Source of the DNA: a virus
Length of the DNA stretch: 64,000 nucleotides
Virus record (IMG/VR): IMGVR_UViG_3300044714_000074
Coordinates: 1 to 64,000 of that record
Direction: 5' to 3' (one strand)
Shown here: in pieces, positions 1 to 64,000 of the stretch
Layout: every line of letters begins with the position of its first letter
Numbering within the stretch: position 1 is the stretch's first letter
Translations under genes and position numbers: made by a program
Notes under the pieces: model-generated
Databases searched by the model: none
Told to the model about the DNA's origin: nothing
The model's input: only the letters and a program-made list of their open reading frames with translations

Positions 1-21
1 GCCAGCCGTTTTCAAGCCGCA

Positions 22-204
22 TTATCTCTTGCGGAGCCCCCCCCCGCCGCCCCCCCCCCCCCCACGCTGGTAGGCCTCCTCGACGTAGAGCGTCGTCGGG
101 TCGACCATCTCGAACTTCGGCAGCCGCTTGCCGACCTCGGCCGGCTCGATGCCCTGGAGCGACGCGGAGCCGAGCGGGCGGATCGAGCGAAGACCTTCAG
201 TCAC
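22..204 (-). CDS. N-terminal fragment of a ParB-like/DUF6551-like protein, truncated at a poly-C tract
   Basis: PKFEMVDPTTLYVEEAYQR resembles ParB-like N-termini; the ORF then runs into a Gly run encoded by the C-tract at 37-63. Confidence 0.45.
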   Translation of the reverse strand: MTEGLRSIRPLGSASLQGIEPAEVGKRLPKFEMVDPTTLYVEEAYQRGGGGGGGGGLRKR

Positions 205-662
205 GGTAGGCTCCCCGTTTCAGGTTCGGCGAAAACCTCTAGCTGGCAAATCTCGACTCGAAGCCGCGGCCGCTCGTCATATAGCTTCGAGACCTTGGCC
301 TCGACGATCTGCGAATCGTCGGCAAAAACGATGGAATTGAGGGCATCGGCCGCCGCTTTGGCGATGTTATCCCAATCCGGCCGGCCAGGGCGTACGGTCC
401 CGGCCAAAGCGGCATCCCGCTTCCTATTCGACCAACTGGTCGGGACGCCCATAAACGCTGTCACCGTGATCGCCAGCGGCCCCAGGATAGGCGGCCGGCC
501 GCGCATGGCCACCTTTGCCGTCAGGGCCAAGGCGCGCTCGTAGGCCCGCGTCTTGGCCGGTGTATAGGCATTAACGAAGGAGCGACCGGCTTTAGGGGCG
601 ACCACGCGGAATCGAGGCCGCCCCTTACCGATAGGTTCGCCGCGGAGCTCGACGACGATCAC
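201..662 (-). CDS. rusA: RusA-family Holliday junction resolvase
   Basis: GEPIGKGRPR, YTPAKTRAYE, RPDWDNIAK and DALNSIVFADDSQIV catalytic Asp motifs. Confidence 0.9.
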   Translation of the reverse strand: MIVVELRGEPIGKGRPRFRVVAPKAGRSFVNAYTPAKTRAYERALALTAKVAMRGRPPILGPLAITVTAFMGVPTSWSNRKRDAALAGTVRPGRPDWDNIAKAAADALNSIVFADDSQIVEAKVSKLYDERPRLRVEICQLEVFAEPETGSLP

Positions 663-665
663 GGC

Positions 666-1082
666 CTATTCGGCGGCGACGGCCGATTGCGTCGGGAACT
701 GATGGACGTTTTCGGGCTCCGCGTCGGCTTCCTCTTCATCGGCCTCACCCTCCGGCATAGGCAACCGTTCCGCCGATGCCGCCCGCTCGTTCAAACCGCT
801 GATGTCGCGGTAGTGATCGAGGCAATCGAAGAAGTCGGCCAGCTTCTCCGGCTCCATGCGATCGGCCTGGACGATGATTCGGAACGCCTTGCGGTGGAGA
901 TGGTTTTTCTCGACGGCAAGTTTGATTTCGGAGCCCAGCCCGCCGGAGATTTCGCTGATGTTGTTCTGCGCCTTCCGGGCCGACGACATCAGCTCGCGCA
1001 ATTTCCGCTGCGAGATTGCCGGCCGGACATCCGATTCCGTGGCGGCCTCGGTCGTCTTCGTCTTTTTCGGTTTTCGAGCCAT
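666..1082 (-). CDS. GapR/DUF2312-like nucleoid-associated protein
   Basis: Helical core EIKLAVEKNHLHRKAFRIIVQADRMEPEKLADFFDCLDHYRDISGL resembles GapR; basic N-tail and acidic C-tail. Confidence 0.5.
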   Translation of the reverse strand: MARKPKKTKTTEAATESDVRPAISQRKLRELMSSARKAQNNISEISGGLGSEIKLAVEKNHLHRKAFRIIVQADRMEPEKLADFFDCLDHYRDISGLNERAASAERLPMPEGEADEEEADAEPENVHQFPTQSAVAAE

Positions 1083-1097
1083 GATCTTCTCCTCGGT

Positions 1098-1283
1098 TCA
1101 GTGTTTCGTCGAATGGGCGGCTTCGTCATCCAAAGCGATTTCGCGCATGGATTCCGCAATGATTTCTGCCGCACGGCGGTCGCAACCACCGGAGACGGCC
1201 ATCAGCCAAGCCAAGGTGTCCCGGTCCAACGGTAGGACCAGGGCGACGGGCTCGCGGTCATCTTCGGCAGAGTTCAAAGCCAT
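1098..1283 (-). CDS. small hypothetical protein (possible ribbon-helix-helix)
   Basis: ATG at 1283 (MALNSAEDD); fits the operon. Confidence 0.45.
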   Translation of the reverse strand: MALNSAEDDREPVALVLPLDRDTLAWLMAVSGGCDRRAAEIIAESMREIALDDEAAHSTKH

Positions 1284-1347
1284 GGCGGCGGCTTTAAGCG
1301 ATTCGGAGTTTGAAAGCCAATAGTTTGAGAGGAAAATCCACAACCCG

Positions 1348-1623
1348 TTACTTGCGGCGCGGCCTCTCGAAAACCTCCCGGTCCATGAATATGCCTTCCA
1401 GGATCGGGGTTTCGGCGTTGGCCGGCCAGGTCGCCCGGCATCTCGCCAAGAATTTGTCGAGCTTCTTGAGGGTAATGGACAATGTTCCGGCCCGTAACTC
1501 ACTGATAAATGTGGAATTTCCATAAAGACGGCGGCTTACCGTCTTGTCAGTGATGCCCTCGGCCAACTGATAGGCTTCGACCAGGGCGAGGATGTTTTTC
1601 CGGGCGATTGCATCTGTGGACAT
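1348..1623 (-). CDS. Cro-like HTH transcriptional regulator
   Basis: ITDKTVSRRLYGNSTFISELRAG HTH pattern typical of alphaproteobacterial phages; GGGAGG RBS; first gene of a divergent unit. Confidence 0.7.
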   Translation of the reverse strand: MSTDAIARKNILALVEAYQLAEGITDKTVSRRLYGNSTFISELRAGTLSITLKKLDKFLARCRATWPANAETPILEGIFMDREVFERPRRK

Positions 1624-1668
1624 GGCGGCCTCCCTATCACGGCGGTCTCAAACCGGCAAGCCGACGGC

Positions 1669-1700
1669 TTGACATTTGAGAGAATTTTCCGCATACCAAT
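1669..1700 (+). promoter_or_regulatory. putative sigma70 promoter of the rightward early operon
   Basis: Exact TTGACA at 1669-1674 with CATACC 17 nt downstream, in the divergent intergenic gap. Confidence 0.5.
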
Positions 1701-1730
1701 GATGCTTTGCCAACCGAAAGGGGCACTGAA

Positions 1731-1901
1731 ATGACCGAACCTCTCACCGTTCAAGGCTTCTACGCGACGCGGGTCGCCGCCCGCCGGGTCGGCCGATTCG
1801 TCATGCTGACCGCGCTTGTCGCGCTCTCCCTCCTACTCGGTGCCTGCGTCATAGCGGCAACCGTGATCGACATCCTCTTCGTGTCGTGGAGGCTGTCGTG
1901 A
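1731..1901 (+). CDS. small membrane protein
   Basis: One long hydrophobic segment; first ORF after the promoter. Confidence 0.55.
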   Translation: MTEPLTVQGFYATRVAARRVGRFVMLTALVALSLLLGACVIAATVIDILFVSWRLS

Positions 1902-2242
1902 GCGAGAGTAAGCATACGCCAGCACCGTGGATTGCAGACTTTGCCACTTATGGGGGCCCGACGATCCGAACACCGCTTGTGAATGCGGTTGGTGGATATG
2001 CCATCGCGCATATTTTGCGGAGTCCAAATCAAACTGACCCGCAAGTAACGGTCGCCAATGCGCGCCTGATCGCCGCGTCACCGGATTTGCTGGAAAAACT
2101 CAAAGCCGCACTCCCCTATGTCGAGCGCGTCGCCGCAACTGCACCAACCGAGCCTAGTCGCATTCAAAAACAGCGAGAGGCATCAAAGACGGCAGCAGAA
2201 ATCCGCGCCGCCATTGCCAAGGCCACCGAAAGCGAATCATGA
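1898..2242 (+). CDS. phage hypothetical protein (HTPAPW...ANARLIAASPDLL family)
   Basis: Widespread phage motif; GTGA overlap with the upstream stop. Confidence 0.75.
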   Translation: MSESKHTPAPWIADFATYGGPTIRTPLVNAVGGYAIAHILRSPNQTDPQVTVANARLIAASPDLLEKLKAALPYVERVAATAPTEPSRIQKQREASKTAAEIRAAIAKATESES

Positions 2243-2478
2243 GAACCGCTGACGCCAGCAACGAAGCGATGTTCGTCACCGACGGCGAACTTCCTCTGGT
2301 CGTCGCCGTGGAAACCGCCGTCCAGATCATCTCCGAAGTCCGCCGGCTGTCTGATCCCGACGCCGTCGAACTGATCACCGCCCGCGTCCGGGCAATCCAC
2401 CAAGCCGGAATAACCGCCGGCGCCACCTTGGCGCAGATCGCGGTGCAGCAGGCGTTCGCGCCGAAGGAGAAGCCATGA
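2239..2478 (+). CDS. hypothetical protein
   Basis: ATGA-coupled on both sides. Confidence 0.6.
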   Translation: MRTADASNEAMFVTDGELPLVVAVETAVQIISEVRRLSDPDAVELITARVRAIHQAGITAGATLAQIAVQQAFAPKEKP

Positions 2479-2687
2479 CCCGCGCCGAGATCGCCACGTC
2501 CACCGACCGCGCCGCCCTCGACGCCGCCCATCTCCGGGCATGGCAGACGCATGATCTGGAAACCCAACTCCGAGTCCTGCACCGGCTCGGTCAACTCGAC
2601 GGCGTCACGCTGCGCCGGATGCGGGATCGCCGCGATGCGGACCAAAAAGATGCGGATGAGGAACGGGAGTTCGGAGGACATTGGTGA
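2475..2687 (+). CDS. hypothetical protein
   Basis: GGAG RBS, ATGA overlap. Confidence 0.55.
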   Translation: MTRAEIATSTDRAALDAAHLRAWQTHDLETQLRVLHRLGQLDGVTLRRMRDRRDADQKDADEEREFGGHW

Positions 2688-3240
2688 TGGCCGAATACGT
2701 CACCTTGGAAGGAAAATGCTTCAGCGCCGAGGTGGCGCTGTGAAAGCCGGTGGGGTGGAATTTTTCCCGGATAGGGACACATTGCATCGAGCATACGGCT
2801 CGATCGGAGCCCGCTTTTCGAGGGTCTCATCGGTTGATGCAATTTGGGTAGTTGGTCTGGTTTATTTTCTTTCTGGCGAAAGAACTGGCGTTGTGAAGAG
2901 ACTACTTCTTCCTGATCCAGAAGGCACCGCACTCCGACATGTCATGGAAACCGCAAATGTCGCAGAAACGATTAAAAACATCAAAGATGTAACGGCGGCT
3001 GCCAGAAAGGGAGGAACAAAAGTTAAGTGGTACGACAATTTTTTGTATCACAGCATAATTTTGGCTGACCTAGACAAGCCGTCAGGATGGATACACGTCG
3101 AATCTGTTTTTCCCTATTCCAAATCAATGAAACGACCAAGTTGGACGCTATCCAAACGACAATCCGAAGAAGCCGTAATGGAGATGAGGCGGATTTTTGA
3201 TGAGATTTGGCATGCTGCAAAGGAGCCGCCGTTGTCATGA
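2551..3240 (+). CDS. lower-GC hypothetical protein (DUF5919-like), start uncertain
   Basis: KRLLLPDP...KWYD...SIILAD...GWIHVE...FDEIW pattern; visibly more AT-rich than its flanks. Confidence 0.5.
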   Translation: MIWKPNSESCTGSVNSTASRCAGCGIAAMRTKKMRMRNGSSEDIGDGRIRHLGRKMLQRRGGAVKAGGVEFFPDRDTLHRAYGSIGARFSRVSSVDAIWVVGLVYFLSGERTGVVKRLLLPDPEGTALRHVMETANVAETIKNIKDVTAAARKGGTKVKWYDNFLYHSIILADLDKPSGWIHVESVFPYSKSMKRPSWTLSKRQSEEAVMEMRRIFDEIWHAAKEPPLS

Positions 3241-3352
3241 TATCAGCACCCGTTAATTGCCGTTTCGACGAATCATTGCGCCGCCATCAACAATTTTTGG
3301 ATGACTGGCTGCAGCGGTTTGAGGCTGTGATCGAGAAAGCAAAGGAAATGCA

Positions 3353-4201
3353 ATGACCAAAACCAAACCAGCCGAACCGGCATTGTTCGAACAAGGAGTC
3401 GAGTCGACTCCGCCTGGACCGGTTGCCAGCAAAAAGCGCAGCGTCGCAACTGTGGAAAAGTTGCCGCCGCCAGCGCCCGACAACATGCTGGCGATCATCG
3501 CCAGCGCCGCCGCGAATCCGAACGTCGATGTCGCCAAGATGAAAGAGCTTCTGGCGATGCAACGCGAGATAGCCACCGAGCAAGCTCGCATGGCTTTCAC
3601 CGAAGCGTTTATCGCGATGAAGCTGCCGACCATCCGCCGCGACGGCAGGATCGAGATCGAAGGCCGGCACGGCAAGAAGGGCGGCGCCATGCGCTACGCC
3701 ACCTTCGAGAACATCAACAGCGTCATCGAACCGATCTTGCGGCAGCACGGCTTCGCGATGTGGTTCGAGCCCGACATCGGCGAAGACGGCAAGATCGTCA
3801 TGCGCGGCCATCTCGATCATATCCGCGGCCACGGCAAATCCTGCGCGATCTCGCTTCCGCTAGAGACATCCGGCGCCAAGAACAACGTTCAAGGCGTCGG
3901 TTCCTCGATCAGCTACGGCAAGCGTTATGCCGCAATCGCGCTACTGAATATCGTCAGCCACGCGCCGGAAGATCAGGACTTGGATGGCAACGCGCCGCCG
4001 AGCGAGTTCGTGACCGATGAGCAACTCGACCAACTCGTGAAGGCTTGCGAGGTCGTCAGTGCGCCGCAAGACAAGCTGGTCGCATATCTGAACTCGAAAC
4101 GACCGAAGGGCCATCCAGAACTTGATGCGCTGGCGCGGCTCCCGGCCTCTCGTTTCCAGGAAGCGCTCGACACCATCAAAACCTATAGGCCGAAGCCATG
4201 A
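3353..4201 (+). CDS. erf: ERF-family single-strand annealing protein
   Basis: YATFENI...PILRQHG and GSSISYGKRYA...EDQDLDG ERF signature. Confidence 0.9.
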   Translation: MTKTKPAEPALFEQGVESTPPGPVASKKRSVATVEKLPPPAPDNMLAIIASAAANPNVDVAKMKELLAMQREIATEQARMAFTEAFIAMKLPTIRRDGRIEIEGRHGKKGGAMRYATFENINSVIEPILRQHGFAMWFEPDIGEDGKIVMRGHLDHIRGHGKSCAISLPLETSGAKNNVQGVGSSISYGKRYAAIALLNIVSHAPEDQDLDGNAPPSEFVTDEQLDQLVKACEVVSAPQDKLVAYLNSKRPKGHPELDALARLPASRFQEALDTIKTYRPKP

Positions 4202-4821
4202 GCGAGCAGGGCACAGACGAGTGGCTGCAGGAGCGGCTCGGCAAGGTCACGGCGTCGCGGTTGTCCGATGTCATCGCCAAGACGAAAACCGGATGGGGCG
4301 CGTCACGCGCGAACTACATGGCGGAACTCATCGCCGAACGCCTCACCATGACGCCAGCCGAGAAGTTCACCAATGCTGCCATGCAGTGGGGACTCGATAC
4401 CGAGGCCGAAGCCTGCTCGGCTTACGCCTTCCGGCATGATGCCGACTTGCAAGAGGTCGGTTTCATCCCGCATCCGAAGATCCCGATGACAGGCGCGAGC
4501 CCGGATCGTTTAGTCGGGGAGCTTGGTCTAGCCGAGATCAAATGCCCGAATACGGCGACGCATATTGACACGTTGCTCGGCACTCCGATCGCCGACAAGT
4601 ACATCGTTCAGATGCAATGGCAGATGGCGTGTACCAGCCGGAAGTGGTGCGATTGGGTTTCCTACGATCCGAGGATGCCGGAGAACATGCGATTGTTCGT
4701 GAAACGGGTGATGCGCGACGATACGCGAATCGCCGAACTGGAGCGCGCCGTGATCGACTTCCTCAGAGAGCTCGATGAGAAAACATCGGCGCTGCGCGAA
4801 CGCTACGGAGCCGCCGCTTGA
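4198..4821 (+). CDS. YqaJ/lambda-type exonuclease
   Basis: QGTDEWLQERLGKVTAS, GASPDRLV, EIKCP and QMQWQM motifs. Confidence 0.95.
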   Translation: MSEQGTDEWLQERLGKVTASRLSDVIAKTKTGWGASRANYMAELIAERLTMTPAEKFTNAAMQWGLDTEAEACSAYAFRHDADLQEVGFIPHPKIPMTGASPDRLVGELGLAEIKCPNTATHIDTLLGTPIADKYIVQMQWQMACTSRKWCDWVSYDPRMPENMRLFVKRVMRDDTRIAELERAVIDFLRELDEKTSALRERYGAAA

Positions 4822-5378
4822 GCCGCAGCCAAGCCATAGCCTACGTCTGGCGCGAAGTTGAGATCGTCGATCCACAAACCGGAGAGACGACGAAAGTTGG
4901 CGCCATGGTGCCGTCTATCCGCTATCGGAAAATAGCGGAACGGCTGTTCGGCGCCGGCGGCGAACATGTGCTGGAGGAAGTTGCAGAACGGTCGCGCGCC
5001 AGTCATTCGCATTATTTCGCCTCTCTGAACGATCTCTTTGAGAACGTTCCAGAGAGAATGGAAGCCCGCTGGCCGACTGCCGAGCATTTCCGCAAATGGC
5101 TTCTGATTGAGACCGGCTGGTTCAACGAAAAAGAATTTGATCTCCAATCCGAAAAACACGCCAAGGCGCTCGGCACGTTCATCCGCACCAACGACGCCTT
5201 CGCCCGCATTTCGATTCACGGCACCAAGGTGATCGTCCGCACCGCGAAATCGCAATCGCTCAAAAATATGGGCGCCGAGGACTTCCGACGCTCCAAGGCA
5301 GACGTTTTAGACCTCGCTAGCCAATTAGTTGGCGTCACGCCATCGGTCGCATCGAAGAACGCAGGGAGAGCAGCATGA
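4818..5378 (+). CDS. NinB/DUF1367-like recombination accessory protein
   Basis: RSRASHSHYFA...EHFRKWLLIETG...KSQS...M...F pattern; follows erf and exo. Confidence 0.6.
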   Translation: MSRSQAIAYVWREVEIVDPQTGETTKVGAMVPSIRYRKIAERLFGAGGEHVLEEVAERSRASHSHYFASLNDLFENVPERMEARWPTAEHFRKWLLIETGWFNEKEFDLQSEKHAKALGTFIRTNDAFARISIHGTKVIVRTAKSQSLKNMGAEDFRRSKADVLDLASQLVGVTPSVASKNAGRAA

Positions 5379-5593
5379 CCCCGCAAGATGACCGCTACGC
5401 CGGCCGGCGCGACCGCGTCGTCGTCCAGGTCTTCGAGAAATGGGCCAACGGAGCGACATTAACTGAGGAGCGCGAAGCGGATTTAATGCTCCTCGTCACC
5501 GCCGCCGCCGATCTCACCTACAACTCCCGGATCAACGATCTGGACTGGGAGGAGGCGGCGCTGAAGTATTTGAGGGAGAGTAACGAGCGATGA
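5375..5593 (+). CDS. hypothetical protein
   Basis: ATGA coupling, RBS. Confidence 0.55.
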   Translation: MTPQDDRYAGRRDRVVVQVFEKWANGATLTEEREADLMLLVTAAADLTYNSRINDLDWEEAALKYLRESNER

Positions 5594-6483
5594 GAGAGGT
5601 TTTTGTTGAGAGAATATTTAGAACCGACAGTCTCGATGTGATCGAAAAGGCCAACGTCATCATTGACGAGTATCAGGCGCAGGGCTTCACCTTGACGCTG
5701 CGCCAGCTCTATTACCAATTCGTCGCACTCGGTTTCCTCGCCAACAAGCAATCCGAATATAAGCGCCTTGGCTCGATCATAAACGATGCTCGGCTAGCCG
5801 GGATGATCGATTGGGCCGCGATGGAAGATCGTGTCCGGAATCTCGACACGCTACCGCATTGGCCAGACCCACACGACTTTCTTGGAGATGCCCCGGCTTG
5901 GTATCGAGAGGATTTATGGTCCAGTCAGCCCGTCAATATCGAAGTGTGGATTGAAAAAGATGCGCTCGCTGGCGTGATTGAGCCGGTCTGCCGACGATGG
6001 CGGCTCCCATTCCTTGCTTGCCGTGGTTACGTCTCGCAGTCCGAACTCTATTCGGCAGGCAAGCGATTTTTCAAAGACGCCTGCGATAATAAGCGCCGCA
6101 CGCTTGTACTACATCACGACCCGAGCGGCATCGATATGACACGCGACAATTTGGAGCGGCTGCGGATGTTTTCCGATACGGCGCTAGGCTCAACCGTGGA
6201 CGTAAAGCGCATCGCCCTCAATTTCGATCAAGTGGAGCAGTACGATCCGCCGCCAAATCCAGCGAAGGAAACCGACAGTCGCGCGAGCGGCTACATTGAT
6301 CGATACGGCGGCGAATCTTGGGAACTCGATGCGCTCGACCCTGCGGTAATTGACGGGCTCATAGAGGCCGAGGTCCAGGCGGTCATCAACATCAAAAAAT
6401 GGCGCAAGGCGATGAAGGCCGAAGAAGAAAACCGTGAGCGCATCCGGGATGCCGCCCGATGGCTCGAAGATAATTCGGAATAA
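5590..6483 (+). CDS. Topo VI-A/DUF2220-like wHTH-TOPRIM protein
   Basis: TLRQLYYQ, IEVWIEKDAL, CRGYVSQS, HDPSGIDMTRD and WELDAL motifs. Confidence 0.8.
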   Translation: MREVFVERIFRTDSLDVIEKANVIIDEYQAQGFTLTLRQLYYQFVALGFLANKQSEYKRLGSIINDARLAGMIDWAAMEDRVRNLDTLPHWPDPHDFLGDAPAWYREDLWSSQPVNIEVWIEKDALAGVIEPVCRRWRLPFLACRGYVSQSELYSAGKRFFKDACDNKRRTLVLHHDPSGIDMTRDNLERLRMFSDTALGSTVDVKRIALNFDQVEQYDPPPNPAKETDSRASGYIDRYGGESWELDALDPAVIDGLIEAEVQAVINIKKWRKAMKAEEENRERIRDAARWLEDNSE

Positions 6484-6485
6484 TC

Positions 6486-6719
6486 ATGCCCCGCCCCGTC
6501 CGCCGACGCAGCGGAACGAAACTCCGCACCGCCTTCGATTACGAGACCGGGCGCAAGATCATCGAGATCGTCGACGCCCGCGGCAGGATGGTCGGCGTGA
6601 TTCGGCCCTGGGAGGGAGACGACACCGCCGTCGTCATCGATTCGTTTCATGTCCGCGACGTCATCAACGGCAACGACCGCGTGACGCAGGTTCCTAGAAT
6701 GATGGTGAGGTTTACATGA
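6486..6719 (+). CDS. hypothetical protein
   Basis: Tightly packed in the operon. Confidence 0.55.
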   Translation: MPRPVRRRSGTKLRTAFDYETGRKIIEIVDARGRMVGVIRPWEGDDTAVVIDSFHVRDVINGNDRVTQVPRMMVRFT

Positions 6720-6916
6720 GACTACCAACGAAGGACGAACTGATCGGCGCGCTGGCGATGGCGCTGTCCGCCGGCATGTTGATTCTCGTCGCCTGGGCGC
6801 TATCGGAGCCGTGCCGGCCGAATACGCCGACGCTGATGATCGGCGACGCGATCCTGGTCGCCGGGTGCAAGCCGCACGAGGGAGGGTGGACGTATGCAAT
6901 TCAACATCAACAATGA
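6716..6916 (+). CDS. small membrane protein
   Basis: N-terminal TM segment, Cys pair. Confidence 0.5.
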   Translation: MRLPTKDELIGALAMALSAGMLILVAWALSEPCRPNTPTLMIGDAILVAGCKPHEGGWTYAIQHQQ

Positions 6917-7136
6917 GGTTAGAATACAGCTGACGGACCTTGGCCGTACTATTCACCGCCAGAACTTCGAGAAGCTACTTCCGGACTTAGCTTATGAGCC
7001 TCCGATAGAGGACGCCGATGGGTGGTCATCGTGGCAACTCTGGAAACTGGCGCATGAGTTCGGCGCTCATCTCTACAATGGTTGCGATCCGCCGTTCAAA
7101 AGCTGCATCGAGATTCCGGAAAAGGGCACTCAATGA
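6894..7136 (+). CDS. phage hypothetical protein
   Basis: FNINNEVRIQLT...QLWKL..EFG common phage family; GGAGG RBS. Confidence 0.7.
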   Translation: MQFNINNEVRIQLTDLGRTIHRQNFEKLLPDLAYEPPIEDADGWSSWQLWKLAHEFGAHLYNGCDPPFKSCIEIPEKGTQ

Positions 7137-7453
7137 GCCGCGTCGCCGAAACTCTCGATCCCGGCCCCTACAGCGGTCTGCCAGGGTTCAAGACGGGCGG
7201 AACCAGCCGGGAGGCCGCCAGGGCCGTCGCCGGCGAAGCCTCCAACCTCCGGGAAAGGGCCCACGCCGCCCTAGCGGCGGCCGGCTATGGGGGTCTGACC
7301 GCCGACCAAGTTGCCCTAGCCCTCGGGCGGGATCGCTTATCAGTGCGGCCCCGCCTTAGCGAGATGGCCGCTTTATCGAGGATTGTCCGGACCGGGGAGC
7401 GCCGGCGGAACGAGAGCGGGCTGAGCGCCGCGGTCTGGCGGGTGGCGCCATGA
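7133..7453 (+). CDS. winged-HTH DNA-binding protein
   Basis: TSREAA...GLTADQVA...SVRPRLSEM...TGERR...SG..AAVW. Confidence 0.7.
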   Translation: MSRVAETLDPGPYSGLPGFKTGGTSREAARAVAGEASNLRERAHAALAAAGYGGLTADQVALALGRDRLSVRPRLSEMAALSRIVRTGERRRNESGLSAAVWRVAP

Positions 7454-7779
7454 GCCATACCCTCAACGCAAAACTAAGTTGCCTCCAGTCGTTCATAGAC
7501 GAGTTCGGATGGGCCAGAAAAGAGACGGGTTCGCCTGAACAGCTAACCCTGGAAATCCTCAAGGAAATCCATGCCGATCTCCGCGCCCGCAAGCCCGGGG
7601 CGGCGATCAAGGCGCTTCAAGCCTTGGAGTTCCAGGTCGATCAGGCGCGGAAGGCGAAGGCCCGGCTCGGCTACGTCGACGTCGGTCATCACCAGGCGCT
7701 CGGCAACGACGTTCTCGCGCACTGGCCGGTGATCCGGCGCGGGCTTGAACTTGCGGCTGAAACGGAGACGACGCGATGA
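7450..7779 (+). CDS. hypothetical protein
   Basis: ATGA-coupled on both sides. Confidence 0.6.
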   Translation: MSHTLNAKLSCLQSFIDEFGWARKETGSPEQLTLEILKEIHADLRARKPGAAIKALQALEFQVDQARKAKARLGYVDVGHHQALGNDVLAHWPVIRRGLELAAETETTR

Positions 7780-9554
7780 ACGTGGAAAAGATCATAGACG
7801 TCGCCTTCGCGCAGCACACCGCGATCGTCGGCAAGACCGGAGCCGGTAAAACCTCTACCGAGAAACTGGCCGTCGAGCACGTCGTCGAGCGCGGCGCCCG
7901 CGTCTGCGTCCTCGACACCATCAAGTCGGACTGGTGGGGCATCACGTCGAGCGCCAGCGGCAAGCGGGCCGGCCTGCCGTTCAAGATTCTCGGCGGTCCG
8001 CGCGGCCACGTCCCGCTGCACTCCAACGCCGGCAAGGTGATCGGCCAACTCGTCGCCACCGGGAAGCTGCCGCTGTCGATCGTCGACATGGCCGACTTCG
8101 AGGCCGGCGGCGTGCAGCGGTTCTTCGTCGACTTCGCGCAGTCGCTTTTCCGCAACATGCGCGGCGTCGTCTATCTGGTGATCGAGGAGGCGCACGAGGT
8201 CGCCCCGAAGGAGCGCGCCGGCTTTGGTGCCGAGAACCTTTCGATCCATTGGGCGAAGAAGTTGGCGACCGGCGGCCGATCGAAGGGCATCCGCTTGGTC
8301 GTCGCCACGCAGCGCGTTCAGTCGCTCCACAACGCCGTGCTCGGAAGCTGCGAGACCTTGATCGCTCATCGGTTGACGACGCCGGCCGACCAGGAGCCGG
8401 TTCTGAAGTGGCTCAAGGCGAACGCCGACAAGGAGACGCAGGCCAAGGTCGCCGAGTCGCTTTCGTCGCTCCCGACCGGCACCGGCTACGTCTGCTCCGG
8501 CGAGGCGCAAATCTTCGAGCGCGTCGAGTTCCCGAAGTTCAAGACCTACGACAATTCCAGGACGCCGACGGGAGAAGAAGCCGACGTCGACGTCGCAACC
8601 GCTCCGGTCGATCAGGACGAACTGCGCTCCATCATCGGCGATGCCGTTGCCGCTGCGGAGGCCGACGATCCGAAGGTGCTGCGGAAGAAGCTGGCCGACA
8701 AGGACAAGGAGATCGGCACCCTCCGGAGCGAGCTGGCGCAGAAGCTGGCCGCGCCGGTCGCCGATCCCGACGCGGAGTTGGCGGTCGAGAAGCGCGGCTT
8801 CGAGCAGGCCGAGAAGAAGCTGACCGCCGCGATGCGGCGCGAGCTCGGTCGCAAACTGAAGGAAGGCCTGGCGATCATGCGGCGCCACGCCGCCGACGCG
8901 CTGGACCGGATCGACGAGGAGATGAAGGAGATCGACGCGAAGGACGCCGAGTTGGCGGTCGCCTTTGCGCCGGCCGCAACGGTTCGGCCAGTGGTGCGTC
9001 AAACGATCAGCCCCGCGCAACAGATGACCGCTCCGGTGCAACGAAAGCCCGTCCAGGCGAAACCCGGTGCCGCGAACGGCCACGGCATCGAGCGTCCGCT
9101 GCAGGTCATCATCGACGCGATTCGCTGGTGGAACGTCATGGGCATCCCGGCGCCTAGCCATCCGCAGGTCGGCTTCGTTGCCGGCTATTCGCACAAGTCC
9201 GGGACCTGGGCGACCTATCTCAGCCGCCTCCGCTCCGCCGGCCTGATCGAAGGCCGCGGCGATCTCATGCTGACGGAGCAGGGCGCCGCCGCCGCCAACG
9301 AACCCGCCGCGCCGCCGTCCGGCGAGCAGCTGCGCGCCACCGTCATCGGCAAGGTCGACGGATCGCTGGCGAAAATCCTGACGCCGATCCTCGACGCTTA
9401 TCCCGGCGGCTTGACCCACGAGGCCGCCGGTGCGGCCGCCGGCTACAGTCCGGCGTCGGGGACGTGGGCAACCTACTTGAGCCGACTGCGGTCGCTCGAA
9501 TTAATCGAGGGGCGCGGCGAACTCAAAGCGCAGGACTGGCTATTTCCGTTTTAA
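7776..9554 (+). CDS. HerA/DUF87-family P-loop ATPase with coiled coil and two C-terminal wHTH repeats
   Basis: Walker A GKTGAGKT, Walker B LVIEEAHE, GRSKGIRLVVATQR; repeated GYSxxSGTWATYLSRLRS. Confidence 0.85.
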   Translation: MNVEKIIDVAFAQHTAIVGKTGAGKTSTEKLAVEHVVERGARVCVLDTIKSDWWGITSSASGKRAGLPFKILGGPRGHVPLHSNAGKVIGQLVATGKLPLSIVDMADFEAGGVQRFFVDFAQSLFRNMRGVVYLVIEEAHEVAPKERAGFGAENLSIHWAKKLATGGRSKGIRLVVATQRVQSLHNAVLGSCETLIAHRLTTPADQEPVLKWLKANADKETQAKVAESLSSLPTGTGYVCSGEAQIFERVEFPKFKTYDNSRTPTGEEADVDVATAPVDQDELRSIIGDAVAAAEADDPKVLRKKLADKDKEIGTLRSELAQKLAAPVADPDAELAVEKRGFEQAEKKLTAAMRRELGRKLKEGLAIMRRHAADALDRIDEEMKEIDAKDAELAVAFAPAATVRPVVRQTISPAQQMTAPVQRKPVQAKPGAANGHGIERPLQVIIDAIRWWNVMGIPAPSHPQVGFVAGYSHKSGTWATYLSRLRSAGLIEGRGDLMLTEQGAAAANEPAAPPSGEQLRATVIGKVDGSLAKILTPILDAYPGGLTHEAAGAAAGYSPASGTWATYLSRLRSLELIEGRGELKAQDWLFPF

Positions 9555-9568
9555 CAGGGAGAACGACG

Positions 9569-9931
9569 ATGACGGAAGAACAACTGCTTGAGCGACTCCT
9601 CGTCGAGGCGACCTACAACGGCCGCATCATGAAGGAGCGGGACGACGCGCTCGCCACGATGGAGAACGCCGGGAAGGCGCTCGCCGCGACGCAAGAGAAG
9701 CTGAAGCACGAGACGCACGATCTCAACAACGCGCGGCAGGCGCTCCGCATCTCCGACGAGGCGCGGCGGCGGGCCTATCACGCGCTGATCGAGCTTCTCG
9801 ACGCGGCGACGAATTATCGAGCGGCCGTTAGCGGGAAGCGGAGCCGCGCGGAGCGCGTCAAGATCGCGCTGGTTCTCCACAACAAGATCGAGGCCGCGCA
9901 AGAGGTCTACAACGAAGAAGTTCCTTTTTAG
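9569..9931 (+). CDS. coiled-coil hypothetical protein
   Basis: ACAGGGAG RBS; C-terminal EEVPF. Confidence 0.65.
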   Translation: MTEEQLLERLLVEATYNGRIMKERDDALATMENAGKALAATQEKLKHETHDLNNARQALRISDEARRRAYHALIELLDAATNYRAAVSGKRSRAERVKIALVLHNKIEAAQEVYNEEVPF

Positions 9932-9939
9932 GTGCGCCG

Positions 9940-10551
9940 ATGGCGAGGTTATACCGGCCGCACGTCCCGCTGAGCGTCCGCTGTCAGGTGGCGGAGCGGC
10001 AAGCCATGGAGGCTCCGTCGCTCCGCACCGGATTTTACCTGACGGTCGACTGGTCGGGTCACCAAGCGAAACGGCTGGAATGCCTGCTCGGAATACTCGC
10101 GACGCGCTTCGGCTGCGAAGTCAAGGATCTTCGCCTCGACCACAACCCGGCGCTCGCGACCCGGATGAAGCGTAGCCACTTCAACGGCAAGAAGTGGATC
10201 GCGTTCTACTCGCCAGACGCCAACGATCCGAACTATCTGGTCTACCGCGAGAAGCACGATCACCACATCAAGACGAACGTGCGCGGTGACGGCGCTCAGC
10301 ATCCGGACCGCGTCCTAATCAAGCGGGAGCGGAGGCGGCAGAGGGCCGAATCGATTCCTCCGAGGAAAGCAAGCGGATTCCAGAAAAGACGGTCCGGGTT
10401 CAAGCGCAACTTCACTTTAGGCGTCAATAAATCGAAGCCGAAACTGAAGTCGAGGTCGTTCCAGCAGATGAGATGCGCGATCGGCGCGCGGTGCTTCTGC
10501 GACCGGCAAAGGCGCAAGCGCTGCGGCAACTACAGGCAGGTGGGAAAATGA
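9940..10551 (+). CDS. HNH-like nuclease with basic tail
   Basis: LRLDHNPAL...DANDPNYL...HHIKT. Confidence 0.6.
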   Translation: MARLYRPHVPLSVRCQVAERQAMEAPSLRTGFYLTVDWSGHQAKRLECLLGILATRFGCEVKDLRLDHNPALATRMKRSHFNGKKWIAFYSPDANDPNYLVYREKHDHHIKTNVRGDGAQHPDRVLIKRERRRQRAESIPPRKASGFQKRRSGFKRNFTLGVNKSKPKLKSRSFQQMRCAIGARCFCDRQRRKRCGNYRQVGK

Positions 10552-10766
10552 CGACGAAGGCCGAAGACGCCCTCCGCGCGCTCGCGCTCCGGACGCTGGA
10601 GTACGTCGGGATCGAGCCGGACCCCGTTCACGGCGACGTCCTCGACTCCGACGCCGAGATGCGATCGCTCGCGCTCGACGCGCTGAAGATGCTCGGCGTA
10701 GACGCCGCCCACGAGCTGCGGCGCTACCTGCGCCGGAAGAAGATCAGCACCAGGAGGAACGCATGA
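10548..10766 (+). CDS. hypothetical protein
   Basis: ATGA overlap; phage-like codon usage. Confidence 0.55.
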   Translation: MTTKAEDALRALALRTLEYVGIEPDPVHGDVLDSDAEMRSLALDALKMLGVDAAHELRRYLRRKKISTRRNA

Positions 10767-10924
10767 GCCAGAAGATCGGGCCGCGCGAGCAGGCCCTCCG
10801 CGACGCGCGGGAGCGGGAAGCGAAGGCGGCGAAGCCGACCCGCGAGGCCCTGGCTGCGGCGCTCCCGGCGACGTCGGGCGTGAAGCCGAAGAAGCGAAAG
10901 AAGGTCCGCCGTGGCGCTCGATAA
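10763..10924 (+). CDS. small basic protein (53 aa, MSQKIGPREQ...)
   Basis: AGGAGG RBS and ATGA overlap; translated by hand because it is below the ORF-track cutoff. Confidence 0.55.
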   Translation: MSQKIGPREQALRDAREREAKAAKPTREALAAALPATSGVKPKKRKKVRRGAR

Positions 10925-11111
10925 ACAGCGGTACAAATTCCACGCGGCGTTCGGCTATCTTTTTCCGCCGACTTCGCCAACGATGGTGCAAAAATGCTGG
11001 ATGGCGGTGAAGCGGTCTTTGCCATCTGAAGATTTGGACACGCTGATCTCGGCGATGCTCGAAGCCGGCGTAGAAAAGTCGAACAGCGAGAAGCGGAGGA
11101 CGAAGCGATGA
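10911..11111 (+). CDS. hypothetical protein
   Basis: Fills the operon gap. Confidence 0.45.
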   Translation: MALDKQRYKFHAAFGYLFPPTSPTMVQKCWMAVKRSLPSEDLDTLISAMLEAGVEKSNSEKRRTKR

Positions 11112-11362
11112 GCGACGACGACGAGTTCATCGTGGCGGACGCGATCCCTGGTGTCGTTCCGGCGACCGCGTGCCATATGCCGACTCCGGTCTCGCGCGAT
11201 GAGGCGACGATCTATCGGCACTTCCGCGATCTTATCATGCGTGCCCACTGCGCCGACAACCGGCCCTCCCATCGCTGCGCCGGTACGATCAGCATCGACC
11301 GTACTTCGATCACCTTGAACTGTCCGCGCTGCGGGGACGCCCGCAAGATCATCGAATCGTGA
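11108..11362 (+). CDS. zinc-ribbon hypothetical protein
   Basis: HC...HRC...CPRCG. Confidence 0.6.
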   Translation: MSDDDEFIVADAIPGVVPATACHMPTPVSRDEATIYRHFRDLIMRAHCADNRPSHRCAGTISIDRTSITLNCPRCGDARKIIES

Positions 11363-11625
11363 AAACGCAAGCGACGGAGGAAATGATGAAGGCGACGATG
11401 GAAAGCACGGACAGGATCGTCCCGGTGAGGACCGGCGACGGCCGAACGGTCCGGGTGCGCGTGTGGGAAGGCAAGACGGAGCGCGGCGTCCCCTTCGTGG
11501 CGTACATCGCGATGATCCAATGCGCGGTCGAACACGATCAGGCCGAGCTCGAGCGCGATCTCGAAGAGCACAAGCCGCCGACGGCGGAAACGCTGCGCGC
11601 GATCGACGCGAGGTTCATTCTGTGA
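11359..11625 (+). CDS. hypothetical protein
   Basis: RVWEGKTERGVPFVAYI phage family motif. Confidence 0.65.
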   Translation: MKTQATEEMMKATMESTDRIVPVRTGDGRTVRVRVWEGKTERGVPFVAYIAMIQCAVEHDQAELERDLEEHKPPTAETLRAIDARFIL

Positions 11626-11913
11626 CCCCGCGCACCGTCGACGAGATCGTCTCCGCCGTCGCGATCGCGGCCGGCATATCGTCATGGACGATCCGCGACC
11701 TGACCTGCCGGACCTCACCCGGTCGTCGTCGCGCGTCACGTCTGCTTCTACGTCGCCCGCAAGGAGACTAAACTATCGTTCATGAAGATCGCTCACGTCT
11801 TTGGATCGGACGATCACACGCTGACGCTTCACGGATTCAACCGGGTGTCGGTCGCCAAGGCGAACCACGATCCGGAGACGATCCGGCTGCTGCGCAAGGT
11901 CGAAAGGGAATAG
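11622..11913 (+). pseudogene. DnaA C-terminal (domain IV) HTH homologue with a 1-nt frameshift
   Basis: TVDEIVSAVAIAAGIS in one frame, then VVVARHVCFYVARKETKLSFMKIAHVFGSDDHTLTLHG in the +1 frame; total length 292 nt (3n+1). Confidence 0.75.
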
Positions 11914-11915
11914 CG

Positions 11916-12695
11916 ATGGGTGAGAACAGCAAAATCGAATGGACCGACCACACGTTCAATCCCTGGGTCGGATGCACGAAGGTCGGTCCGCCTTGCGACA
12001 ACTGCTATGCCGAGGCGTGGGCCAACCGATGGGGTAAGGTTACGTGGGGTCCGCACGGCGAGCGCAGGCGCACCAGCGATGTAAACTGGAAAGCGCCTCA
12101 TAGGTGGAACGCGGACGCGAAGCGTCTCGGCCGCCGCGCTCGCGTGTTCTGCGCGTCCTTGGCGGACTGGCTCGACAACCAGGTCTCCGACAATTGGCGC
12201 GAAGATTTAGCCTGCCTGATCGAGGCGACGCCGCATCTCGATTGGCTGCTCCTCACGAAGCGGATTCAGAACTTCGGAAAGCACGCGCCGTGGCACGACG
12301 ATGATATTCCGTCAAACGTCTGGCTTGGGATCACATGCGGCGATCAAGGCGAGTTCGATCGAGATTGGTGGCGGCTTCGGGCGCTTGAAGCGCCCGTTCG
12401 GTTCATCAGTTACGAACCAGCGCTCGGCCCGCTGCGCGTCGAACACATCGTCGTTGACATTGCTCCCGACTGGATCATCTGTGGCGGAGAGAGCGGCCCG
12501 CGGGCGCGCATGATGGACCCAAGATGGGCCGCCAATCTTCAGCGCGATTGCCGCGACCGGCCGAAGCCGATCGCCTTCTTCATGAAGCAGATGACGGGTA
12601 AGGCGCCGATCCCGCCCGACCTGATGGTCCGGCAATTTCCCGTTGCGGATCGTGCAGCATCATTAGAGGCTGTTCAATGCGGAGAAAAACGATGA
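11916..12695 (+). CDS. DUF5131 (phage Gp37/Gp68) protein, copy 1
   Basis: SKIEWTDHTFNPWVGC..V...CDNCYAE, VFCASLAD, LLTKR, GGESG, FFMKQ. Confidence 0.92.
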   Translation: MGENSKIEWTDHTFNPWVGCTKVGPPCDNCYAEAWANRWGKVTWGPHGERRRTSDVNWKAPHRWNADAKRLGRRARVFCASLADWLDNQVSDNWREDLACLIEATPHLDWLLLTKRIQNFGKHAPWHDDDIPSNVWLGITCGDQGEFDRDWWRLRALEAPVRFISYEPALGPLRVEHIVVDIAPDWIICGGESGPRARMMDPRWAANLQRDCRDRPKPIAFFMKQMTGKAPIPPDLMVRQFPVADRAASLEAVQCGEKR

Positions 12696-13588
12696 AACCA
12701 CTTTGCATCTACCACGGCGGGTGCGACGACGGATTTGCGGCGGCGTGGTGCGTCCGCGCTGGTATGGGCGAGGAAGTCGAGTTTTATCCTGGCGTCTATC
12801 AGAAAGAGCCGCCGCCACATGAAGGCCGAGACGTGCTCTTTGTCGATTTCAGCTACAAGCGGCCCGTGCTTAACGCCATGGCCGAGCGCGCCAGTTCAAT
12901 CCTGATCCTGGACCACCACAAAACCGCCCAAGAGGATTTGGCGGACGTTGCCGAAGCGCCACGCCTAGTTGATTGGCGCAGCGCGGCCAAGATTGATGGA
13001 AGCGGCAATAAGATGTTCGCGCTGTTCGATATGGAGCGCAGCGGTGCGGCCCTCGCTTGGGACTATTTCATCGGCGACGGGAGTTCGGCAGGATGGTCGC
13101 CTGCCACGGCCAAACACTACCGGAAATTCATCGACTACATCCAGGACCGTGATCTATGGCGCAAGCAATTGCCATGCGGCGATGAATTTACGATTGCCTT
13201 GAGGTCATACCCGCAAGAGTTTTCCGTGTGGGACGGTCTTGTTGTGAAAGGGCCACAAGAACTGATTATGGAAGGCCGCTCTATCCAGCGTTACTATCGG
13301 CTTCGCGTTGATGAATTGAAGCGCGCTGCATACTCGGCAGAGCTTGGCGGCGCCGGCTGCTGGATTGCTAACGCACCGTATTTTGCCGCGAGCGAAGTTG
13401 CTGGCGAACTCTCTGAGCATACCGGCTTCGGCGCCTGCTATTTCGAGGTTGAGGCCGGGCGCTTTCAATACTCGCTACGTTCACGCGGCGATTTCGACGT
13501 GAGCGCGATTGCGCGAAAGTTTGGCGGCGGCGGACACAAAAATGCTTCCGGCTTTTGGAGCCAAGGGACCGTACATATTCCGCATTGA
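12692..13588 (+). CDS. DHH/DHHA1 phosphoesterase
   Basis: YHGGCDDG, VDFS, LDHHKT, DRDLW, SLRS, GGGGH. Confidence 0.92.
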   Translation: MKPLCIYHGGCDDGFAAAWCVRAGMGEEVEFYPGVYQKEPPPHEGRDVLFVDFSYKRPVLNAMAERASSILILDHHKTAQEDLADVAEAPRLVDWRSAAKIDGSGNKMFALFDMERSGAALAWDYFIGDGSSAGWSPATAKHYRKFIDYIQDRDLWRKQLPCGDEFTIALRSYPQEFSVWDGLVVKGPQELIMEGRSIQRYYRLRVDELKRAAYSAELGGAGCWIANAPYFAASEVAGELSEHTGFGACYFEVEAGRFQYSLRSRGDFDVSAIARKFGGGGHKNASGFWSQGTVHIPH

Positions 13589-13719
13589 AAAGACCTTAAC
13601 GGACGGCGCCCCTGAAACGGGGACGGGCGCCGACCTTTCGGCCGACGCCCGCAGGGCAAATGACACTCTGACGCAACAAGCCGCCGATATAGGCGAGCGA
13701 GCGGATCGACACAAGAACG

Positions 13720-13786
13720 AAAAAGGCCGCCCACGAGGAGCGGCCCAAGTTTGGGGGGATAGACCGTCCCCACAAAGGAGGACACT
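13720..13786 (-). ncRNA. suhB/MmgR (alpha-r8)-like small RNA, also forming an intrinsic terminator
   Basis: Minus strand AGTGTCCTCCTTTGTGGGGAC-GGTCTATCCCCCCAAACTTGGGCCGC-TCCTCGTGG-GCGGCC-TTTTT: anti-SD CCTCC, C-rich linker, ACTTGG, then terminator. Confidence 0.55.
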
Positions 13787-13900
13787 TGTCTCCTATATCA
13801 TCAGGTGGTTGGTCCGCGCTAGCAGCCTTTGCAAATCGACGGCGACGGCGACCAGTCCGGAGGAATGGGCGGGACTTGGCTCGGCGCCATCCGGTCGCAA

Positions 13901-14365
13901 TCAATCATGTTGCTGCAACGACCCGAGATGAAAGGGGCGGCCTAAGCCGAGCCCCGTACCGCCTCCGATGAGGGCATCGCCGGCAATCAGGATCAGCGCG
14001 ATCAAAGCCACGACTGTGATGATGAATCGAATCGCTTCAACGATCGGTGCGCCGATTCCCATGTTGGCGGCGAGCCAATTCAAGAACAGATCGACAAGGT
14101 AGAGGACGACGATCAGCACCAGAACGCCGACCGCAAAGATCACGATCGATTCCGGTGATGCCGCCAGGCCGGCGCCGCCGAAGCCAAGGACGCCGGCGAC
14201 CGCGAGAACGAACGCGATGAGGATCAGGCAGCCGATCACGACCTTCGCTATCTTGGCGAGGAAGGGGTCCTTGGCGACCCTGTCGATCGTGAGGAAGAAG
14301 ATGAAGCCGATCGCAAATAGCACGATGATGCTGATAAGGAAACCCAACAGCGATGATCCGTTCAT
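13901..14365 (-). CDS. four-TM membrane protein with internal duplication
   Basis: Two similar TM hairpins; GGAGG RBS; last gene of the late operon. Confidence 0.75.
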   Translation of the reverse strand: MNGSSLLGFLISIIVLFAIGFIFFLTIDRVAKDPFLAKIAKVVIGCLILIAFVLAVAGVLGFGGAGLAASPESIVIFAVGVLVLIVVLYLVDLFLNWLAANMGIGAPIVEAIRFIITVVALIALILIAGDALIGGGTGLGLGRPFHLGSLQQHD

Positions 14366-14558
14366 GTCGCAATCCTCCGGCCCTGAGCAATTTTGACCAG
14401 ACGATTAGGCTGGCGGGGCGCGACATGGAAACATGCCAGAGACGGAATCGTTCCAGACCTACGCCGACGAGGCCATGACCGCCGCGCGCGACGCGCGAAG
14501 CGACGAGGAACTGCTCCGCTTGCTCGAGCTGGCGGTCGTGTGGAGGCGGGCGGCGGCC

Positions 14559-14996
14559 TTAGAACGGACGATGACGGCGCGCGCCGAGAGGACCGGCACC
14601 GGCGAGCGGGGCATGATCCACCATCTTGTCATGGATGAGCCGCCACGCGCCGCTCCAGGTATTGTCGGCCGAGATCGCCGGAGCCATCAGGTGACGGACC
14701 CCAGAGATCAGAGTGGCGACCAGGAAGGCGACGAAGAGGATCAGCACCGGTCCCGGCGGTGTCCAAGAGAACGAAACGATGTAGGCCGCGGCGTAGGCGG
14801 CCGAGATGCTCAACGCGCAGAGGAAGAGCCGCTGCGCCCCGCGCAGCAGCGCCAGCGGGCAACGAAAGCCGGCCCCGGTCGTCACCGCGAAGGCGAGAAA
14901 GAAGATGATCAACGCCGACGATGCCAAGGTCCAGACCGCGGCGCAGCGGATCGTCTCCTGGCTGAAATAGGGAGCCACGATGTCGAACATGCTCAT
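14559..14996 (-). CDS. three-TM membrane protein
   Basis: Hydrophobic segments; ATGA overlap with the upstream ORF. Confidence 0.65.
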   Translation of the reverse strand: MSMFDIVAPYFSQETIRCAAVWTLASSALIIFFLAFAVTTGAGFRCPLALLRGAQRLFLCALSISAAYAAAYIVSFSWTPPGPVLILFVAFLVATLISGVRHLMAPAISADNTWSGAWRLIHDKMVDHAPLAGAGPLGARRHRPF

Positions 14997-15301
14997 TCTC
15001 CTGGTTCCACTTTGGCGGCCGACCATTTGAGCCGGCTCGCCGCCACCCGGATGCCGGTGATGATGGGAAGCCCCGCGGCACCGACCGCGAACGTTGCAAA
15101 GCCGCTCGGCTTGAAGCCGAGAAGCGGCGGCAGTACCGGGCCGCCGTAGGAACCGACACCGGTGCCGACGACGATGGAACTCACCACCCCGAGCACTGTC
15201 GGCCTCGATCCCTGGGTCGCGAAGGCGGCGCAGACGCCGCCGGTAAACGCCGCGAAGACGTCCGACGGGTTGACCCCGATGTGGAGGAGAAACGCTTCCA
15301 T
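14993..15301 (-). CDS. putative holin-like membrane protein
   Basis: Small, Gly-rich TM segments, charged C-terminus, lysis context. Confidence 0.5.
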   Translation of the reverse strand: MEAFLLHIGVNPSDVFAAFTGGVCAAFATQGSRPTVLGVVSSIVVGTGVGSYGGPVLPPLLGFKPSGFATFAVGAAGLPIITGIRVAASRLKWSAAKVEPGE

Positions 15302-15376
15302 GGCTTCATCGTTCCTCTTTTGCGTTGATAGTTTCTACCCAACGAACGGCAACGCCCGTCTGTATAGTGTCATCTT

Positions 15377-15838
15377 TTAGGGCGGAAGCGGCGAATTTTT
15401 TCTAACACCGGAATTGTTGTTGTCGATGATGATCAGGGCCGCGGCGATCTGGCGATTGATGTCGGTGATCTGAGACTGAATCTGGTCGATCTCTTTGGCG
15501 ACGGCCGAGTTCGTCGCGTCCGCAGTCTTCTGGTCGACCGGATCATGAGGAACTCTGGCTATCAGATTTTTGAGATCTTGCTCAAGGATCGTGACCCTTG
15601 CCTTGAGATCGTCGGTTTCATCCCGCGCCGCATAATCGTGCTGCTGGCGTATGAGATCGCCGCGAATTTCGTCGGTAATCTTGTTGACGTTGGTGAACTC
15701 GGTCTGGGTGACCACCCATTGGGCGGACACCATGAGCCCGACGAGCGCCGCCGCCGCCGCGATGTTCTGCCAGGAAATATCCTGGTTACCCGCCGGCACC
15801 GCTCCCTCCGGAAGCGAGCGCATGTACCGCGGCCACAT
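15377..15838 (-). CDS. TM-anchored coiled-coil protein (possible i-spanin)
   Basis: N-terminal TM segment followed by a long coiled coil. Confidence 0.45.
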   Translation of the reverse strand: MWPRYMRSLPEGAVPAGNQDISWQNIAAAAALVGLMVSAQWVVTQTEFTNVNKITDEIRGDLIRQQHDYAARDETDDLKARVTILEQDLKNLIARVPHDPVDQKTADATNSAVAKEIDQIQSQITDINRQIAAALIIIDNNNSGVRKNSPLPP

Positions 15839-16481
15839 AGTTTTTCACGTTGTGGCAGGCGAACGCATCAATCATCGGCGTGCCGAACTGCGTCAGCGGA
15901 ACCTGCTGGTAGGGAAAGTCCGGCAGCGTGAACGGAACCTGCGGCACCGGATCGTCGCCATACTTGTAGGCCGTCGTTGGGACCGACGTTGCGATCGCGA
16001 CAAACTTGGCACCCCCTACCCGCGGCGGCGCGAACAGCGCGACCTTGGCGGGCGGTGTACCATCAAGCACGAACTCCGCGGCCAGCCGCTCGGCGATCGC
16101 CGCGCCGAGGCTGTGCCCCGTGACGGCGAACGGCCCCTTGGCGGCGATCGGGGCCAGCTTCGTCAGGACAATCATCGCTGATGCGTCGAATCCGGCGTGC
16201 ACGAGCCCGAGCTGCGGGTGCTCGATCTTGGGATGGTTCCAGACACCGATGGTGCAGAATAGCTGCGCGACGGGGAGGCTTAGCGCGTTGACGGCGAAAA
16301 AATCGAGCATCCACCCAGGTAAGTTGTGAGTTCCCTCGATCGCGATGATGTTGAAGCCGTCGGGCCGCGTGGTCACGAAGGCGCGAACGGCGTTGTCGAT
16401 GTACTCGACGTAGGGAACGGCGTCCGGCGCGTACGTCGCCGCGCAAAGATCGACCAATTCGCTGTCCGTGGGAAGCTGCAT
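15786..16481 (-). CDS. class 3 lipase (alpha/beta hydrolase)
   Basis: IAIEGT, VHAGF, TGHSLGAA, PPRVG, DPVPQVP, then His; start MQLPTD at 16481. Confidence 0.9.
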   Translation of the reverse strand: MQLPTDSELVDLCAATYAPDAVPYVEYIDNAVRAFVTTRPDGFNIIAIEGTHNLPGWMLDFFAVNALSLPVAQLFCTIGVWNHPKIEHPQLGLVHAGFDASAMIVLTKLAPIAAKGPFAVTGHSLGAAIAERLAAEFVLDGTPPAKVALFAPPRVGGAKFVAIATSVPTTAYKYGDDPVPQVPFTLPDFPYQQVPLTQFGTPMIDAFACHNVKNYVAAVHALASGGSGAGG

Positions 16482-16699
16482 CAACTTTCCCCCGCCTGGG
16501 TCAGCGCGTTGTGAGCATCGGCGACGACGCGGCGATGAACGGTCACCATGTCGAGGAAGAGCCCGGCGTCGAACTGCTTGATGGCCTCGTCGATCGGCTC
16601 GCCGCCGGTGACCTTCGCCCAAGCCGCCGCGTAGAGGCCCTTCACCGATTCGGCGAAACCGTCGTCGAGCGCCTTGAGCACATCGTCGTGCAGGCTCAT
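16481..16699 (-). CDS. hypothetical protein (MSLHDDVLKA...)
   Basis: Stop-start overlaps on both sides. Confidence 0.55.
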   Translation of the reverse strand: MSLHDDVLKALDDGFAESVKGLYAAAWAKVTGGEPIDEAIKQFDAGLFLDMVTVHRRVVADAHNALTQAGES

Positions 16700-16809
16700 T
16701 GCCGGAGTCCTATCGCCACGCCGATCGCGAATCCGACGAATAGCGCCATCGCGATCTGGAACGCGAGAGCGTTGACGAGTCTGCGCCACCAAGGAAAGCG
16801 TCGGCTCAT
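16696..16809 (-). CDS. small single-TM protein (MSRRFPWW...)
   Basis: ATGA overlaps on both sides; basic N-terminus plus TM. Confidence 0.45.
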   Translation of the reverse strand: MSRRFPWWRRLVNALAFQIAMALFVGFAIGVAIGLRQ

Positions 16810-16979
16810 GGGCGATCCGCATCCCGCATGCAGGCGGCGTAGTAACCGGGCCCATCCCTTCGTGCCATGTCCTTGCAAATGGCCTTCCAGCAGGCGTGAT
16901 CGCACTTGGCGACCGCTGCGCCGGGAATAGCACAGCCGGTCAGGGCGAGGAGGAACGCCAGCGCGACGATCCTGCGCAT
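16806..16979 (-). CDS. small Cys-rich lipoprotein (57 aa)
   Basis: MRRIVALAFLLALTG-C lipobox; translated by hand. Confidence 0.7.
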   Translation of the reverse strand: MRRIVALAFLLALTGCAIPGAAVAKCDHACWKAICKDMARRDGPGYYAACMRDADRP

Positions 16980-16982
16980 GGT

Positions 16983-17234
16983 CTACGCCTTGGGAGCGCT
17001 GCTCGGTGCTGGCGACGCCACGACGGCGTCTTCGTGAACCTTCTTCATGTTGAAGTTGCGCACGAAGCTGTAGATCGCGGCTGCCGCACCAAGCGCGATC
17101 GGCGCCGCGCCGGTCACCAAGTTGGCCCAGGTCGAGGCGTCAATGCCGTGAGCGCCGGCCCACGTCGAAGTGCCGGCGATGACAGCTAGCACGACGTAAT
17201 TCTCGGCCTCGTTCTTGTTCGGGATCGGGTTCAT
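16983..17234 (-). CDS. putative holin
   Basis: 83 aa, two TM segments, GGAGGGG RBS. Confidence 0.55.
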   Translation of the reverse strand: MNPIPNKNEAENYVVLAVIAGTSTWAGAHGIDASTWANLVTGAAPIALGAAAAIYSFVRNFNMKKVHEDAVVASPAPSSAPKA

Positions 17235-17255
17235 TTTGGAAGGTCCCCTCCAGTG

Positions 17256-17291
17256 AAGAAAAATCGGCGCGCCTTGCCGAGCGCGCCGATT
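17256..17291 (-). terminator. intrinsic terminator downstream of the porin gene
   Basis: AATCGGCGCGC-TCGGCAAG-GCGCGCCGATT followed by TTTCTT. Confidence 0.8.
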
Positions 17292-17320
17292 CAATACCAC
17301 TGTGGCGTGCGCCGCACCAG

Positions 17321-18118
17321 TTACTTGATGCCGAGGTCGTAGTGGATGCCGGCCATGTACCACGTCGTCATCTCGGCGCTTGCATGGACGCCGAGAGGGG
17401 TGCCTCCGGCGGTGGCGAAGAGGCCGTTCATGTCGACCCCTTTGTTCGCGAACAATATTTGAGCGTAGACGTTGAGCGAGCCGTTGTTCGGCAGGCCGTT
17501 GGTGCCGAGCGTCTGCCAGCGGTAGCCGGTCTTAGGACCAAAGGAGAAGTTGAACGTCTGGCCTTGCAACGAACCGAAGGTTCCGTTGATTTCGGTCCCC
17601 TGTCCGACAATGCCGAAGTACGGGCGTGGGGTGGCCGCGACGTTGACCGCAGCCGGCAGCAGGCTCGTCGGATTGAACGTCGGGAACGGATTGTTGAGGT
17701 TGCTGCCGATCGCCGCGAAGAATTGATTGACCACTTCCGCGCCGACGTCTAACTCCGCACTGACGGCCCATCGAGAATTGACCGAGCCAACGGTGTTGGC
17801 GCCGCCGATGTTCTGATACTTGCCATCGACCTCGACTTGGCACCACGTTCCGCCGATGCAGGCGTTCCAGATGCGGCCGACATCGCCGACGACACTGCCG
17901 CCGCCAGCGGTGAGGTTGCCGCCGGTTAGGCTGAACGCAGTGCCAGAGACGTCGGAAGCGGCGATCGAGCCTTCCGTACCGGCGCCAATGTACCAGCCGG
18001 AACTCGCGGCGGTGGCGAAGGCTCCTGGTGGGGCCTTGGTCGGCATGTCGGCGGCGAAGGCGGAGGTCGCGAACGCCGCGGCCGCCGCAAGGATGATAGA
18101 GGTTTTCAAAAAACGCAT
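17321..18118 (-). CDS. outer-membrane beta-barrel protein (Omp25/RopB-like)
   Basis: Signal peptide, AADMPTKAPP, SGWYIG, amphipathic strands, terminal YMAGIHY. Confidence 0.8.
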   Translation of the reverse strand: MRFLKTSIILAAAAAFATSAFAADMPTKAPPGAFATAASSGWYIGAGTEGSIAASDVSGTAFSLTGGNLTAGGGSVVGDVGRIWNACIGGTWCQVEVDGKYQNIGGANTVGSVNSRWAVSAELDVGAEVVNQFFAAIGSNLNNPFPTFNPTSLLPAAVNVAATPRPYFGIVGQGTEINGTFGSLQGQTFNFSFGPKTGYRWQTLGTNGLPNNGSLNVYAQILFANKGVDMNGLFATAGGTPLGVHASAEMTTWYMAGIHYDLGIK

Positions 18119-18200
18119 GGCGATTCGCTCCTGAGTTGATTCGAGGAAAGCGAAGCCATCTTAAGCCGGCAAGGTGTGTTGTTACCGCAACACTCGTCTT

Positions 18201-18548
18201 TTATGTCGAGGCCGGCGCGGGAACCACTTCGATGGTGACGTCGCCGAGCCCGGCCTCGTCGGTGATGCCGATGGCGTTGGCGGCGATCTTCATGAGGTCA
18301 ATAATTCTATCTGGAGGTGCGGGGCCTCTATCGACGATCTGCACAATCACAGGATCGCTCGCGGCCGGGTAGCCGCTCGGCGCGAAAAACTCGCGTTGGA
18401 CCTTGACGAAGGTTCCGAGCGGCAGCGTCTTGTGGGCGGCGACGTACTCGTTCCAAGCCGCGACGGGATGCCCCGACCAAGCCGTCTTCTCGCTGCCCTC
18501 GGTGCGCCAGATGGAGGCGACGCCGGATTCCGTGTAGAAGTCGGTCAT
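18201..18548 (-). CDS. RlpA-like double-psi beta-barrel lytic transglycosylase
   Basis: SGVASIW, AAHKTLPLGTFVKV, IVDRGP, RIIDL. Confidence 0.88.
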   Translation of the reverse strand: MTDFYTESGVASIWRTEGSEKTAWSGHPVAAWNEYVAAHKTLPLGTFVKVQREFFAPSGYPAASDPVIVQIVDRGPAPPDRIIDLMKIAANAIGITDEAGLGDVTIEVVPAPAST

Positions 18549-18829
18549 AATTGCATCGCCTTTTTCTTCGGCACTGTATGCCATCGCTTGATCGAAACAA
18601 CGAGAAATGGTCCTACAAAATATCCGGCGATGAAAAACGGCGCGTAGGCATAGTTAGTCAGCGACGCGCCTATTCCGGTCAGCTGGCACACAGCCTGGAG
18701 CGCGGAGATCATGCCGACGCAGATCGCGCAGTTCCGCTCTGCCCAGTGCACCCACATAATGCCGGAGCCCTCGTAGAACGCTCCGCACCCGAACACAACA
18801 AATGCGGAGACATAAAACTGAACGGTCAC
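18545..18829 (-). CDS. small three-TM protein
   Basis: Hydrophobic, coupled overlaps. Confidence 0.6.
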   Translation of the reverse strand: MTVQFYVSAFVVFGCGAFYEGSGIMWVHWAERNCAICVGMISALQAVCQLTGIGASLTNYAYAPFFIAGYFVGPFLVVSIKRWHTVPKKKAMQL

Positions 18830-19770
18830 AGCTCCGCTTCTATCTCGGCGATGAAGCCCTTCGCCGGAGCCGCAGCGACATCAGCCGCGAGTTTGGGCGC
18901 GTCCCCGGGATTGTAGATCGCGACGCCGGCCTGTTTCAGCAGCGCCTCCACAGCCCCGCCCCAGGCCAATTCGGGGAAGCCGTTCTTGGCCAGCCACGCC
19001 TTGAGCGCGACGTTCGTCGCGTTGCCGCTGGCGTCGTCAATACCGAGCGGCGGCGTCTGGCCGGCCTTGTTGAGGAGGACCTGGTTGATCGCGGCGTTAA
19101 AGGTCGCGTTCTTCGGGACGCAGCCGTTGAACGGTAGCCGCGCGCCGACATCGACGGTTGGAGTATGCAGCGAATCGGGATCGACGTTGATGACGCCGCC
19201 ATTGACCGTGAGGTTGGCGACCGCGCGCTGGATGACGTCGTAGTCGCCCGCCGCGGCGTCCGCCGCGCTGTCGTCGAAGCCCATCGACTGGGTTTCCCAC
19301 CGCAGGACGATGACGCCGTCGTTCTTCAGCTTGTTGATGAGGTAGCCACTGCCGTAGCAGCCGATCTGATAGCCGGCACCGAGCGCTGCAGCGAATGCCG
19401 CGTAGTACGCCTTGACCGCGTCGTACTGGCTCTCGGCGATGTCCATGTCGGTCGTCGGGCAGACGATGCAGCCGAGACCGGGCGGCAGGCCGACTGTCAG
19501 CATGAAAGCCTTGCAATCTTCCCCGTCTGCAGTGCCGGCCATCGCGCCGGACAGCGAGCGGTTCGCGGTGGTCTCCCACACGATCGCCAGATTGATACCG
19601 AGCAGGCCGAGAAGGATCGCCTCGGGCTGCTGGATCTCTTTCCACTCGTTCGACGGTCCCGACGCGGCATAGCGCCAGACGAAGGTGATACTGGCGGCGT
19701 TCAGGCCAGCGGCATAAGGAGATGTGTCGACGCATGCGTCGAAGCCGGTCGTGTTCGGAGGGTTCGTCAT
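18826..19770 (-). CDS. DUF1906 (GH25-like) peptidoglycan hydrolase, likely endolysin, with C-terminal PG-binding-like segment
   Basis: GFDAC, FVWRY, KEIQ..EA, GTADG, D.D, IGCYGSG; LGIDDASGNAT..ALKAW. Confidence 0.8.
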   Translation of the reverse strand: MTNPPNTTGFDACVDTSPYAAGLNAASITFVWRYAASGPSNEWKEIQQPEAILLGLLGINLAIVWETTANRSLSGAMAGTADGEDCKAFMLTVGLPPGLGCIVCPTTDMDIAESQYDAVKAYYAAFAAALGAGYQIGCYGSGYLINKLKNDGVIVLRWETQSMGFDDSAADAAAGDYDVIQRAVANLTVNGGVINVDPDSLHTPTVDVGARLPFNGCVPKNATFNAAINQVLLNKAGQTPPLGIDDASGNATNVALKAWLAKNGFPELAWGGAVEALLKQAGVAIYNPGDAPKLAADVAAAPAKGFIAEIEAEL

Positions 19771-19961
19771 CGCGCCTGCTCCTTTGCGGCGGCGTCCCGC
19801 CGCTCCTGCGCCAGTTGATTATATTCTGGCGCCGTCATGTTGTGATCTTTCAGCCAGTCGAACTGCGTCTGAGTCATCGGTTTCTGCCCGACGCCCTGCA
19901 TTCCGATTCGTTTCCATGGAAAATCATCACTCGTTGCCATTTTGGTTTCATCCCGCGTCAT
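19767..19961 (-). CDS. hypothetical protein
   Basis: ATGA-coupled. Confidence 0.5.
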   Translation of the reverse strand: MTRDETKMATSDDFPWKRIGMQGVGQKPMTQTQFDWLKDHNMTAPEYNQLAQERRDAAAKEQAR

Positions 19962-21280
19962 GGCAGAACCCGGATGTAAACCTGGACGTTGGCCGTCGCC
20001 GGGCTACCTTCCGCCTCCGTGATGCGAAAATACAGCGTCGGGTAGCCAGCGGCGGTTACTGAAATAGTCGAAACTCCGGAGATGTGCTGAAAATTGTTGG
20101 CGGTGGCGTCCGCCGTCGCGCTCACCGTAACGGACGTACTGTTGACAAGAGCCACGCCGGCGCCGCCCGCCGCCGTGAACACTGCGGCGCCGGCCGAGGT
20201 CAGGGAGGCGGACGCGCCGGTGATGTTGACCGACTCGACGTAGTAACGGCTGAAGCCGGATACCGAGGGTACCGGAAACGAAGTGTCGGCGAGGTTGTTG
20301 AAATTTACGCTGCTCAGATTGATCGAAAAGCCGAGGCCGCCGACGCCAGCTTGCGCGATGGGCGAGAACGAGATGCCGCCGGTCGATCCCGGCAATAGAG
20401 TGTTGGGATCACCCCCGGCAGTATCAACAACGCCGCTGCGGGAATCGATCAGGTATTTCGCGGCGGTGATGCCAGAGAAGCCGCTGAAGGTGATGCCAGC
20501 CAGGTCCATGAAAGAACCGTTGGTCATCGACACGACTTCGGTGAACGTCAGACTTGAGCCGCCCGTGATCGTAACGCCGGCATTGCTCGCTATCGAGCCG
20601 CCCTGAGTGCCATCAAACAAAGTAGTTGCGCTTGAGATGACGGATAGGTTGCCGTTGAAGATGATAAGCGCGCCAGCGTATGACGCACGAAGCATGGCCG
20701 TCCCGCTGCAATCCAGCGTCAGACCGGCCGCATAGACTATGGCGCTGTTGGCGACGATGCAGCCGTGAGTACCTTCAACTTGCAGGTTTTGGATTTGCCA
20801 GACTGAATTGACGTTGCGGGCTATGAAGGTCGGCTCAGTGGTGCAGTCGATAACGACATTAGATGGCGTCGAGGCATCGCCTGCGATGATCGCCTGCGGC
20901 GTCAGATTGTTGCCGAAGTTCGAGTTGCTGGCGAAATCAGGGAGAGCCTCGCACTCGTTATAAGTGCCATCGGCCAACTGGAACGTAAGAGTTTGATTGC
21001 CGAGATCGTAGAGCGGCGGGATCACGGTCAGCGCGTTCGCCAGCGTCTTGCATGGTGTCGTCGGCGACAGACAGCTGTTGCTGTCCGAGCCGGGCTGACA
21101 AGTAAACGCGCCACACGGAGACGTTGACGATGACGAATTGACATAAGCCGTCAACGACGCCGCGAGCAAAATTTTGGTCGGCTGTGGTGTTGGCTGTGGA
21201 CCGGGTCCAGGTCCGGGACCCTGCGCGAGGGCGGTTGAGCCGATAACCGCCGCGACGATCATTGCGAGGATAAATTTCAT
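19958..21280 (-). CDS. beta-helix tail fibre/spike-like protein with Sec signal peptide
   Basis: MKFILAMIVAAVIGSTALA-Q; YV...GSDSN...PCKTL..AL...YDLGNQTLTFQLADGTY pectin-lyase-like entry motif. Confidence 0.7.
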   Translation of the reverse strand: MKFILAMIVAAVIGSTALAQGPGPGPGPQPTPQPTKILLAASLTAYVNSSSSTSPCGAFTCQPGSDSNSCLSPTTPCKTLANALTVIPPLYDLGNQTLTFQLADGTYNECEALPDFASNSNFGNNLTPQAIIAGDASTPSNVVIDCTTEPTFIARNVNSVWQIQNLQVEGTHGCIVANSAIVYAAGLTLDCSGTAMLRASYAGALIIFNGNLSVISSATTLFDGTQGGSIASNAGVTITGGSSLTFTEVVSMTNGSFMDLAGITFSGFSGITAAKYLIDSRSGVVDTAGGDPNTLLPGSTGGISFSPIAQAGVGGLGFSINLSSVNFNNLADTSFPVPSVSGFSRYYVESVNITGASASLTSAGAAVFTAAGGAGVALVNSTSVTVSATADATANNFQHISGVSTISVTAAGYPTLYFRITEAEGSPATANVQVYIRVLP

Positions 21281-21282
21281 CT

Positions 21283-21612
21283 TTAATAGACCACGACGCT
21301 GAATTTGTGACCGCCAGTTGCGGCGTTTACGCTGGTATTCGTAGTTTGGCCAGGAATCAGTTGCCAGATGCCGCCGGGAGGAATCCGGAAGTTGGTGCCG
21401 TTCACCCCGCCGGCAACGGTTGGACTCGCCGCGGCACCGACAGGGTTGATGACGAGATCCTCGGCGGCGGGCAAGTTGCCCTGATCGGCCGCCGACACCG
21501 GGTTTTGGATGAAGCCGCCATTTGGACCAGCGGCAACCGCGATCACCGGCGTGCCGCCGACGGTGACGACGGAGGCGGCGCCAGCGACGGGAGTGACGGG
21601 ATTAGCCGCCAT
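21283..21612 (-). CDS. small virion protein, paralogue of the N-terminal domain of 23647-24723
   Basis: ANPV...VGG...GG.I.NP..A.DQG...PGG...QTT..SVNAAT.GHKFS present in both. Confidence 0.75.
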   Translation of the reverse strand: MAANPVTPVAGAASVVTVGGTPVIAVAAGPNGGFIQNPVSAADQGNLPAAEDLVINPVGAAASPTVAGGVNGTNFRIPPGGIWQLIPGQTTNTSVNAATGGHKFSVVVY

Positions 21613-21613
21613 G

Positions 21614-23008
21614 TCAGCCGACCATTCTTAGTTCGGCGGCGACGTTGTCGTTCGCCGGCTCCAGGGCGCTCATCTCTTCCCAGACATGCAAATTGCAAAC
21701 TGGGGTTCCGGCGGCGGTCGAGCACCACGTCGTCGTGTTGGTCGAGCTGTTCTTCACGCAGACCTCGTAGGTCTGTTGCGATGACGTGTTGGGCGCATCA
21801 TAGGCATCGGCCGTGACCGAGAACACGCCGACACCGGATAAACTCAATGGCAATGTGTTTCCCACTGCAGTGGTGCAGGCGCCGCTGCCGCCGGACGCTC
21901 GAAACACTTGCCACGTTCCGTCGCTGCCGGACAGGGCGGCCGTTCCGATCGCCTGGATGTGAATCAAGTTGGCCGCGCTAGTCGGCGTGATCGAAACGGC
22001 AGGAGCTCCACCGACGTAGGATGTCGTGGATGACTGCGTCTGCGACGATGTCGACACGACCAAATGCTGCACGATGTCGCCGGCCTTCTTCACTCCGGGA
22101 CCCATGAGTTGAACATATGTCGGACCGGTAGCCCACGTCCCCGCCGTCGACTCGGCGATGTCGATGTAGCCAATCTCGCGAACCGCCACGTTGGAGAGCG
22201 ACGATGTCGAGCAATAAGGCGTTTGCGCTGAGCTGCCGCCGGTCGTCCCGCTGGCGCTGCTTTGAAGCGCTTGCTCGTTGATCCCGACGATGCTCGGCCC
22301 CGACGAGTTCACGGAATTGTAGGCACACAGCGCGACCGTCCCGGCGTTGTTCGCCAGATAGACGCGGAGCCGGCAAAATATGCTGCTGCTCTGGCAACCC
22401 ATGGTGTGAGTCGACGCTATGGTGATGCTGAGCGCGCCGGTGATCGATTCGAAGACCGGATCGCCGTTCGCGATCGTCGCGTCGCGAAAGGCGACGAGGA
22501 TCGGGTTCGACGCGCTGGCGTTCGACCCGTTGTTGCCGACGACCGCGATGGTCAGAGCGTTCGTCGACACCGTGGCGTTGATCTGAAGGTTCGGCGGCAT
22601 GTTGAAGCCGAGCGACGAGTTTCCAACCGTCGACGCCGTGGTCGGCAGGTTGACCGGACCGAGCACCACGAAGCAGGAACTGTTGTAGGTCAGCAGGATC
22701 GGTTGACTGGTCACGATCTCGCCGCCGACAAGCGTCGTCGTCCCGGCGCCGTTCGGTTTGCAGAAGTGCGGCGGTGATCCGAAGCTATTGACGTTGAGCG
22801 TGGCATCGCCGGTGTTCGAGGCACCGGGATTGTAGATGATGATCGCGCTGACAAGATCGGCGTAGGACAGGACCTGCGGCGGCAGCGTGAGAGTCTGCGT
22901 GTTCGCTGAGCCGGCCCCGGTCCCGGCGTAGGTCGGAAACTGCGCGGCCGCCGGCGCCAGCATGGCTCCGAAGAAGAGTGCCGCAGCGACGAGGATTCTA
23001 GCGATCAT
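21614..23008 (-). CDS. tail fibre protein with Sec signal peptide
   Basis: True start MIARILVAAALFFGAMLAPAAA-Q (ATGA overlap); fibre-like modules NTGDATLNVN, NALTI...SNP..VAFR and VSITPTSAAN.I. Confidence 0.75.
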   Translation of the reverse strand: MIARILVAAALFFGAMLAPAAAQFPTYAGTGAGSANTQTLTLPPQVLSYADLVSAIIIYNPGASNTGDATLNVNSFGSPPHFCKPNGAGTTTLVGGEIVTSQPILLTYNSSCFVVLGPVNLPTTASTVGNSSLGFNMPPNLQINATVSTNALTIAVVGNNGSNASASNPILVAFRDATIANGDPVFESITGALSITIASTHTMGCQSSSIFCRLRVYLANNAGTVALCAYNSVNSSGPSIVGINEQALQSSASGTTGGSSAQTPYCSTSSLSNVAVREIGYIDIAESTAGTWATGPTYVQLMGPGVKKAGDIVQHLVVSTSSQTQSSTTSYVGGAPAVSITPTSAANLIHIQAIGTAALSGSDGTWQVFRASGGSGACTTAVGNTLPLSLSGVGVFSVTADAYDAPNTSSQQTYEVCVKNSSTNTTTWCSTAAGTPVCNLHVWEEMSALEPANDNVAAELRMVG

Positions 23009-23640
23009 GGCTTGTAGCTCCAGACGTTGCTGCCGTAGTAGCGGAAATAGGCGCACTGCCCGTTGACGTTCAGTTGGACGGACGCGGCATCGGCGATCGT
23101 CATGCCGGCCGGGGCGTTCACCGTCACCGGATAGGCGTTGAAGTTGTGGTTGAGATCCTCGATCGCGTAAAGCTGACCGGCTACCGCCGCCGAGGGAAGC
23201 GTCGTCGAAGATGTCGCCAGCGACGTGCTGCGGTTGAGCCCCACCGCACCGCCGGCGTCGGCAGTCGACATCGTGAAGGCGCCGCTCGCAGTGACGATGC
23301 GTGACGGTGACAGCGAACCGGTCTGCTGGAGCGCGGCCATCTGGCCAGCCGTGAGGAGGTTCGCGAAGAGATCGCCGGCGAGCCACGTCTGCGCGACGGT
23401 CCCTTCCTGGGCGCGCACCATCGTCGTGATGGTATCGCCGGAGATCGCTGTGCAGTAGACGATCTCCGTCAGCAGCCCGGTCGCGGCGTCGTTGAAGGTG
23501 GCGGCGAACTCCTGGCCGGCGCTCGGCGTCGGGAAGAGCGCCCCGGTGCCGGAGGCCAAGGTGACGGAGGTCGCCGCGGCCGAGATCGGGCCGGCGATCG
23601 TCGTTGACGCATCGTTGGCGAAAATGAAAGCGGTCACCAA
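23005..23640 (-). CDS. baseplate-proximal tail fibre/adaptor protein
   Basis: FANDASTTIA...GTGALFP...EIVYCT...RAQEGT...LTAG typical N-terminus. Confidence 0.75.
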   Translation of the reverse strand: MVTAFIFANDASTTIAGPISAAATSVTLASGTGALFPTPSAGQEFAATFNDAATGLLTEIVYCTAISGDTITTMVRAQEGTVAQTWLAGDLFANLLTAGQMAALQQTGSLSPSRIVTASGAFTMSTADAGGAVGLNRSTSLATSSTTLPSAAVAGQLYAIEDLNHNFNAYPVTVNAPAGMTIADAASVQLNVNGQCAYFRYYGSNVWSYKP

Positions 23641-23646
23641 GCCCTC

Positions 23647-24723
23647 CTAGACCGCCACGATGAACGTGGCTTGAAACGGCAAAGCAAGAACGCCCGAATC
23701 GATGCCCTCTTTGAGTACGCTTGCCAGGGCCGGCGGGTTCGGCCCGCTGTTGAATTGCGTGACCAGGTGGTTGAACGCCATCCTGTTGTAGCCGAATCGG
23801 TTGAACAATGCACCCCCGAGAATCGTCCTCGAGCCGCCGCCGAGCCGGATGGCGACGACACCGTCGCTGCCGAAACTGACGTCGACGATGTAGGTCTGGT
23901 CGATGTTCGGAGCCGTTCCCTGCGGACCGTAGAGGAATCGCATGATCCGGCGCTTCAGCCAGCGGACGTTGAAGACGTTCCCGTCGCCCTTGTAGAAATT
24001 CCAGGTGATGATCCGCTTGAAGACGTCGTCGGAGGTCGCCGTCACGTTCGACGGGCCCACGACCTTCGTCGCGTTGAAGGCGTGCGTATTGAAGGCGAAG
24101 GTGTTGTAGGGACCGATGTTTCGGTTCCGGCCCGAAGACAACGCCGGCCGAACGAACCCGTAAAGCCCCTCCGCCACCCAGTCCAGCAGCGAGCCGACGA
24201 TCTGCGCGCCGGTATAGACCGGCAGGCCGATCGTGGCGAACCACGTCACGTAGCTTTGCGCGAGCGCGTTCCAGGAAGCGACGAAGGCCTGGAGGTTGTC
24301 GTCGTCGGCGTACTGAACGTAGAGGTACGATGGGATCAGCGCGGTCAGCGTCGTCGGCCCCGCCGGCGGGAAGGTGCCGGGCTGCGGCGTCGGCGGGTAC
24401 GGCGTCTGAGGCTGAAGGACGTAGGCCGAGAACTTGTGTCCCGATGTCGCCGCGTTGACGCTGACGCTCGTCGTCTGGTTCGGGATCGTGAAGGCGCCGC
24501 CGGGCTGGATCGGGACCGACGTCGCGGTCTCGCCGACTGTCGCGTCCGCACCGGTGATGTCGACATAGAGTGGCTCGACGATCGCGATGCCCTGATCCTC
24601 GGCCATCGCCGGGTTGAGGATGGCGCCGCCAAGGACCGGGCCGAAGACAGCCGTGACGGCCTTCCCGCCGACAACAACCTCGCTGGCGACCGGGGCGTAG
24701 AGCGATACGGGGTTGGCGCCCAT
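23647..24723 (-). CDS. baseplate wedge protein (DUF2612-like)
   Basis: YLYVQYADDDNLQAF, LLDWVA.GLYG, SDDVFKRIITW. Confidence 0.75.
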   Translation of the reverse strand: MGANPVSLYAPVASEVVVGGKAVTAVFGPVLGGAILNPAMAEDQGIAIVEPLYVDITGADATVGETATSVPIQPGGAFTIPNQTTSVSVNAATSGHKFSAYVLQPQTPYPPTPQPGTFPPAGPTTLTALIPSYLYVQYADDDNLQAFVASWNALAQSYVTWFATIGLPVYTGAQIVGSLLDWVAEGLYGFVRPALSSGRNRNIGPYNTFAFNTHAFNATKVVGPSNVTATSDDVFKRIITWNFYKGDGNVFNVRWLKRRIMRFLYGPQGTAPNIDQTYIVDVSFGSDGVVAIRLGGGSRTILGGALFNRFGYNRMAFNHLVTQFNSGPNPPALASVLKEGIDSGVLALPFQATFIVAV

Positions 24724-24745
24724 CGTTAATGTTTACTTTCGTTTT

Positions 24746-25390
24746 TTAGATCGCAACACAAGAGAACTGTCCGGTCGGCGTGCGGGCCATAAAATATTCG
24801 TTGATTCGACTCTGCATTTGGCGAAGGCATCCACAGCTTCGAGTATTACCGCTCATCAGCGATTTAGCCGCGACCATGATCTCGTTGCCGCAATCGCAGT
24901 GAGCGAGCCAGCGTCTTTGACCACGTCCAGCATCGAATTTTCGCGGCAAAACATGCAAGACGGTCAAATGACCAAATTTTTGACCAGAAAGGTTTTTTCT
25001 CATCCGACAGCCACATGATCTGGCGCGACCACAGTTCAACAATTTTATTTGAATTGCCGATTCGGCACCGCAATCACATTTGCAGAGCATCCATCCGCGT
25101 CCAGCTGTGGCCATAACCGTAAGCTGACCAAACCGCCTGCCGATTAGATCGCGTCGCAATTTTCTGCATCCGCATGTTTTGAGACCGCCCTTGGTCAGAA
25201 CACTAAGCGGAACCTTTCTATAATTTCCGCAATCGCAACGGCACATCCAACCTCGATTAGCTTTCCCGGTAATGACCAGCATTCCAAAACGAGAACCAAC
25301 AGGCGATTGAATCTGTTCTGCTGGTGACGATATGGGTCCACCAACAAATTCGACTGGAAAGCCAAAACCCTTGCGCCGAATGCTTCTCAT
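24746..25390 (-). CDS. homing-endonuclease-associated zinc-binding repeat protein, no nuclease domain seen
   Basis: Three G.rFG.L.V...CDCG...[ST]CGC repeats; lower GC. Confidence 0.7.
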   Translation of the reverse strand: MRSIRRKGFGFPVEFVGGPISSPAEQIQSPVGSRFGMLVITGKANRGWMCRCDCGNYRKVPLSVLTKGGLKTCGCRKLRRDLIGRRFGQLTVMATAGRGWMLCKCDCGAESAIQIKLLNCGRARSCGCRMRKNLSGQKFGHLTVLHVLPRKFDAGRGQRRWLAHCDCGNEIMVAAKSLMSGNTRSCGCLRQMQSRINEYFMARTPTGQFSCVAI

Positions 25391-25402
25391 TGACTCGTCC
25401 TA

Positions 25403-26845
25403 TTAACCTTGTGTCACGGTGATGCCGGAGCCGAGAGGATCGGTATAGAAGCTAGATTCGATGTCGCCGAAAACGAGCAGCGTCCCGGCCTGTGGCGGCG
25501 TCACGATGCCGTTGATCGAGACCGTGAAGGTCAGCACCGATATTTGCGAGGGATCGAGCACGCTCGCCACGGCCGTCTGGAAGGTGCTGTTCATGACCCC
25601 GACGTTGATCGGTTGTCCGGCCACGATCGAGTCGATGTAAGCCGCGATCGCCGGCGCCGCGAGCTGCGCGACGGCCGCCTGCGAGACGAAGTTCGGCTGC
25701 GCCGTGTTCCACAGCACCGCGATCGTCACCGCCTGCTGCGGCGGGTCGACGAAAATCACCGAGTAGGTGTTCGGGTAGTCGAGAAGATTGACGGAAACAT
25801 TGCGGAGATTCGGTGTCAGGACGCCGCCGCCGCTGTAGGCCGGGTAGCCGCTGGTGTTGATTCCGATGCTGAAGGACTTCTCGGTGAGAACGGTGACAGT
25901 GAACGATTCGCCGTTGAGCGGAATCATCCCCTGGATTCCGGTCGCGACCGCGACCTGCCCGCTCGAGTAGTTGTGGTTCAGGTTCGTCGTGATCACGGCG
26001 TCCGCGGCCTGCGTGACATTCGTGATCGCAAGCGTCGAGCCGACGAGCGTCGAGACGTCAAAAAGCGCCTGGAAGATCGCGAGCGCGACCTCGTAGGGAT
26101 CGCCGCCGCCGCAGATGACCTCCCAGCCACCACCGGCCGCCGTCTGCTGGATGACCGAGATCAGCCTTTGCTGGACCCCGGGAACAGTGCCGAGGAGCGT
26201 CTTGAGGAAGGTCGGCATCCCCTGCGCCACCGCCTGTCCGGCTTGGAGGACGCGGGCACGGTACTGCTCCGAGGTCTCCGCCGGACCGCCGGAAATCCCG
26301 GCCGCCGGGTTCGAGCAGGTCAGCACTATGCCCGACGGAACCGAGGTCACCAGGTTTGTCACGGTGCCGGCCGGGACCGCCCAGGAGCCAGCGATCGTCG
26401 CTTGGCAGAACAGCGGCGCCGAGGTTCCACCGGAGGCCACGACGCCACCGTCCTGGACGACGTACTGGTAGGTGCCATCGGAGACCGTGAAGCCGACCGG
26501 GATCACGAAGCCGACTGTCCCGGTGAACTCGACGTAGACCGACGTGTTCGTCGGCACCGCCGGCGCCGAGCCGGGACCGATGTAAATCTGGCCGAGCTCG
26601 AGCAGCGTGAAATCGTTGGCACCGAACGGGGTTAGCGAGTTGATGGTCTCGACGCGCGCCGAGTCGATCTCGGCGAGGCCGCCGACCTGCGTGCTGGAAA
26701 CGTCCTCGATTAGCGATCCCGGAAGCGACGACGTGTAACCCGGCACGGTCGCCGCGACAGAGGCGAGGAGCGCGGCGAGCAGCGCGGCCGGCGGCGTCGG
26801 CTGCGCGCCGGCGGCCGTGACAACTACGGGAATGTCCGCGCTCAT
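25403..26845 (-). CDS. baseplate J-like protein
   Basis: PGYT..LPGSLIEDV, GGPAETSEQYRARV; position in the baseplate cluster. Confidence 0.88.
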   Translation of the reverse strand: MSADIPVVVTAAGAQPTPPAALLAALLASVAATVPGYTSSLPGSLIEDVSSTQVGGLAEIDSARVETINSLTPFGANDFTLLELGQIYIGPGSAPAVPTNTSVYVEFTGTVGFVIPVGFTVSDGTYQYVVQDGGVVASGGTSAPLFCQATIAGSWAVPAGTVTNLVTSVPSGIVLTCSNPAAGISGGPAETSEQYRARVLQAGQAVAQGMPTFLKTLLGTVPGVQQRLISVIQQTAAGGGWEVICGGGDPYEVALAIFQALFDVSTLVGSTLAITNVTQAADAVITTNLNHNYSSGQVAVATGIQGMIPLNGESFTVTVLTEKSFSIGINTSGYPAYSGGGVLTPNLRNVSVNLLDYPNTYSVIFVDPPQQAVTIAVLWNTAQPNFVSQAAVAQLAAPAIAAYIDSIVAGQPINVGVMNSTFQTAVASVLDPSQISVLTFTVSINGIVTPPQAGTLLVFGDIESSFYTDPLGSGITVTQG

Positions 26846-27219
26846 TCCGGCACCTGCAGCACGGCGACTGCTCCCTGGTTCGTAACCACGTTTATCTTAT
26901 AACTCGGCGGATTGCTTCCCAATTTCGTGACGATCAGAGAGGCGAAGTATTGCGAGAACTGCTGCTGCGTCCGCGTGACGTAAAAATCCGGCTGAACCTG
27001 CTGGATGATGGTCTGCTGATCGGGGATGCCGTAGTTGGCGTAGAACGGCGATTCGCCGAGGTTCAGGAGCAAGACTTGGCACAGAGTTGTAAGCCAGACA
27101 GAATCATCGAACCCGTTCGCGTCGGTCGTGACCTCTTGCCAGTAAGGATAGCCGGCGGGCTGCGGCACCTTTCGGCTGCCGTCCGAATTGAGCGCGAAAA
27201 CGCGACCCCACGTTCTCAT
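26842..27219 (-). CDS. baseplate wedge/sheath-initiator-like protein
   Basis: MRTWGR...LNLGESPFYANYGIP; lies between spike and J. Confidence 0.7.
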   Translation of the reverse strand: MRTWGRVFALNSDGSRKVPQPAGYPYWQEVTTDANGFDDSVWLTTLCQVLLLNLGESPFYANYGIPDQQTIIQQVQPDFYVTRTQQQFSQYFASLIVTKLGSNPPSYKINVVTNQGAVAVLQVPE

Positions 27220-27226
27220 GGTATCG

Positions 27227-28327
27227 TCATCCGATCACCAGCACCGAATATGTCACGGTCGCCACCGGCACTGTACCATTGAAAGTGTTCGTGACGGTGA
27301 GCGTGACTGTGTTCGTCGCCGAGACGTAGGCGGTAAGGATTATCAGGCCGTCGATCGCGGCGTTCTGTCCAAGAGAAACGGCATCGCCGACCTGCGCTCC
27401 GGCGACCGTGACGGTCTCGGTCTGCGAATCGAAGGCTCCGAGCGAGCCGCCGAAGTTTGTCGTGATCGAGCCGGCGAGAATGCGTGCGACTGCGACGCCG
27501 CCGTTGACGGTGAAGTTTCCCTCGATCGCGAGATCGGCTTCCGCCGTGAGGAGGCCTTCGATCGTCGCGGCACCCTCAGCGATCAGAAGCCCGGAGATGG
27601 TTGCCGGACCATCAAGGGCGATTGGTTCGCCGCTGGCTGGCGTGATCGCGACGCCGCCGGCCGACGTCGCGACGGAGTTCCCGAACTTGTCGATGAGGGA
27701 GAGCCCGCCGGCACCGGTGATTATTTCGTTGCCGTTGTCGTCGATAATCGAGACCCCGCTCGCAGTAGTCGCGATCTCGTTGCCATTCTTGTCGACGATC
27801 GAGATTCCGGTTGCGCTGGTCGTGATGGTGTTGCCGTTGCCGTCCTTCAGCACGTTGCCGGTCGACTTGATCGTGAGCGATGAGGTCTTGTCCGTCGTGC
27901 GGATGATCGCACCATCGGGACCGTAGATCACAACCGCGTTGGGATCGTCGGTCGGGCTCCAGTTCTTGTTGCCGATCGGCGACCAGATCAGCGTCGAGAG
28001 GTTCGCCCGCTGCGAGAGGTCCGCCGTCCCGCCGCCGAGCCCGCTGACGCCGCCGAGATAGGCGTCCGCTGTCATCACCCAACCGAGGCATCCCGGCTGG
28101 ATCGGCAGCCGGACGTACTCGGAACCGATCATCGGCACGGTGACGTTCGGCAGCGTATATGGCGTGTTCGTCAGCTCGAACTTGACCGTGACGATCCCGG
28201 AGCCGACCACCGAGACGATGGAGGCCGGGAGCGATTGGCCGATGATCGCCATCGCTCCGCGGACCTTCCGCTCCGCGAACTGGTTGAGCGTGCGGGCGAG
28301 CGGTGTTTTTTGGCTGCTGTCTGCCAA
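27227..28327 (-). CDS. baseplate spike (Gp138/gpV-like)
   Basis: OB-fold N-terminus LPASIVSV...LPNVTVP followed by beta-helix repeats. Confidence 0.75.
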   Translation of the reverse strand: MADSSQKTPLARTLNQFAERKVRGAMAIIGQSLPASIVSVVGSGIVTVKFELTNTPYTLPNVTVPMIGSEYVRLPIQPGCLGWVMTADAYLGGVSGLGGGTADLSQRANLSTLIWSPIGNKNWSPTDDPNAVVIYGPDGAIIRTTDKTSSLTIKSTGNVLKDGNGNTITTSATGISIVDKNGNEIATTASGVSIIDDNGNEIITGAGGLSLIDKFGNSVATSAGGVAITPASGEPIALDGPATISGLLIAEGAATIEGLLTAEADLAIEGNFTVNGGVAVARILAGSITTNFGGSLGAFDSQTETVTVAGAQVGDAVSLGQNAAIDGLIILTAYVSATNTVTLTVTNTFNGTVPVATVTYSVLVIG

Positions 28328-28342
28328 CGATGACCCCCGACT

Positions 28343-29368
28343 TTATGCCGCGGCCGCGGCGCCGACGAGCTTGTTCGGCGCCAAGTCTACCACGGTCACC
28401 CAGGAATCCGCCGTCGGTTGCCGGAAGTTTCCGACGTGCCGTAGCCCGGTGACATAGAAGCCGCCCTGGAACGTCGCGTTGAGGTTTATCAACGAGGTCG
28501 GCGCCGCCGACGAGTTCGTGATCAGCGCCTTCGGCATCGTGATGGCGCCGAAGTACGGAAGGTCGGCGCGCATCACGGTTTTCATCTGGATCGTAGCACC
28601 TTCGAGCCACGTCGGCTGGCCGATGAGGTCCTGGAAGGCGATCTGCACGTTGCCGGCCGGGTTGTCGCTGACGGCGATCGTCGATCCGGCGACCGAGATG
28701 TTCACTCCGGGATAGTTCGCGGTCTTGATGACGTCGAGGCTGGTCTGAAGGACGTACTGCGACAGCTGCTCCAGCGTCGGATAGAAGCCGACCTCATCGT
28801 TCGGCCGGACCAGGCCGGAGTTTATGTTGATCTTCACCGTGGAGCCGGGGAAGGCGGTCTGCAGCGACGTTTGCAGCGCCGACGCCAGCGTCGTCCCGGC
28901 CTTCCAGTTCAGCACGATGTTCTTCGGCTGCGCCAGCGTGCCGACGCCGCCCTTGGTCGACGAGTTTCCGAACAGCGGAACAATGACGAAGTCGAGCGTC
29001 TGGTCGGTCCCGATCCAGTTGCCGAACGCCTGGAAGATCGTCCCCTGGACGAGAAGCCCGGCCTGCGCCGGATTCGCCAGCGGGAGACCTTTTTGCATCC
29101 CGCCGTAGACCGCGATGTTCTTGCCGTTGAGATTGGCGGCTTGGTTGATCTCCTGGATACTAATTCCCCAGACGCGGAGGATGCCGGAGCCCTGCGGCGT
29201 CGCCTGCCCGATCACCGGAATATCCAATTCGATATTCCAAGCCGACGGCAAGGTTTGCCCATTGACAAATGATGTATAGCTCGCGCCGCCGAGCAGGCCG
29301 GCAAAGCCGGGCGGGACGAAGACCTGCCCGCTGCTCGGATCGGTGATGACGATCTTGTAGTACCTCAT
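28343..29368 (-). CDS. baseplate hub protein
   Basis: MRYYKI, GGMQKGLPLANP, QAFGNW, DLIGQPTW, HVGNFR. Confidence 0.8.
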   Translation of the reverse strand: MRYYKIVITDPSSGQVFVPPGFAGLLGGASYTSFVNGQTLPSAWNIELDIPVIGQATPQGSGILRVWGISIQEINQAANLNGKNIAVYGGMQKGLPLANPAQAGLLVQGTIFQAFGNWIGTDQTLDFVIVPLFGNSSTKGGVGTLAQPKNIVLNWKAGTTLASALQTSLQTAFPGSTVKININSGLVRPNDEVGFYPTLEQLSQYVLQTSLDVIKTANYPGVNISVAGSTIAVSDNPAGNVQIAFQDLIGQPTWLEGATIQMKTVMRADLPYFGAITMPKALITNSSAAPTSLINLNATFQGGFYVTGLRHVGNFRQPTADSWVTVVDLAPNKLVGAAAAA

Positions 29369-29463
29369 GGGAAAAATTCGTCCGCCAGAGCGACGAGCGG
29401 AATCAACGGCTTAACGTCGAAGTGGACGACTTCTTGGGAAAATCTATTTTTTTCGTCCACCCT

Positions 29464-29793
29464 TCAGCACTCCTCGAAGACGCCGTTTGTCAGGTAACCA
29501 TGCCAGTGATAGCCGGGCTTTCCCTGGTCGGCGCCCTGATGATGGATTCCGATCGACGGTTTCAGCGTCATGTGCTGATCGTCTCCGGTGCGCGTCCACA
29601 TCGGCGTTCGATCTTCCGGCGCCCATGCCTCCGGGTTGAGCCGAACGAACGACCATCGTCCACACCCGCACGGACAGCAATGGCTGAAGCCGACAATCTC
29701 CTTACTATCCGGATGGAGCGTGAACTGGATCGCTCCCGGCTTGCCGGGCATCTCCAGCACGTCGACGATAAATGATGCGGCGTTGCGCTTCAT
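29464..29793 (-). CDS. DUF6527-like Cys/His protein
   Basis: CCPCGCG...W...TLKPSI...HWHGYLTNG. Confidence 0.7.
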   Translation of the reverse strand: MKRNAASFIVDVLEMPGKPGAIQFTLHPDSKEIVGFSHCCPCGCGRWSFVRLNPEAWAPEDRTPMWTRTGDDQHMTLKPSIGIHHQGADQGKPGYHWHGYLTNGVFEEC

Positions 29794-30299
29794 TCGGAGG
29801 TCTCAAATTGATTCGCCTGCTCCCGAAACACCAGCGTCGACGTGAAGGGATCACCGTTCACGTCCAACAGGCCGCCGATCAGGTTGATGTTGTAGGCAAC
29901 CATCCCTAGGACCGTCGCCGCGCCGGGATCGGCCGCGATCGGCCAGGAGAATGCGCTCGGCCCGGTGATCAAACACGGCACCAGACCGTTGAAGGCGTCC
30001 GGCGAGCAGCCGGAGATCGTCAGACCCACGGTCGATCCGATCTTGTAGCCATGAGGATTGACCGTCGTCGCGATGGCGCGCCCGTTCGCCCAGGACAGCG
30101 CCTGGAGCGCGATACCCGTCGGCGAGCCGACGACGGCGCGGCAGCAGGTCAGCGAGCCATCCGGTGCATAGAGGTTCAGGTAGAAACGCTGGCCGAACAA
30201 ACTCCAAGTTATGACCGCGCTGTAAACCTCACCGTCGAGTTCCGGAGAGAATAAGAATGGAGAAACCGTCGTCGGAACAAAGTTGGTGAAAGTCGTCAT
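29790..30299 (-). CDS. baseplate plug-like protein
   Basis: PFLFSPELDG.VY...WSLFGQRFYL; ATG at 30299. Confidence 0.7.
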   Translation of the reverse strand: MTTFTNFVPTTVSPFLFSPELDGEVYSAVITWSLFGQRFYLNLYAPDGSLTCCRAVVGSPTGIALQALSWANGRAIATTVNPHGYKIGSTVGLTISGCSPDAFNGLVPCLITGPSAFSWPIAADPGAATVLGMVAYNINLIGGLLDVNGDPFTSTLVFREQANQFETSE

Positions 30300-31042
30300 G
30301 GTCCATTCGCTCCGATGAGCGGCGACGCCACCCCCGAACCGACCGGGGCCTGCGCCGAGGGCACGACCGCAGGCGCCGCGATGCTTCCCGGATTGCCGAC
30401 CGCCGGTCCTAACCCGGACCAGGCCGGCGCGCCGCTGATCGGCACGCCGCCGCTTATCATCGACATCAGGTTGTTCTGCGCGTTCTGCGCGTCCTGGAGC
30501 GTCAGCAGCGGCAGCTCGAAGTCCCACTGCCAAGTGTTCTGCGCCTGCGCGTCGTCGCTCCCGGAAACATCAACAAGCCGGAGGAAGACCGCGTTGGTGT
30601 AGAGGAACGACGGCGTCGCCACGATGTACGTCCCGCCGGAGGCGTTGTGCTGCTTGATCACCGCCTGGAGCGCCATCATCGTCGCCAGCTTCGCAGCGTA
30701 GCCGGATGGATCCTTCACCGGGCAGATCATGCGCAGCGAGATGTTCGTCGGCTGCGCGATCACAGCGTTCGCCGCCACGGCCTGGTTGGCGAACGGATAC
30801 TTGCCGATCTGCTGCTCGAGAAGCGAAGCGCCGGCGATCGGGATGAAGCTCGCGAAGAAATCGTCGAGGTCAGTCAGCTCATCGCCGCCGGAAAGCAGGC
30901 CGTCGACGAAACTCAATGCCTGCGTGATCGCGACCACGGGCAGCATGCCGCCCGGAATGTTCTGCGCGATCCCGCCCTGGAAAATGATGGGCGATAATGT
31001 GAACGAGAGTTTGAAGGCCGCGAGGCCCGCCGAGATTCCCAT
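30296..31042 (-). CDS. tail tube initiator/Dit-like protein
   Basis: Follows the tape measure; YPFANQAVAANA, HNASGGTY, WQWDF..PL. Confidence 0.7.
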   Translation of the reverse strand: MGISAGLAAFKLSFTLSPIIFQGGIAQNIPGGMLPVVAITQALSFVDGLLSGGDELTDLDDFFASFIPIAGASLLEQQIGKYPFANQAVAANAVIAQPTNISLRMICPVKDPSGYAAKLATMMALQAVIKQHNASGGTYIVATPSFLYTNAVFLRLVDVSGSDDAQAQNTWQWDFELPLLTLQDAQNAQNNLMSMISGGVPISGAPAWSGLGPAVGNPGSIAAPAVVPSAQAPVGSGVASPLIGANGP

Positions 31043-31043
31043 G

Positions 31044-32735
31044 TCAGTTCTTCAGCCCGTTGACGGTGACGTTCGCGTTGCCGCCGGTGTTGTTGTTGAT
31101 CTCGACCTGGACCTTGTCGTAGCCCTTCACGCTTCTCGCGTATGCCACGTAATCGCGACCATAGGGACCTAGCTTCATATCATCGCCCCGAGCTTTTCCG
31201 CTATGATAGGCGGCAAGAACGCGATCGAGATTGCCGTGATAGCGTTTAAGCAAGTCGGCGAGAATGATCTTGGCGGTAGCCTCATTGTAGGCAACGTCCT
31301 GAAGCCTGCTCGGATCGCGGCCATACTGCTTCGCCGTGCCCGGCATGATCTGATAAAGGCCGGTCGCGCCATAAGGCGAGACGGCATGCTCCATTCCCGG
31401 ACGGCCTCTCGTTTCATCCTGTCGGACCAACGATAGAAGGTCGGTCATCGGATCGCCGCTGATTGGAATCTGCGGGAAGGATGCCCATGCACTGTTTCGC
31501 AATAGCCAATTCGCGGCTGGATTCTGTACGGTTTCACCGCGAGCAATTCGACGTGAATTTGCCGCCGCCAGGCGATCGCTGATTCGAGCGCGACCTTCCG
31601 TCTTGTCGCCGCCAAAGCCGAACCATGAAAGAAAGTGCCCAATCGCAGAAGCCATATTGCCGACACCAGTGACGAAGTTTTCAACTTTTGTCGCAAACTC
31701 GTCGGTTCCTATATAGGCGGCAAATTTCTCAAGGCCCTGATCGACAGTTTTAATCCAGCGCTCCAGCGCCGGACTGCCGAGGAAAGCGCGAACAACATTC
31801 TCGAAAGCACCAGATAGTTTATCGAGCCCCGGTGCCAGAGGCGCCAAGCCGCGCACAAAGGTGTTGAAGATCGACGTGCTGGCGTTGGAGAGCTGCGTCG
31901 AGAGGTCCTGCCACGACTTCTGGACGTCCTGCGGAAGGTCGAACTGCGTCCGGCGGGTGCCGTACTGCTTGAGCAGTTGCGCGAACTCGCCCGGCGACGT
32001 ATTGCGAAGCCGTTCCAGGTCCTCCGGGGAAACGAACTGCCCCAACTGGCGGGCGCCGATCACCTGCGCGAAGAGTGCCGGGTTCGTCGTGTCCGCGATC
32101 CTCTTGAGGTTTTGCAGAAGCGCCACGGCGGTCTGCGCGGTGTCGCCTGCGATCTCTCCTGGCGTCAGGCCGGCACCGAGAAGGCCGACGCGCTTGGTGA
32201 CGTCGAACTTCGCCCCGGCGACGCCGCCGAGGAAGGAATCCGGATCGACGAGCCGCGCGAAGTTGGAGAAAGCTTGCTGTTCGCCGTAGCCGAGGCCGAG
32301 CCCGAGCGAGGATCGGCGGCCGGCCGATACTCCAAGCGCCAGACGATCAATACCGAAGAGGCTACCAGCACCAAGCAACCCCGTAACAGCGGTAGTTATG
32401 GCGCCCCATCGCAAAAGCGACAGGGTGATGTCTTTGACATTGGATGCGACGCTCTTGGTGCTGCGCGCAATATCGCGCCATCTGTCGGCGGTCGTGCGCG
32501 TGATTCGGTCGGCTTCTTTTTGAGCGATTAGAGCCAGCTTTGCCTGAACATTTTGGGCCGCAAATTTGGCAACTAGCTTTTCAAAACCAGCACCCGTGCC
32601 CTTGATTTCCTGATTGATCTTTTGCCATGCGGCCGGGGTTGCCTGAAGCAATGCCTGATATTGCTTGTAAGTGTTGTAAAACTTTTGAAAATTGACATCG
32701 TTGACATCGATGTCGAGTACGCTGCGAACAGTCAT
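31044..32735 (-). CDS. tape measure protein with C-terminal SLT lytic transglycosylase domain
   Basis: Helical N-terminus; QDET...AVSPYGATGLYQIMPGTA...LAAYH. Confidence 0.88.
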   Translation of the reverse strand: MTVRSVLDIDVNDVNFQKFYNTYKQYQALLQATPAAWQKINQEIKGTGAGFEKLVAKFAAQNVQAKLALIAQKEADRITRTTADRWRDIARSTKSVASNVKDITLSLLRWGAITTAVTGLLGAGSLFGIDRLALGVSAGRRSSLGLGLGYGEQQAFSNFARLVDPDSFLGGVAGAKFDVTKRVGLLGAGLTPGEIAGDTAQTAVALLQNLKRIADTTNPALFAQVIGARQLGQFVSPEDLERLRNTSPGEFAQLLKQYGTRRTQFDLPQDVQKSWQDLSTQLSNASTSIFNTFVRGLAPLAPGLDKLSGAFENVVRAFLGSPALERWIKTVDQGLEKFAAYIGTDEFATKVENFVTGVGNMASAIGHFLSWFGFGGDKTEGRARISDRLAAANSRRIARGETVQNPAANWLLRNSAWASFPQIPISGDPMTDLLSLVRQDETRGRPGMEHAVSPYGATGLYQIMPGTAKQYGRDPSRLQDVAYNEATAKIILADLLKRYHGNLDRVLAAYHSGKARGDDMKLGPYGRDYVAYARSVKGYDKVQVEINNNTGGNANVTVNGLKN

Positions 32736-32845
32736 TTTCAGTTACCCCGCATTTCGCAAGTATCTCTGCCGAAATTCGTGGGCTGATTCATACTCCAAAT
32801 CGGCTTGCTTTATAAACTCAGAGAAGCCCTCCTCAGCCGCCCAAC

Positions 32846-33502
32846 TCAGCGCGGCACCGACAACGGTTTCCCGTCCAGCGTTGCAGCCGCAGGAGCGGGC
32901 TCCTCGCTCGCAGGTGCAGGGGACGTCGTCTCGCCAGAATTGGCGGTCGCGGTCGACGTCGGCAAGGAAGCGGCGAACTCCGTAGAGTTCAACGACGAGG
33001 TTCGCGCACCCCAGAGAGCGGAAGCGGTCTCGATCATCTCCTTGCGCTGCGCGCGATTCAGCGTCGCATATACGGCAATAAAAAAAACGATGGCGTTCTC
33101 GACCTCCGCACGGTCCTCGTCGCCGATGATCTTGCGGTCGACTGCGATTTGAAGCGGGATCGGCTGCCAGCCGTTCTCCGAAGGCGCGATGACCATCGTG
33201 AGGCGCCTGATCTCCTCGACGAGGCCATTCTTGACGCCGACCACGCCGGCGGCGGAATCATCCTCCCAAACGCCGGTTTTCTGCGCTAGCTGCCGGAGCA
33301 GGCGCATCGCCATGCCGGGCCCGGCCGCGGCGCCGAGTCCCTGGTTGAAGATCGCGGAGAACGTCTGGCCGAGAATGAGGAAGTGCTGGTCGACGACCTC
33401 GCGCGAGAGCGGCGTCGAGTGGACGTAGGCCCGGACGGTCTGCTCGTCGTCCTCATAGATCGGGACGACGAAGTGAAGCCGCTTGTCGATCCTGAGCGCC
33501 AC
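32846..33502 (-). CDS. tail assembly chaperone (frameshift-extended form ends at 32742)
   Basis: Between tube and tape measure; slippery GTT TTT TTT in NAIVFF. Confidence 0.75.
   Translation of the reverse strand: MALRIDKRLHFVVPIYEDDEQTVRAYVHSTPLSREVVDQHFLILGQTFSAIFNQGLGAAAGPGMAMRLLRQLAQKTGVWEDDSAAGVVGVKNGLVEEIRRLTMVIAPSENGWQPIPLQIAVDRKIIGDEDRAEVENAIVFFIAVYATLNRAQRKEMIETASALWGARTSSLNSTEFAASLPTSTATANSGETTSPAPASEEPAPAAATLDGKPLSVPR
33080..33088 (-). other. programmed -1 frameshift site GTTTTTTTT
   Basis: In-frame T TTT TTT heptamer; the -1 frame stays open to TAA at 32742-32744. Confidence 0.7.
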
Positions 33503-33518
33503 GTAACGATTCCGAGGT

Positions 33519-33962
33519 TTAATTAAAGAGCGAAGAGTTGACGTAGTACACGCCGCGGCAGGAGACGCCCCACACCGGGGTCGTGCCGCCGAGGTTGAGC
33601 TCGCCGACCGTCTCGATCGCCATGTTGCTGACCTGATACGGCGAGAGCCCGGAGGTCACGTCCGGCCATACGATTCCGTCACCGATCAGGGCCAACAACT
33701 CCATCTGCGCCTTGTAGGCGTCGGAAAGCGGCTGCGTCTTGAGCAGCGGGATCGTCACCGTGACGCCCATGTAGGGCTGCGGCGACTGGACGACCCCGGT
33801 CATCGTGCCGTGCTGGACCGACGATTCGCCGTCGAGCCGCAGCGTGATGCCGGCCTTGTCGAGGTACGGCGCCGAGACGTTCAGCACCGGGAAGTCGGTC
33901 CAGGTCACCGCCGCCTTGAGGAGGTTGAGCGTGCCCTGATCGACCAGCGGGTTTCCGGCCAT
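33519..33962 (-). CDS. tail tube protein
   Basis: NPLVDQGTLN...SPQPY; directly after the sheath. Confidence 0.8.
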   Translation of the reverse strand: MAGNPLVDQGTLNLLKAAVTWTDFPVLNVSAPYLDKAGITLRLDGESSVQHGTMTGVVQSPQPYMGVTVTIPLLKTQPLSDAYKAQMELLALIGDGIVWPDVTSGLSPYQVSNMAIETVGELNLGGTTPVWGVSCRGVYYVNSSLFN

Positions 33963-33977
33963 GTTGCAGTTCTCCTA

Positions 33978-35615
33978 TCAGGCCGCGAAGTTGCTGACGG
34001 TGATGTTGATCGTGATCGACTCGAACCCGCGCAGCGGGGTGTAGACGATCGAGAAGCCGCCGTAGGAGCCCGCCGCGTATGCGTTCGGATTCTCCGCGAT
34101 GTAGTCCTGGAACGGCTCCGCGTTGACGACGGTGTAGCCGTCGTAAGTGCCGGCGTTCAGCGCGGCGGCGAAGTCGGCGGCGTCGAGCGTCGTCAGCTTG
34201 ACGGGATTGAGAACGAGACCGTTCGTGATCCCGGTCGTCATCGTCGAGATCAAGACCTGCTGGAGCGCGTTGATGCCCTGCTGGTCGTAATAGATCGGGT
34301 TGATCGGGTTGTTCGATCCCTGGATCAGCGCGGCGGTGACGTTGAGCTGCGCGTTGATCTGAACCCAATCGACGGAATACCAGAAATTGAACGGGTTCCC
34401 GTCCATGGTGTTGCCGCCGATCAGGATGTCCTCGGAAATCCCGCCCTGCGCGCCGGTACCGACGACATTGATGTTGCCGGCGTTGAGCTCCGAGAGGATC
34501 GAGGCGTTGCCCTGCGTCGGGAACGGCGTCACCCCGAACAGGTAAGAGAGGTTCAGCGGCGTCACTTTGTTCGTCGACGACGGCTTGTAGTTCAGCGTCA
34601 CCCAATAATCGGAGGCGTGGCTGAACTCCGTCGACGGGATTCCGGACGAGGCGTAGAGGCTTTGCAGCAATTCTCCAAGCTGCGTTTCCGCCCCGATGCT
34701 CGACGGCACGCCGAACTCGAGCGTTGCCGCCGTGGTCTGAAGCCCGGCCTCGAAGTAGCCATTCCAGCCGGCGGGCAGGTTGCCGGCGAGCTGGAAGGTG
34801 TCGCCGGGAAGCACGTTGTGGTTCGTCGTCGTGACGGCCGAGGCGACGCCCGCGGTCTGCGAGAGCGAGATCAAGGCGTTCTGCGCCCAGACACCGTATT
34901 CCGGGCACTCGACCATCGCGACGATGCTTTTCATCGCCGACGTGTAGGCCTGCCAATTCTGCAGGCTCGTCGTGACGAAGAAGTAGGTCTTCGCCGTCGT
35001 CGCCTCAAAGTTCGCGGCGAGCGCCAGGAAGGCGGCGTTGCCGTCCCAGTAGCGCGGCACGAGGTAGGAGTAGAAGACGCCGGGATTCGCCGCAATCCAG
35101 GTCGTCAGGAAGGCGCAGCCGTCCGTGGCGTTGCCGGCGCCGAGTTCCAGGACGTAGACGCCCTGGCCGGAGCCCTGCGCGAAGAACGTCGTCGCCATCG
35201 CCAGCAGTTCGGAAACGTCCTCCAGCGTGTAGATGATCGTCCCGGTCGCCGGGGAGGTCGTCGATGACGGCACCGAGAAGGTGAAGGTGCTGGCCCCGGT
35301 GATCGTGCAGTATTGCGCGCCGTTGTAACTGGACTGGTTCGCCCCGGCGACCGTCAGCAGCAGCTTGTCGCCAACGGTGAAACCATGCGGGGCCGTCGTC
35401 GTGGCCAGCGCGTTGCCGCCGCTCTGCGTGATGCTGGAGATCGCGAGCGCGCCGGTGAGGATCGGCGTCAGACTCGAAAGCTGCGCCAGGAGCGTCTTCG
35501 TTCCCGGCGACGTGTTCGTGGCGCCCTGCGAGATGAAGGCGCCGGTCTTCTGCAGCGTCGACGGCGTCGGCGCCGAGAGGACGCTGACATTCACCGCCAC
35601 TATGGGATTGCTCAT
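33978..35615 (-). CDS. tail sheath protein (DUF3383-like)
   Basis: IVAVNVS, FFAQG, WYSVDWVQIN, NP.YYDQQGIN.LQ, PLRGF. Confidence 0.88.
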   Translation of the reverse strand: MSNPIVAVNVSVLSAPTPSTLQKTGAFISQGATNTSPGTKTLLAQLSSLTPILTGALAISSITQSGGNALATTTAPHGFTVGDKLLLTVAGANQSSYNGAQYCTITGASTFTFSVPSSTTSPATGTIIYTLEDVSELLAMATTFFAQGSGQGVYVLELGAGNATDGCAFLTTWIAANPGVFYSYLVPRYWDGNAAFLALAANFEATTAKTYFFVTTSLQNWQAYTSAMKSIVAMVECPEYGVWAQNALISLSQTAGVASAVTTTNHNVLPGDTFQLAGNLPAGWNGYFEAGLQTTAATLEFGVPSSIGAETQLGELLQSLYASSGIPSTEFSHASDYWVTLNYKPSSTNKVTPLNLSYLFGVTPFPTQGNASILSELNAGNINVVGTGAQGGISEDILIGGNTMDGNPFNFWYSVDWVQINAQLNVTAALIQGSNNPINPIYYDQQGINALQQVLISTMTTGITNGLVLNPVKLTTLDAADFAAALNAGTYDGYTVVNAEPFQDYIAENPNAYAAGSYGGFSIVYTPLRGFESITINITVSNFAA

Positions 35616-35658
35616 GATTCGCTCCTCTCAGGGCGCCCGCAGCGCAAGGCTCCGTGGC

Positions 35659-36033
35659 TCACTGATAGGCGAACGAAACGACCTGACCGGTGCCGAGCTG
35701 AACCGCGATACCGACGAGGCAGGGAAACTCGATCGCAATGGGACCGACGGTCTCCGGGATAACCGCGACCTCGTTCGCCGTGGCGATCGCAGCCGTGGTC
35801 GCGCAATCGTTGATGGTGCCGGTGCCCGATCCCGCCACCAGGACGTTCGCGCGGACGATCGAGCCGGGAGCGGCCTTCAGGACGAACGGCGTTGAGCCGT
35901 TGGCGTACAGCTTCGTCTGCGTGCCGCTCAATGTGCTGATGGTGAGGTTGCCCGCGGCGTCGGCTTGCGCCGGGTTGGTCGTGCCGGCGGGGCGTTGGGC
36001 GTTCAACTGGACGGGGATCGGACCTTGCGGCAT
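35659..36033 (-). CDS. small beta-rich virion-like protein
   Basis: LKAAPG...GTINDC...IP...FPC..GI pattern; AAGGA RBS. Confidence 0.65.
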   Translation of the reverse strand: MPQGPIPVQLNAQRPAGTTNPAQADAAGNLTISTLSGTQTKLYANGSTPFVLKAAPGSIVRANVLVAGSGTGTINDCATTAAIATANEVAVIPETVGPIAIEFPCLVGIAVQLGTGQVVSFAYQ

Positions 36034-36058
36034 GGCGGATTCCTTTTCGTCGTTTGCA

Positions 36059-36994
36059 TCACGCCGGAGCGGTCATCGCCTCGGCGAATGGACACAGTCG
36101 CAACACTTCGTCGGCCACACTCACGTCCTCTGTAACAGAATCCGGATCGCCCTGCACGCAAATCCTGTGGCGGAAATTCCACCAGTGCATCGGCCGGGCT
36201 CCCCGGAGCGCCCAGGACAGGATTTGCCCGACGTCGATCGGCCACGGGTTGTCGCCCAAAACCTTGCTTTTCGGGGACATCTCGACGATCGCCATCTCGT
36301 CGGGGTCGGTGACCAGATGGATCTCGGAATGGCGGTAGTTGTCGACCAGGTCCATGTCGATCGTGCCGTCGAACTTGAGCGCGCGGTCCTTGACCACGGC
36401 TAAGGGATGAAGGTGGAAGGCCCGCAGGATGACCGAATCACCGTTTCGAAAGTAGATTCCCCACGGCAGATGGCATTTCCCGGTCGGCCAGTAGCAGGAG
36501 CGCGTGATCGGGTGCGGCCGCCGCAGCGACCAGGCCAGCAGGTCCCGCGCTGGAAGGGGCCCCGGCGCGCCTAGGAAGCCCGGCAGCGTGCGTGTCCCGC
36601 AGGTGACGATTGCTCGCTTGCCCTGGCGGAAACGCCACTCGGCGGCCACGAAGGCCTCCCTGGAGACCATTATATCGGCGTTGAGGAGGACGACCCGCTC
36701 GTTCGCCCTGGCGCTCTCGATCGCGTGGGCGTGGGCACCGGCCATCGCCCGCATCGGGTTCTTCGCCTTTTGCTCGGACGGCGCCGGGACAAGCGTCAGC
36801 TCGAGATCGCCGAGCGCCTTGGCGACGGCCACCGGATCGTCGGTCTGGACGACGTAGCGGACGTGGATCGAGCCGCGGTATTCGTCGTCGAGAGCGGCGA
36901 GCGCGGCGCGGTGGGTTCGCAGCACCGGGCCGAGAAACAGCTTCCGGTGATGATCGCCCCAGGCCGGGACGGCGACGATGAAGTCGCGGCTCAC
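36059..36994 (-). CDS. putative GT-A-like glycosyltransferase, paralogue 1
   Basis: VPAWG, QTD, LNADIMVS, FHLHP, TIDMD, IHLVTDPDE, EMSP. Confidence 0.55.
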   Translation of the reverse strand: MSRDFIVAVPAWGDHHRKLFLGPVLRTHRAALAALDDEYRGSIHVRYVVQTDDPVAVAKALGDLELTLVPAPSEQKAKNPMRAMAGAHAHAIESARANERVVLLNADIMVSREAFVAAEWRFRQGKRAIVTCGTRTLPGFLGAPGPLPARDLLAWSLRRPHPITRSCYWPTGKCHLPWGIYFRNGDSVILRAFHLHPLAVVKDRALKFDGTIDMDLVDNYRHSEIHLVTDPDEMAIVEMSPKSKVLGDNPWPIDVGQILSWALRGARPMHWWNFRHRICVQGDPDSVTEDVSVADEVLRLCPFAEAMTAPA

Positions 36995-37659
36995 CGCTTC
37001 GGTCCCACGCAGAGTGCGAGTCGGTAGTGGGCCATGGGCGAGAAGCCGGTATGAACAACCTCGTCCGACATCGAAAAAATAAATACGTTCTGGAAGAACC
37101 TTTGAAACGTATCTTGGAAGGCAGCGCCAGTCTTACAGTTGACGTGGCCGGCCCGACTTTGCGCCGAGGCGTGTGTTTGCGATTCGAGCGACGGGCACCC
37201 CGCAATAAAAACGCCATCGTCCCGGAGAGACCGCGTGATACTCGAAAGCGCCGCTATCTCCAGCGATGGCGCTATATGCTCGAGAACGTCAAGAGCATAG
37301 ATTGCCCGATAAAGGCGATTGGCGATCGGGCCATTGAGCGCAATATCGTGGACGATAAAGTTTAATGGCTCAGCCGCTTCGTCGGCATATTTTTTCCATG
37401 TCTCGTCAAAATCGACGAGGTCGAGATGATCGCCGACTTCGGCCGCTACGATTCTTGAACCAAAACCATCCCCGCAGCCGATTTCCGCGACCGGCGACAT
37501 ACCACCGATCATCTTCGCCACGAACTTGTAGCGCGCCAGCGTGAAGACAAGTCGCTTCGGATCGCGCCGGTAGGCCTCGCTCGCCATCGGCCCTAGCGTG
37601 ACCGGCTCGGCACCGAAGCAGGCGGCGTATTGCGGCTCTTTGGTCTTCACGGCTTCCAT
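36991..37659 (-). CDS. class I SAM-dependent methyltransferase
   Basis: ARYKF, VAEIGCGDGFG, ALDVLEHI, GHVN. Confidence 0.9.
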   Translation of the reverse strand: MEAVKTKEPQYAACFGAEPVTLGPMASEAYRRDPKRLVFTLARYKFVAKMIGGMSPVAEIGCGDGFGSRIVAAEVGDHLDLVDFDETWKKYADEAAEPLNFIVHDIALNGPIANRLYRAIYALDVLEHIAPSLEIAALSSITRSLRDDGVFIAGCPSLESQTHASAQSRAGHVNCKTGAAFQDTFQRFFQNVFIFSMSDEVVHTGFSPMAHYRLALCVGPKR

Positions 37660-38240
37660 CGGTGCACTCCCTGTTTGCGTCCGATTCCAACATCGACCAT
37701 CAGCGCGGCCAAGCTGTCAACCGTTTCACCAGTCACGCGCGTCGGCCGAATGATTGCCCCGTCGATCGCCTGGACGTAGGACTCGACCTGCGCTTTCTGG
37801 CGGGCGTAGGCGGTCCCGCCGCACCATTCGACGGCGTCGCTGCTGACGTAGACGATGAACGGCGAGGATTCAGAAAACTCCCGTTCCTTCTTGATCCACT
37901 CTAGCATCGTCACTTGGTAGCGCCGCGCGATAGCGATTTGCGCGTCGACGTTGACGACCCACGATTCGGCGGTCCCCTCGCAACTCGCAAAGCCCGGCTT
38001 CGCGGCAACGAGATAAACGACCTCTGCCGGCGGCAGCACGTTGGGATCGTCCGCGCTGAGATCGAAGAACAGCTTGCCGTCCGGCATCATCCAGCCGGCG
38101 TGCGGTCTGATTCGCGGGACCAGCGGGCCGGGCGGCTCCCGGCGCGTCGTCGCCAGAAAGTCGATCCCGCGCTTCTCCAGCTCCGCGCAAAGCGCGGTGC
38201 CGATCAGCCCATTGCCGCCGATCACGAGATGGCCGCTCAC
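37647..38240 (-). CDS. RmlD-like NAD(P)-binding sugar-nucleotide reductase/epimerase (short)
   Basis: HLVIGGNGLIG, VN, YVSSDAV, YARQK (YxxxK), IIRP. Confidence 0.82.
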   Translation of the reverse strand: MSGHLVIGGNGLIGTALCAELEKRGIDFLATTRREPPGPLVPRIRPHAGWMMPDGKLFFDLSADDPNVLPPAEVVYLVAAKPGFASCEGTAESWVVNVDAQIAIARRYQVTMLEWIKKEREFSESSPFIVYVSSDAVEWCGGTAYARQKAQVESYVQAIDGAIIRPTRVTGETVDSLAALMVDVGIGRKQGVHRWKP

Positions 38241-38932
38241 AGCCGGCGCTCCAGGTTGTGCTTCAGCGCGACCTCGTAGCCGGGTGCCGTCTCGCGGGCT
38301 CCGGCGTCGCGGCGAAATAGCGCGACGACCGCGCGGGCACGCAGCACCGTCGTCGGCATCTCCGCGAACGGCGCGTCGTCGAGGTACGCTGTCGCGACCG
38401 TCATGCGGGTTTCGATCCGAAGCCGAACCGTCGCGCCGCGGCGAACCTCGCAGGTCCCTCCGCCGCCGAAGGACAGTCGACCATCCTCGACCAGGAAGCC
38501 GAACCCAGTTGGCATCAGCGCTGGCATGGCGCCATCATCGAAACCGAAGAATAGCGAAATGTCTTTCGTGCGGTCGAAGCGGAGCCGCGTCATCGCGACG
38601 TTCGCGCCGAGCGCCGTCCGCCAGGAGAAGGCCTGCAGCACCGCGACGCCGTCCATCTCCATCGTCTTGCGGACCATCTCGGAATCATTGAAGCGCTCGA
38701 TCGCCGCTGATCGTTCCGGATCGGTGTCCGGCGTGCCGAGGAACCAGTCGAATATCTTGACGAAGGAGCCCGGCAGTTCCGGCGGCGTCACCAGATGCCA
38801 GTCCGCCGGCGTCAGACCACGCGCCTGATAGAACACGGTCGTCACCGGATCCAAGAACATTTGCCCCAGATGCGCCGGCTGAACGATGCCACGCGGATCA
38901 TAGACCGTGACGTCACGAATCATCTCGTTCAT
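38237..38932 (-). CDS. hypothetical protein
   Basis: Coupled overlaps on both sides. Confidence 0.65.
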   Translation of the reverse strand: MNEMIRDVTVYDPRGIVQPAHLGQMFLDPVTTVFYQARGLTPADWHLVTPPELPGSFVKIFDWFLGTPDTDPERSAAIERFNDSEMVRKTMEMDGVAVLQAFSWRTALGANVAMTRLRFDRTKDISLFFGFDDGAMPALMPTGFGFLVEDGRLSFGGGGTCEVRRGATVRLRIETRMTVATAYLDDAPFAEMPTTVLRARAVVALFRRDAGARETAPGYEVALKHNLERRL

Positions 38933-39966
38933 GCCGCAAGTCCACCGACGTAGAAGGTCGGGACCGCCGACGTGATGATCTGGCGGGCGATGTCGCGCAC
39001 CCGGTTCTGGTGATACGAGATTTCAACCTCGAAGGTCTTCTTCATCGCGATCGTCGCTATCTCGCTTTGCGTCCGCTTCTCGTCGCGCGGCACCGGCGAA
39101 CTCATCAGCCCGAACAGGTTGGTGTCGAGACTGTACTGATTGAGGCAGTCGAGGAAGTCGAGCGCGTTATAGTTCCGCGTGCCCCACAGCGTGATTCTCA
39201 CCCGCTCCGCGCAAAGTTGAGAATGCGACGAGGTCTTACCGCCGATGTGCGGCGCCATCGCCAAGGCCCGCGTGCTCTCCGGGAAGATGTGCACGGTGCC
39301 GAACGGCGGCGTGAAATTCTCCGGAGCGAGGAACGACGGGAAGAGCGTCAGGCTCGGATTGCCGAAGCCGTAGGGCGGATCGTAGCCGTTCATCCCGAGC
39401 CATGCTGGCAAACTGTCGGAGACGACGACGTTGCGCGAGTCAAAGCCGGATAGATTGTCGACGATCTGTGTCTCCATGTCGGGATAGACGGCGAATCCGA
39501 CGTAATGCCAGAGGTCGGCCTGCCGGTAGAACGACGAGCGGCTCGAGAAGGCGAACTTGAGCCCGTGGTGCTCCGCGATCCAGAGCTCGTCGGGAGCGAC
39601 ATCGTTGAGATCGTTGATCTCCTGAAGCGACGTGAAGACCATCCGGTTCGCGGCGTAGGTCTCCGCCTCCTCCTGGCGGGTGTCGGTCGCGTAGTGCAGC
39701 GATCCCTGCGCGATGAAAAACGGGGCCGCGATCTTGATGTTCGGCGACTGATTGAAGCCGGCGCGGTTGAAGCCGGCGGCGTTGTAGATCGCCGAGTTGC
39801 CAAGCGTCTCGGCGCGGACGAAAAACACGTAGCCATCAAGTGGAAGAACCAGACGCCTGTACAAAGTGAATAAAATTTCTTGATTCAGCGAGATCGCGTT
39901 GACGCCCTCGGCGAGATCGGAGCCGAGCGGCGTATCAGCGGTGAGGGCTTCCTCGGCGTTCGCCAC
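38929..39966 (-). CDS. head closure/tail completion protein
   Basis: F..Y.R.VLPLDGYVF, GSLHY, FYRQA.LWHY.G, DEKR.Q.E. Confidence 0.7.
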   Translation of the reverse strand: MANAEEALTADTPLGSDLAEGVNAISLNQEILFTLYRRLVLPLDGYVFFVRAETLGNSAIYNAAGFNRAGFNQSPNIKIAAPFFIAQGSLHYATDTRQEEAETYAANRMVFTSLQEINDLNDVAPDELWIAEHHGLKFAFSSRSSFYRQADLWHYVGFAVYPDMETQIVDNLSGFDSRNVVVSDSLPAWLGMNGYDPPYGFGNPSLTLFPSFLAPENFTPPFGTVHIFPESTRALAMAPHIGGKTSSHSQLCAERVRITLWGTRNYNALDFLDCLNQYSLDTNLFGLMSSPVPRDEKRTQSEIATIAMKKTFEVEISYHQNRVRDIARQIITSAVPTFYVGGLAA

Positions 39967-39969
39967 GGC

Positions 39970-40323
39970 TCAGCCCTTCTTCCGGCTGCCGGCCTTCGCC
40001 TCCGCGTATTCCCACCCGGCGCGCTGAAGATGGCTCGCCGGCCACGCCAGCCGGTTGCCCTTTGCCGGCCGCGTCGAAATCCAGGACTGATCGGCTTGGT
40101 TCCACCTGAAGGCGATAGGATCAGCACCCGTCGGCGGCTTCAGCATGTGGACCGAGCCGTCTGCGGTGCCGGTCGGCGGCAAGCAGTTCTTCTTCCCGTT
40201 CGCTTCGGGCGGCAGATCTGGCGGTCCGGAATGGACGAGGTAGCCGATGCCGGGGACGAACTGGTGGTGCGTCGGTCTCTTCATCGCCTCGACGCGCGAG
40301 GCGAGTGGCGGCGTGAAGACCAT
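39970..40323 (-). CDS. hypothetical protein
   Basis: ACAGGGAG RBS; in the operon. Confidence 0.6.
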   Translation of the reverse strand: MVFTPPLASRVEAMKRPTHHQFVPGIGYLVHSGPPDLPPEANGKKNCLPPTGTADGSVHMLKPPTGADPIAFRWNQADQSWISTRPAKGNRLAWPASHLQRAGWEYAEAKAGSRKKG

Positions 40324-40338
40324 TGCGGCGACTCCCTG

Positions 40339-40800
40339 TCAATCTATCCAAGCGTGAAACGATGCCTGATACAAGCCCGTATCGATGAAGCTAGGCCGTC
40401 TCGGACCTTTTCTCAACTTGAGCCTGTGGTTGACGCCTTTTAGCGCCGCCTGGGTCGGCACGCCGGGATAGCCAAGTGCTTCCATCTCCTTGTTCGATAG
40501 AAACATCTTGAAGCGGTCCTCGATCTCCGAAGTCGCGGTGCCAAAAGGATCGTTCGACGGCGGCGCGCCGAGCAGGACGTTCTCCAGTGCGCCTTCCAGG
40601 GAGTTCTCCAAGTAGCCGGCGATGTCGGCCTGCCGCTCCTGAAAGAAGATTTCCATGATGTGGTAGCGGTTCTCAAGAAATTCAGCCACGTCGCCAGTCG
40701 TCACTGTGCTGGCCGAAGTCTTGCGGCGACGACGCCCCTTCCGCGGTGGCGGCTGGGCTTGGTTGTAAGGCAAATCTGCGACACCTAAATGGAGGATCAC
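40339..40800 (-). CDS. neck/tail completion protein
   Basis: LHLGV.D.PY, TTGDVA..LE..Y, GVPT.AAL.G, RPSFIDTGLY. Confidence 0.75.
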   Translation of the reverse strand: MILHLGVADLPYNQAQPPPRKGRRRRKTSASTVTTGDVAEFLENRYHIMEIFFQERQADIAGYLENSLEGALENVLLGAPPSNDPFGTATSEIEDRFKMFLSNKEMEALGYPGVPTQAALKGVNHRLKLRKGPRRPSFIDTGLYQASFHAWID

Positions 40801-41594
40801 TGCACTGTCTCTGCATATCGCCAATGATATTTATAGGCGGAACGCCAATGGCCGCGTTTTCGACATACCGCAACAATAGCAGATGGTGAGGCTTTGGACT
40901 CGCCCTTCGATTTAAGCCAATCGACTGCAGCACGAACGGTCAAAAATAATTCTCCTGTCTCTTCGCAAATCACCTTTCTAGCCATTGGATGATTCCCACC
41001 ATGATAAGTGGGCGGACGATTTCCATTCTCAAGAGAGATACGACGTTTCTTTTCTCTATATTCCTTTTTTGAGGCTGTCATGATTATTGACGCATTGCGA
41101 CGCGCAATCATCTCTAGGTTTTTATTTAGTCTGCGAGCGACCTCTTGTTTTTTAGGAAGCACTCGTTGAGCGCTTTCAACCATTGCAGCTGTATGTTTTG
41201 CTTTATATTCCGGGTCTTTATATCTCAACAACATAGTTTCGCTTCGCCGCTGCTTTACTTCCGGTAATTTATTTGTCGCCCTAAGTGTTGCGGCGCGTTT
41301 TTGAATAAGTTCTGGCACTAATCGAATGCCATCTCCACCATTCGTCAAATTTACTAGCCTCGCCCCGAGAGCCCTGAACTGAGCGATCAGCTTCATTTCA
41401 TGATCAAAAGCGTTTTTCTCTTTGGCCCAATACTCAACAATTTCGACGATGAAACCTTTTTCCGCTGCGCGTTCACTCCACAATTTGCTTCGCCGGTTGG
41501 TATCCCAAGCTCTTTTGCGCGTTCCCTTCCCTACATAGAAAACGCCAGCGATTCTGCTGACACCAGATTGCCTATGAATGTAAGTGTAAAACAT
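40797..41594 (-). mobile_element. free-standing GIY-YIG homing endonuclease with NUMOD-like C-terminus
   Basis: FYTYIH...FYVGKG...RA...E...N.TNGGDG; KVICEETGE.F; strongly AT-rich. Confidence 0.85.
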
Positions 41595-41677
41595 CGGGCC
41601 ATTATAGCTCGATTCCCTCAAAAACACCTAAGTGAAGCGTCAGCATCGTCACGCCGCCTTGTTGAGCCACGCCGGGG

Positions 41678-44600
41678 TCATCGGTAGGTCGCCAAGATTC
41701 CGCTCGGGGTGACGTTCATAATCTGGCTGGAAAACGGAATGTCGAATATGGCACTCGCACACTTCGTGACAAGGGCCGGTGCGATGGTCGGTACGATGAG
41801 ATCGTTGGCGCCAGCTAGAATCGTAGGCGTCGCGTTGTATGTGGCGCAATAGACCAAGGCGCTTCCCTTAACATAAGGGACGGTGCTCACGCCGATTTTC
41901 TGGACGGCGTTGCTCGCCAATCCGGTGAATAAGTAGACGTAAGCACCGCGCGAGATGCCGGCACCGCTTCCCCAATTGATAGTGACCGTGACAGTTCCCG
42001 AATTGGCCGGGATCACGGCGCTGAAGATGAACTCGTTGGTACTGTTGCTTACGTCCGGGACGCTGATCGTGATGTTGCCAGCCCAGCCGGGGCCGGTTCC
42101 GCCGCTAAGCACGACGGTGCTGATCCCCGGCGAGTTCTGTGCCCCGCAGGCAAAGACGGCTAACCCTGCGGCATTGTTTCCGAACGCGGCGGTGAAGGTC
42201 TGCGCGGCTGGCGTCCCGTTGTAGAAATTTGATGCGATAAACGAATAGGTACCAGTCGCCGCTAGGGTGGGATCAACATATGGACCGAGCACGTTCTGTT
42301 CGATGATGCCCTGCCATTTGGCAGTGCTCTCATCACCGGGAAAATACCGCAGGCCGATCCATGCCAACGAACCGAGTTCAACAAATTGCGCTGGGTACGG
42401 CGCGTTGCCGCCGATCTGGCCGCCGACTCCCCCGCCGCAGGCTTCATAAAGCGCCGCATAGCATGCCTCTACGGTATAGGAACCAGATTGTCCGGTGTCC
42501 CAGGCCCAGTTCATCATATAGCTGAGAAATTGGCTGTTGCCTCCAAGCCCAGAACCGAGAGAGCCCCACAAATTGCTGTCGAGGGCGCCCCCAAGACTTG
42601 AGCCGCCCTCATAGAAGCCGAGTCGAATAGGCCCGGTGCCATAGATCACCCCGAAGGTGTCGGAGATCAAAGCCTGCTGCTGGATGAACGACGGCACGCT
42701 GTTGGCGAACGTTGGCGAGAGGCCGCTGCCAGACGCCGTAGTGGCGTAGCCGTTATCGGCGGCGCCAATCATGATAGACTCGGAGATTTGCTCCGCGAAA
42801 TACGTATAGATCGTAGGGTATTGGCTTGGGCTTGACGTGTGATTCGCGGCGCCGTTGTCCATCAGATCAAACAGCAGACCGTTGGCCGCATAGCCGGAAT
42901 ACTGGCCCGTGTTCGAATAGGTCAGACCTGTCGTGTTGATCGCGCCGCTTCCGCTGTTGCCGCCGTAGTTGGTGAACGAGAAGCTTGATGTCGTCGCCGC
43001 CGAGAGGACCACGTCCTGATTGTTGAGCAGCGAGCCGATTGTCCCCGCGCCGGTGTTGCTAAAGAAAAGCCGGACGATTTGTGCGGCGGTCAAGCCGGCG
43101 GCTGTTGCGGTCGTCGCTTGGCTTGTCTGATAGACGCCGGCGCCGCCGGCTGTGCCGGAAATCTGGCCGACGATGAAGGTGCCAGCAGGCACGCCGCTGC
43201 CGGTCAATAGAGCGCCCGGCGCGATGGTGCCGGTAACGCTGGTGATGGCAAGCTGGTTGCCGCTTGCCGTGCCGGTGAAAGTCGCTAAGCTGAACGGATT
43301 GCCGCCAGTACCGCACTGGCAGGTTGTCGTGGTCCCAACGCTTACGCTGGAAAATGAGCCGTTGTTGGCGCCGATCCCGGTGCTGCTCTCTCCATTGGCG
43401 AAATAAACCGCCATGTCCATTTCGTCGAACAAATTGCTTAAATTTAACCCGGCCGGAACGCCGCTGACACCGGGATTGTTGATAGCATACAGGGCGCCGG
43501 CAAACCCGGTCGTCGATACCGCTATGTTGGTTGCTTGAGTGCCAAGAGCACCGCGCCAACGCGACCGCTGCGTCGGTCCATAGACCGCGTTGACGATAGC
43601 CCAAAGCTGCGCAGTTCGGTAGCCGGCAAAGGCATAGGCTTGGCCCGAGGTCCCGGTGCCGGGATAAATCTGCGCCTCGCAGTAGTAAAAATTACCCTGC
43701 GCGAAGTTCCAATTTTCGTTGCCATATTCGAACTTGACCCAAAGATTGGAGTTTAAGTTCGATTGAAAAAATTGCGCGATAGCCTGCATCCCGGCATTCG
43801 TCATCGCGTTCGGGATGTTGTAGTGGACGTTGCAGCCGGTCAGGTTGGCGAGCTGACAGATGATGCTCGGATGCACACCGCTTTTTGGTCCATAGGGGCC
43901 GTTATACGAGCCGACGATGGCCAACGAAGTCATCGCCTCAGACGCGACGGTCTGAGAAATGTTGACCTGGTAGGTTCCGTTCGACCCAGTCGAGCCCGTG
44001 AGCTGCTGGACGACTACGGTTCCGGCCGCGAGCGCTCCGGTCGTATCGGATAACGCGACGTTCGGCCCGACGTTGCCCACATCGGCCGCAACGAGCCCGC
44101 TCACTGTCAACGTCGTACCGGAGATTGCACCCGTGAAGTAGGCTTGTCCTCGACCGTATTGAGCAATTGAGTTGTAGTTTGCGTCGGCAAACTGCGAGAT
44201 GTCACTGATCCCGCCGCCATCAATGATGTCGTTCCAATCCATGAAACGCAGGACGCCGAACGGTTGAACGTCGGCAACCCAGTCAGGATTAAAGTATTGC
44301 CCGGCCGCGACGTTGGCCGCATACTTGGACTGGAAGATTTTTATGTTATGCGGCGGGTCGCTTTTGTTGGTAACCGCGAACTGGACGCCGAGATTGTTCA
44401 CCCCGGTCGTACCTAGCGTTATTGTGCCGCTGTTGGCGCCGAACGACGACGAGCCGCCGCTGCCGGGGTTCCCGGTCAATGTCGCCGTCGCGGTGCCGCT
44501 CCATTCGACGGTGAACGTCGCGCCATACCACCACGGATTGCCGCTTAACGAAATGTATTGATAGAACGGTGTCGGCGTGAAAAAGATGCGACTTATAGAG

Positions 44601-44929
44601 GTCACATCGGACGGGCACGGGTTGTTCAATTCCCCGGTGCTCGGGTTGAAGTAGGCGGTCCCGCCGCCGGGCGATGCGGTGCCCACCGCGTTCCACGCCG
44701 CTTGACTATTTACCGTCCCGTTGAGTGTGCTGACGACGGTAGTCGTAGAGGCCGTCAGCCACCAGTTTAGAAATGGCACCTCGCCGGTATAGTAGGAAAC
44801 GCCGCCGACATTCATCAGCATGCCGCCGCTGGTCTGTGGCGGGATTCCGTGAACAGGCCATGCTGCGGCTGGCGACGTTGCGACCAGCGTCGCGGCCAGC
44901 GTGGCGGCCAGGAACTTGCGGCGCGACAT
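41678..44929 (-). CDS. large Tat-signal glycoside-hydrolase-like protein with virion-type beta modules
   Basis: MSRRKFLAATLAATLVATSPAAA-W; FNPDW...LRFMDW, YNIP, FEYGNENWN, FYEGG; an alternative GTG start near 45013 is possible. Confidence 0.7.
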   Translation of the reverse strand: MSRRKFLAATLAATLVATSPAAAWPVHGIPPQTSGGMLMNVGGVSYYTGEVPFLNWWLTASTTTVVSTLNGTVNSQAAWNAVGTASPGGGTAYFNPSTGELNNPCPSDVTSISRIFFTPTPFYQYISLSGNPWWYGATFTVEWSGTATATLTGNPGSGGSSSFGANSGTITLGTTGVNNLGVQFAVTNKSDPPHNIKIFQSKYAANVAAGQYFNPDWVADVQPFGVLRFMDWNDIIDGGGISDISQFADANYNSIAQYGRGQAYFTGAISGTTLTVSGLVAADVGNVGPNVALSDTTGALAAGTVVVQQLTGSTGSNGTYQVNISQTVASEAMTSLAIVGSYNGPYGPKSGVHPSIICQLANLTGCNVHYNIPNAMTNAGMQAIAQFFQSNLNSNLWVKFEYGNENWNFAQGNFYYCEAQIYPGTGTSGQAYAFAGYRTAQLWAIVNAVYGPTQRSRWRGALGTQATNIAVSTTGFAGALYAINNPGVSGVPAGLNLSNLFDEMDMAVYFANGESSTGIGANNGSFSSVSVGTTTTCQCGTGGNPFSLATFTGTASGNQLAITSVTGTIAPGALLTGSGVPAGTFIVGQISGTAGGAGVYQTSQATTATAAGLTAAQIVRLFFSNTGAGTIGSLLNNQDVVLSAATTSSFSFTNYGGNSGSGAINTTGLTYSNTGQYSGYAANGLLFDLMDNGAANHTSSPSQYPTIYTYFAEQISESIMIGAADNGYATTASGSGLSPTFANSVPSFIQQQALISDTFGVIYGTGPIRLGFYEGGSSLGGALDSNLWGSLGSGLGGNSQFLSYMMNWAWDTGQSGSYTVEACYAALYEACGGGVGGQIGGNAPYPAQFVELGSLAWIGLRYFPGDESTAKWQGIIEQNVLGPYVDPTLAATGTYSFIASNFYNGTPAAQTFTAAFGNNAAGLAVFACGAQNSPGISTVVLSGGTGPGWAGNITISVPDVSNSTNEFIFSAVIPANSGTVTVTINWGSGAGISRGAYVYLFTGLASNAVQKIGVSTVPYVKGSALVYCATYNATPTILAGANDLIVPTIAPALVTKCASAIFDIPFSSQIMNVTPSGILATYR

Positions 44930-45014
44930 TCCGCGCCGCTCCCGGCGCGACGTGCTTACCGCGAGGAAGGTTGATACGTAGAGCGAGGCGATAAATTTTT
45001 TGATTTCGAACACA

Positions 45015-46232
45015 TCAGCCGCCGATGATGTGGCCGCCGCCACCGACGACTGGTGGATTGATTGTAAAGCCGCTGTTGCCCCCGTTATCTGACGAGTTAG
45101 TCGTCGTCAGCGTACCGGTCCCGGTTATCTTGAAGCCTATAAAGTTGCACCATGTGCAGGACGAATTGGAACCGATTGAAAGGGTTGCCACCCCGGTGCT
45201 ATTCGCGATCATGCCCAACTGCGCGCCGCTGGTGCCCGTACCCGTGATTGCTCCCGTGACCGTCGTAGTGGCGTTGTTTGGAAACTCAATGAGGTTCGCC
45301 CCGGTCAATGTCATGGACGCGAAGGTCGCGCCGCCACCGACGAAACTGACGCTATTGTTGGCTGTCGAGATCGGACTAGCGTTTCCAGTTATTGTTATCG
45401 CGCCGAATATTGATCCGGCTGTTGTGAAAGTGCGACCGCTCGTCGGCGTAGCCCCAGGAGTAACGATGAGCGACGCCGACGAGCAGCTTATTGTCCCGCT
45501 GACATTCCAGATCGTGCTGCCATTGGTATCGAGCGTCCATGTACCGGAACCGCAATTTATACTGCCAGCACCAGCCACCGAGCCGATGGTCACATTGGAG
45601 TTATTCGTTGTCGCATCAACCGTTCCCGCCGTGAGCGTCAGCACATAGCTTAAGGTCGAAGTCGAATTAATACCGTCCTCTAGCTCAAAGAAGCCGCCCG
45701 ACCCATTGAATGTGACGTTCTCAAGCGTGTTGTGAGACGGGTTGGTCCAGATTGTTGTCGGACTGACGGACGTGCCGGTCGTTGACGTAAATGCGATAGT
45801 GCGATTGGACCCTTCTGACAAAGTCAGACTGGCGTTCAAATAGAAATAATTTCCCGCCGTCGTTATGACGGTGCCGGTCGCCGTAATGGATAGCGTCCCA
45901 GCAAAGGCACCCTCGCCGTCACCAGACAGGTTCGTGTCGAGACTGTTGATCGTGATTGCGGCGGCAACGGTGGATGTGCCGGCGGTGAAGCCATCGAGCA
46001 CGATGTCGTCGTAGGGTGAGCTCGTTGCTGGAGTACAGGCGCACGATAAGCCGCCCGGCGTGGCCGACCACGCTGTAATCGTCCCCCAGTTCGTTCCCCC
46101 GATCCAGTAACAGGTATGGGCGCCCCCATGAACCGCCGTGCCGGTGCAGTTCGCCTCGGCCGGCGTCGGCACCAGCGCCGCACCAATCCAGACGCAGAGC
46201 GCGACGAGCGCGAGGCGGAGGAAGGTTTTCAT
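45015..46232 (-). CDS. secreted beta-helix/adhesin-like protein
   Basis: MKTFLRLALVALCVWIGAALVPTPAEA-N; YWIGG.NW...WS..GG entry motif; Thr/Gly/Ser-rich. Confidence 0.7.
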   Translation of the reverse strand: MKTFLRLALVALCVWIGAALVPTPAEANCTGTAVHGGAHTCYWIGGTNWGTITAWSATPGGLSCACTPATSSPYDDIVLDGFTAGTSTVAAAITINSLDTNLSGDGEGAFAGTLSITATGTVITTAGNYFYLNASLTLSEGSNRTIAFTSTTGTSVSPTTIWTNPSHNTLENVTFNGSGGFFELEDGINSTSTLSYVLTLTAGTVDATTNNSNVTIGSVAGAGSINCGSGTWTLDTNGSTIWNVSGTISCSSASLIVTPGATPTSGRTFTTAGSIFGAITITGNASPISTANNSVSFVGGGATFASMTLTGANLIEFPNNATTTVTGAITGTGTSGAQLGMIANSTGVATLSIGSNSSCTWCNFIGFKITGTGTLTTTNSSDNGGNSGFTINPPVVGGGGHIIGG

Positions 46233-46399
46233 TTTGTCACCGTACAGGTCAGCCCGATCCGCCAGCCTTCCAGGCAAAGCTGCTCCGGCGTCATAGGCTG
46301 CGAGAAGATCAGCATCTTTGCGGGTGGCTGATAGTTATGTACGACGCTCAGAAGCATCACGCACCAAAATGCGACAATGGTGGCCAACACAAACTTCAT
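46229..46399 (-). CDS. small signal-peptide/TM protein (56 aa)
   Basis: MKFVLATIVAFWCVMLLSVV...; stop overlaps the next ATG; translated by hand. Confidence 0.5.
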   Translation of the reverse strand: MKFVLATIVAFWCVMLLSVVHNYQPPAKMLIFSQPMTPEQLCLEGWRIGLTCTVTK

Positions 46400-46402
46400 G
46401 GC

Positions 46403-47866
46403 TCAGTTGTACCCGATGGTCAGCGACATCGCCGACGCCGTGGCGTTCGTCGTGTCGTTCGTCGCGTAGCCGCTGGTGACGCAGATGCTGATGCCGGTCG
46501 AGAACGGGATGCCGAACGGCAGCGGGATGTTGATGCCGCCGACCGAGGTCGAGGCCGGTATCTGGATTTGAGCGATCAGGTTCGTTGCACTACCGCAGCC
46601 GTTGAAGCCCGACGCGGCGTTGTAGAACCGCAGATAGTTCACCGTGGCAGAATTGTTCTCGGCGAGAATCCAATAGACCTGGCCGGCGCCGTTCTTGACG
46701 TTGGTGTGGTTGTCGCTCGCCGCCGGCTGCAAGAAGTACGTCGTGTAGCCGCCCGAGGTCACCAGCGAGGGAACGACGCCGTTGCCGTTGGCGACGGTCG
46801 GGGTCGTGTTCAGCGACATCGGCTGCGGCGTGCCGCTGGCGACGCCTTGGACACTTAGAACTTGCGTCGATGGTGTTCCCGCCGTGCCCGGCGCCGAACC
46901 CGCGATGGTGGTCGTGTCCTGCCCGACCGCGACGCGCAAGGTGCCAGTGCCAACAGCACCGGCTCCCACCGACGCCGTCGCCCCACCGATCTGAGTCAAG
47001 TTGACCGACTGGTTGGCGACCAGGGCACCGATGACATTGGTGCCGGCCGGGATGCTGGATTGAACGGCGGTTATCAGCGCTGAAAGCTGGTTGTAGAGTC
47101 CCTTGAGCAGCGCAACAACCGACCACGCATTGGTGCTGTTGTTCGCGGCGCTATCGGTCGTCGAGCCCTCTGCAGTATCGGCACCGTTGGCGATGGTGAC
47201 GGCACCGCCTCCACCGCCGCCACTGCTTCCTGTGCCGCCAGCGAACTGCGCGCAGCTTGTCATCTGCGTCAGGTTGACTTTCCCCGTCCCGGTCGCGGCG
47301 AAGACCGCCAGCGTGGTTGCCGGGCCGACGTTCAAAATGCAGAGGCCGCCCGTCGGCAACACCGGATTCGATGCCGACGCCGTGATGTTCGACGCGCCAA
47401 GCGCATAGTTGACGTTCACCGTGGTGCTCTGATCAGGGACGATCAGAAGCGCCGGGAAACTCTTCGTACTGGCAGGTAGCGCAACGCTGGCGGAAGTTGC
47501 GCTGCTCGACGTCGCCGATGCGCCGAGATTGCTGACCGACTGCGCGGTGGCGAGGCGCGGAGCGAAGCAGAGCGCCGCGGCGATCAACCCGGCGATTGCG
47601 ATCTTGCCGAGATGCTTCATGTAGGTCCCGCCTTTCACCTTGGCGAGATGCTCGTCGACGAGCGCCTCGGCCTTCTCCGCATCATCGCACGATTCCCCGC
47701 CGATCACAGCCGCGATCTCGAGGAGCGGGAGACCGCCATGCGCCGCGAGGAATTGCAACGTCCGGCCGGTCGTCTTCTCGATCGCCGCGCGGTGCGGCTC
47801 GACCAGATTCCACGGAACGCTGGTCCGCTTCTCCGATCCGGTCACCGGGAACGTCAGTCCGATCAT
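46403..47866 (-). CDS. beta-rich virion-like protein with signal peptide at internal Met (47620), fused in frame to an 82-aa upstream module
   Basis: ATGA-coupled start at 47866; MKHLGKIAIAGLIAAALCFAPRLATA-Q at 47620; C-terminal VKNGAG...GIPFSTGI domain. Confidence 0.65.
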   Translation of the reverse strand: MIGLTFPVTGSEKRTSVPWNLVEPHRAAIEKTTGRTLQFLAAHGGLPLLEIAAVIGGESCDDAEKAEALVDEHLAKVKGGTYMKHLGKIAIAGLIAAALCFAPRLATAQSVSNLGASATSSSATSASVALPASTKSFPALLIVPDQSTTVNVNYALGASNITASASNPVLPTGGLCILNVGPATTLAVFAATGTGKVNLTQMTSCAQFAGGTGSSGGGGGGAVTIANGADTAEGSTTDSAANNSTNAWSVVALLKGLYNQLSALITAVQSSIPAGTNVIGALVANQSVNLTQIGGATASVGAGAVGTGTLRVAVGQDTTTIAGSAPGTAGTPSTQVLSVQGVASGTPQPMSLNTTPTVANGNGVVPSLVTSGGYTTYFLQPAASDNHTNVKNGAGQVYWILAENNSATVNYLRFYNAASGFNGCGSATNLIAQIQIPASTSVGGINIPLPFGIPFSTGISICVTSGYATNDTTNATASAMSLTIGYN

Positions 47867-48381
47867 GAGATGCCCCACGTCGTCGGCCCGTAACTCTGGG
47901 CCAGACCGAGATATGTCCGGCCCCAAGGAGTCTTGAGGTTACCTAAATCTTTCAGCGTAAAATTCTTGGCGGCGTCCTGAACGACCATGGTCTCGCTCGT
48001 TGATTCATCCGACGCCGATTGTATCACGCCCGACACGAAGCCGAGGATGTTCCATTTCTTGCGCGAGTATTCAAAGAACGGCAGCGGCGGATTGCTGCCG
48101 TCTACCGTTGGCGCATCCGGCAAATCCTGCGCGTAGTTGAACACGTTGTCGGCGGCGAGGTTATAGACCGCGAGCGCGAAGATCGACCAGCCGCCGGAGT
48201 TCAGCACCGCGCCGGCCGAATCGGTCGACGGGACCGGGATGCACCGAAGCGCGGGATTGACGATCGCCAGGGCGACGGCGAAGGCCATCGCGACGACCGG
48301 GGAATCAGACGGAAGGATCGTCGTGCTGATCCCGACGACGTTGATGAGGAAGGCCTGGAACCCGGCGAGCGTCGGCTGCAT
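47863..48381 (-). CDS. head-tail connector (DUF4054-like)
   Basis: AVYNLA, GVIQSASDESTS, KTPWGRTYL. Confidence 0.8.
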   Translation of the reverse strand: MQPTLAGFQAFLINVVGISTTILPSDSPVVAMAFAVALAIVNPALRCIPVPSTDSAGAVLNSGGWSIFALAVYNLAADNVFNYAQDLPDAPTVDGSNPPLPFFEYSRKKWNILGFVSGVIQSASDESTSETMVVQDAAKNFTLKDLGNLKTPWGRTYLGLAQSYGPTTWGIS

Positions 48382-48399
48382 CCGTCCTCCTCGCCACGA

Positions 48400-49002
48400 T
48401 CAGGCTCGCGGGCGCGATCCTCGCTTCGCCCGGCCGGACGACGGCTTGCCCGATGACGGTCGGCCGGAAGCCGGGGCGGCCGCGGAAATGCGGTAGCCTT
48501 CCTCGATCCGCTTCTCGCCGGCCTCGCTCTGCTCTTCCTGCTCGAACTCGACCTCGACCGCCGGCGTCGGCTCGATCTCGATGCCCTTCGCCGCGAACTC
48601 GTTCGACACCGCCTGCGTGATCAGTTCGTTCGATGCGACCGCGGCTCGAGCCCGACGGTCGATTCCCTCCTGCGTGAGCAGCCCGGCGTTGAGGTCCATG
48701 ACGTAGCGGATGGTGTCCGCCGGCACCGGACGGTCGACGTTGAAGACGAACGGGATCTTGCCCCTGACGCGGGGAACCTCGGCGACGCCGACCATGCCGT
48801 ACTTGCCGAGCTGGCCGCAGATCGATTCGACCTGCTGAAGATGAAGGTCCTTGTTGCCGATCACCACCTGACGGCCCGGCGCCACCGGCTGCTTGTTGGC
48901 AGGCCGAAACGCGATTTCCGGAGATCCCTTCGGCGTGAAATCGAGGCGGTAGTAAAGCTCGTGATTCTGCCGCGTGCAGTTCGCGACGTACAGTCTGGTC
49001 AT
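48400..49002 (-). CDS. head-associated hypothetical protein
   Basis: LYVANCTRQ.H..YR; directly after the capsid gene. Confidence 0.7.
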   Translation of the reverse strand: MTRLYVANCTRQNHELYYRLDFTPKGSPEIAFRPANKQPVAPGRQVVIGNKDLHLQQVESICGQLGKYGMVGVAEVPRVRGKIPFVFNVDRPVPADTIRYVMDLNAGLLTQEGIDRRARAAVASNELITQAVSNEFAAKGIEIEPTPAVEVEFEQEEQSEAGEKRIEEGYRISAAAPASGRPSSGKPSSGRAKRGSRPRA

Positions 49003-49107
49003 GGTTTCGGTTCCCTGTGCTGGTGCGGAGGATGGCCTGCAGGCGTCCGAGTGCCCACCATCTCTCCCCGTCCCGGACTTCCTCGTCGGCCGATTCGGCT
49101 TCAGCCC

Positions 49108-50133
49108 TTACTGATACGTCATGCTCACAATCGTAAGCGCTTGGTAGCGCGGGGCCCATCCCGACGTGATCCTCCATTCCTGCACGAAGTCAGTCGCGCC
49201 GCCGGCGAGCGGCGAGATGATCTCGCGCGGCGCCGCCATGTCGCAGTACTGCGTCAGGCAGACGTTGTTGCCGGGCGCCATCTTGGCGAACTCGCTCGTG
49301 TTCACCGGCATGTCGCCGTCCGGTTTCGAGACCTCCGGCATCGCCAGGATCACGATGTCGGTGTCGGAGTTGACCCCGGCGCCCTGGAGCGTGTCGTCGT
49401 ACGCCCAGGTCAGATCGTCGCCGTTCGACATCAGGATTTCCTTGAGCGTTCCCGCAGTCGACTGCGTGCCGGCGCCGACGCGCTGGTACTGGACGAGTTC
49501 GACGACGTTGTACTCGAAGAGGCCGAGCGTCCGCTGCGGGCCGAGGATCGTGAACTTCTTGCCGATCCCGAGCTGGTAGGTCCGCGTCTTGATGTTCAAA
49601 ATCTGCTGCGCGAGGAAGAACGCCATCTGGCCGTTGTCGTAGGTGACCACGGTGTCGTTGCCGTTGGTGTCCGCCGGCAGGTTGACCGACGTCGCGCCCG
49701 GCGCGTTGAGCAGGCCCTCGCCGTTCTGCGGGTTGAAGCCGAAGAGGTTGGCGTCGCGGGCCAGCTGGAAGTGGGCCTGCCGGCCGCCGAGGCGGTAGGC
49801 CTCCGGAACGGCGAAGCCCCAACGACCACCGGCGGCGACGTCGTGATGATCATACTCGGCGCGCACCTTCTGCAGGTACGTCGGAGCCGAGAACATCGTC
49901 GCTTGGATGTCGACGCCGGGCAACTCGTTCATGCTCGCCGTGCCGGCCGCCATCTTGGTCCGCAGGTTCAGCTGCTTCATGTAGACGATGAGATCGTCCT
50001 CCGCGAGCCGAACCCGAAGCTGGCCGTCGGCGAGCGTGTCGACGAAGCCCGAGGCTTGGCTGTACTGAAGCAAAATCTCCGGCTCGATGAACGAGGGGTT
50101 CAGCGTCACGTAGGCGTGGGCTTGGATGGTCAC
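49108..50133 (-). CDS. major capsid protein (DUF2184-like)
   Basis: 341 aa; NGEGLLNAPGA, APREI.SP, R.TSGW..R; after scaffold and decoration genes. Confidence 0.85.
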   Translation of the reverse strand: MTIQAHAYVTLNPSFIEPEILLQYSQASGFVDTLADGQLRVRLAEDDLIVYMKQLNLRTKMAAGTASMNELPGVDIQATMFSAPTYLQKVRAEYDHHDVAAGGRWGFAVPEAYRLGGRQAHFQLARDANLFGFNPQNGEGLLNAPGATSVNLPADTNGNDTVVTYDNGQMAFFLAQQILNIKTRTYQLGIGKKFTILGPQRTLGLFEYNVVELVQYQRVGAGTQSTAGTLKEILMSNGDDLTWAYDDTLQGAGVNSDTDIVILAMPEVSKPDGDMPVNTSEFAKMAPGNNVCLTQYCDMAAPREIISPLAGGATDFVQEWRITSGWAPRYQALTIVSMTYQ

Positions 50134-50192
50134 TGGGTCAGCTCCTTAGAAGAACGTGTTTCTTCCTCGTTCGCGAGCGCCGAAGAGAGCGC

Positions 50193-51080
50193 TCAAATCT
50201 GGATGACGGCGCACGCTCCGTTGTAGTTCCAGGTCGCGTAGCCAGTCGCCGAGGCGTAGGAGACCGTCTCGCAGTTCGTCGCCTGGACGTCGAGCACCTT
50301 GACGTTGAGCGCTTGGCTCGCCGAGCCGCCGACCGTCAGCGTGCCGCTGGTGATCGTCGAGGCGCCGAGGCCGGCCGCGGCCTGATAGGTCACCGACGTT
50401 CCGGAGGCCGTCAGCGCCGTGAAGGTGCCGGCGAGGCTGGCGAAGGCGCCGGTGCCGGAGAGGCCGGCGACGGTGATCGAGTCGCCGGCGTCGAACGTCA
50501 CCGCAACCGCCATCACCAGCGTCACGATGCCGGTGGTGTTGTTGTAGGTGCCCGACGAGATCGTCAGCGAGCCGAGGTAGGGGACGAGCAGCTGGTTCGT
50601 GAAGTCCCAGGAGACATTCGCCCCGATCGGGCCGGCGCGGAGGTCGATCAGCGCCGGGTCGCAAGCCACGGCGATGCGAGCCAGCGAGCCGAGCGGATAG
50701 ACGGCAACCTGCCCGTAGGAGCCGATCAGCGGCACCGGCGACTGCGGCGACGTCACCATTCCGTAGGCTTGGTCGAAGACCGAGAAGCCAGCAAGCGCGG
50801 TGTTGCCGGTCAGCGCGGTGGCGCGGCCGCAGATCGGGCCGAGCGAGTAGTTCGGGTTCGTGGTGCCGCCGGTGGCGCTGCCGGGAACATCCATGTAGAC
50901 GCCGACGCCGCCCCACATCGGGAGCGTCTCCGTGTTCGCCAGGAGGCAGCCGCGGAGCCGATAGCGCGTCGACGGATCGGGATAGGCGGTGCCCTGCCGA
51001 AGACCGGTCGAGGAGACGTTGAAAAGCCCGGCATTGCCGGCGGATTGAGCGTACGGGTTGAAGGTGACGGTGGCGGGCAT
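50193..51080 (-). CDS. head decoration/cement protein
   Basis: QGTA..DP..R, PMWGGV, GFSVFDQA, GSLARIAV.CDP, VSWDF. Confidence 0.8.
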   Translation of the reverse strand: MPATVTFNPYAQSAGNAGLFNVSSTGLRQGTAYPDPSTRYRLRGCLLANTETLPMWGGVGVYMDVPGSATGGTTNPNYSLGPICGRATALTGNTALAGFSVFDQAYGMVTSPQSPVPLIGSYGQVAVYPLGSLARIAVACDPALIDLRAGPIGANVSWDFTNQLLVPYLGSLTISSGTYNNTTGIVTLVMAVAVTFDAGDSITVAGLSGTGAFASLAGTFTALTASGTSVTYQAAAGLGASTITSGTLTVGGSASQALNVKVLDVQATNCETVSYASATGYATWNYNGACAVIQI

Positions 51081-51147
51081 CGGTCTTGTGCTCCTGGAGT
51101 TGGTGCGCCTTCGGTTCCCTGTCGCGTCGGTCGGATCGGCGGCTCAA

Positions 51148-53088
51148 TCAGTTGCCGCCGAGCCCTCGCATCTTGAACTGGCCGGTGCCCTTGAGCTGGA
51201 CGTTCCCGACGAACCGGTTCATCCACGCCGCCGGCTCGCCGACGAAGGTCACGTAGGTATGACCGCCAACGGTTTTGCGGATTTCCCGCAGCTTTCCAGC
51301 TCCAACTGTAGCCGGGCTCATCGCGGTGCGGCTGGCGTCGGCGTAGATTTGCGTCTCGGCGACGGTAAATGCGGCGTCGTCGGCGAACGCGGAGCCGGAA
51401 ACATCGACCGGTTTCCAGGTCTGGCTGTGCTGCTTGAGGTCCTTCGCGATCCGGCGGCGGTAAAGCGGTGCCGTCTCGCCGAGCAGCGGGCGCGGCGCCT
51501 GCTGGCCGAACTTCGAATAGACCTCGTCGGCGCGGGCCTGCGCGTCGACCATGGCGTGGAAGTCGGAGTCGGCCTGCGAGGCCGGAATTTTCCTGGCCAG
51601 CTCGTCGATCCGCTTGTTGATGTCGGCGGAGTCGGCCTTCGCGGCGTCGGCCTTCTTCTTCTCTTCCTCGGCCTCCGCGTCGGCTTTCTTCTTCGCGTCC
51701 TCGGCGTCCTTCTTCGCCTTGTCGGCGGCGAGGCGCTCCGGGTCTTCGGCGGCAGCGGCGTCGGCTTTGCGCTTCTCTTCGGCGTCCTTGCGCTCCTTTT
51801 CGGAGGCTTCGAGCGAATCCATGCGCTTGCTCATGGAGTCGCAGAACTCGTCCATCTTGGCCAGCGTCTTGTCGAGCGCGGTGCCGGCAGCGGCGTCCGC
51901 CTTCTTCTTTTCCTCAGCTTCGGCGTCGGCCTTTTTCTTCGCGGCCTCGGCTTCCTCGGCGTCTTTTTTGGCCTTGTCGGCTGCCATTTCCGCGTCCTTC
52001 TTGGCCTTCTCTTCTTCCGGGGTCATCGCTGAGTCCTCTCTTGATTCGGATCGGATTCCGGTGGGCGGCCCCATCTTGTCCCAGACACCGAGGGGCGCAA
52101 TCGCGACGTGGTCGAGCAGGGACGGGTCACCTTCGATCAGCACCTTTCGCCCGTCGTCAGTGGTCAGCTTCGAGTTGACTTCCACGTTGTGGAAGAAGAC
52201 CGCAGGCGACGTCGAAAGCTGCTTGTCCTCCATTTCCCGGGCGGCATCGTCGTCGTAAATCTTGGCGATGCCCCAAACCTCGCTTCCAGCGATATACGGC
52301 AAAAAAATGCTTCCCACAACTCTTTCGGAGAACTCTTCCGAGTTGAGCATGGATTTTGCGGGATGCAGCCAGATCACTGGGAGCCCGTTGCAGCGCGTCA
52401 GGAACTCCTCGTTGAGATAGTTTTCCGGGTTTCTGTGGACGAACTCGTTGTGCTTGGTCCGGTAGGCGACGTCGGTCCCGGTGATCCGAATCGCGAACAG
52501 CATCACCCCGGCTTTATCGTCGCCGTAGTATTGCGGCGAGGTCAGACGGCCGTCGGCGATGGCGCGGGCGACGCCGAGTTCGTTCATGCCGAGTCGGTCG
52601 AGAGCGATCCGGCATCCGGGATGAAGCGGCTCCGGCGGCGCATCGAGCGGAGCCCACGCCCATCCGTCGTGCTCGTCATTGAGCTCCGGCGTGAACTCGT
52701 TGGTGACCTTCTGGACGAAAACGGTGAAGTCCACCGGTGGCAGCGCGATCGCAGGAGCGGGAATGAGCGGCTGCGCGGTCGCGACGCCAGGAGGAGCCGC
52801 CGGGGCGCCCGCGGCGACAGGGATCACCGCCGGCGCCCCGAGGCCGACCGCGGCTTGCGCCCCGGTAGCCGGTTTCGTTCTAGTGAGATAGCGGCGCTCG
52901 CCGTCGGGAAGGAAGCCGATCTCCTCCCTCGTCTCGCGGATGGCGCACTGCTCGGCGGTCTCGTCGCCTTCCTGGCCGCCGCCGGGGAAGTCGTAGCACC
53001 CGGGGCAGTCGGGCGCGCTCATCGTCCGCCGCAAGAACAGCGCGGTGTTGTTCAGGGAAACGAAGAGGATGCCGGCGGCTTTCATCAC
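51148..53088 (-). CDS. NUDIX hydrolase fused to DUF2213 prohead protease/scaffold
   Basis: Nudix box GGGQEGDETAEQCAIRETREEIG; RITGT, GLPVIWLHP, STSP, LDHVAI..GVWD; Ala/Asp/Lys-rich scaffold. Confidence 0.88.
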   Translation of the reverse strand: MMKAAGILFVSLNNTALFLRRTMSAPDCPGCYDFPGGGQEGDETAEQCAIRETREEIGFLPDGERRYLTRTKPATGAQAAVGLGAPAVIPVAAGAPAAPPGVATAQPLIPAPAIALPPVDFTVFVQKVTNEFTPELNDEHDGWAWAPLDAPPEPLHPGCRIALDRLGMNELGVARAIADGRLTSPQYYGDDKAGVMLFAIRITGTDVAYRTKHNEFVHRNPENYLNEEFLTRCNGLPVIWLHPAKSMLNSEEFSERVVGSIFLPYIAGSEVWGIAKIYDDDAAREMEDKQLSTSPAVFFHNVEVNSKLTTDDGRKVLIEGDPSLLDHVAIAPLGVWDKMGPPTGIRSESREDSAMTPEEEKAKKDAEMAADKAKKDAEEAEAAKKKADAEAEEKKKADAAAGTALDKTLAKMDEFCDSMSKRMDSLEASEKERKDAEEKRKADAAAAEDPERLAADKAKKDAEDAKKKADAEAEEEKKKADAAKADSADINKRIDELARKIPASQADSDFHAMVDAQARADEVYSKFGQQAPRPLLGETAPLYRRRIAKDLKQHSQTWKPVDVSGSAFADDAAFTVAETQIYADASRTAMSPATVGAGKLREIRKTVGGHTYVTFVGEPAAWMNRFVGNVQLKGTGQFKMRGLGGN

Positions 53089-53091
53089 GAT

Positions 53092-53370
53092 TTATCGGTC
53101 CCAAATCGGATGAATAGTGTTCGGCGCAATGCCGAGAATTTCGCGCAATACCGGAGCGTTGGTCGGGTCGATCTCGCTGACCGGATCATGGATTATTTCG
53201 ATGAAGTTCTTGTGGTATTGATGCTTCGATTTGAGAGCATCCCACTTCACTAACACTGTTTCGCCGCCGCGTTGGACTCTTATCAATTCGCCTTCTCGGT
53301 CAGCGTTTTTCCGAGGCGTCAACCATTCCAAACCCTTTTTGCTGAATCGACATCTTGGCATTTTAGTCAC
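53092..53370 (-). CDS. hypothetical protein
   Basis: Lower GC, in the operon. Confidence 0.5.
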
Positions 53371-53591
53371 CTGCTACGAGCACAATACGCATCCATCCGC
53401 CCCATCACCGATTCCATCTTCGCAAAAACGTCCTCGATGTTGCGGCCGTGAAGTCGGGCGGTGTGATCGGAATCGCCGCGCGATTTATTGAGCGCAGCCG
53501 CAACGGCTTGCTTCTGCGGATGTCCAGCGTGCACCATTTCGCTGATGTTCTCGCTGATTGTTTCACGTGAAGTGCCGGACTTCAGCGGCAT
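53367..53591 (-). CDS. small phage protein (MPLKSG.S.ETIS.NI.E...G.PQKQAVA family)
   Basis: Widespread head-region motif. Confidence 0.75.
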
Positions 53592-53595
53592 GGCG

Positions 53596-53871
53596 TCACC
53601 CGTTCCGCTCGCAGGCCTCGACAAACGCTTGAATCGAAGCCGCCTGACGATCAGCGGCGATGTAGCTGTCCTCCTGGCGGAACGTCCAGACGCCGTCCTC
53701 GTATCGAACGATCGAGAGTTCTCCGGCCATGTTCAGGTTGATCGGGAAGTAGAATCCGGTGTGATCATTGCTCGGCGTCCCGGTCTTGAAACCGGCCGCC
53801 TTCAGCTTCGCGACCAGCGGCGTCGCGATGAGCTTCTGAAGCTCGCGGTCCGTCATCTGGAGTTCGCGCAC
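53596..53871 (-). CDS. hypothetical protein
   Basis: In the operon. Confidence 0.55.
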
Positions 53872-53875
53872 GGGC

Positions 53876-54769
53876 TCAGGCCCTCCGTTCCCGGCGCTTC
53901 CTTAGCACGGATTCGCAGATCGCACGATCACCGGCCTGGTCATGGTCGCCCTCAATGGCGATCCGATGCTCGAAGAACCACTCGTGCAGCGGACTTGTCG
54001 CGTAGAGCCGGGCCCATTCGACGACGGTCTCCTCGTCCATCGGGCGCGCGCCGACGCCGAAAGTACGCTCCGGCGGCGACAGTTCGGCGAAGGCCGCCTC
54101 CGCCGCGTCGGTCACGACGTGGATCTCGTCCCGCGCGTAGGCCTCCGGCAAATCACAGTCGATCGTGACCCCATTGAAGCCGAGATCGCGGTCGACCACA
54201 GCGGCGAACGGGTGAAGGTGCCAAGCTCGCAGCACGACGCTTTTCCCGTCCCGAAAGAACACGTTGGAGCACATTTCCGAGCGCCCGGTCCCGAAGAAGC
54301 ACTCCGTCGTCGAATGGTGAGGATGCCGCATCGCCCACCGCAGAAGATCGGGCGCCGGCGCGCCAACCGGCGGCAGTGCGGCGCCGTCGGTCCGCGTTCC
54401 AGCCATCATCACCATCCCGGTCCCGGTCGCGATTCGCTTCTCCGCGGCCGCGAAGAGTTCGATCGAGCAGACCATGTCGGCATTGATGAAGCCGAGAACG
54501 TCGCCTCGTTTCGCCATCCTGATCGCTTCCTGGTGGCAGGCACCGAGGCGGTAGTGCGTCCCCTCGATCGGCGGGACCGGAAGCGTCGTCAGCGCGAGGC
54601 CGCGGCCGGCGGCCACCTCCGCTATCCTGGCGCGGTCGTCGGTGTGGACGAGAAGCCGCGCATCGGCCTTGGCGTGTCGGAGCGCGGCGGCGATCGCCGG
54701 CAGCGCCGACTTCTCGAAGGTGCTGAGACAGCGCTCGCCCCAGGCCGGGATGACGATGGTCCAGTTCAT
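53876..54769 (-). CDS. putative GT-A-like glycosyltransferase, paralogue 2
   Basis: IPAWG, HTD, INADMVCS, WHLHP, TIDCD, IHVVTDAAE, ELSP. Confidence 0.55.
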   Translation of the reverse strand: MNWTIVIPAWGERCLSTFEKSALPAIAAALRHAKADARLLVHTDDRARIAEVAAGRGLALTTLPVPPIEGTHYRLGACHQEAIRMAKRGDVLGFINADMVCSIELFAAAEKRIATGTGMVMMAGTRTDGAALPPVGAPAPDLLRWAMRHPHHSTTECFFGTGRSEMCSNVFFRDGKSVVLRAWHLHPFAAVVDRDLGFNGVTIDCDLPEAYARDEIHVVTDAAEAAFAELSPPERTFGVGARPMDEETVVEWARLYATSPLHEWFFEHRIAIEGDHDQAGDRAICESVLRKRRERRA

Positions 54770-54774
54770 CCTCT

Positions 54775-55095
54775 TTATTGCCCAGAAATAAATAGTTCTT
54801 TGAGCCGCGCATTGGCGCGTTTGATCATTTCAAGCCGATCTGGCGTCTTGTCTTCAGAATAGCAATCAACATAAGGCGTATTATCGTTATTGCCGTTGTT
54901 CCGAAACTTTCCGCCGAATCCAAGTGCGCCCATGAAACGCCATTCTCGACAGACGAGCATTCCGCGCTCGTCGGATTTTGTAATACCGCGAACGAAGGCT
55001 TCACCATCGCGCGGATCAAAGACTTTGTGACCACATTCCTCAATCAAGATTTTGAGGATGGCGCAGGCTTGTTGATCTGTTATTTTTCGGTGCAT
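54775..55095 (-). CDS. hypothetical phage protein
   Basis: CREWRF.GALGFGGKF..N...YVDCY.ED family; lower GC. Confidence 0.65.
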   Translation of the reverse strand: MHRKITDQQACAILKILIEECGHKVFDPRDGEAFVRGITKSDERGMLVCREWRFMGALGFGGKFRNNGNNDNTPYVDCYSEDKTPDRLEMIKRANARLKELFISGQ

Positions 55096-55098
55096 CGC

Positions 55099-55803
55099 TT
55101 ATCTGCGCCCCTTGTTCATAAACCGCTGCCAAGCCTTCTTGTACTCGTCCTCGGGATCGCCGTGCATCGCCCGATATTGCGCCTGAATCGGTATCTTGTC
55201 GCTGGTCGAATCTTTCCGCTTTTCGGCAACGACCACACTGACGAAGTCGCCGATCAACGTCCCCGGCGTCGCCGAGACCGGCTCGCCGCGGTGATACGGT
55301 TCCCATGGTATCGGCACCCACGGCCCGCCGTAGATTCCGTTCGGGAAGGCGAACAACTTGATCCAGCAGTCCTCGTAGCCGTTCGCGGCGAAGAAGTCGA
55401 AGAACCACTCCGGGGAAAAGCACAGCACAGCACCCTGGATCGCGGTGCCGTGCTCGACGAGCATCATCCGGCCGCCTGGTCTGAGCATCTTCGAAAGCGA
55501 TCGAATCGCCATCGCGGGATCGAAGACGTTGTCGAGGCAGGAGCCGTCGAAGATGAAATCGCAGATCGAGGCGTAGCGGTCCGGCAGCTCGACGTTGAGG
55601 TCCCACACAATGTCGGCGCCCTCATAGGCGGAGACGTCGAGCGCGTTGACGGTGACAACTTCCGGGAATTGCTGAAACAGTTCTGTGTCGGTGAGCGTCG
55701 ATCCCTCGACGGTCTGCCGTCCAATCAGCAGGACATCGCCGGCGATCGGCCGGAAGGCATTCTCGCGCTTCAGCTCCTCGATCACGGCGGGGAAGATGCT
55801 CAT
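55099..55803 (-). CDS. SAM-dependent methyltransferase-like protein
   Basis: VLLIGRQ, LDVSAYEGAD..DLN, DFIFDGSCLDNVF, LRPGG. Confidence 0.8.
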   Translation of the reverse strand: MSIFPAVIEELKRENAFRPIAGDVLLIGRQTVEGSTLTDTELFQQFPEVVTVNALDVSAYEGADIVWDLNVELPDRYASICDFIFDGSCLDNVFDPAMAIRSLSKMLRPGGRMMLVEHGTAIQGAVLCFSPEWFFDFFAANGYEDCWIKLFAFPNGIYGGPWVPIPWEPYHRGEPVSATPGTLIGDFVSVVVAEKRKDSTSDKIPIQAQYRAMHGDPEDEYKKAWQRFMNKGRR

Positions 55804-56606
55804 GGCCGATAGGTCGCCGCGATATGACGGCTGAGAGGCAGTGGTATCTTGGCGACCATTGCGGACGCCATCTTACGGGCACTTACATTGCTGCTCGATG
55901 TTCGCGGAGACTTCCAACCAAAAGCGTTAGAATGCTTGCGATCATAGCCATCGGCATCTTTGTGCTTCAAGCCAGACAAGGCGTGGACTGGGTTTTGATT
56001 GGTCACTTTCTGGCCTGGCGATCCGATATTGAACCACGATCCGCCGCTGTTTTTGACACTCTCCGATTGGAAGGAACGTCCAGAACCGTCAAACCGAAAG
56101 CCTGGATTTTTATGGGCGCGCGAAGTGAACGGCATCAATGCCGGCACGTCGCCCCAAAGGTAGAAGCTGCCAAATGACCAGCGAGCACGCCCGACCCACG
56201 GCTGGGCACCCTTGACGTTCTCAATGATAAGCGGAACGCGACGCCCAGCCGCAAGAGACGCCTCGAATTGGATTCGCAGGCATGCCTTAAATAGACGCGT
56301 AAGCCGTTCAAGCTCCGCGCCAGTCGTATCGGCCCGGATCGCCGCCGCCTTGGCCTTCGCGCGCTTCCAAGGCATCGCCATGTAGGAGTATTCCTGACAC
56401 GGCGGCGATGCGACGATTAGGTCTGCGCCCCTGAACTGCGATCCGTGCAGCGTCAGCACGTCTTGCACGACCAGTTGCGCCGGATAGCGGTGCTCGCCGT
56501 ATTGGTGGCGCTCAATATCGAAGCCGATCACGTCGTAGCCCTCCGCTAGCAAGCCCTCGGTCCAGCCGCCGAGGCCGCAAAAGAGGTCGATTGCCAACGG
56601 TTTCAT
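55800..56606 (-). CDS. DNA (cytosine-5) methyltransferase
   Basis: DLFCGLGG (motif I), ASPPCQ (IV), IIENV (VI). Confidence 0.85.
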   Translation of the reverse strand: MKPLAIDLFCGLGGWTEGLLAEGYDVIGFDIERHQYGEHRYPAQLVVQDVLTLHGSQFRGADLIVASPPCQEYSYMAMPWKRAKAKAAAIRADTTGAELERLTRLFKACLRIQFEASLAAGRRVPLIIENVKGAQPWVGRARWSFGSFYLWGDVPALMPFTSRAHKNPGFRFDGSGRSFQSESVKNSGGSWFNIGSPGQKVTNQNPVHALSGLKHKDADGYDRKHSNAFGWKSPRTSSSNVSARKMASAMVAKIPLPLSRHIAATYRP

Positions 56607-57502
56607 CGCCCCAGGATTCCCTTCACGGCCTCATCGTCGCCGCAGCCTTCCCCGGTCCCGACGATAACGATTCGCTGCGCCAGCATCCACCGATAGATCG
56701 AATGCTCGAGATGCTGGCCGGCGTAGCGTTTGGACAACGGGGGTAAGTCGGTGCGTTCTGGCGGTTCGTCGGCATCGCGCGATCCCGATGTCTTGCTCGG
56801 CGGTGACAGTTCGATCACGGCGAGCTCGTCCGGGCTGGTGACGAGATGAACCTCTGCCGGCTCGAAATTGGCAACGAGGTCCGAGTCGATCGTCGGCATG
56901 AACGGCAGCGCGCGACCATCGGCGAGAAGCGCCAGCGGGTGCGCCAGCCATAACCGGGCGGCGACGTTCGGCCCGGCTTGGAAATAAACCCGGGAGAGGT
57001 CGGCAGCGCGACCGTCCGGCCAAGTGCAGGCCGCCGCCATGGCATGCCGGTGCGACCATCCCCATTCCGATAGATCGCGGGAGCCGGCGCCGTGCGGCAG
57101 CACGCCCTCATCCTTGACCCTCGTCGCGTTGCAGCAGACCAGCTTCTTGTGCCGGCCGAAGAGCGCATCGCGGCAGGCCGTCAGCGTGTTCGCCGAGATC
57201 ACCATATCGGCGGTCAGGAGGACGACGACCTCGCCTGGCTTGGCGATCCGCATGACGTCCCGATGCGCCCGCGACATGCAGTGGAACCACTGCTGGCCGG
57301 CCGGAACCGGACGCGTCTCGATCGCCAGCTCCGGCGTTCTATGCCGCGACAGCCAGTCCGGCGCGTCGGTGTGCGCGATCAGCGTCACCGATTCGCCGAG
57401 TGCGCGGGCCGCAGCGCGGAGCATCGGGAGGCCAGCGGCGCAGAAGACATCGACGAACCGCTGGCCCCACACCGGGACGGAGACCAGCCAACGCCGTCCC
57501 AT
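56603..57502 (-). CDS. putative GT-A-like glycosyltransferase, paralogue 3
   Basis: VPVWG, HTD, LTADMVIS, WLAHP, TIDSD, VHLVTSPDE, ELSP. Confidence 0.55.
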   Translation of the reverse strand: MGRRWLVSVPVWGQRFVDVFCAAGLPMLRAAARALGESVTLIAHTDAPDWLSRHRTPELAIETRPVPAGQQWFHCMSRAHRDVMRIAKPGEVVVLLTADMVISANTLTACRDALFGRHKKLVCCNATRVKDEGVLPHGAGSRDLSEWGWSHRHAMAAACTWPDGRAADLSRVYFQAGPNVAARLWLAHPLALLADGRALPFMPTIDSDLVANFEPAEVHLVTSPDELAVIELSPPSKTSGSRDADEPPERTDLPPLSKRYAGQHLEHSIYRWMLAQRIVIVGTGEGCGDDEAVKGILGR

Positions 57503-57525
57503 CGAAGTCCCCTGTTATCGCCGCG

Positions 57526-58239
57526 TCAGTGCGGAAATTGTCGGACCAACAAATCGTCCGGTATTGGCGCTTTGCCGGTCATCTGCTTCATGAAGAACGG
57601 AATTGCTAGGCGCTCGCATGATGATTTTGTCCAGCGCGCCCACTCGGCAGGCATCATTCGCGCTCGCGGCCCACTCTCCCCGCCGCAAATCAACCAATCG
57701 GGGTGCGACGGTTCAAAAGGAATGGACAGTGGCGCAAGCGCAGGCTCGTAACTGATAAAGCGAATGCGCGCCGATATAGCCGCCAAGGTCGGCCAATCGC
57801 GATCAAATTCATCTTGATCGCCGCAAGTGATCCCCAGCCACACATTCTCTGGCGCTGTCGGCCACGGTGCTAGGCGCTCGTAATTCTGGATGCGCTTAGT
57901 CAGCAATAGCCAGTCGAGTTCTGGCGTAGATCGGATAAGGTCTGCCAAATCCTCACGCCATTGCCTCGGAACCTGATTATCAAGCCAATCCGCCAATGAG
58001 GCACAGAATACGCGCGGACGCTTGCCGGTCAGCCGCGCGGCTTTGGCCCACTGTAGAGGCTTCCGCCAGTTTGCCTCACTGGTACGCCTGCGATCCTCGC
58101 CAGGACCCCATTTAACGAGGCCGGATCGTTTCGCCCATCCCTCAGCGTAGCAGTTATCGCAGGGCGGTCCTACTTTCTGGCAACCGACCCACGGTTTGAA
58201 CGTGTGATCAGTCCACTCGATTTTGCTGTTCTCGCCCAT
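57526..58239 (-). CDS. DUF5131 (phage Gp37/Gp68) protein, copy 2
   Basis: Same motifs as 11916-12695. Confidence 0.92.
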   Translation of the reverse strand: MGENSKIEWTDHTFKPWVGCQKVGPPCDNCYAEGWAKRSGLVKWGPGEDRRRTSEANWRKPLQWAKAARLTGKRPRVFCASLADWLDNQVPRQWREDLADLIRSTPELDWLLLTKRIQNYERLAPWPTAPENVWLGITCGDQDEFDRDWPTLAAISARIRFISYEPALAPLSIPFEPSHPDWLICGGESGPRARMMPAEWARWTKSSCERLAIPFFMKQMTGKAPIPDDLLVRQFPH

Positions 58240-58264
58240 CGGATTCCTCGCAGTGACGGCGCAA

Positions 58265-59119
58265 TCACGCCGCAAACTCCCCGCGCGCCCGTGCACGCGC
58301 TTCCTCTAGCGCCGCTTTACCTTTCGCCGTCAGCATTGATTCGGGAAGGTCTCTAAGTCCAAATTTCCACAAATAATAGCAGCGGCAGAAAGGAAGTTCT
58401 GCGGGGCGCTCGATTTCATCCACGTAACCCACGCCCGGCATCGGCTTGACCAAACCCGCCTTGTGCGCCCAGGAATCGCGGACCAGGAAAATATCCTTGC
58501 CGATGTCGCGCTCTTTGTGCGGCTCGCGCGCTTGGTATCCTGGCTGCCTCCAATTTGAGCGCCACTGCCCTGCTATCGCCCCGCCATCGGTGGCGAGGAT
58601 TTCTGATAGCGAAGCCGTGAGTTTGTGGCCTTGGTCGATCAGAACGCGCCGTTCTTCAAACGGCAGCGACGAAAGTGCCTTGCGAACATCCTTCTTGGTC
58701 TGCCGCGTCTCTGCGGCCGCAGTGCCACCTTTCGGGATCGACGTCGCCCACCCCTGGAAACGCTGCAGCGTCTTGTCGATGGCCTGGTCCCGATTGAGTT
58801 TTATCAGATTGGCCGACGCCATGATCCGGCGGTCGAGCTCGGAGCGGAGCGCCGGTCGTATCTTGTCAAGGGTGAAGCGCTCGACGCCAGGGTTCAGCTT
58901 CAGCAGGCCGCCCTGATCAACCATCTTTCGGTAGATCGAGGCCAAGCCGTCGCGAAGGGATTGCTCCAGCGATTCGGGGCGGATCATTGACCGCTGCGCC
59001 GCCTCGCGGATCAGGCGCGACCATTTCGCGACGCGCTCGACGGAATCGAAGCCATTCTCGACGAGATCGTTTATGGCCGCCGAGAGTACCGAATAGAAAT
59101 CATCCTTCGCCGCGGGCAT
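58265..59119 (-). CDS. minor head protein (Mu gpF-like)
   Basis: IDQGHKL, W.S.WR..GY..R..H.ERD, PAELPFCRC; follows the portal. Confidence 0.85.
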   Translation of the reverse strand: MPAAKDDFYSVLSAAINDLVENGFDSVERVAKWSRLIREAAQRSMIRPESLEQSLRDGLASIYRKMVDQGGLLKLNPGVERFTLDKIRPALRSELDRRIMASANLIKLNRDQAIDKTLQRFQGWATSIPKGGTAAAETRQTKKDVRKALSSLPFEERRVLIDQGHKLTASLSEILATDGGAIAGQWRSNWRQPGYQAREPHKERDIGKDIFLVRDSWAHKAGLVKPMPGVGYVDEIERPAELPFCRCYYLWKFGLRDLPESMLTAKGKAALEEARARARGEFAA

Positions 59120-59298
59120 GTGATCATCACGCCTCGCCGAGCCGAATATGGCTCAAATCGACCCGGTGCTCGTATCGTTCGATCCTGATGACCGGGAGGA
59201 GGATGATGAGCGCGGAGTCGGACGGATCGCGGTGCACGGCGTCCGGGTTCTTGCTGCGCTGTTCGTAGTCGGCGAATCGAATAATGGTGGCCGGCATG

Positions 59299-59493
59299 TC
59301 ATTCCACCAAGCGTAGAGTTGGTTTATTTGGCGTCGCCTCAGCGGTCATCGGCTTGGAAATAAATTCAAGCGCCTCTTGCAGAGCGGCAATCACTCTCGG
59401 CTTCTCTTCAGCCGCAGGATACAAGCACAAACTGTCTTTGGTCGTGTCGTATGAAAACCATTCCCCAATTTCATCTTTTACAACGATGATCAC
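59299..59493 (-). CDS. hypothetical protein
   Basis: RBS; C-terminal PTLRLVE. Confidence 0.45.
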   Translation of the reverse strand: MIIVVKDEIGEWFSYDTTKDSLCLYPAAEEKPRVIAALQEALEFISKPMTAEATPNKPTLRLVE

Positions 59494-59511
59494 GGTCGCT
59501 TTCCCCTGTCT

Positions 59512-61074
59512 TCAAGCGTTCAGCGTCTTTCCGTTCAGGTGCCCGTTCGGCTTCGGCGTGTGCCCGGCGAGCGGCGCGAGGAGATCGGGCTCGGCATCAA
59601 TCTGGCGTCTTGCTGCCTTCCTGGCAACCCGGCGCTGCTCCTGCGAATCGTTCGCCGCGAACGGCTTCGGCTCCTTCGGCTCCTCGAGAGCCTGCTGCTG
59701 CGGCGGGACGTATTCCTCCAGCGCTTGGAGGTTGAGCTGCAGCGGGTTCTGGAACATCAGCTTGTCGCTGTTGATGTTGGCCTCCAGCCAACCCGCCACG
59801 ATCGCCTTGTTCTCGGGATCGAGCGCCGGCGCCAGAACTTCCCACACCGCGATGATCGCCTTGAGCTTGACGTCCGCCGTCTTGACCTTCTCGGAGTCCG
59901 GCTCCGTCAGCAGGTTCGGCCATTCCGCCGCGAACGAGTTCGACCACTTGTAGAAGGCGTCCTCGTAGCGGAGGTCGGCATACTCCGGGAAATCGTTCTG
60001 GATCGTCTTGTAGAACTCCGGCGTCCAGGCCCGGCGCATGATGATCGGGTCGAGGAAAGCGTAGACCGGCCGGATGTGGCGGCGAAAGGCGTCGACGAAC
60101 CCGGCGACGAGCTTGGCATCCTCGGTGCCCTCGCCGAAGCCCTCCGCGAAGGTCTCCTGCTTGAGAATAATCGCCGGCATGTCTGCCGCGGTCGCGATGT
60201 TCTCCAGGATGTTCTTGCGGGAATTGCCGTAGGCGCCGTCAATGTTCTGCATGTTCAACGTCTCGATCTTCTCGTCCGTGCCGATCGAGATCACGTTGCC
60301 GTTGACGACGGTGGCGTCCTTGACGAAGAGCCGCTTCAGACCGGCGGACGCCGACATGATGGCGTCGATGATCGCGCCGGCGGTTTTCAGCATCGCGATG
60401 AAGACGCCGGCCTTCTTGGTCACCAGGTCGTCGGTGATCATTGTCTGGATGAACGACTTCAGCGGATAAAGCGCCCGCTGGAAGACGGAGCGGCCGACGA
60501 AGCCGTAGGCCGATGTCGTGTAGGCGATATAGACCGGCCGCTCGTGCATGAGCGTGACCGTCCGGGAGCGATGATACGCCTTGCCGGAAACCGCGATCGC
60601 GGTGACCTTCATGAAGTCGATCGAGCCTGGATCCTGGTTCAGCACCAGCGAGCCGGCGGTGTTCAGCGGATCGAAGACTGAGAACGCGATCTTCAGGTCG
60701 GCGTACTGCTTCGGGTCGATCGGTTCGCTCGGTGGCACGTCCTCGCAGACCGTTGCCAGCGACCCGATTCCGTAGGCGCGAGAAACCGCGACGACGTTGT
60801 GCACGACCTCATCGCAGCCGTCGGTTTCCCATTGCTTGACGAACTGATCGCGAACCCGCTCCATCTCCGGACTGTCCGGGACGCTGATCGTGCGGGCCTG
60901 GCTCTGCGCCATCGTGATCGGCCCCTCGACCATCTTCTTGCCGAGCGGATGGTAGAGCCAGAGCGCCTTGCAGGTCTCGTAGGACGGCTGGTCGCCAGGG
61001 ACGATGTCTGGCGCGGTGAGCAGTTCGCTCAGCGCGTTGCCAAGGCCGGAGCCGTTGATGTCGACTTGGCCCAT
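59512..61074 (-). CDS. portal protein (DUF1073-like)
   Basis: HPLG.KM, DPLNTAGS, GRSVFQRAL, GFGEGTED, WPNLL.E; lies between terminase and gpF. Confidence 0.88.
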   Translation of the reverse strand: MGQVDINGSGLGNALSELLTAPDIVPGDQPSYETCKALWLYHPLGKKMVEGPITMAQSQARTISVPDSPEMERVRDQFVKQWETDGCDEVVHNVVAVSRAYGIGSLATVCEDVPPSEPIDPKQYADLKIAFSVFDPLNTAGSLVLNQDPGSIDFMKVTAIAVSGKAYHRSRTVTLMHERPVYIAYTTSAYGFVGRSVFQRALYPLKSFIQTMITDDLVTKKAGVFIAMLKTAGAIIDAIMSASAGLKRLFVKDATVVNGNVISIGTDEKIETLNMQNIDGAYGNSRKNILENIATAADMPAIILKQETFAEGFGEGTEDAKLVAGFVDAFRRHIRPVYAFLDPIIMRRAWTPEFYKTIQNDFPEYADLRYEDAFYKWSNSFAAEWPNLLTEPDSEKVKTADVKLKAIIAVWEVLAPALDPENKAIVAGWLEANINSDKLMFQNPLQLNLQALEEYVPPQQQALEEPKEPKPFAANDSQEQRRVARKAARRQIDAEPDLLAPLAGHTPKPNGHLNGKTLNA

Positions 61075-61081
61075 AGCGGGA

Positions 61082-61342
61082 TCAGTTTCTTTCTCTGCGC
61101 ACGCCTACGGTATTGGCGGCCTTGGTGATAGCCCCTTGCAGCATCTTCGGTTGGCGTGGCAAGTCCATCGTCTTTTTGCCATCAACTACCAGGAAGCCCC
61201 GCGTTTCGCAGACGCAGCATTCGTGTTCTCCGCACCAACCGCCATAACAATTCGGGCAGCCTATAATCTGGTCCAGAGATACGAGACCATCTTTCAATCC
61301 TTTAGTCTCGGTCACAGAATTAATTCTTTGTTTGAGTATCAT
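61082..61342 (-). CDS. zinc-finger hypothetical protein
   Basis: CPNCYGG...CCVCETRG. Confidence 0.5.
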   Translation of the reverse strand: MILKQRINSVTETKGLKDGLVSLDQIIGCPNCYGGWCGEHECCVCETRGFLVVDGKKTMDLPRQPKMLQGAITKAANTVGVRRERN

Positions 61343-61347
61343 TAGAA

Positions 61348-61737
61348 CTATCCCCTCAGCTTCATCGGCACCGAGCTCGGCGGCGGCGTGTGGACGATCG
61401 GCGCCTTCTGGATGCCGTCGGCAAAGGCGGATTGAATACCCTTGCGGACAATCGCAAGCGTGTTGATGTCGGACGAGACCGAGCCGGCAAGCAGGTTTCC
61501 CATCTGCCACGCCACGATGTTGAGGATCATCGTCGGGTGAACTCCTGGGGAAGAGACTAGCGTGCCGCGGAGCATCATCCCGAAGGCTTGGCGGACGATG
61601 GGCCCGAGCGCGTTCGCTGCGGCCTGCGCCGCCGCCATCATCTCCGGCGTCGGCTGCGCGACGGCTCCGGGGTTCTTCTCCAGGTGCTTGAGGACTTCCG
61701 CGACCATGTTGGGGTCGGCGCCGTTGCCTTCGGTCAT
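61348..61737 (-). CDS. hypothetical protein
   Basis: GGGAG RBS, coupled start. Confidence 0.6.
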   Translation of the reverse strand: MTEGNGADPNMVAEVLKHLEKNPGAVAQPTPEMMAAAQAAANALGPIVRQAFGMMLRGTLVSSPGVHPTMILNIVAWQMGNLLAGSVSSDINTLAIVRKGIQSAFADGIQKAPIVHTPPPSSVPMKLRG

Positions 61738-61943
61738 TGCGTCCGCTCCCTCAACACACGATTAGCAGCCTTGATGGCATCAACCGCCCGCCACCGCAGC
61801 AGCCAGTCCGGCTCCCACCACCGCCGCTTGACGCCCCAGAGAATAGCGATCCGCGTCAACTCGTGGCCGCGCACCGGCTTCCGGCCGATCAAGGCCGTCA
61901 TCGTGTAGCTGCGGTCTGAGTTCCAGGTCGGGCTGAACGACAT
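61734..61943 (-). CDS. hypothetical protein
   Basis: GGAGG RBS. Confidence 0.5.
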   Translation of the reverse strand: MSFSPTWNSDRSYTMTALIGRKPVRGHELTRIAILWGVKRRWWEPDWLLRWRAVDAIKAANRVLRERTQ

Positions 61944-62037
61944 CAGAAGCCCTCCGCGTTGCCGAGCACCACGCTGTAATCACTTTCATCCAATACCAAG
62001 ATACGCTATCTTTGGCAATACTCAAAGGGAGTTCTTT

Positions 62038-62709
62038 ATGGTTGCCAGATGCGCCGCTCGCGACGAAGCAAAAGCAAAGGGCGAGCTTTTTTACTTTACG
62101 GGAATCCCATGTCCCAAAGGACACTTAGCCCCTCGCTATACGAGCGTCTATAAATGCACTGAGTGTGCGAAAGACGAATTGAAGGCGAAAAGAGAACAAA
62201 CTGCGGCCCGCCGAGCAGCCCGCCCTTTATCGGTGCGCGAGCAGGCTAAGGCCGATGGAGCTACCCGATACTTTACCGGAAAGGCGTGTCCGCGCGGACA
62301 TTTTGCTGAGCGCGCCACAGTCAATGGAGTTTGCGTTGAATGCCAGCGCGAAGATCGCCTGCGTCGAAATGCAGATGATCCAATCGTTAGAAAAAAGCGC
62401 GCTCAATATCGCAAGAAAAACGCGGAACGGTATCGGTCACATGTCCGCAATCGTCGCGCCGCCGCCAAAGCTATTCCGGGATCGCACACTAAGGATGATA
62501 TTCTGACGATCTTGGAGGCACAAAATTATCGCTGTGCATATTGCCGTCGATCAATTCGAAGAACTCATCATGTCGACCACATCATTGCCTTATCGAAGGG
62601 CGGCACCAACTGGCCAAGCAATCTTCAGCTTACTTGTTCCGGCTGCAATCTCCGCAAATGGAATAAGGACCCTGTCGATTTTGCTCAAGAACTCGGGAAA
62701 TTACTTTAA
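62038..62709 (+). mobile_element. free-standing HNH homing endonuclease, antisense to the late operon
   Basis: Two YFTG..C..GH...R.....C.EC repeats; CAYC...HVDHIIALSKGGTN..SNLQLTC..CN..K; lower GC. Confidence 0.9.
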
Positions 62710-64000
62710 AAGCCGTCGTTATTTCCAAGAGCGATTATAGCCGCGTAAAGTGCGCAGTCTAAAAGATCATCTTCGCGTTTGGCTGCTTCCTTGTCGCCGA
62801 TTCGGAAGCCAACCAACTGGCCGAGCAAATGATTACGAGCCGTTTCTTTATAGGTTGTGGTCTTGTCGTAGGCTGGCCGGGCCATCTTAACCATTCCGCG
62901 GTAAAAATAGCCACTCACAGACAATGCCCGCTCATCCTTGCCCATGGCGGTCAGCTTCGATTCGATGGCATGCGCCGGCCAGCCGCGTCGAATAGATTGC
63001 TGGATCAAGACCATGCCGGAGTTCTTGTCCTCGATAAAAGCCCCTAGCGAACCCGTGCGCGCCTTGCAGGTGCGCGCCAGATGCTCGAGATGTTGGAAGA
63101 CGGTCGGCAGCCAGGTCTCGAGCAGCGCGCCTTCGATCTGGCGGATGTCCCAATCGAGGATGACGAGGTTGTGGGCTGGACCGACTGTGCCATCGGCGTT
63201 CACCGGCCGGATCGGATTGCGGACCACGGCGCAATAGATGACCGCGGTCCCGTCGTGCTCTTTGCCGGTCTTCGTGGCGGTGTCGATGACTGCGAAGACA
63301 CCTTCGCATCGAACAGGCAACTCCAATGGCTCACCATTGACCAGCAAGCTATCCCGAGTGAAAAAAGCGGCCCCTGAAAAATCGACGAAGTCAGCAAGGA
63401 ACTCCTGCTGATAAACCAGTGGCGGCGTGTTTTTCAGGAGATCGACGAAATAGGCTTCGCGCCTGAGCTGCCATTGTTCCAGAGTTTCGCCGGCGTTGCG
63501 CAGCGGGATCAGTGGATTGCTCATCGTCGGCGCGTGAAAATCAATGAAGCCGAACCGCGATATTTTTTCCCCTCGATCCTCATAGGGACAGATCGCGCGC
63601 ATCGGATTGTCGGGCTCGATGCCGTTCGTGTTCGACATAATGATCGCGGAGCCATCGTAATCCAACAGCGTGGGTTCGATCGAGCGCTGCCAAGTATCAA
63701 TGGCCTGCGGCTTTGCGAAGCCGAACTCGTCGATGATCACTCGGTGATACTTGCGTGACCGCCCGGCGTTCTCGTCCTCCAGTGACCAGAACTCGACCTT
63801 CCCGCCGGTGATCGATTCGATGATGCCTTCGGTTTTCGAGGACCGCTTCTTTGCCGCCTCGATCTGCTCGGCGATGACGTTGTAGGATTCGGAGAGCCGT
63901 TTGTGCTCCGGCGCGAACCAGCCGACCAGGCGCCCCTTGCAGGCGTCGGAGACCGCGATCGATTCGCCGAAAACGTTCTTACCCCACCTTCTTCCGCAGC
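62706..64000 (-). CDS. terL: terminase large subunit (5' end outside the window)
   Basis: Frame open to the window edge: CGRRWGKN (Walker A), GRSRKYHRVIIDE (Walker B), IDTA...HD..A, IEDKNSG and DDLLD nuclease motifs. Confidence 0.92.
   Translation of the reverse strand, partial: CGRRWGKNVFGESIAVSDACKGRLVGWFAPEHKRLSESYNVIAEQIEAAKKRSSKTEGIIESITGGKVEFWSLEDENAGRSRKYHRVIIDEFGFAKPQAIDTWQRSIEPTLLDYDGSAIIMSNTNGIEPDNPMRAICPYEDRGEKISRFGFIDFHAPTMSNPLIPLRNAGETLEQWQLRREAYFVDLLKNTPPLVYQQEFLADFVDFSGAAFFTRDSLLVNGEPLELPVRCEGVFAVIDTATKTGKEHDGTAVIYCAVVRNPIRPVNADGTVGPAHNLVILDWDIRQIEGALLETWLPTVFQHLEHLARTCKARTGSLGAFIEDKNSGMVLIQQSIRRGWPAHAIESKLTAMGKDERALSVSGYFYRGMVKMARPAYDKTTTYKETARNHLLGQLVGFRIGDKEAAKREDDLLDCALYAAIIALGNNDGF

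What the first reader, a model, noticed from the sequence alone, without database searches (positions are those of the whole stretch)
19958..47866. Tail-fibre/adhesin-like late proteins carry export signals: candidate periplasmic maturation of virion parts
Seen in sequence: five large late-operon proteins have textbook export signals. These are 19958-21280 (MKFILAMIVAAVIGSTALA-Q), 21614-23008 (MIARILVAAALFFGAMLAPAAA-Q), 45015-46232 (MKTFLRLALVALCVWIGAALVPTPAEA-N), 46403-47620 (MKHLGKIAIAGLIAAALCFAPRLATA-Q, internal Met) and 41678-44929 (Tat, SRRKFL). The first two sit exactly in the tail-fibre slot after the baseplate genes and contain phage-fibre-like modules. The Sec-type ones have clustered Cys pairs (CGAFTC, CLSPTTPC, CQSSSIFC, WCSTAAGTPVC, CAC, CTWC). 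Established: tailed virions assemble in the cytoplasm and their fibres normally lack signal peptides, while disulfides form in the periplasm. Inference: these proteins are exported, folded with disulfides and attached to virions at lysis, or they act at the cell surface (receptor masking or biofilm remodelling). The signal-less 23005-23640 and 21283-21612 proteins could be the cytoplasmic docking adaptors.
Basis: partly seen in the sequence, partly recalled or inferred. Interest (0 to 1): 0.88.

Follow-up and report, generated by a model that had tools for sequence, protein, structure and literature searches.

The report
Phage tail-fibre proteins carrying export signals
A soil phage, like many of its relatives, puts secretion signals on proteins built like tail fibres, so these host-recognition parts probably fold outside the cytoplasm, which is not how tailed phages are thought to be built.

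Summary
All five ORFs begin with Sec- or Tat-type leaders at the stated coordinates, and the quoted Cys motifs are present.

**Conservation of the leaders.** They are kept as a feature, not as sequence:
- 56 of 59 fetched homologues of 21614-23008.
- 19 of 19 viral-contig homologues of 46403-47620.
- 13 of 30 homologues of 41678-44929 carry a twin-arginine motif.

**Cysteines.** In relatives of 21614-23008, a conserved Cys pair occurs only in leader-bearing forms. Leaderless forms are ordinary tail fibres without those Cys.

**What the proteins are.**
- 23005-23640 is only a fibre anchor.
- 21614-23008 is built from tail-fibre modules and ends in a TNF-like tip.
- 41678-44929 is a clan GH-A glycosidase.
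- 45015-46232 is a beta-helix.

**Two groups.** The two fibre-slot genes are core to the clade. The other three sit in a 7-kb accessory island that is absent from four complete relatives.

**What is not shown.** Export is well supported but not demonstrated. Attachment to virions is untested, and I give it about 0.4. An extra C-terminal "EPANDN" tail is seen mostly on leader-bearing proteins and remains unexplained.

The parts
19958..21280 (-). A: 440-aa ORF in the slot after the fibre genes. It has a leader (21224-21280), a QGPGPGPGPQPTPQP linker and a Cys-rich start of a repetitive domain. I read that domain as a beta-helix from the sequence pattern only; no fold was made.
   Evidence: Translation. 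No Pfam or PHROG hit. Five weak homologues; the 3 with complete N-termini all carry leaders, and leaderless P0126 lacks the Cys motif. The same slot in L003, L004 and L105 holds 1229-, 1253- and 869-aa ORFs with a leader plus a Pro/Gly linker.
21283..21612 (-). B: 109-aa signal-less protein, a paralogue of the first ~100 residues of E.
   Evidence: Alignment A4 with conserved NP..DQG..E..SVNA..SGHK. Present after C in 6 of the 80 viral loci and in L105.
21614..23008 (-). C: 464-aa protein. It has a leader (22943-23008), three beta-sandwich domains and a 17-aa C-terminal tail ALEPANDNVAAELRMVG (21617-21667). Its ATG overlaps the stop of D (ATGA).
   Evidence: Model pLDDT 82. Residues 307-449 are TNF/C1q-like (PLTL lectin Z 13.7). 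Residues 25-123 resemble Pa193 gp47 tail fibre (Z 9.5, 26% identity; sequence E 0.062).
23005..23640 (-). D: 211-aa tail-fibre anchor plus a small C-terminal domain. No leader and no distal part.
   Evidence: PHROG tail-fibre families. tblastn finds 112 phage records, all matching within residues 1-136, and none covers 80% of D. Profile against PDB: 8jov_1 putative tail fiber residues 1-123, E 1.2e-14; residues 140-206 match tailspike chains at E ~0.01.
23647..24723 (-). E: 358-aa protein between the wedge and D. It has a B-like N-domain and a phrog_8212 domain.
   Evidence: Conserved next to D in relatives.
40797..41627 (-). Homing-endonuclease-like gene at the edge of the accessory island.
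   Evidence: phrog_314, 2.7e-14. The island's GC is 0.54-0.59, against about 0.60-0.66 around it.
41678..44929 (-). Tat-signal protein of 1083 aa. The leader is at 44861-44929 and contains SRRKFL. It is a clan GH-A (beta/alpha)8 glycoside hydrolase with inserted and C-terminal beta domains.
   Evidence: 1074 homologues. Invariant R228, N404-E405 and Y773-E774. Model pLDDT 75.5. VIA hits GH51, GH39, GH79 and GH5, Z 20.7 to 15.
45015..46232 (-). S3: 405-aa protein with a leader (46152-46232) and a right-handed beta-helix.
   Evidence: The Atlas's own model matches viral clusters and PATR / filamentous-haemagglutinin-type passengers, TM 0.5-0.7.
46229..46399 (-). 56-aa ORF with a hydrophobic N-terminus, lying between S4 and S3.
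   Evidence: Not studied further.
46403..47620 (-). S4: 405-aa protein with a leader (47543-47620), Gly-rich and repeat regions, and a conserved ~120-aa C-terminal domain with two invariant Cys.
   Evidence: 397 homologues. 28 of 32 fetched homologues were flagged with N-terminal leaders. 19 of 19 viral-contig members carry leaders by eye. Invariant C342 and C380.
47621..47866 (-). 82 codons in frame upstream of S4. They start at an ATG that overlaps the stop of 47863-48381. Either they form an N-terminal cytoplasmic extension of S4 or they are translated as a separate piece.
   Evidence: GC3 is 0.84 in frame, against 0.68 and 0.47 in the other frames. No Pfam hit and no match in any fetched locus.

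Best explanation
The five leaders are working export signals: four Sec/signal-peptidase-I type and one Tat. The mature proteins therefore fold outside the cytoplasm. The Sec substrates fold with disulfides. The Tat substrate is exported already folded.

**The two fibre-slot genes.** A (19958-21280) and C (21614-23008) are the distal, specificity-determining parts of a split or branched tail-fibre system.
- D (23005-23640) is the baseplate-anchored adaptor, made in the cytoplasm.
- C and A are exported and mature in the periplasm.
- They meet the finished particles only when the holin opens the inner membrane at lysis.

**The three island genes.** The GH-A glycosidase 41678-44929, the beta-helix 45015-46232 and the knobbed fibre 46403-47620 are strain-specific accessory exported proteins. 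They bind or cut envelope or matrix polysaccharide.

**Basis of each step.**
- Shown by computation: the presence and conservation of the leaders, the folds, the modular kinship with tail fibres, and the island status.
- Inferred: cleavage, export, disulfide formation, attachment to virions, and substrates.
For: **Leaders conserved in character, not in sequence**
- 56 of 59 C homologues. Two of the three misses are mis-called starts.
- 28 of 32 fetched S4 homologues, and 19 of 19 viral-contig members by eye.
- Tat family: 13 of 30 have an RR motif and most of the others have Sec-like leaders.
- The 3 A homologues with complete N-termini all carry leaders.

**Cys pair tracks the leader**
- Among 75 distinct viral ORFs with the C-like domain, the pair at C205/C212 is found in 11 of 21 leader-positive and 2 of 54 leader-negative ORFs (p=4e-6).
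- Those two negatives (L031 and L037) have hydrophobic leaders by eye.
- Leaderless P0056/L007 is a classical fibre with two C-like domains and none of the four Cys.

**Conserved gene order**
- The wedge-E-D-C order and the ATGA overlap of D and C are kept in all 8 related loci that have a D homologue.

**D is only an anchor**
- D is more conserved (47-74% identity) than C (36-51%).
- The A slot changes completely between relatives: 440, 869, 1229 and 1253 aa.

**Fibre hallmarks**
- C's N-domain matches Pa193 gp47 tail fibre, and its tip is TNF-like, as in phage receptor-binding heads.
- The A-slot protein of L105 has a Peptidase_S74 fibre-chaperone domain (28 bits, cut-off 22).

**Shuffled N-modules**
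- Leader-bearing N-modules (QWQTPNHS..., QGAVLQGG..PGH) are combined with C-like or A-like distal domains, as in receptor-binding proteins.
Against: - No signal-peptide predictor was available. My leader rule is ad hoc.
- Nothing shows cleavage, export or presence in virions.
- No tailed phage is known to me that adds periplasmic parts to its particle (recalled). Five literature searches listed none.
- In prophage-like L106, a leader-bearing C-like gene sits between a J-like gene and an ordinary leaderless fibre. That is a classic place for non-structural cargo.
- Three of the five genes are dispensable.
- The phage also carries other envelope cargo: a porin-like ORF and a Lipase_3 ORF. Exported non-virion proteins are therefore its habit.
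- The leader-Cys counts are not phylogenetically independent.
Confidence: 0.4

Rival explanations
1. The proteins are exported but never join the virion. They work at the infected cell's envelope or after release. Possible roles are binding or cutting surface polysaccharide to mask or destroy receptors (protecting progeny and excluding rivals), or loosening capsule or biofilm for release. On this view D alone is the particle's fibre.
For: - Exported phage proteins encoded beside tail-fibre genes exist: T5 Llp, phi80/N15 Cor and lambda Lom (recalled, not tested here).
- 5% (3261 of 64,678) of prophage CAZymes carry signal peptides (PMC13507307, passages read).
- The Tat protein is a GH-A enzyme.
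- The island is dispensable.
- The L106 arrangement resembles cargo.
- Other envelope cargo is present in this genome.
Against: - The virion would be left with only a 211-aa fibre that is more conserved than the baseplate wedge. It would have no variable tip.
- C consists of tail-fibre modules along its whole length.
- A relative's A-slot protein has the S74 fibre chaperone.
- The start of C is coupled to the stop of D in every relative.
- Known masking proteins are small lipoproteins, and no lipobox is present here.
Confidence: 0.35
2. The hydrophobic N-termini are not cleaved export signals. Instead they are membrane anchors or assembly elements. They might tether fibres at the inner membrane until assembly, or insert into the host membrane at infection.
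For: - For 46403-47620 the hydrophobic segment may be internal, 82 residues into a longer protein. That would make it a signal anchor.
- P0128 also has a long n-region.
Against: - Small residues at positions -3 and -1, followed by an invariant Q-F, are kept in the C family.
- Leader length and sequence vary freely, while the mature start is conserved.
- Cys pairs track the leader.
- Even an anchor with a positive N-side would place the body of the protein in the periplasm.
Confidence: 0.1
3. The finding is an annotation artefact. The true starts lie downstream of the leaders, or the ORFs are not expressed.
For: - Shine-Dalgarno matches are weak for A and S3.
- No RNA data are available.
Against: - Conserved coding sequence runs right up to the cleavage site.
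- There is no conserved downstream Met.
- Start-stop overlaps or 1-2 nt gaps link D, C, B and A.
- GC3 is coding-like.
Confidence: 0.03

Closest known systems
Branched or adaptor-based receptor-binding protein systems of phages (G7C, CBA120, K1-5/SP6 type; recalled from the literature)
   Same: - A short anchor protein with an extra domain (D) is followed by separately encoded distal fibres or spikes that lack their own anchor.
- The distal genes are swapped between relatives.
   Different: - In those systems every part is cytoplasmic.
- Here the distal parts carry Sec-type leaders and leader-linked Cys pairs.
- Docking between D and C is not shown.
Exported phage proteins encoded next to tail-fibre genes: T5 Llp, phi80/N15 Cor, lambda Lom (recalled)
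   Same: - They are phage-encoded and carry signals.
- They are envelope-directed.
- Their genes sit beside or inside the tail-fibre region.
   Different: - Those are small lipoproteins or an outer-membrane barrel, and they are not fibre-like.
- Here the proteins are 405-1253 aa, multi-domain and fibre/spike-like, with no lipobox.
Secreted or surface trimeric TNF/C1q-like adhesins and lectins: Photorhabdus PLTL, Chlamydia Pgp3, Bdellovibrio Bd2734 fibre tip, BclA
   Same: The tip domain of C (residues 307-449) has the same fold, with Z 13.7, 12.8, 12.1 and 9.7.
   Different: - Sequence identity is only 7-14%.
- Those are cellular proteins.
- Trimer state and sugar binding of C were not tested.
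Signal-bearing phage lysis proteins (SAR and signal-peptide endolysins such as P1 Lyz and fOg44 Lys44; recalled) and prophage CAZymes with signal peptides (PMC13507307)
   Same: - Late phage proteins that use the host Sec or Tat route.
- The Tat-signal GH-A enzyme fits this class.
   Different: - Those are enzymes of lysis or carbon use, not fibre modules in the receptor-binding slot.
Clan GH-A glycoside hydrolases (GH51, GH39, GH79, GH5)
   Same: - The barrel fold matches, Z 20.7-15.
- The NE and E catalytic-type positions are invariant.
   Different: - No Pfam family was hit.
- Large inserted beta domains are present.
- The GH family and the substrate are unknown.

Membership tests
Sec-type (signal peptidase I) signal peptide | Positively charged n-region, uncharged hydrophobic h-region of about 10-15 residues, and small residues at -3 and -1. 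| tested here: met
   Met for A, C, S3 and S4 by my own rule and by eye. This is not a trained predictor.
Sec-type (signal peptidase I) signal peptide | Kept in homologues as a feature while its sequence drifts. | tested here: met
   C family 56 of 59. S4 family 28 of 32, plus 19 of 19 viral-contig members by eye. A family: all 3 with complete N-termini. S3 homologues were not obtained.
Sec-type (signal peptidase I) signal peptide | Actually cleaved and exported. | not testable with these tools
   Needs N-terminal sequencing, PhoA fusions or proteomics.
Tat signal peptide | S/T-R-R-x-F-L-K motif before a mildly hydrophobic h-region and an AxA site. | tested here: met
   The leader reads SRRKFLA...SPAAA|W. 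13 of 30 fetched homologues carry an RR motif. The consensus itself is recalled.
Clan GH-A glycoside hydrolase (41678-44929) | (beta/alpha)8 barrel. | tested here: met
   VIA Z 20.7 (3ug3, rmsd 3.4, 306 aligned) and 20.4 (1pz2). All top 50 rows are glycosidase barrels or close kin. Whole-model Foldseek was uninformative.
Clan GH-A glycoside hydrolase (41678-44929) | Acid/base Glu in an N-E motif and a nucleophile Glu. | tested here: inconclusive
   N404-E405 and Y773-E774 are invariant in 24 sequences. I did not check that they superpose on the catalytic residues of the hits.
Virion tail fibre / receptor-binding protein (C and A) | Encoded in the baseplate/fibre module and conserved there. | tested here: met
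Virion tail fibre / receptor-binding protein (C and A) | Homology to proteins seen in solved or annotated virion fibres. | tested here: met
   For C:
- Pa193 gp47 tail fibre, Z 9.5, 26% identity over 93 residues; sequence E 0.062.
- Its central domain is shared with about 50 leaderless fibre-like ORFs.

For A:
- Only a weak tblastn hit to an annotated tail fibre (25.7% identity, E 3e-5).
- The Peptidase_S74 domain is in a relative's A-slot protein, not in A itself.
Virion tail fibre / receptor-binding protein (C and A) | N-terminal anchor to the baseplate. | tested here: not met
   C and A start with leaders. The anchor homology lies in D.
Virion tail fibre / receptor-binding protein (C and A) | Physically present in the particle. 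| not testable with these tools
   Needs virion proteomics or cryo-EM.
Receptor-masking lipoproteins (Cor/Llp type) | Lipobox with Cys at +1, and small size. | tested here: not met
   None of the five has a lipobox, and their sizes are 405-1083 aa. A lipobox ORF does exist elsewhere, at 16806-16979.

The most novel reading that the evidence does not exclude
A widespread group of soil tailed phages makes its distal receptor-binding fibres and spikes as secreted proteins.
- The fibres and spikes are exported by Sec, stabilised by disulfides in the periplasm, and added to cytoplasm-built particles only when the holin breaches the membrane.
- A portable C-terminal tail (..EPANDN..MVG/KAA) serves as the docking or sorting signal.
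- This would be two-compartment assembly of a tailed virion.
Probability: 0.35. Interest if true: 0.9.

Novelty: new variant of a known kind. Interest (0 to 1): 0.72.

Why it matters
**If the fibre-slot proteins are virion parts.** Tailed-phage assembly is then not purely cytoplasmic in these phages. Host secretion and disulfide machinery would become host-range and burst-quality factors. Leaders would have to be trimmed when such fibres are expressed for engineering or host prediction.

**If they are not virion parts.** They would define a large, unrecognised class of fibre-like exported phage proteins encoded inside structural modules. Annotation pipelines would wrongly call these receptor-binding proteins.

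**Either way:**
- The link between leader and cysteines gives a simple sequence test for which phage fibre-like proteins fold outside the cytoplasm.
- The C-terminal tail is a new candidate signal that can be tested by deletion.

Tried and rejected
**Complex prediction.** Complex prediction with D, B and mature C as the partner gave no verdict (score 0.00; controls not run). This says nothing either way.

**Searches that found little or nothing**
- Megablast of the region against phages: no match.
- tblastn of C, A and the Tat protein against phages: one weak hit, one weak hit and none.
- PDB sequence searches with the Tat protein, S3, S4 and A: nothing meaningful.
- Pfam on the ten focal proteins: no family above cut-off.
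- Single-sequence scans of viral contigs for C and S3: none.
- Atlas search for the Tat protein: no usable hit and no model.
- Whole-model Foldseek of the Tat protein: uninformative.
- The Burkholderia phage JC1 fibre region gave no help.

**Scans at chance level.** Promoter and terminator scans were at chance level.

**Sequencing runs.** Two soil-metagenome DNA holders were listed, one of which may be the source. No RNA holder was listed.

**Lifestyle.** No integrase or repressor family turned up among the 50 ORFs scanned with PHROGs. About 27 small ORFs were not scanned, so the lifestyle stays open.

**Rejected lead.** P0047, an apparent C-B fusion, reads as a 1-nt frame change of the normal C end. 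I judged this by eye, so it is not evidence that C and B act as one protein.

**Literature**
- Five full-text searches listed no paper on tail fibres with Sec signals.
- Passages of PMC12210884, PMC3556154 and PMC6102473 were read and were irrelevant.
- Supplements are closed. Figure S5 and the data tables of PMC13507307 might list comparable signal-bearing enzymes.

Full report
**Setting.** The window is the first 64 kb of a single 73,015-bp virus record. The only sequencing runs found to hold it are soil metagenomes.
- PHROG hits identify a contractile-tailed phage with its late genes on the minus strand: portal, terminase, sheath 33978-35615, baseplate hub 28343-29368 and baseplate wedge 25403-26845.
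- No cultured phage is close. The sheath has 14 tblastn hits, all under 60% identity.
- Close relatives are metagenomic contigs of 68-75 kb, three of them with terminal repeats.
- Relatives also occur in assemblies labelled Rhizobiales, Alphaproteobacteria and Xanthobacteraceae.

**Observation.**
- My own crude leader rule (not SignalP) flags 9 of 77 ORFs in the genome. These are the five, a lipoprotein, a porin-like ORF, a 56-aa membrane ORF and one probable false positive.
- The mature chains of the four Sec-type proteins hold 8, 10, 8 and 4 Cys. That is 30 in 1620 residues, against 42 in 6741 for 23 other structural proteins (odds ratio 3.0, p=1.4e-5).
- The start of C overlaps the stop of D (ATGA). 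C-B and B-A are 1 and 2 nt apart.
- The S4 leader lies 82 codons inside a longer frame whose ATG overlaps the upstream stop. Those codons look coding (GC3 0.84) but match nothing.

**The leaders are family features.**
- C has 185 homologues. Of the 59 fetched, 56 are flagged. Two misses are over-long gene calls that still contain ...AAAQFADQ, and one (P0056) is truly leaderless.
- Leader sequence and length drift, while A22, Q23 and F24 at the junction are nearly or fully invariant.
- S4 has 397 homologues. Of the 32 fetched, 28 are flagged, and all 19 viral-contig members carry leaders by eye.
- The Tat protein has 1074 homologues. Of the 30 fetched, 13 have an RR motif and most others have a Sec-like leader.
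- A has five weak homologues. The three with complete N-termini all have leaders.
- I obtained no homologues for S3.

**Cysteines track the leader.** A profile scan of viral contigs gave 108 relatives of C's central domain. Eighty loci were kept, holding 75 distinct ORFs.
- About 50 of these are ordinary fibres with classical N-termini and no leader.
- The pair aligned to C205/C212 is present in 11 of 21 leader-positive and 2 of 54 leader-negative ORFs (p=4e-6).
- The two exceptions, L031 and L037, have an obvious hydrophobic leader that my strict rule missed.
- P0056/L007 is a leaderless fibre with two C-like domains and has none of the four conserved Cys.
- The leaderless A homologue P0126 likewise lacks A's CGAFTC...C motif.
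- These counts include related sequences and are not independent events. Even so, at least three N-terminal architectures are involved.

**What the proteins are.**
- *D.* Residues 1-122 match a solved tail fibre (8jov_1, E 1.2e-14). All 112 phage records hit by tblastn match only within D's first 136 residues. Residues 140-206 weakly match an N-proximal tailspike domain (E about 0.01). D is therefore an anchor plus a small domain with no distal part.
- *C.* The model (pLDDT 82) has an N-terminal helix and three beta-sandwich domains.
  - Residues 25-123 match Pa193 gp47 tail fibre (Z 9.5, rmsd 2.7, 93 aligned, 26% identity; sequence E 0.062).
  - Residues 307-449 are TNF/C1q-like: PLTL lectin Z 13.7, Pgp3 12.8, Bdellovibrio Bd2734 12.1.
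- *S3.* It is a beta-helix according to the Atlas's own model.
- *Tat protein.* It is a clan GH-A barrel (GH51 Z 20.7 and 20.4, then GH39, GH79 and GH5), with invariant R228, N404-E405 and Y773-E774.
- *A.* It was not folded. Calling it a beta-helix is my reading of its sequence.

**Core versus cargo.**
- The order wedge-E-D-C is kept in all eight related loci that contain a D homologue. B follows C in seven of them.
- The slot after B holds leader-bearing ORFs of 440, 869, 1229 and 1253 aa. All share a leader followed by a Pro/Gly-rich linker. The 869-aa ORF has a Peptidase_S74 fibre-chaperone domain.
- By contrast, the Tat protein, S3 and S4 are absent from four complete relatives.
- In G001 the same place holds a 96-aa ORF. 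The window instead has a 7-kb insert of lower GC with a homing-endonuclease-like gene.

**Reading.** Real export is the best-supported part; I put it near 0.85. For C and A, I favour a split fibre system.
- D is more conserved than the wedge and has no variable tip.
- C and the A slot vary in the way receptor-binding proteins do.
- Leader-bearing N-modules are shuffled with different distal domains.
- Joining could happen once the holin opens the membrane. This is inference only.

The rival is exported proteins that never join the particle. It has real precedents and fits the island genes and the L106 arrangement.

**An added puzzle.** Leaderless relatives of C end at ...EIMG or ...EIMV.
- A further tail of about 17 residues (ALEPANDN...MVG) is found in 8 of 24 leader-bearing and 0 of 51 leaderless ORFs by a strict pattern (p=4e-5).
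- A similar tail ends unrelated leader-bearing proteins: the L003 A-slot ORF, a 795-aa ORF in L036, and P0275, a homologue of the Tat protein.
- An exact-motif scan found 44 stretches, and 14 have the motif 14-18 residues before a stop. Of those 14:
  - eight complete large ORFs all have leaders;
  - four are cut by contig ends;
  - two are leaderless, a 74-aa ORF and a methyltransferase-like ORF.
- I know of no described signal like it.

Noticed in passing
window 21617-21667; also L003:11650-15339, L036:16018-18405 and P0275: A portable C-terminal tail (..L-E/D-P-A-N-D-N.. ending in MVG, KAA or QAA) is seen mostly on leader-bearing phage proteins of unrelated folds. Leaderless homologues stop just before it. 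Two leaderless exceptions turned up in the motif scan.
   Followed up: partly
window 17321-18118, 16806-16979 and 15786-16622: Three ORFs lie beside the endolysin (18826-19770, Rv2525c-like):
- a 265-aa ORF with a clear signal peptide that looks porin-like, a reading from the sequence only since Pfam found nothing; homologues sit near the lysis genes in L003 and L004;
- a 57-aa lipobox ORF;
- a Lipase_3 ORF.
   Followed up: partly
window 36059-38240, 53876-54769 and 56603-57502: Sugar-nucleotide and modifying enzymes sit inside the structural module: an epimerase (37647-38240), a methyltransferase (36991-37659) and three paralogous ORFs that start ..(I/V)P(A/V)WG... They suggest glycan synthesis or modification by the phage.
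   Followed up: no
window 24746-25390 and 40797-41627: Two mobile-endonuclease-like genes interrupt the late region. One is an HNH-like Cys-repeat ORF between the wedge and E. The other is a homing-endonuclease-like ORF at the edge of the island.
   Followed up: no
L030:6020-11044, L044:4192-10987, L089:6116-10405, L096:6227-12869: Other viral contigs with GC 0.46-0.64 carry runs of two to four leader-bearing ORFs between their capsid and tail genes. Some of these ORFs have the C-like or S4-like domains.
   Followed up: partly
L106 (contig of 4.04 Mb, alphaproteobacterial assembly): A leader-bearing protein with the C-like domain lies between a J-like 1228-aa gene and a normal leaderless fibre. 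The setting appears to be an integrated siphovirus-type prophage.
   Followed up: partly
window 21283-21612 and 24415-24723: B is a stand-alone copy of the N-terminal domain of E. It shares the conserved NP..DQG..E..SVNA..SGHK motif. Its role is unknown.
   Followed up: partly
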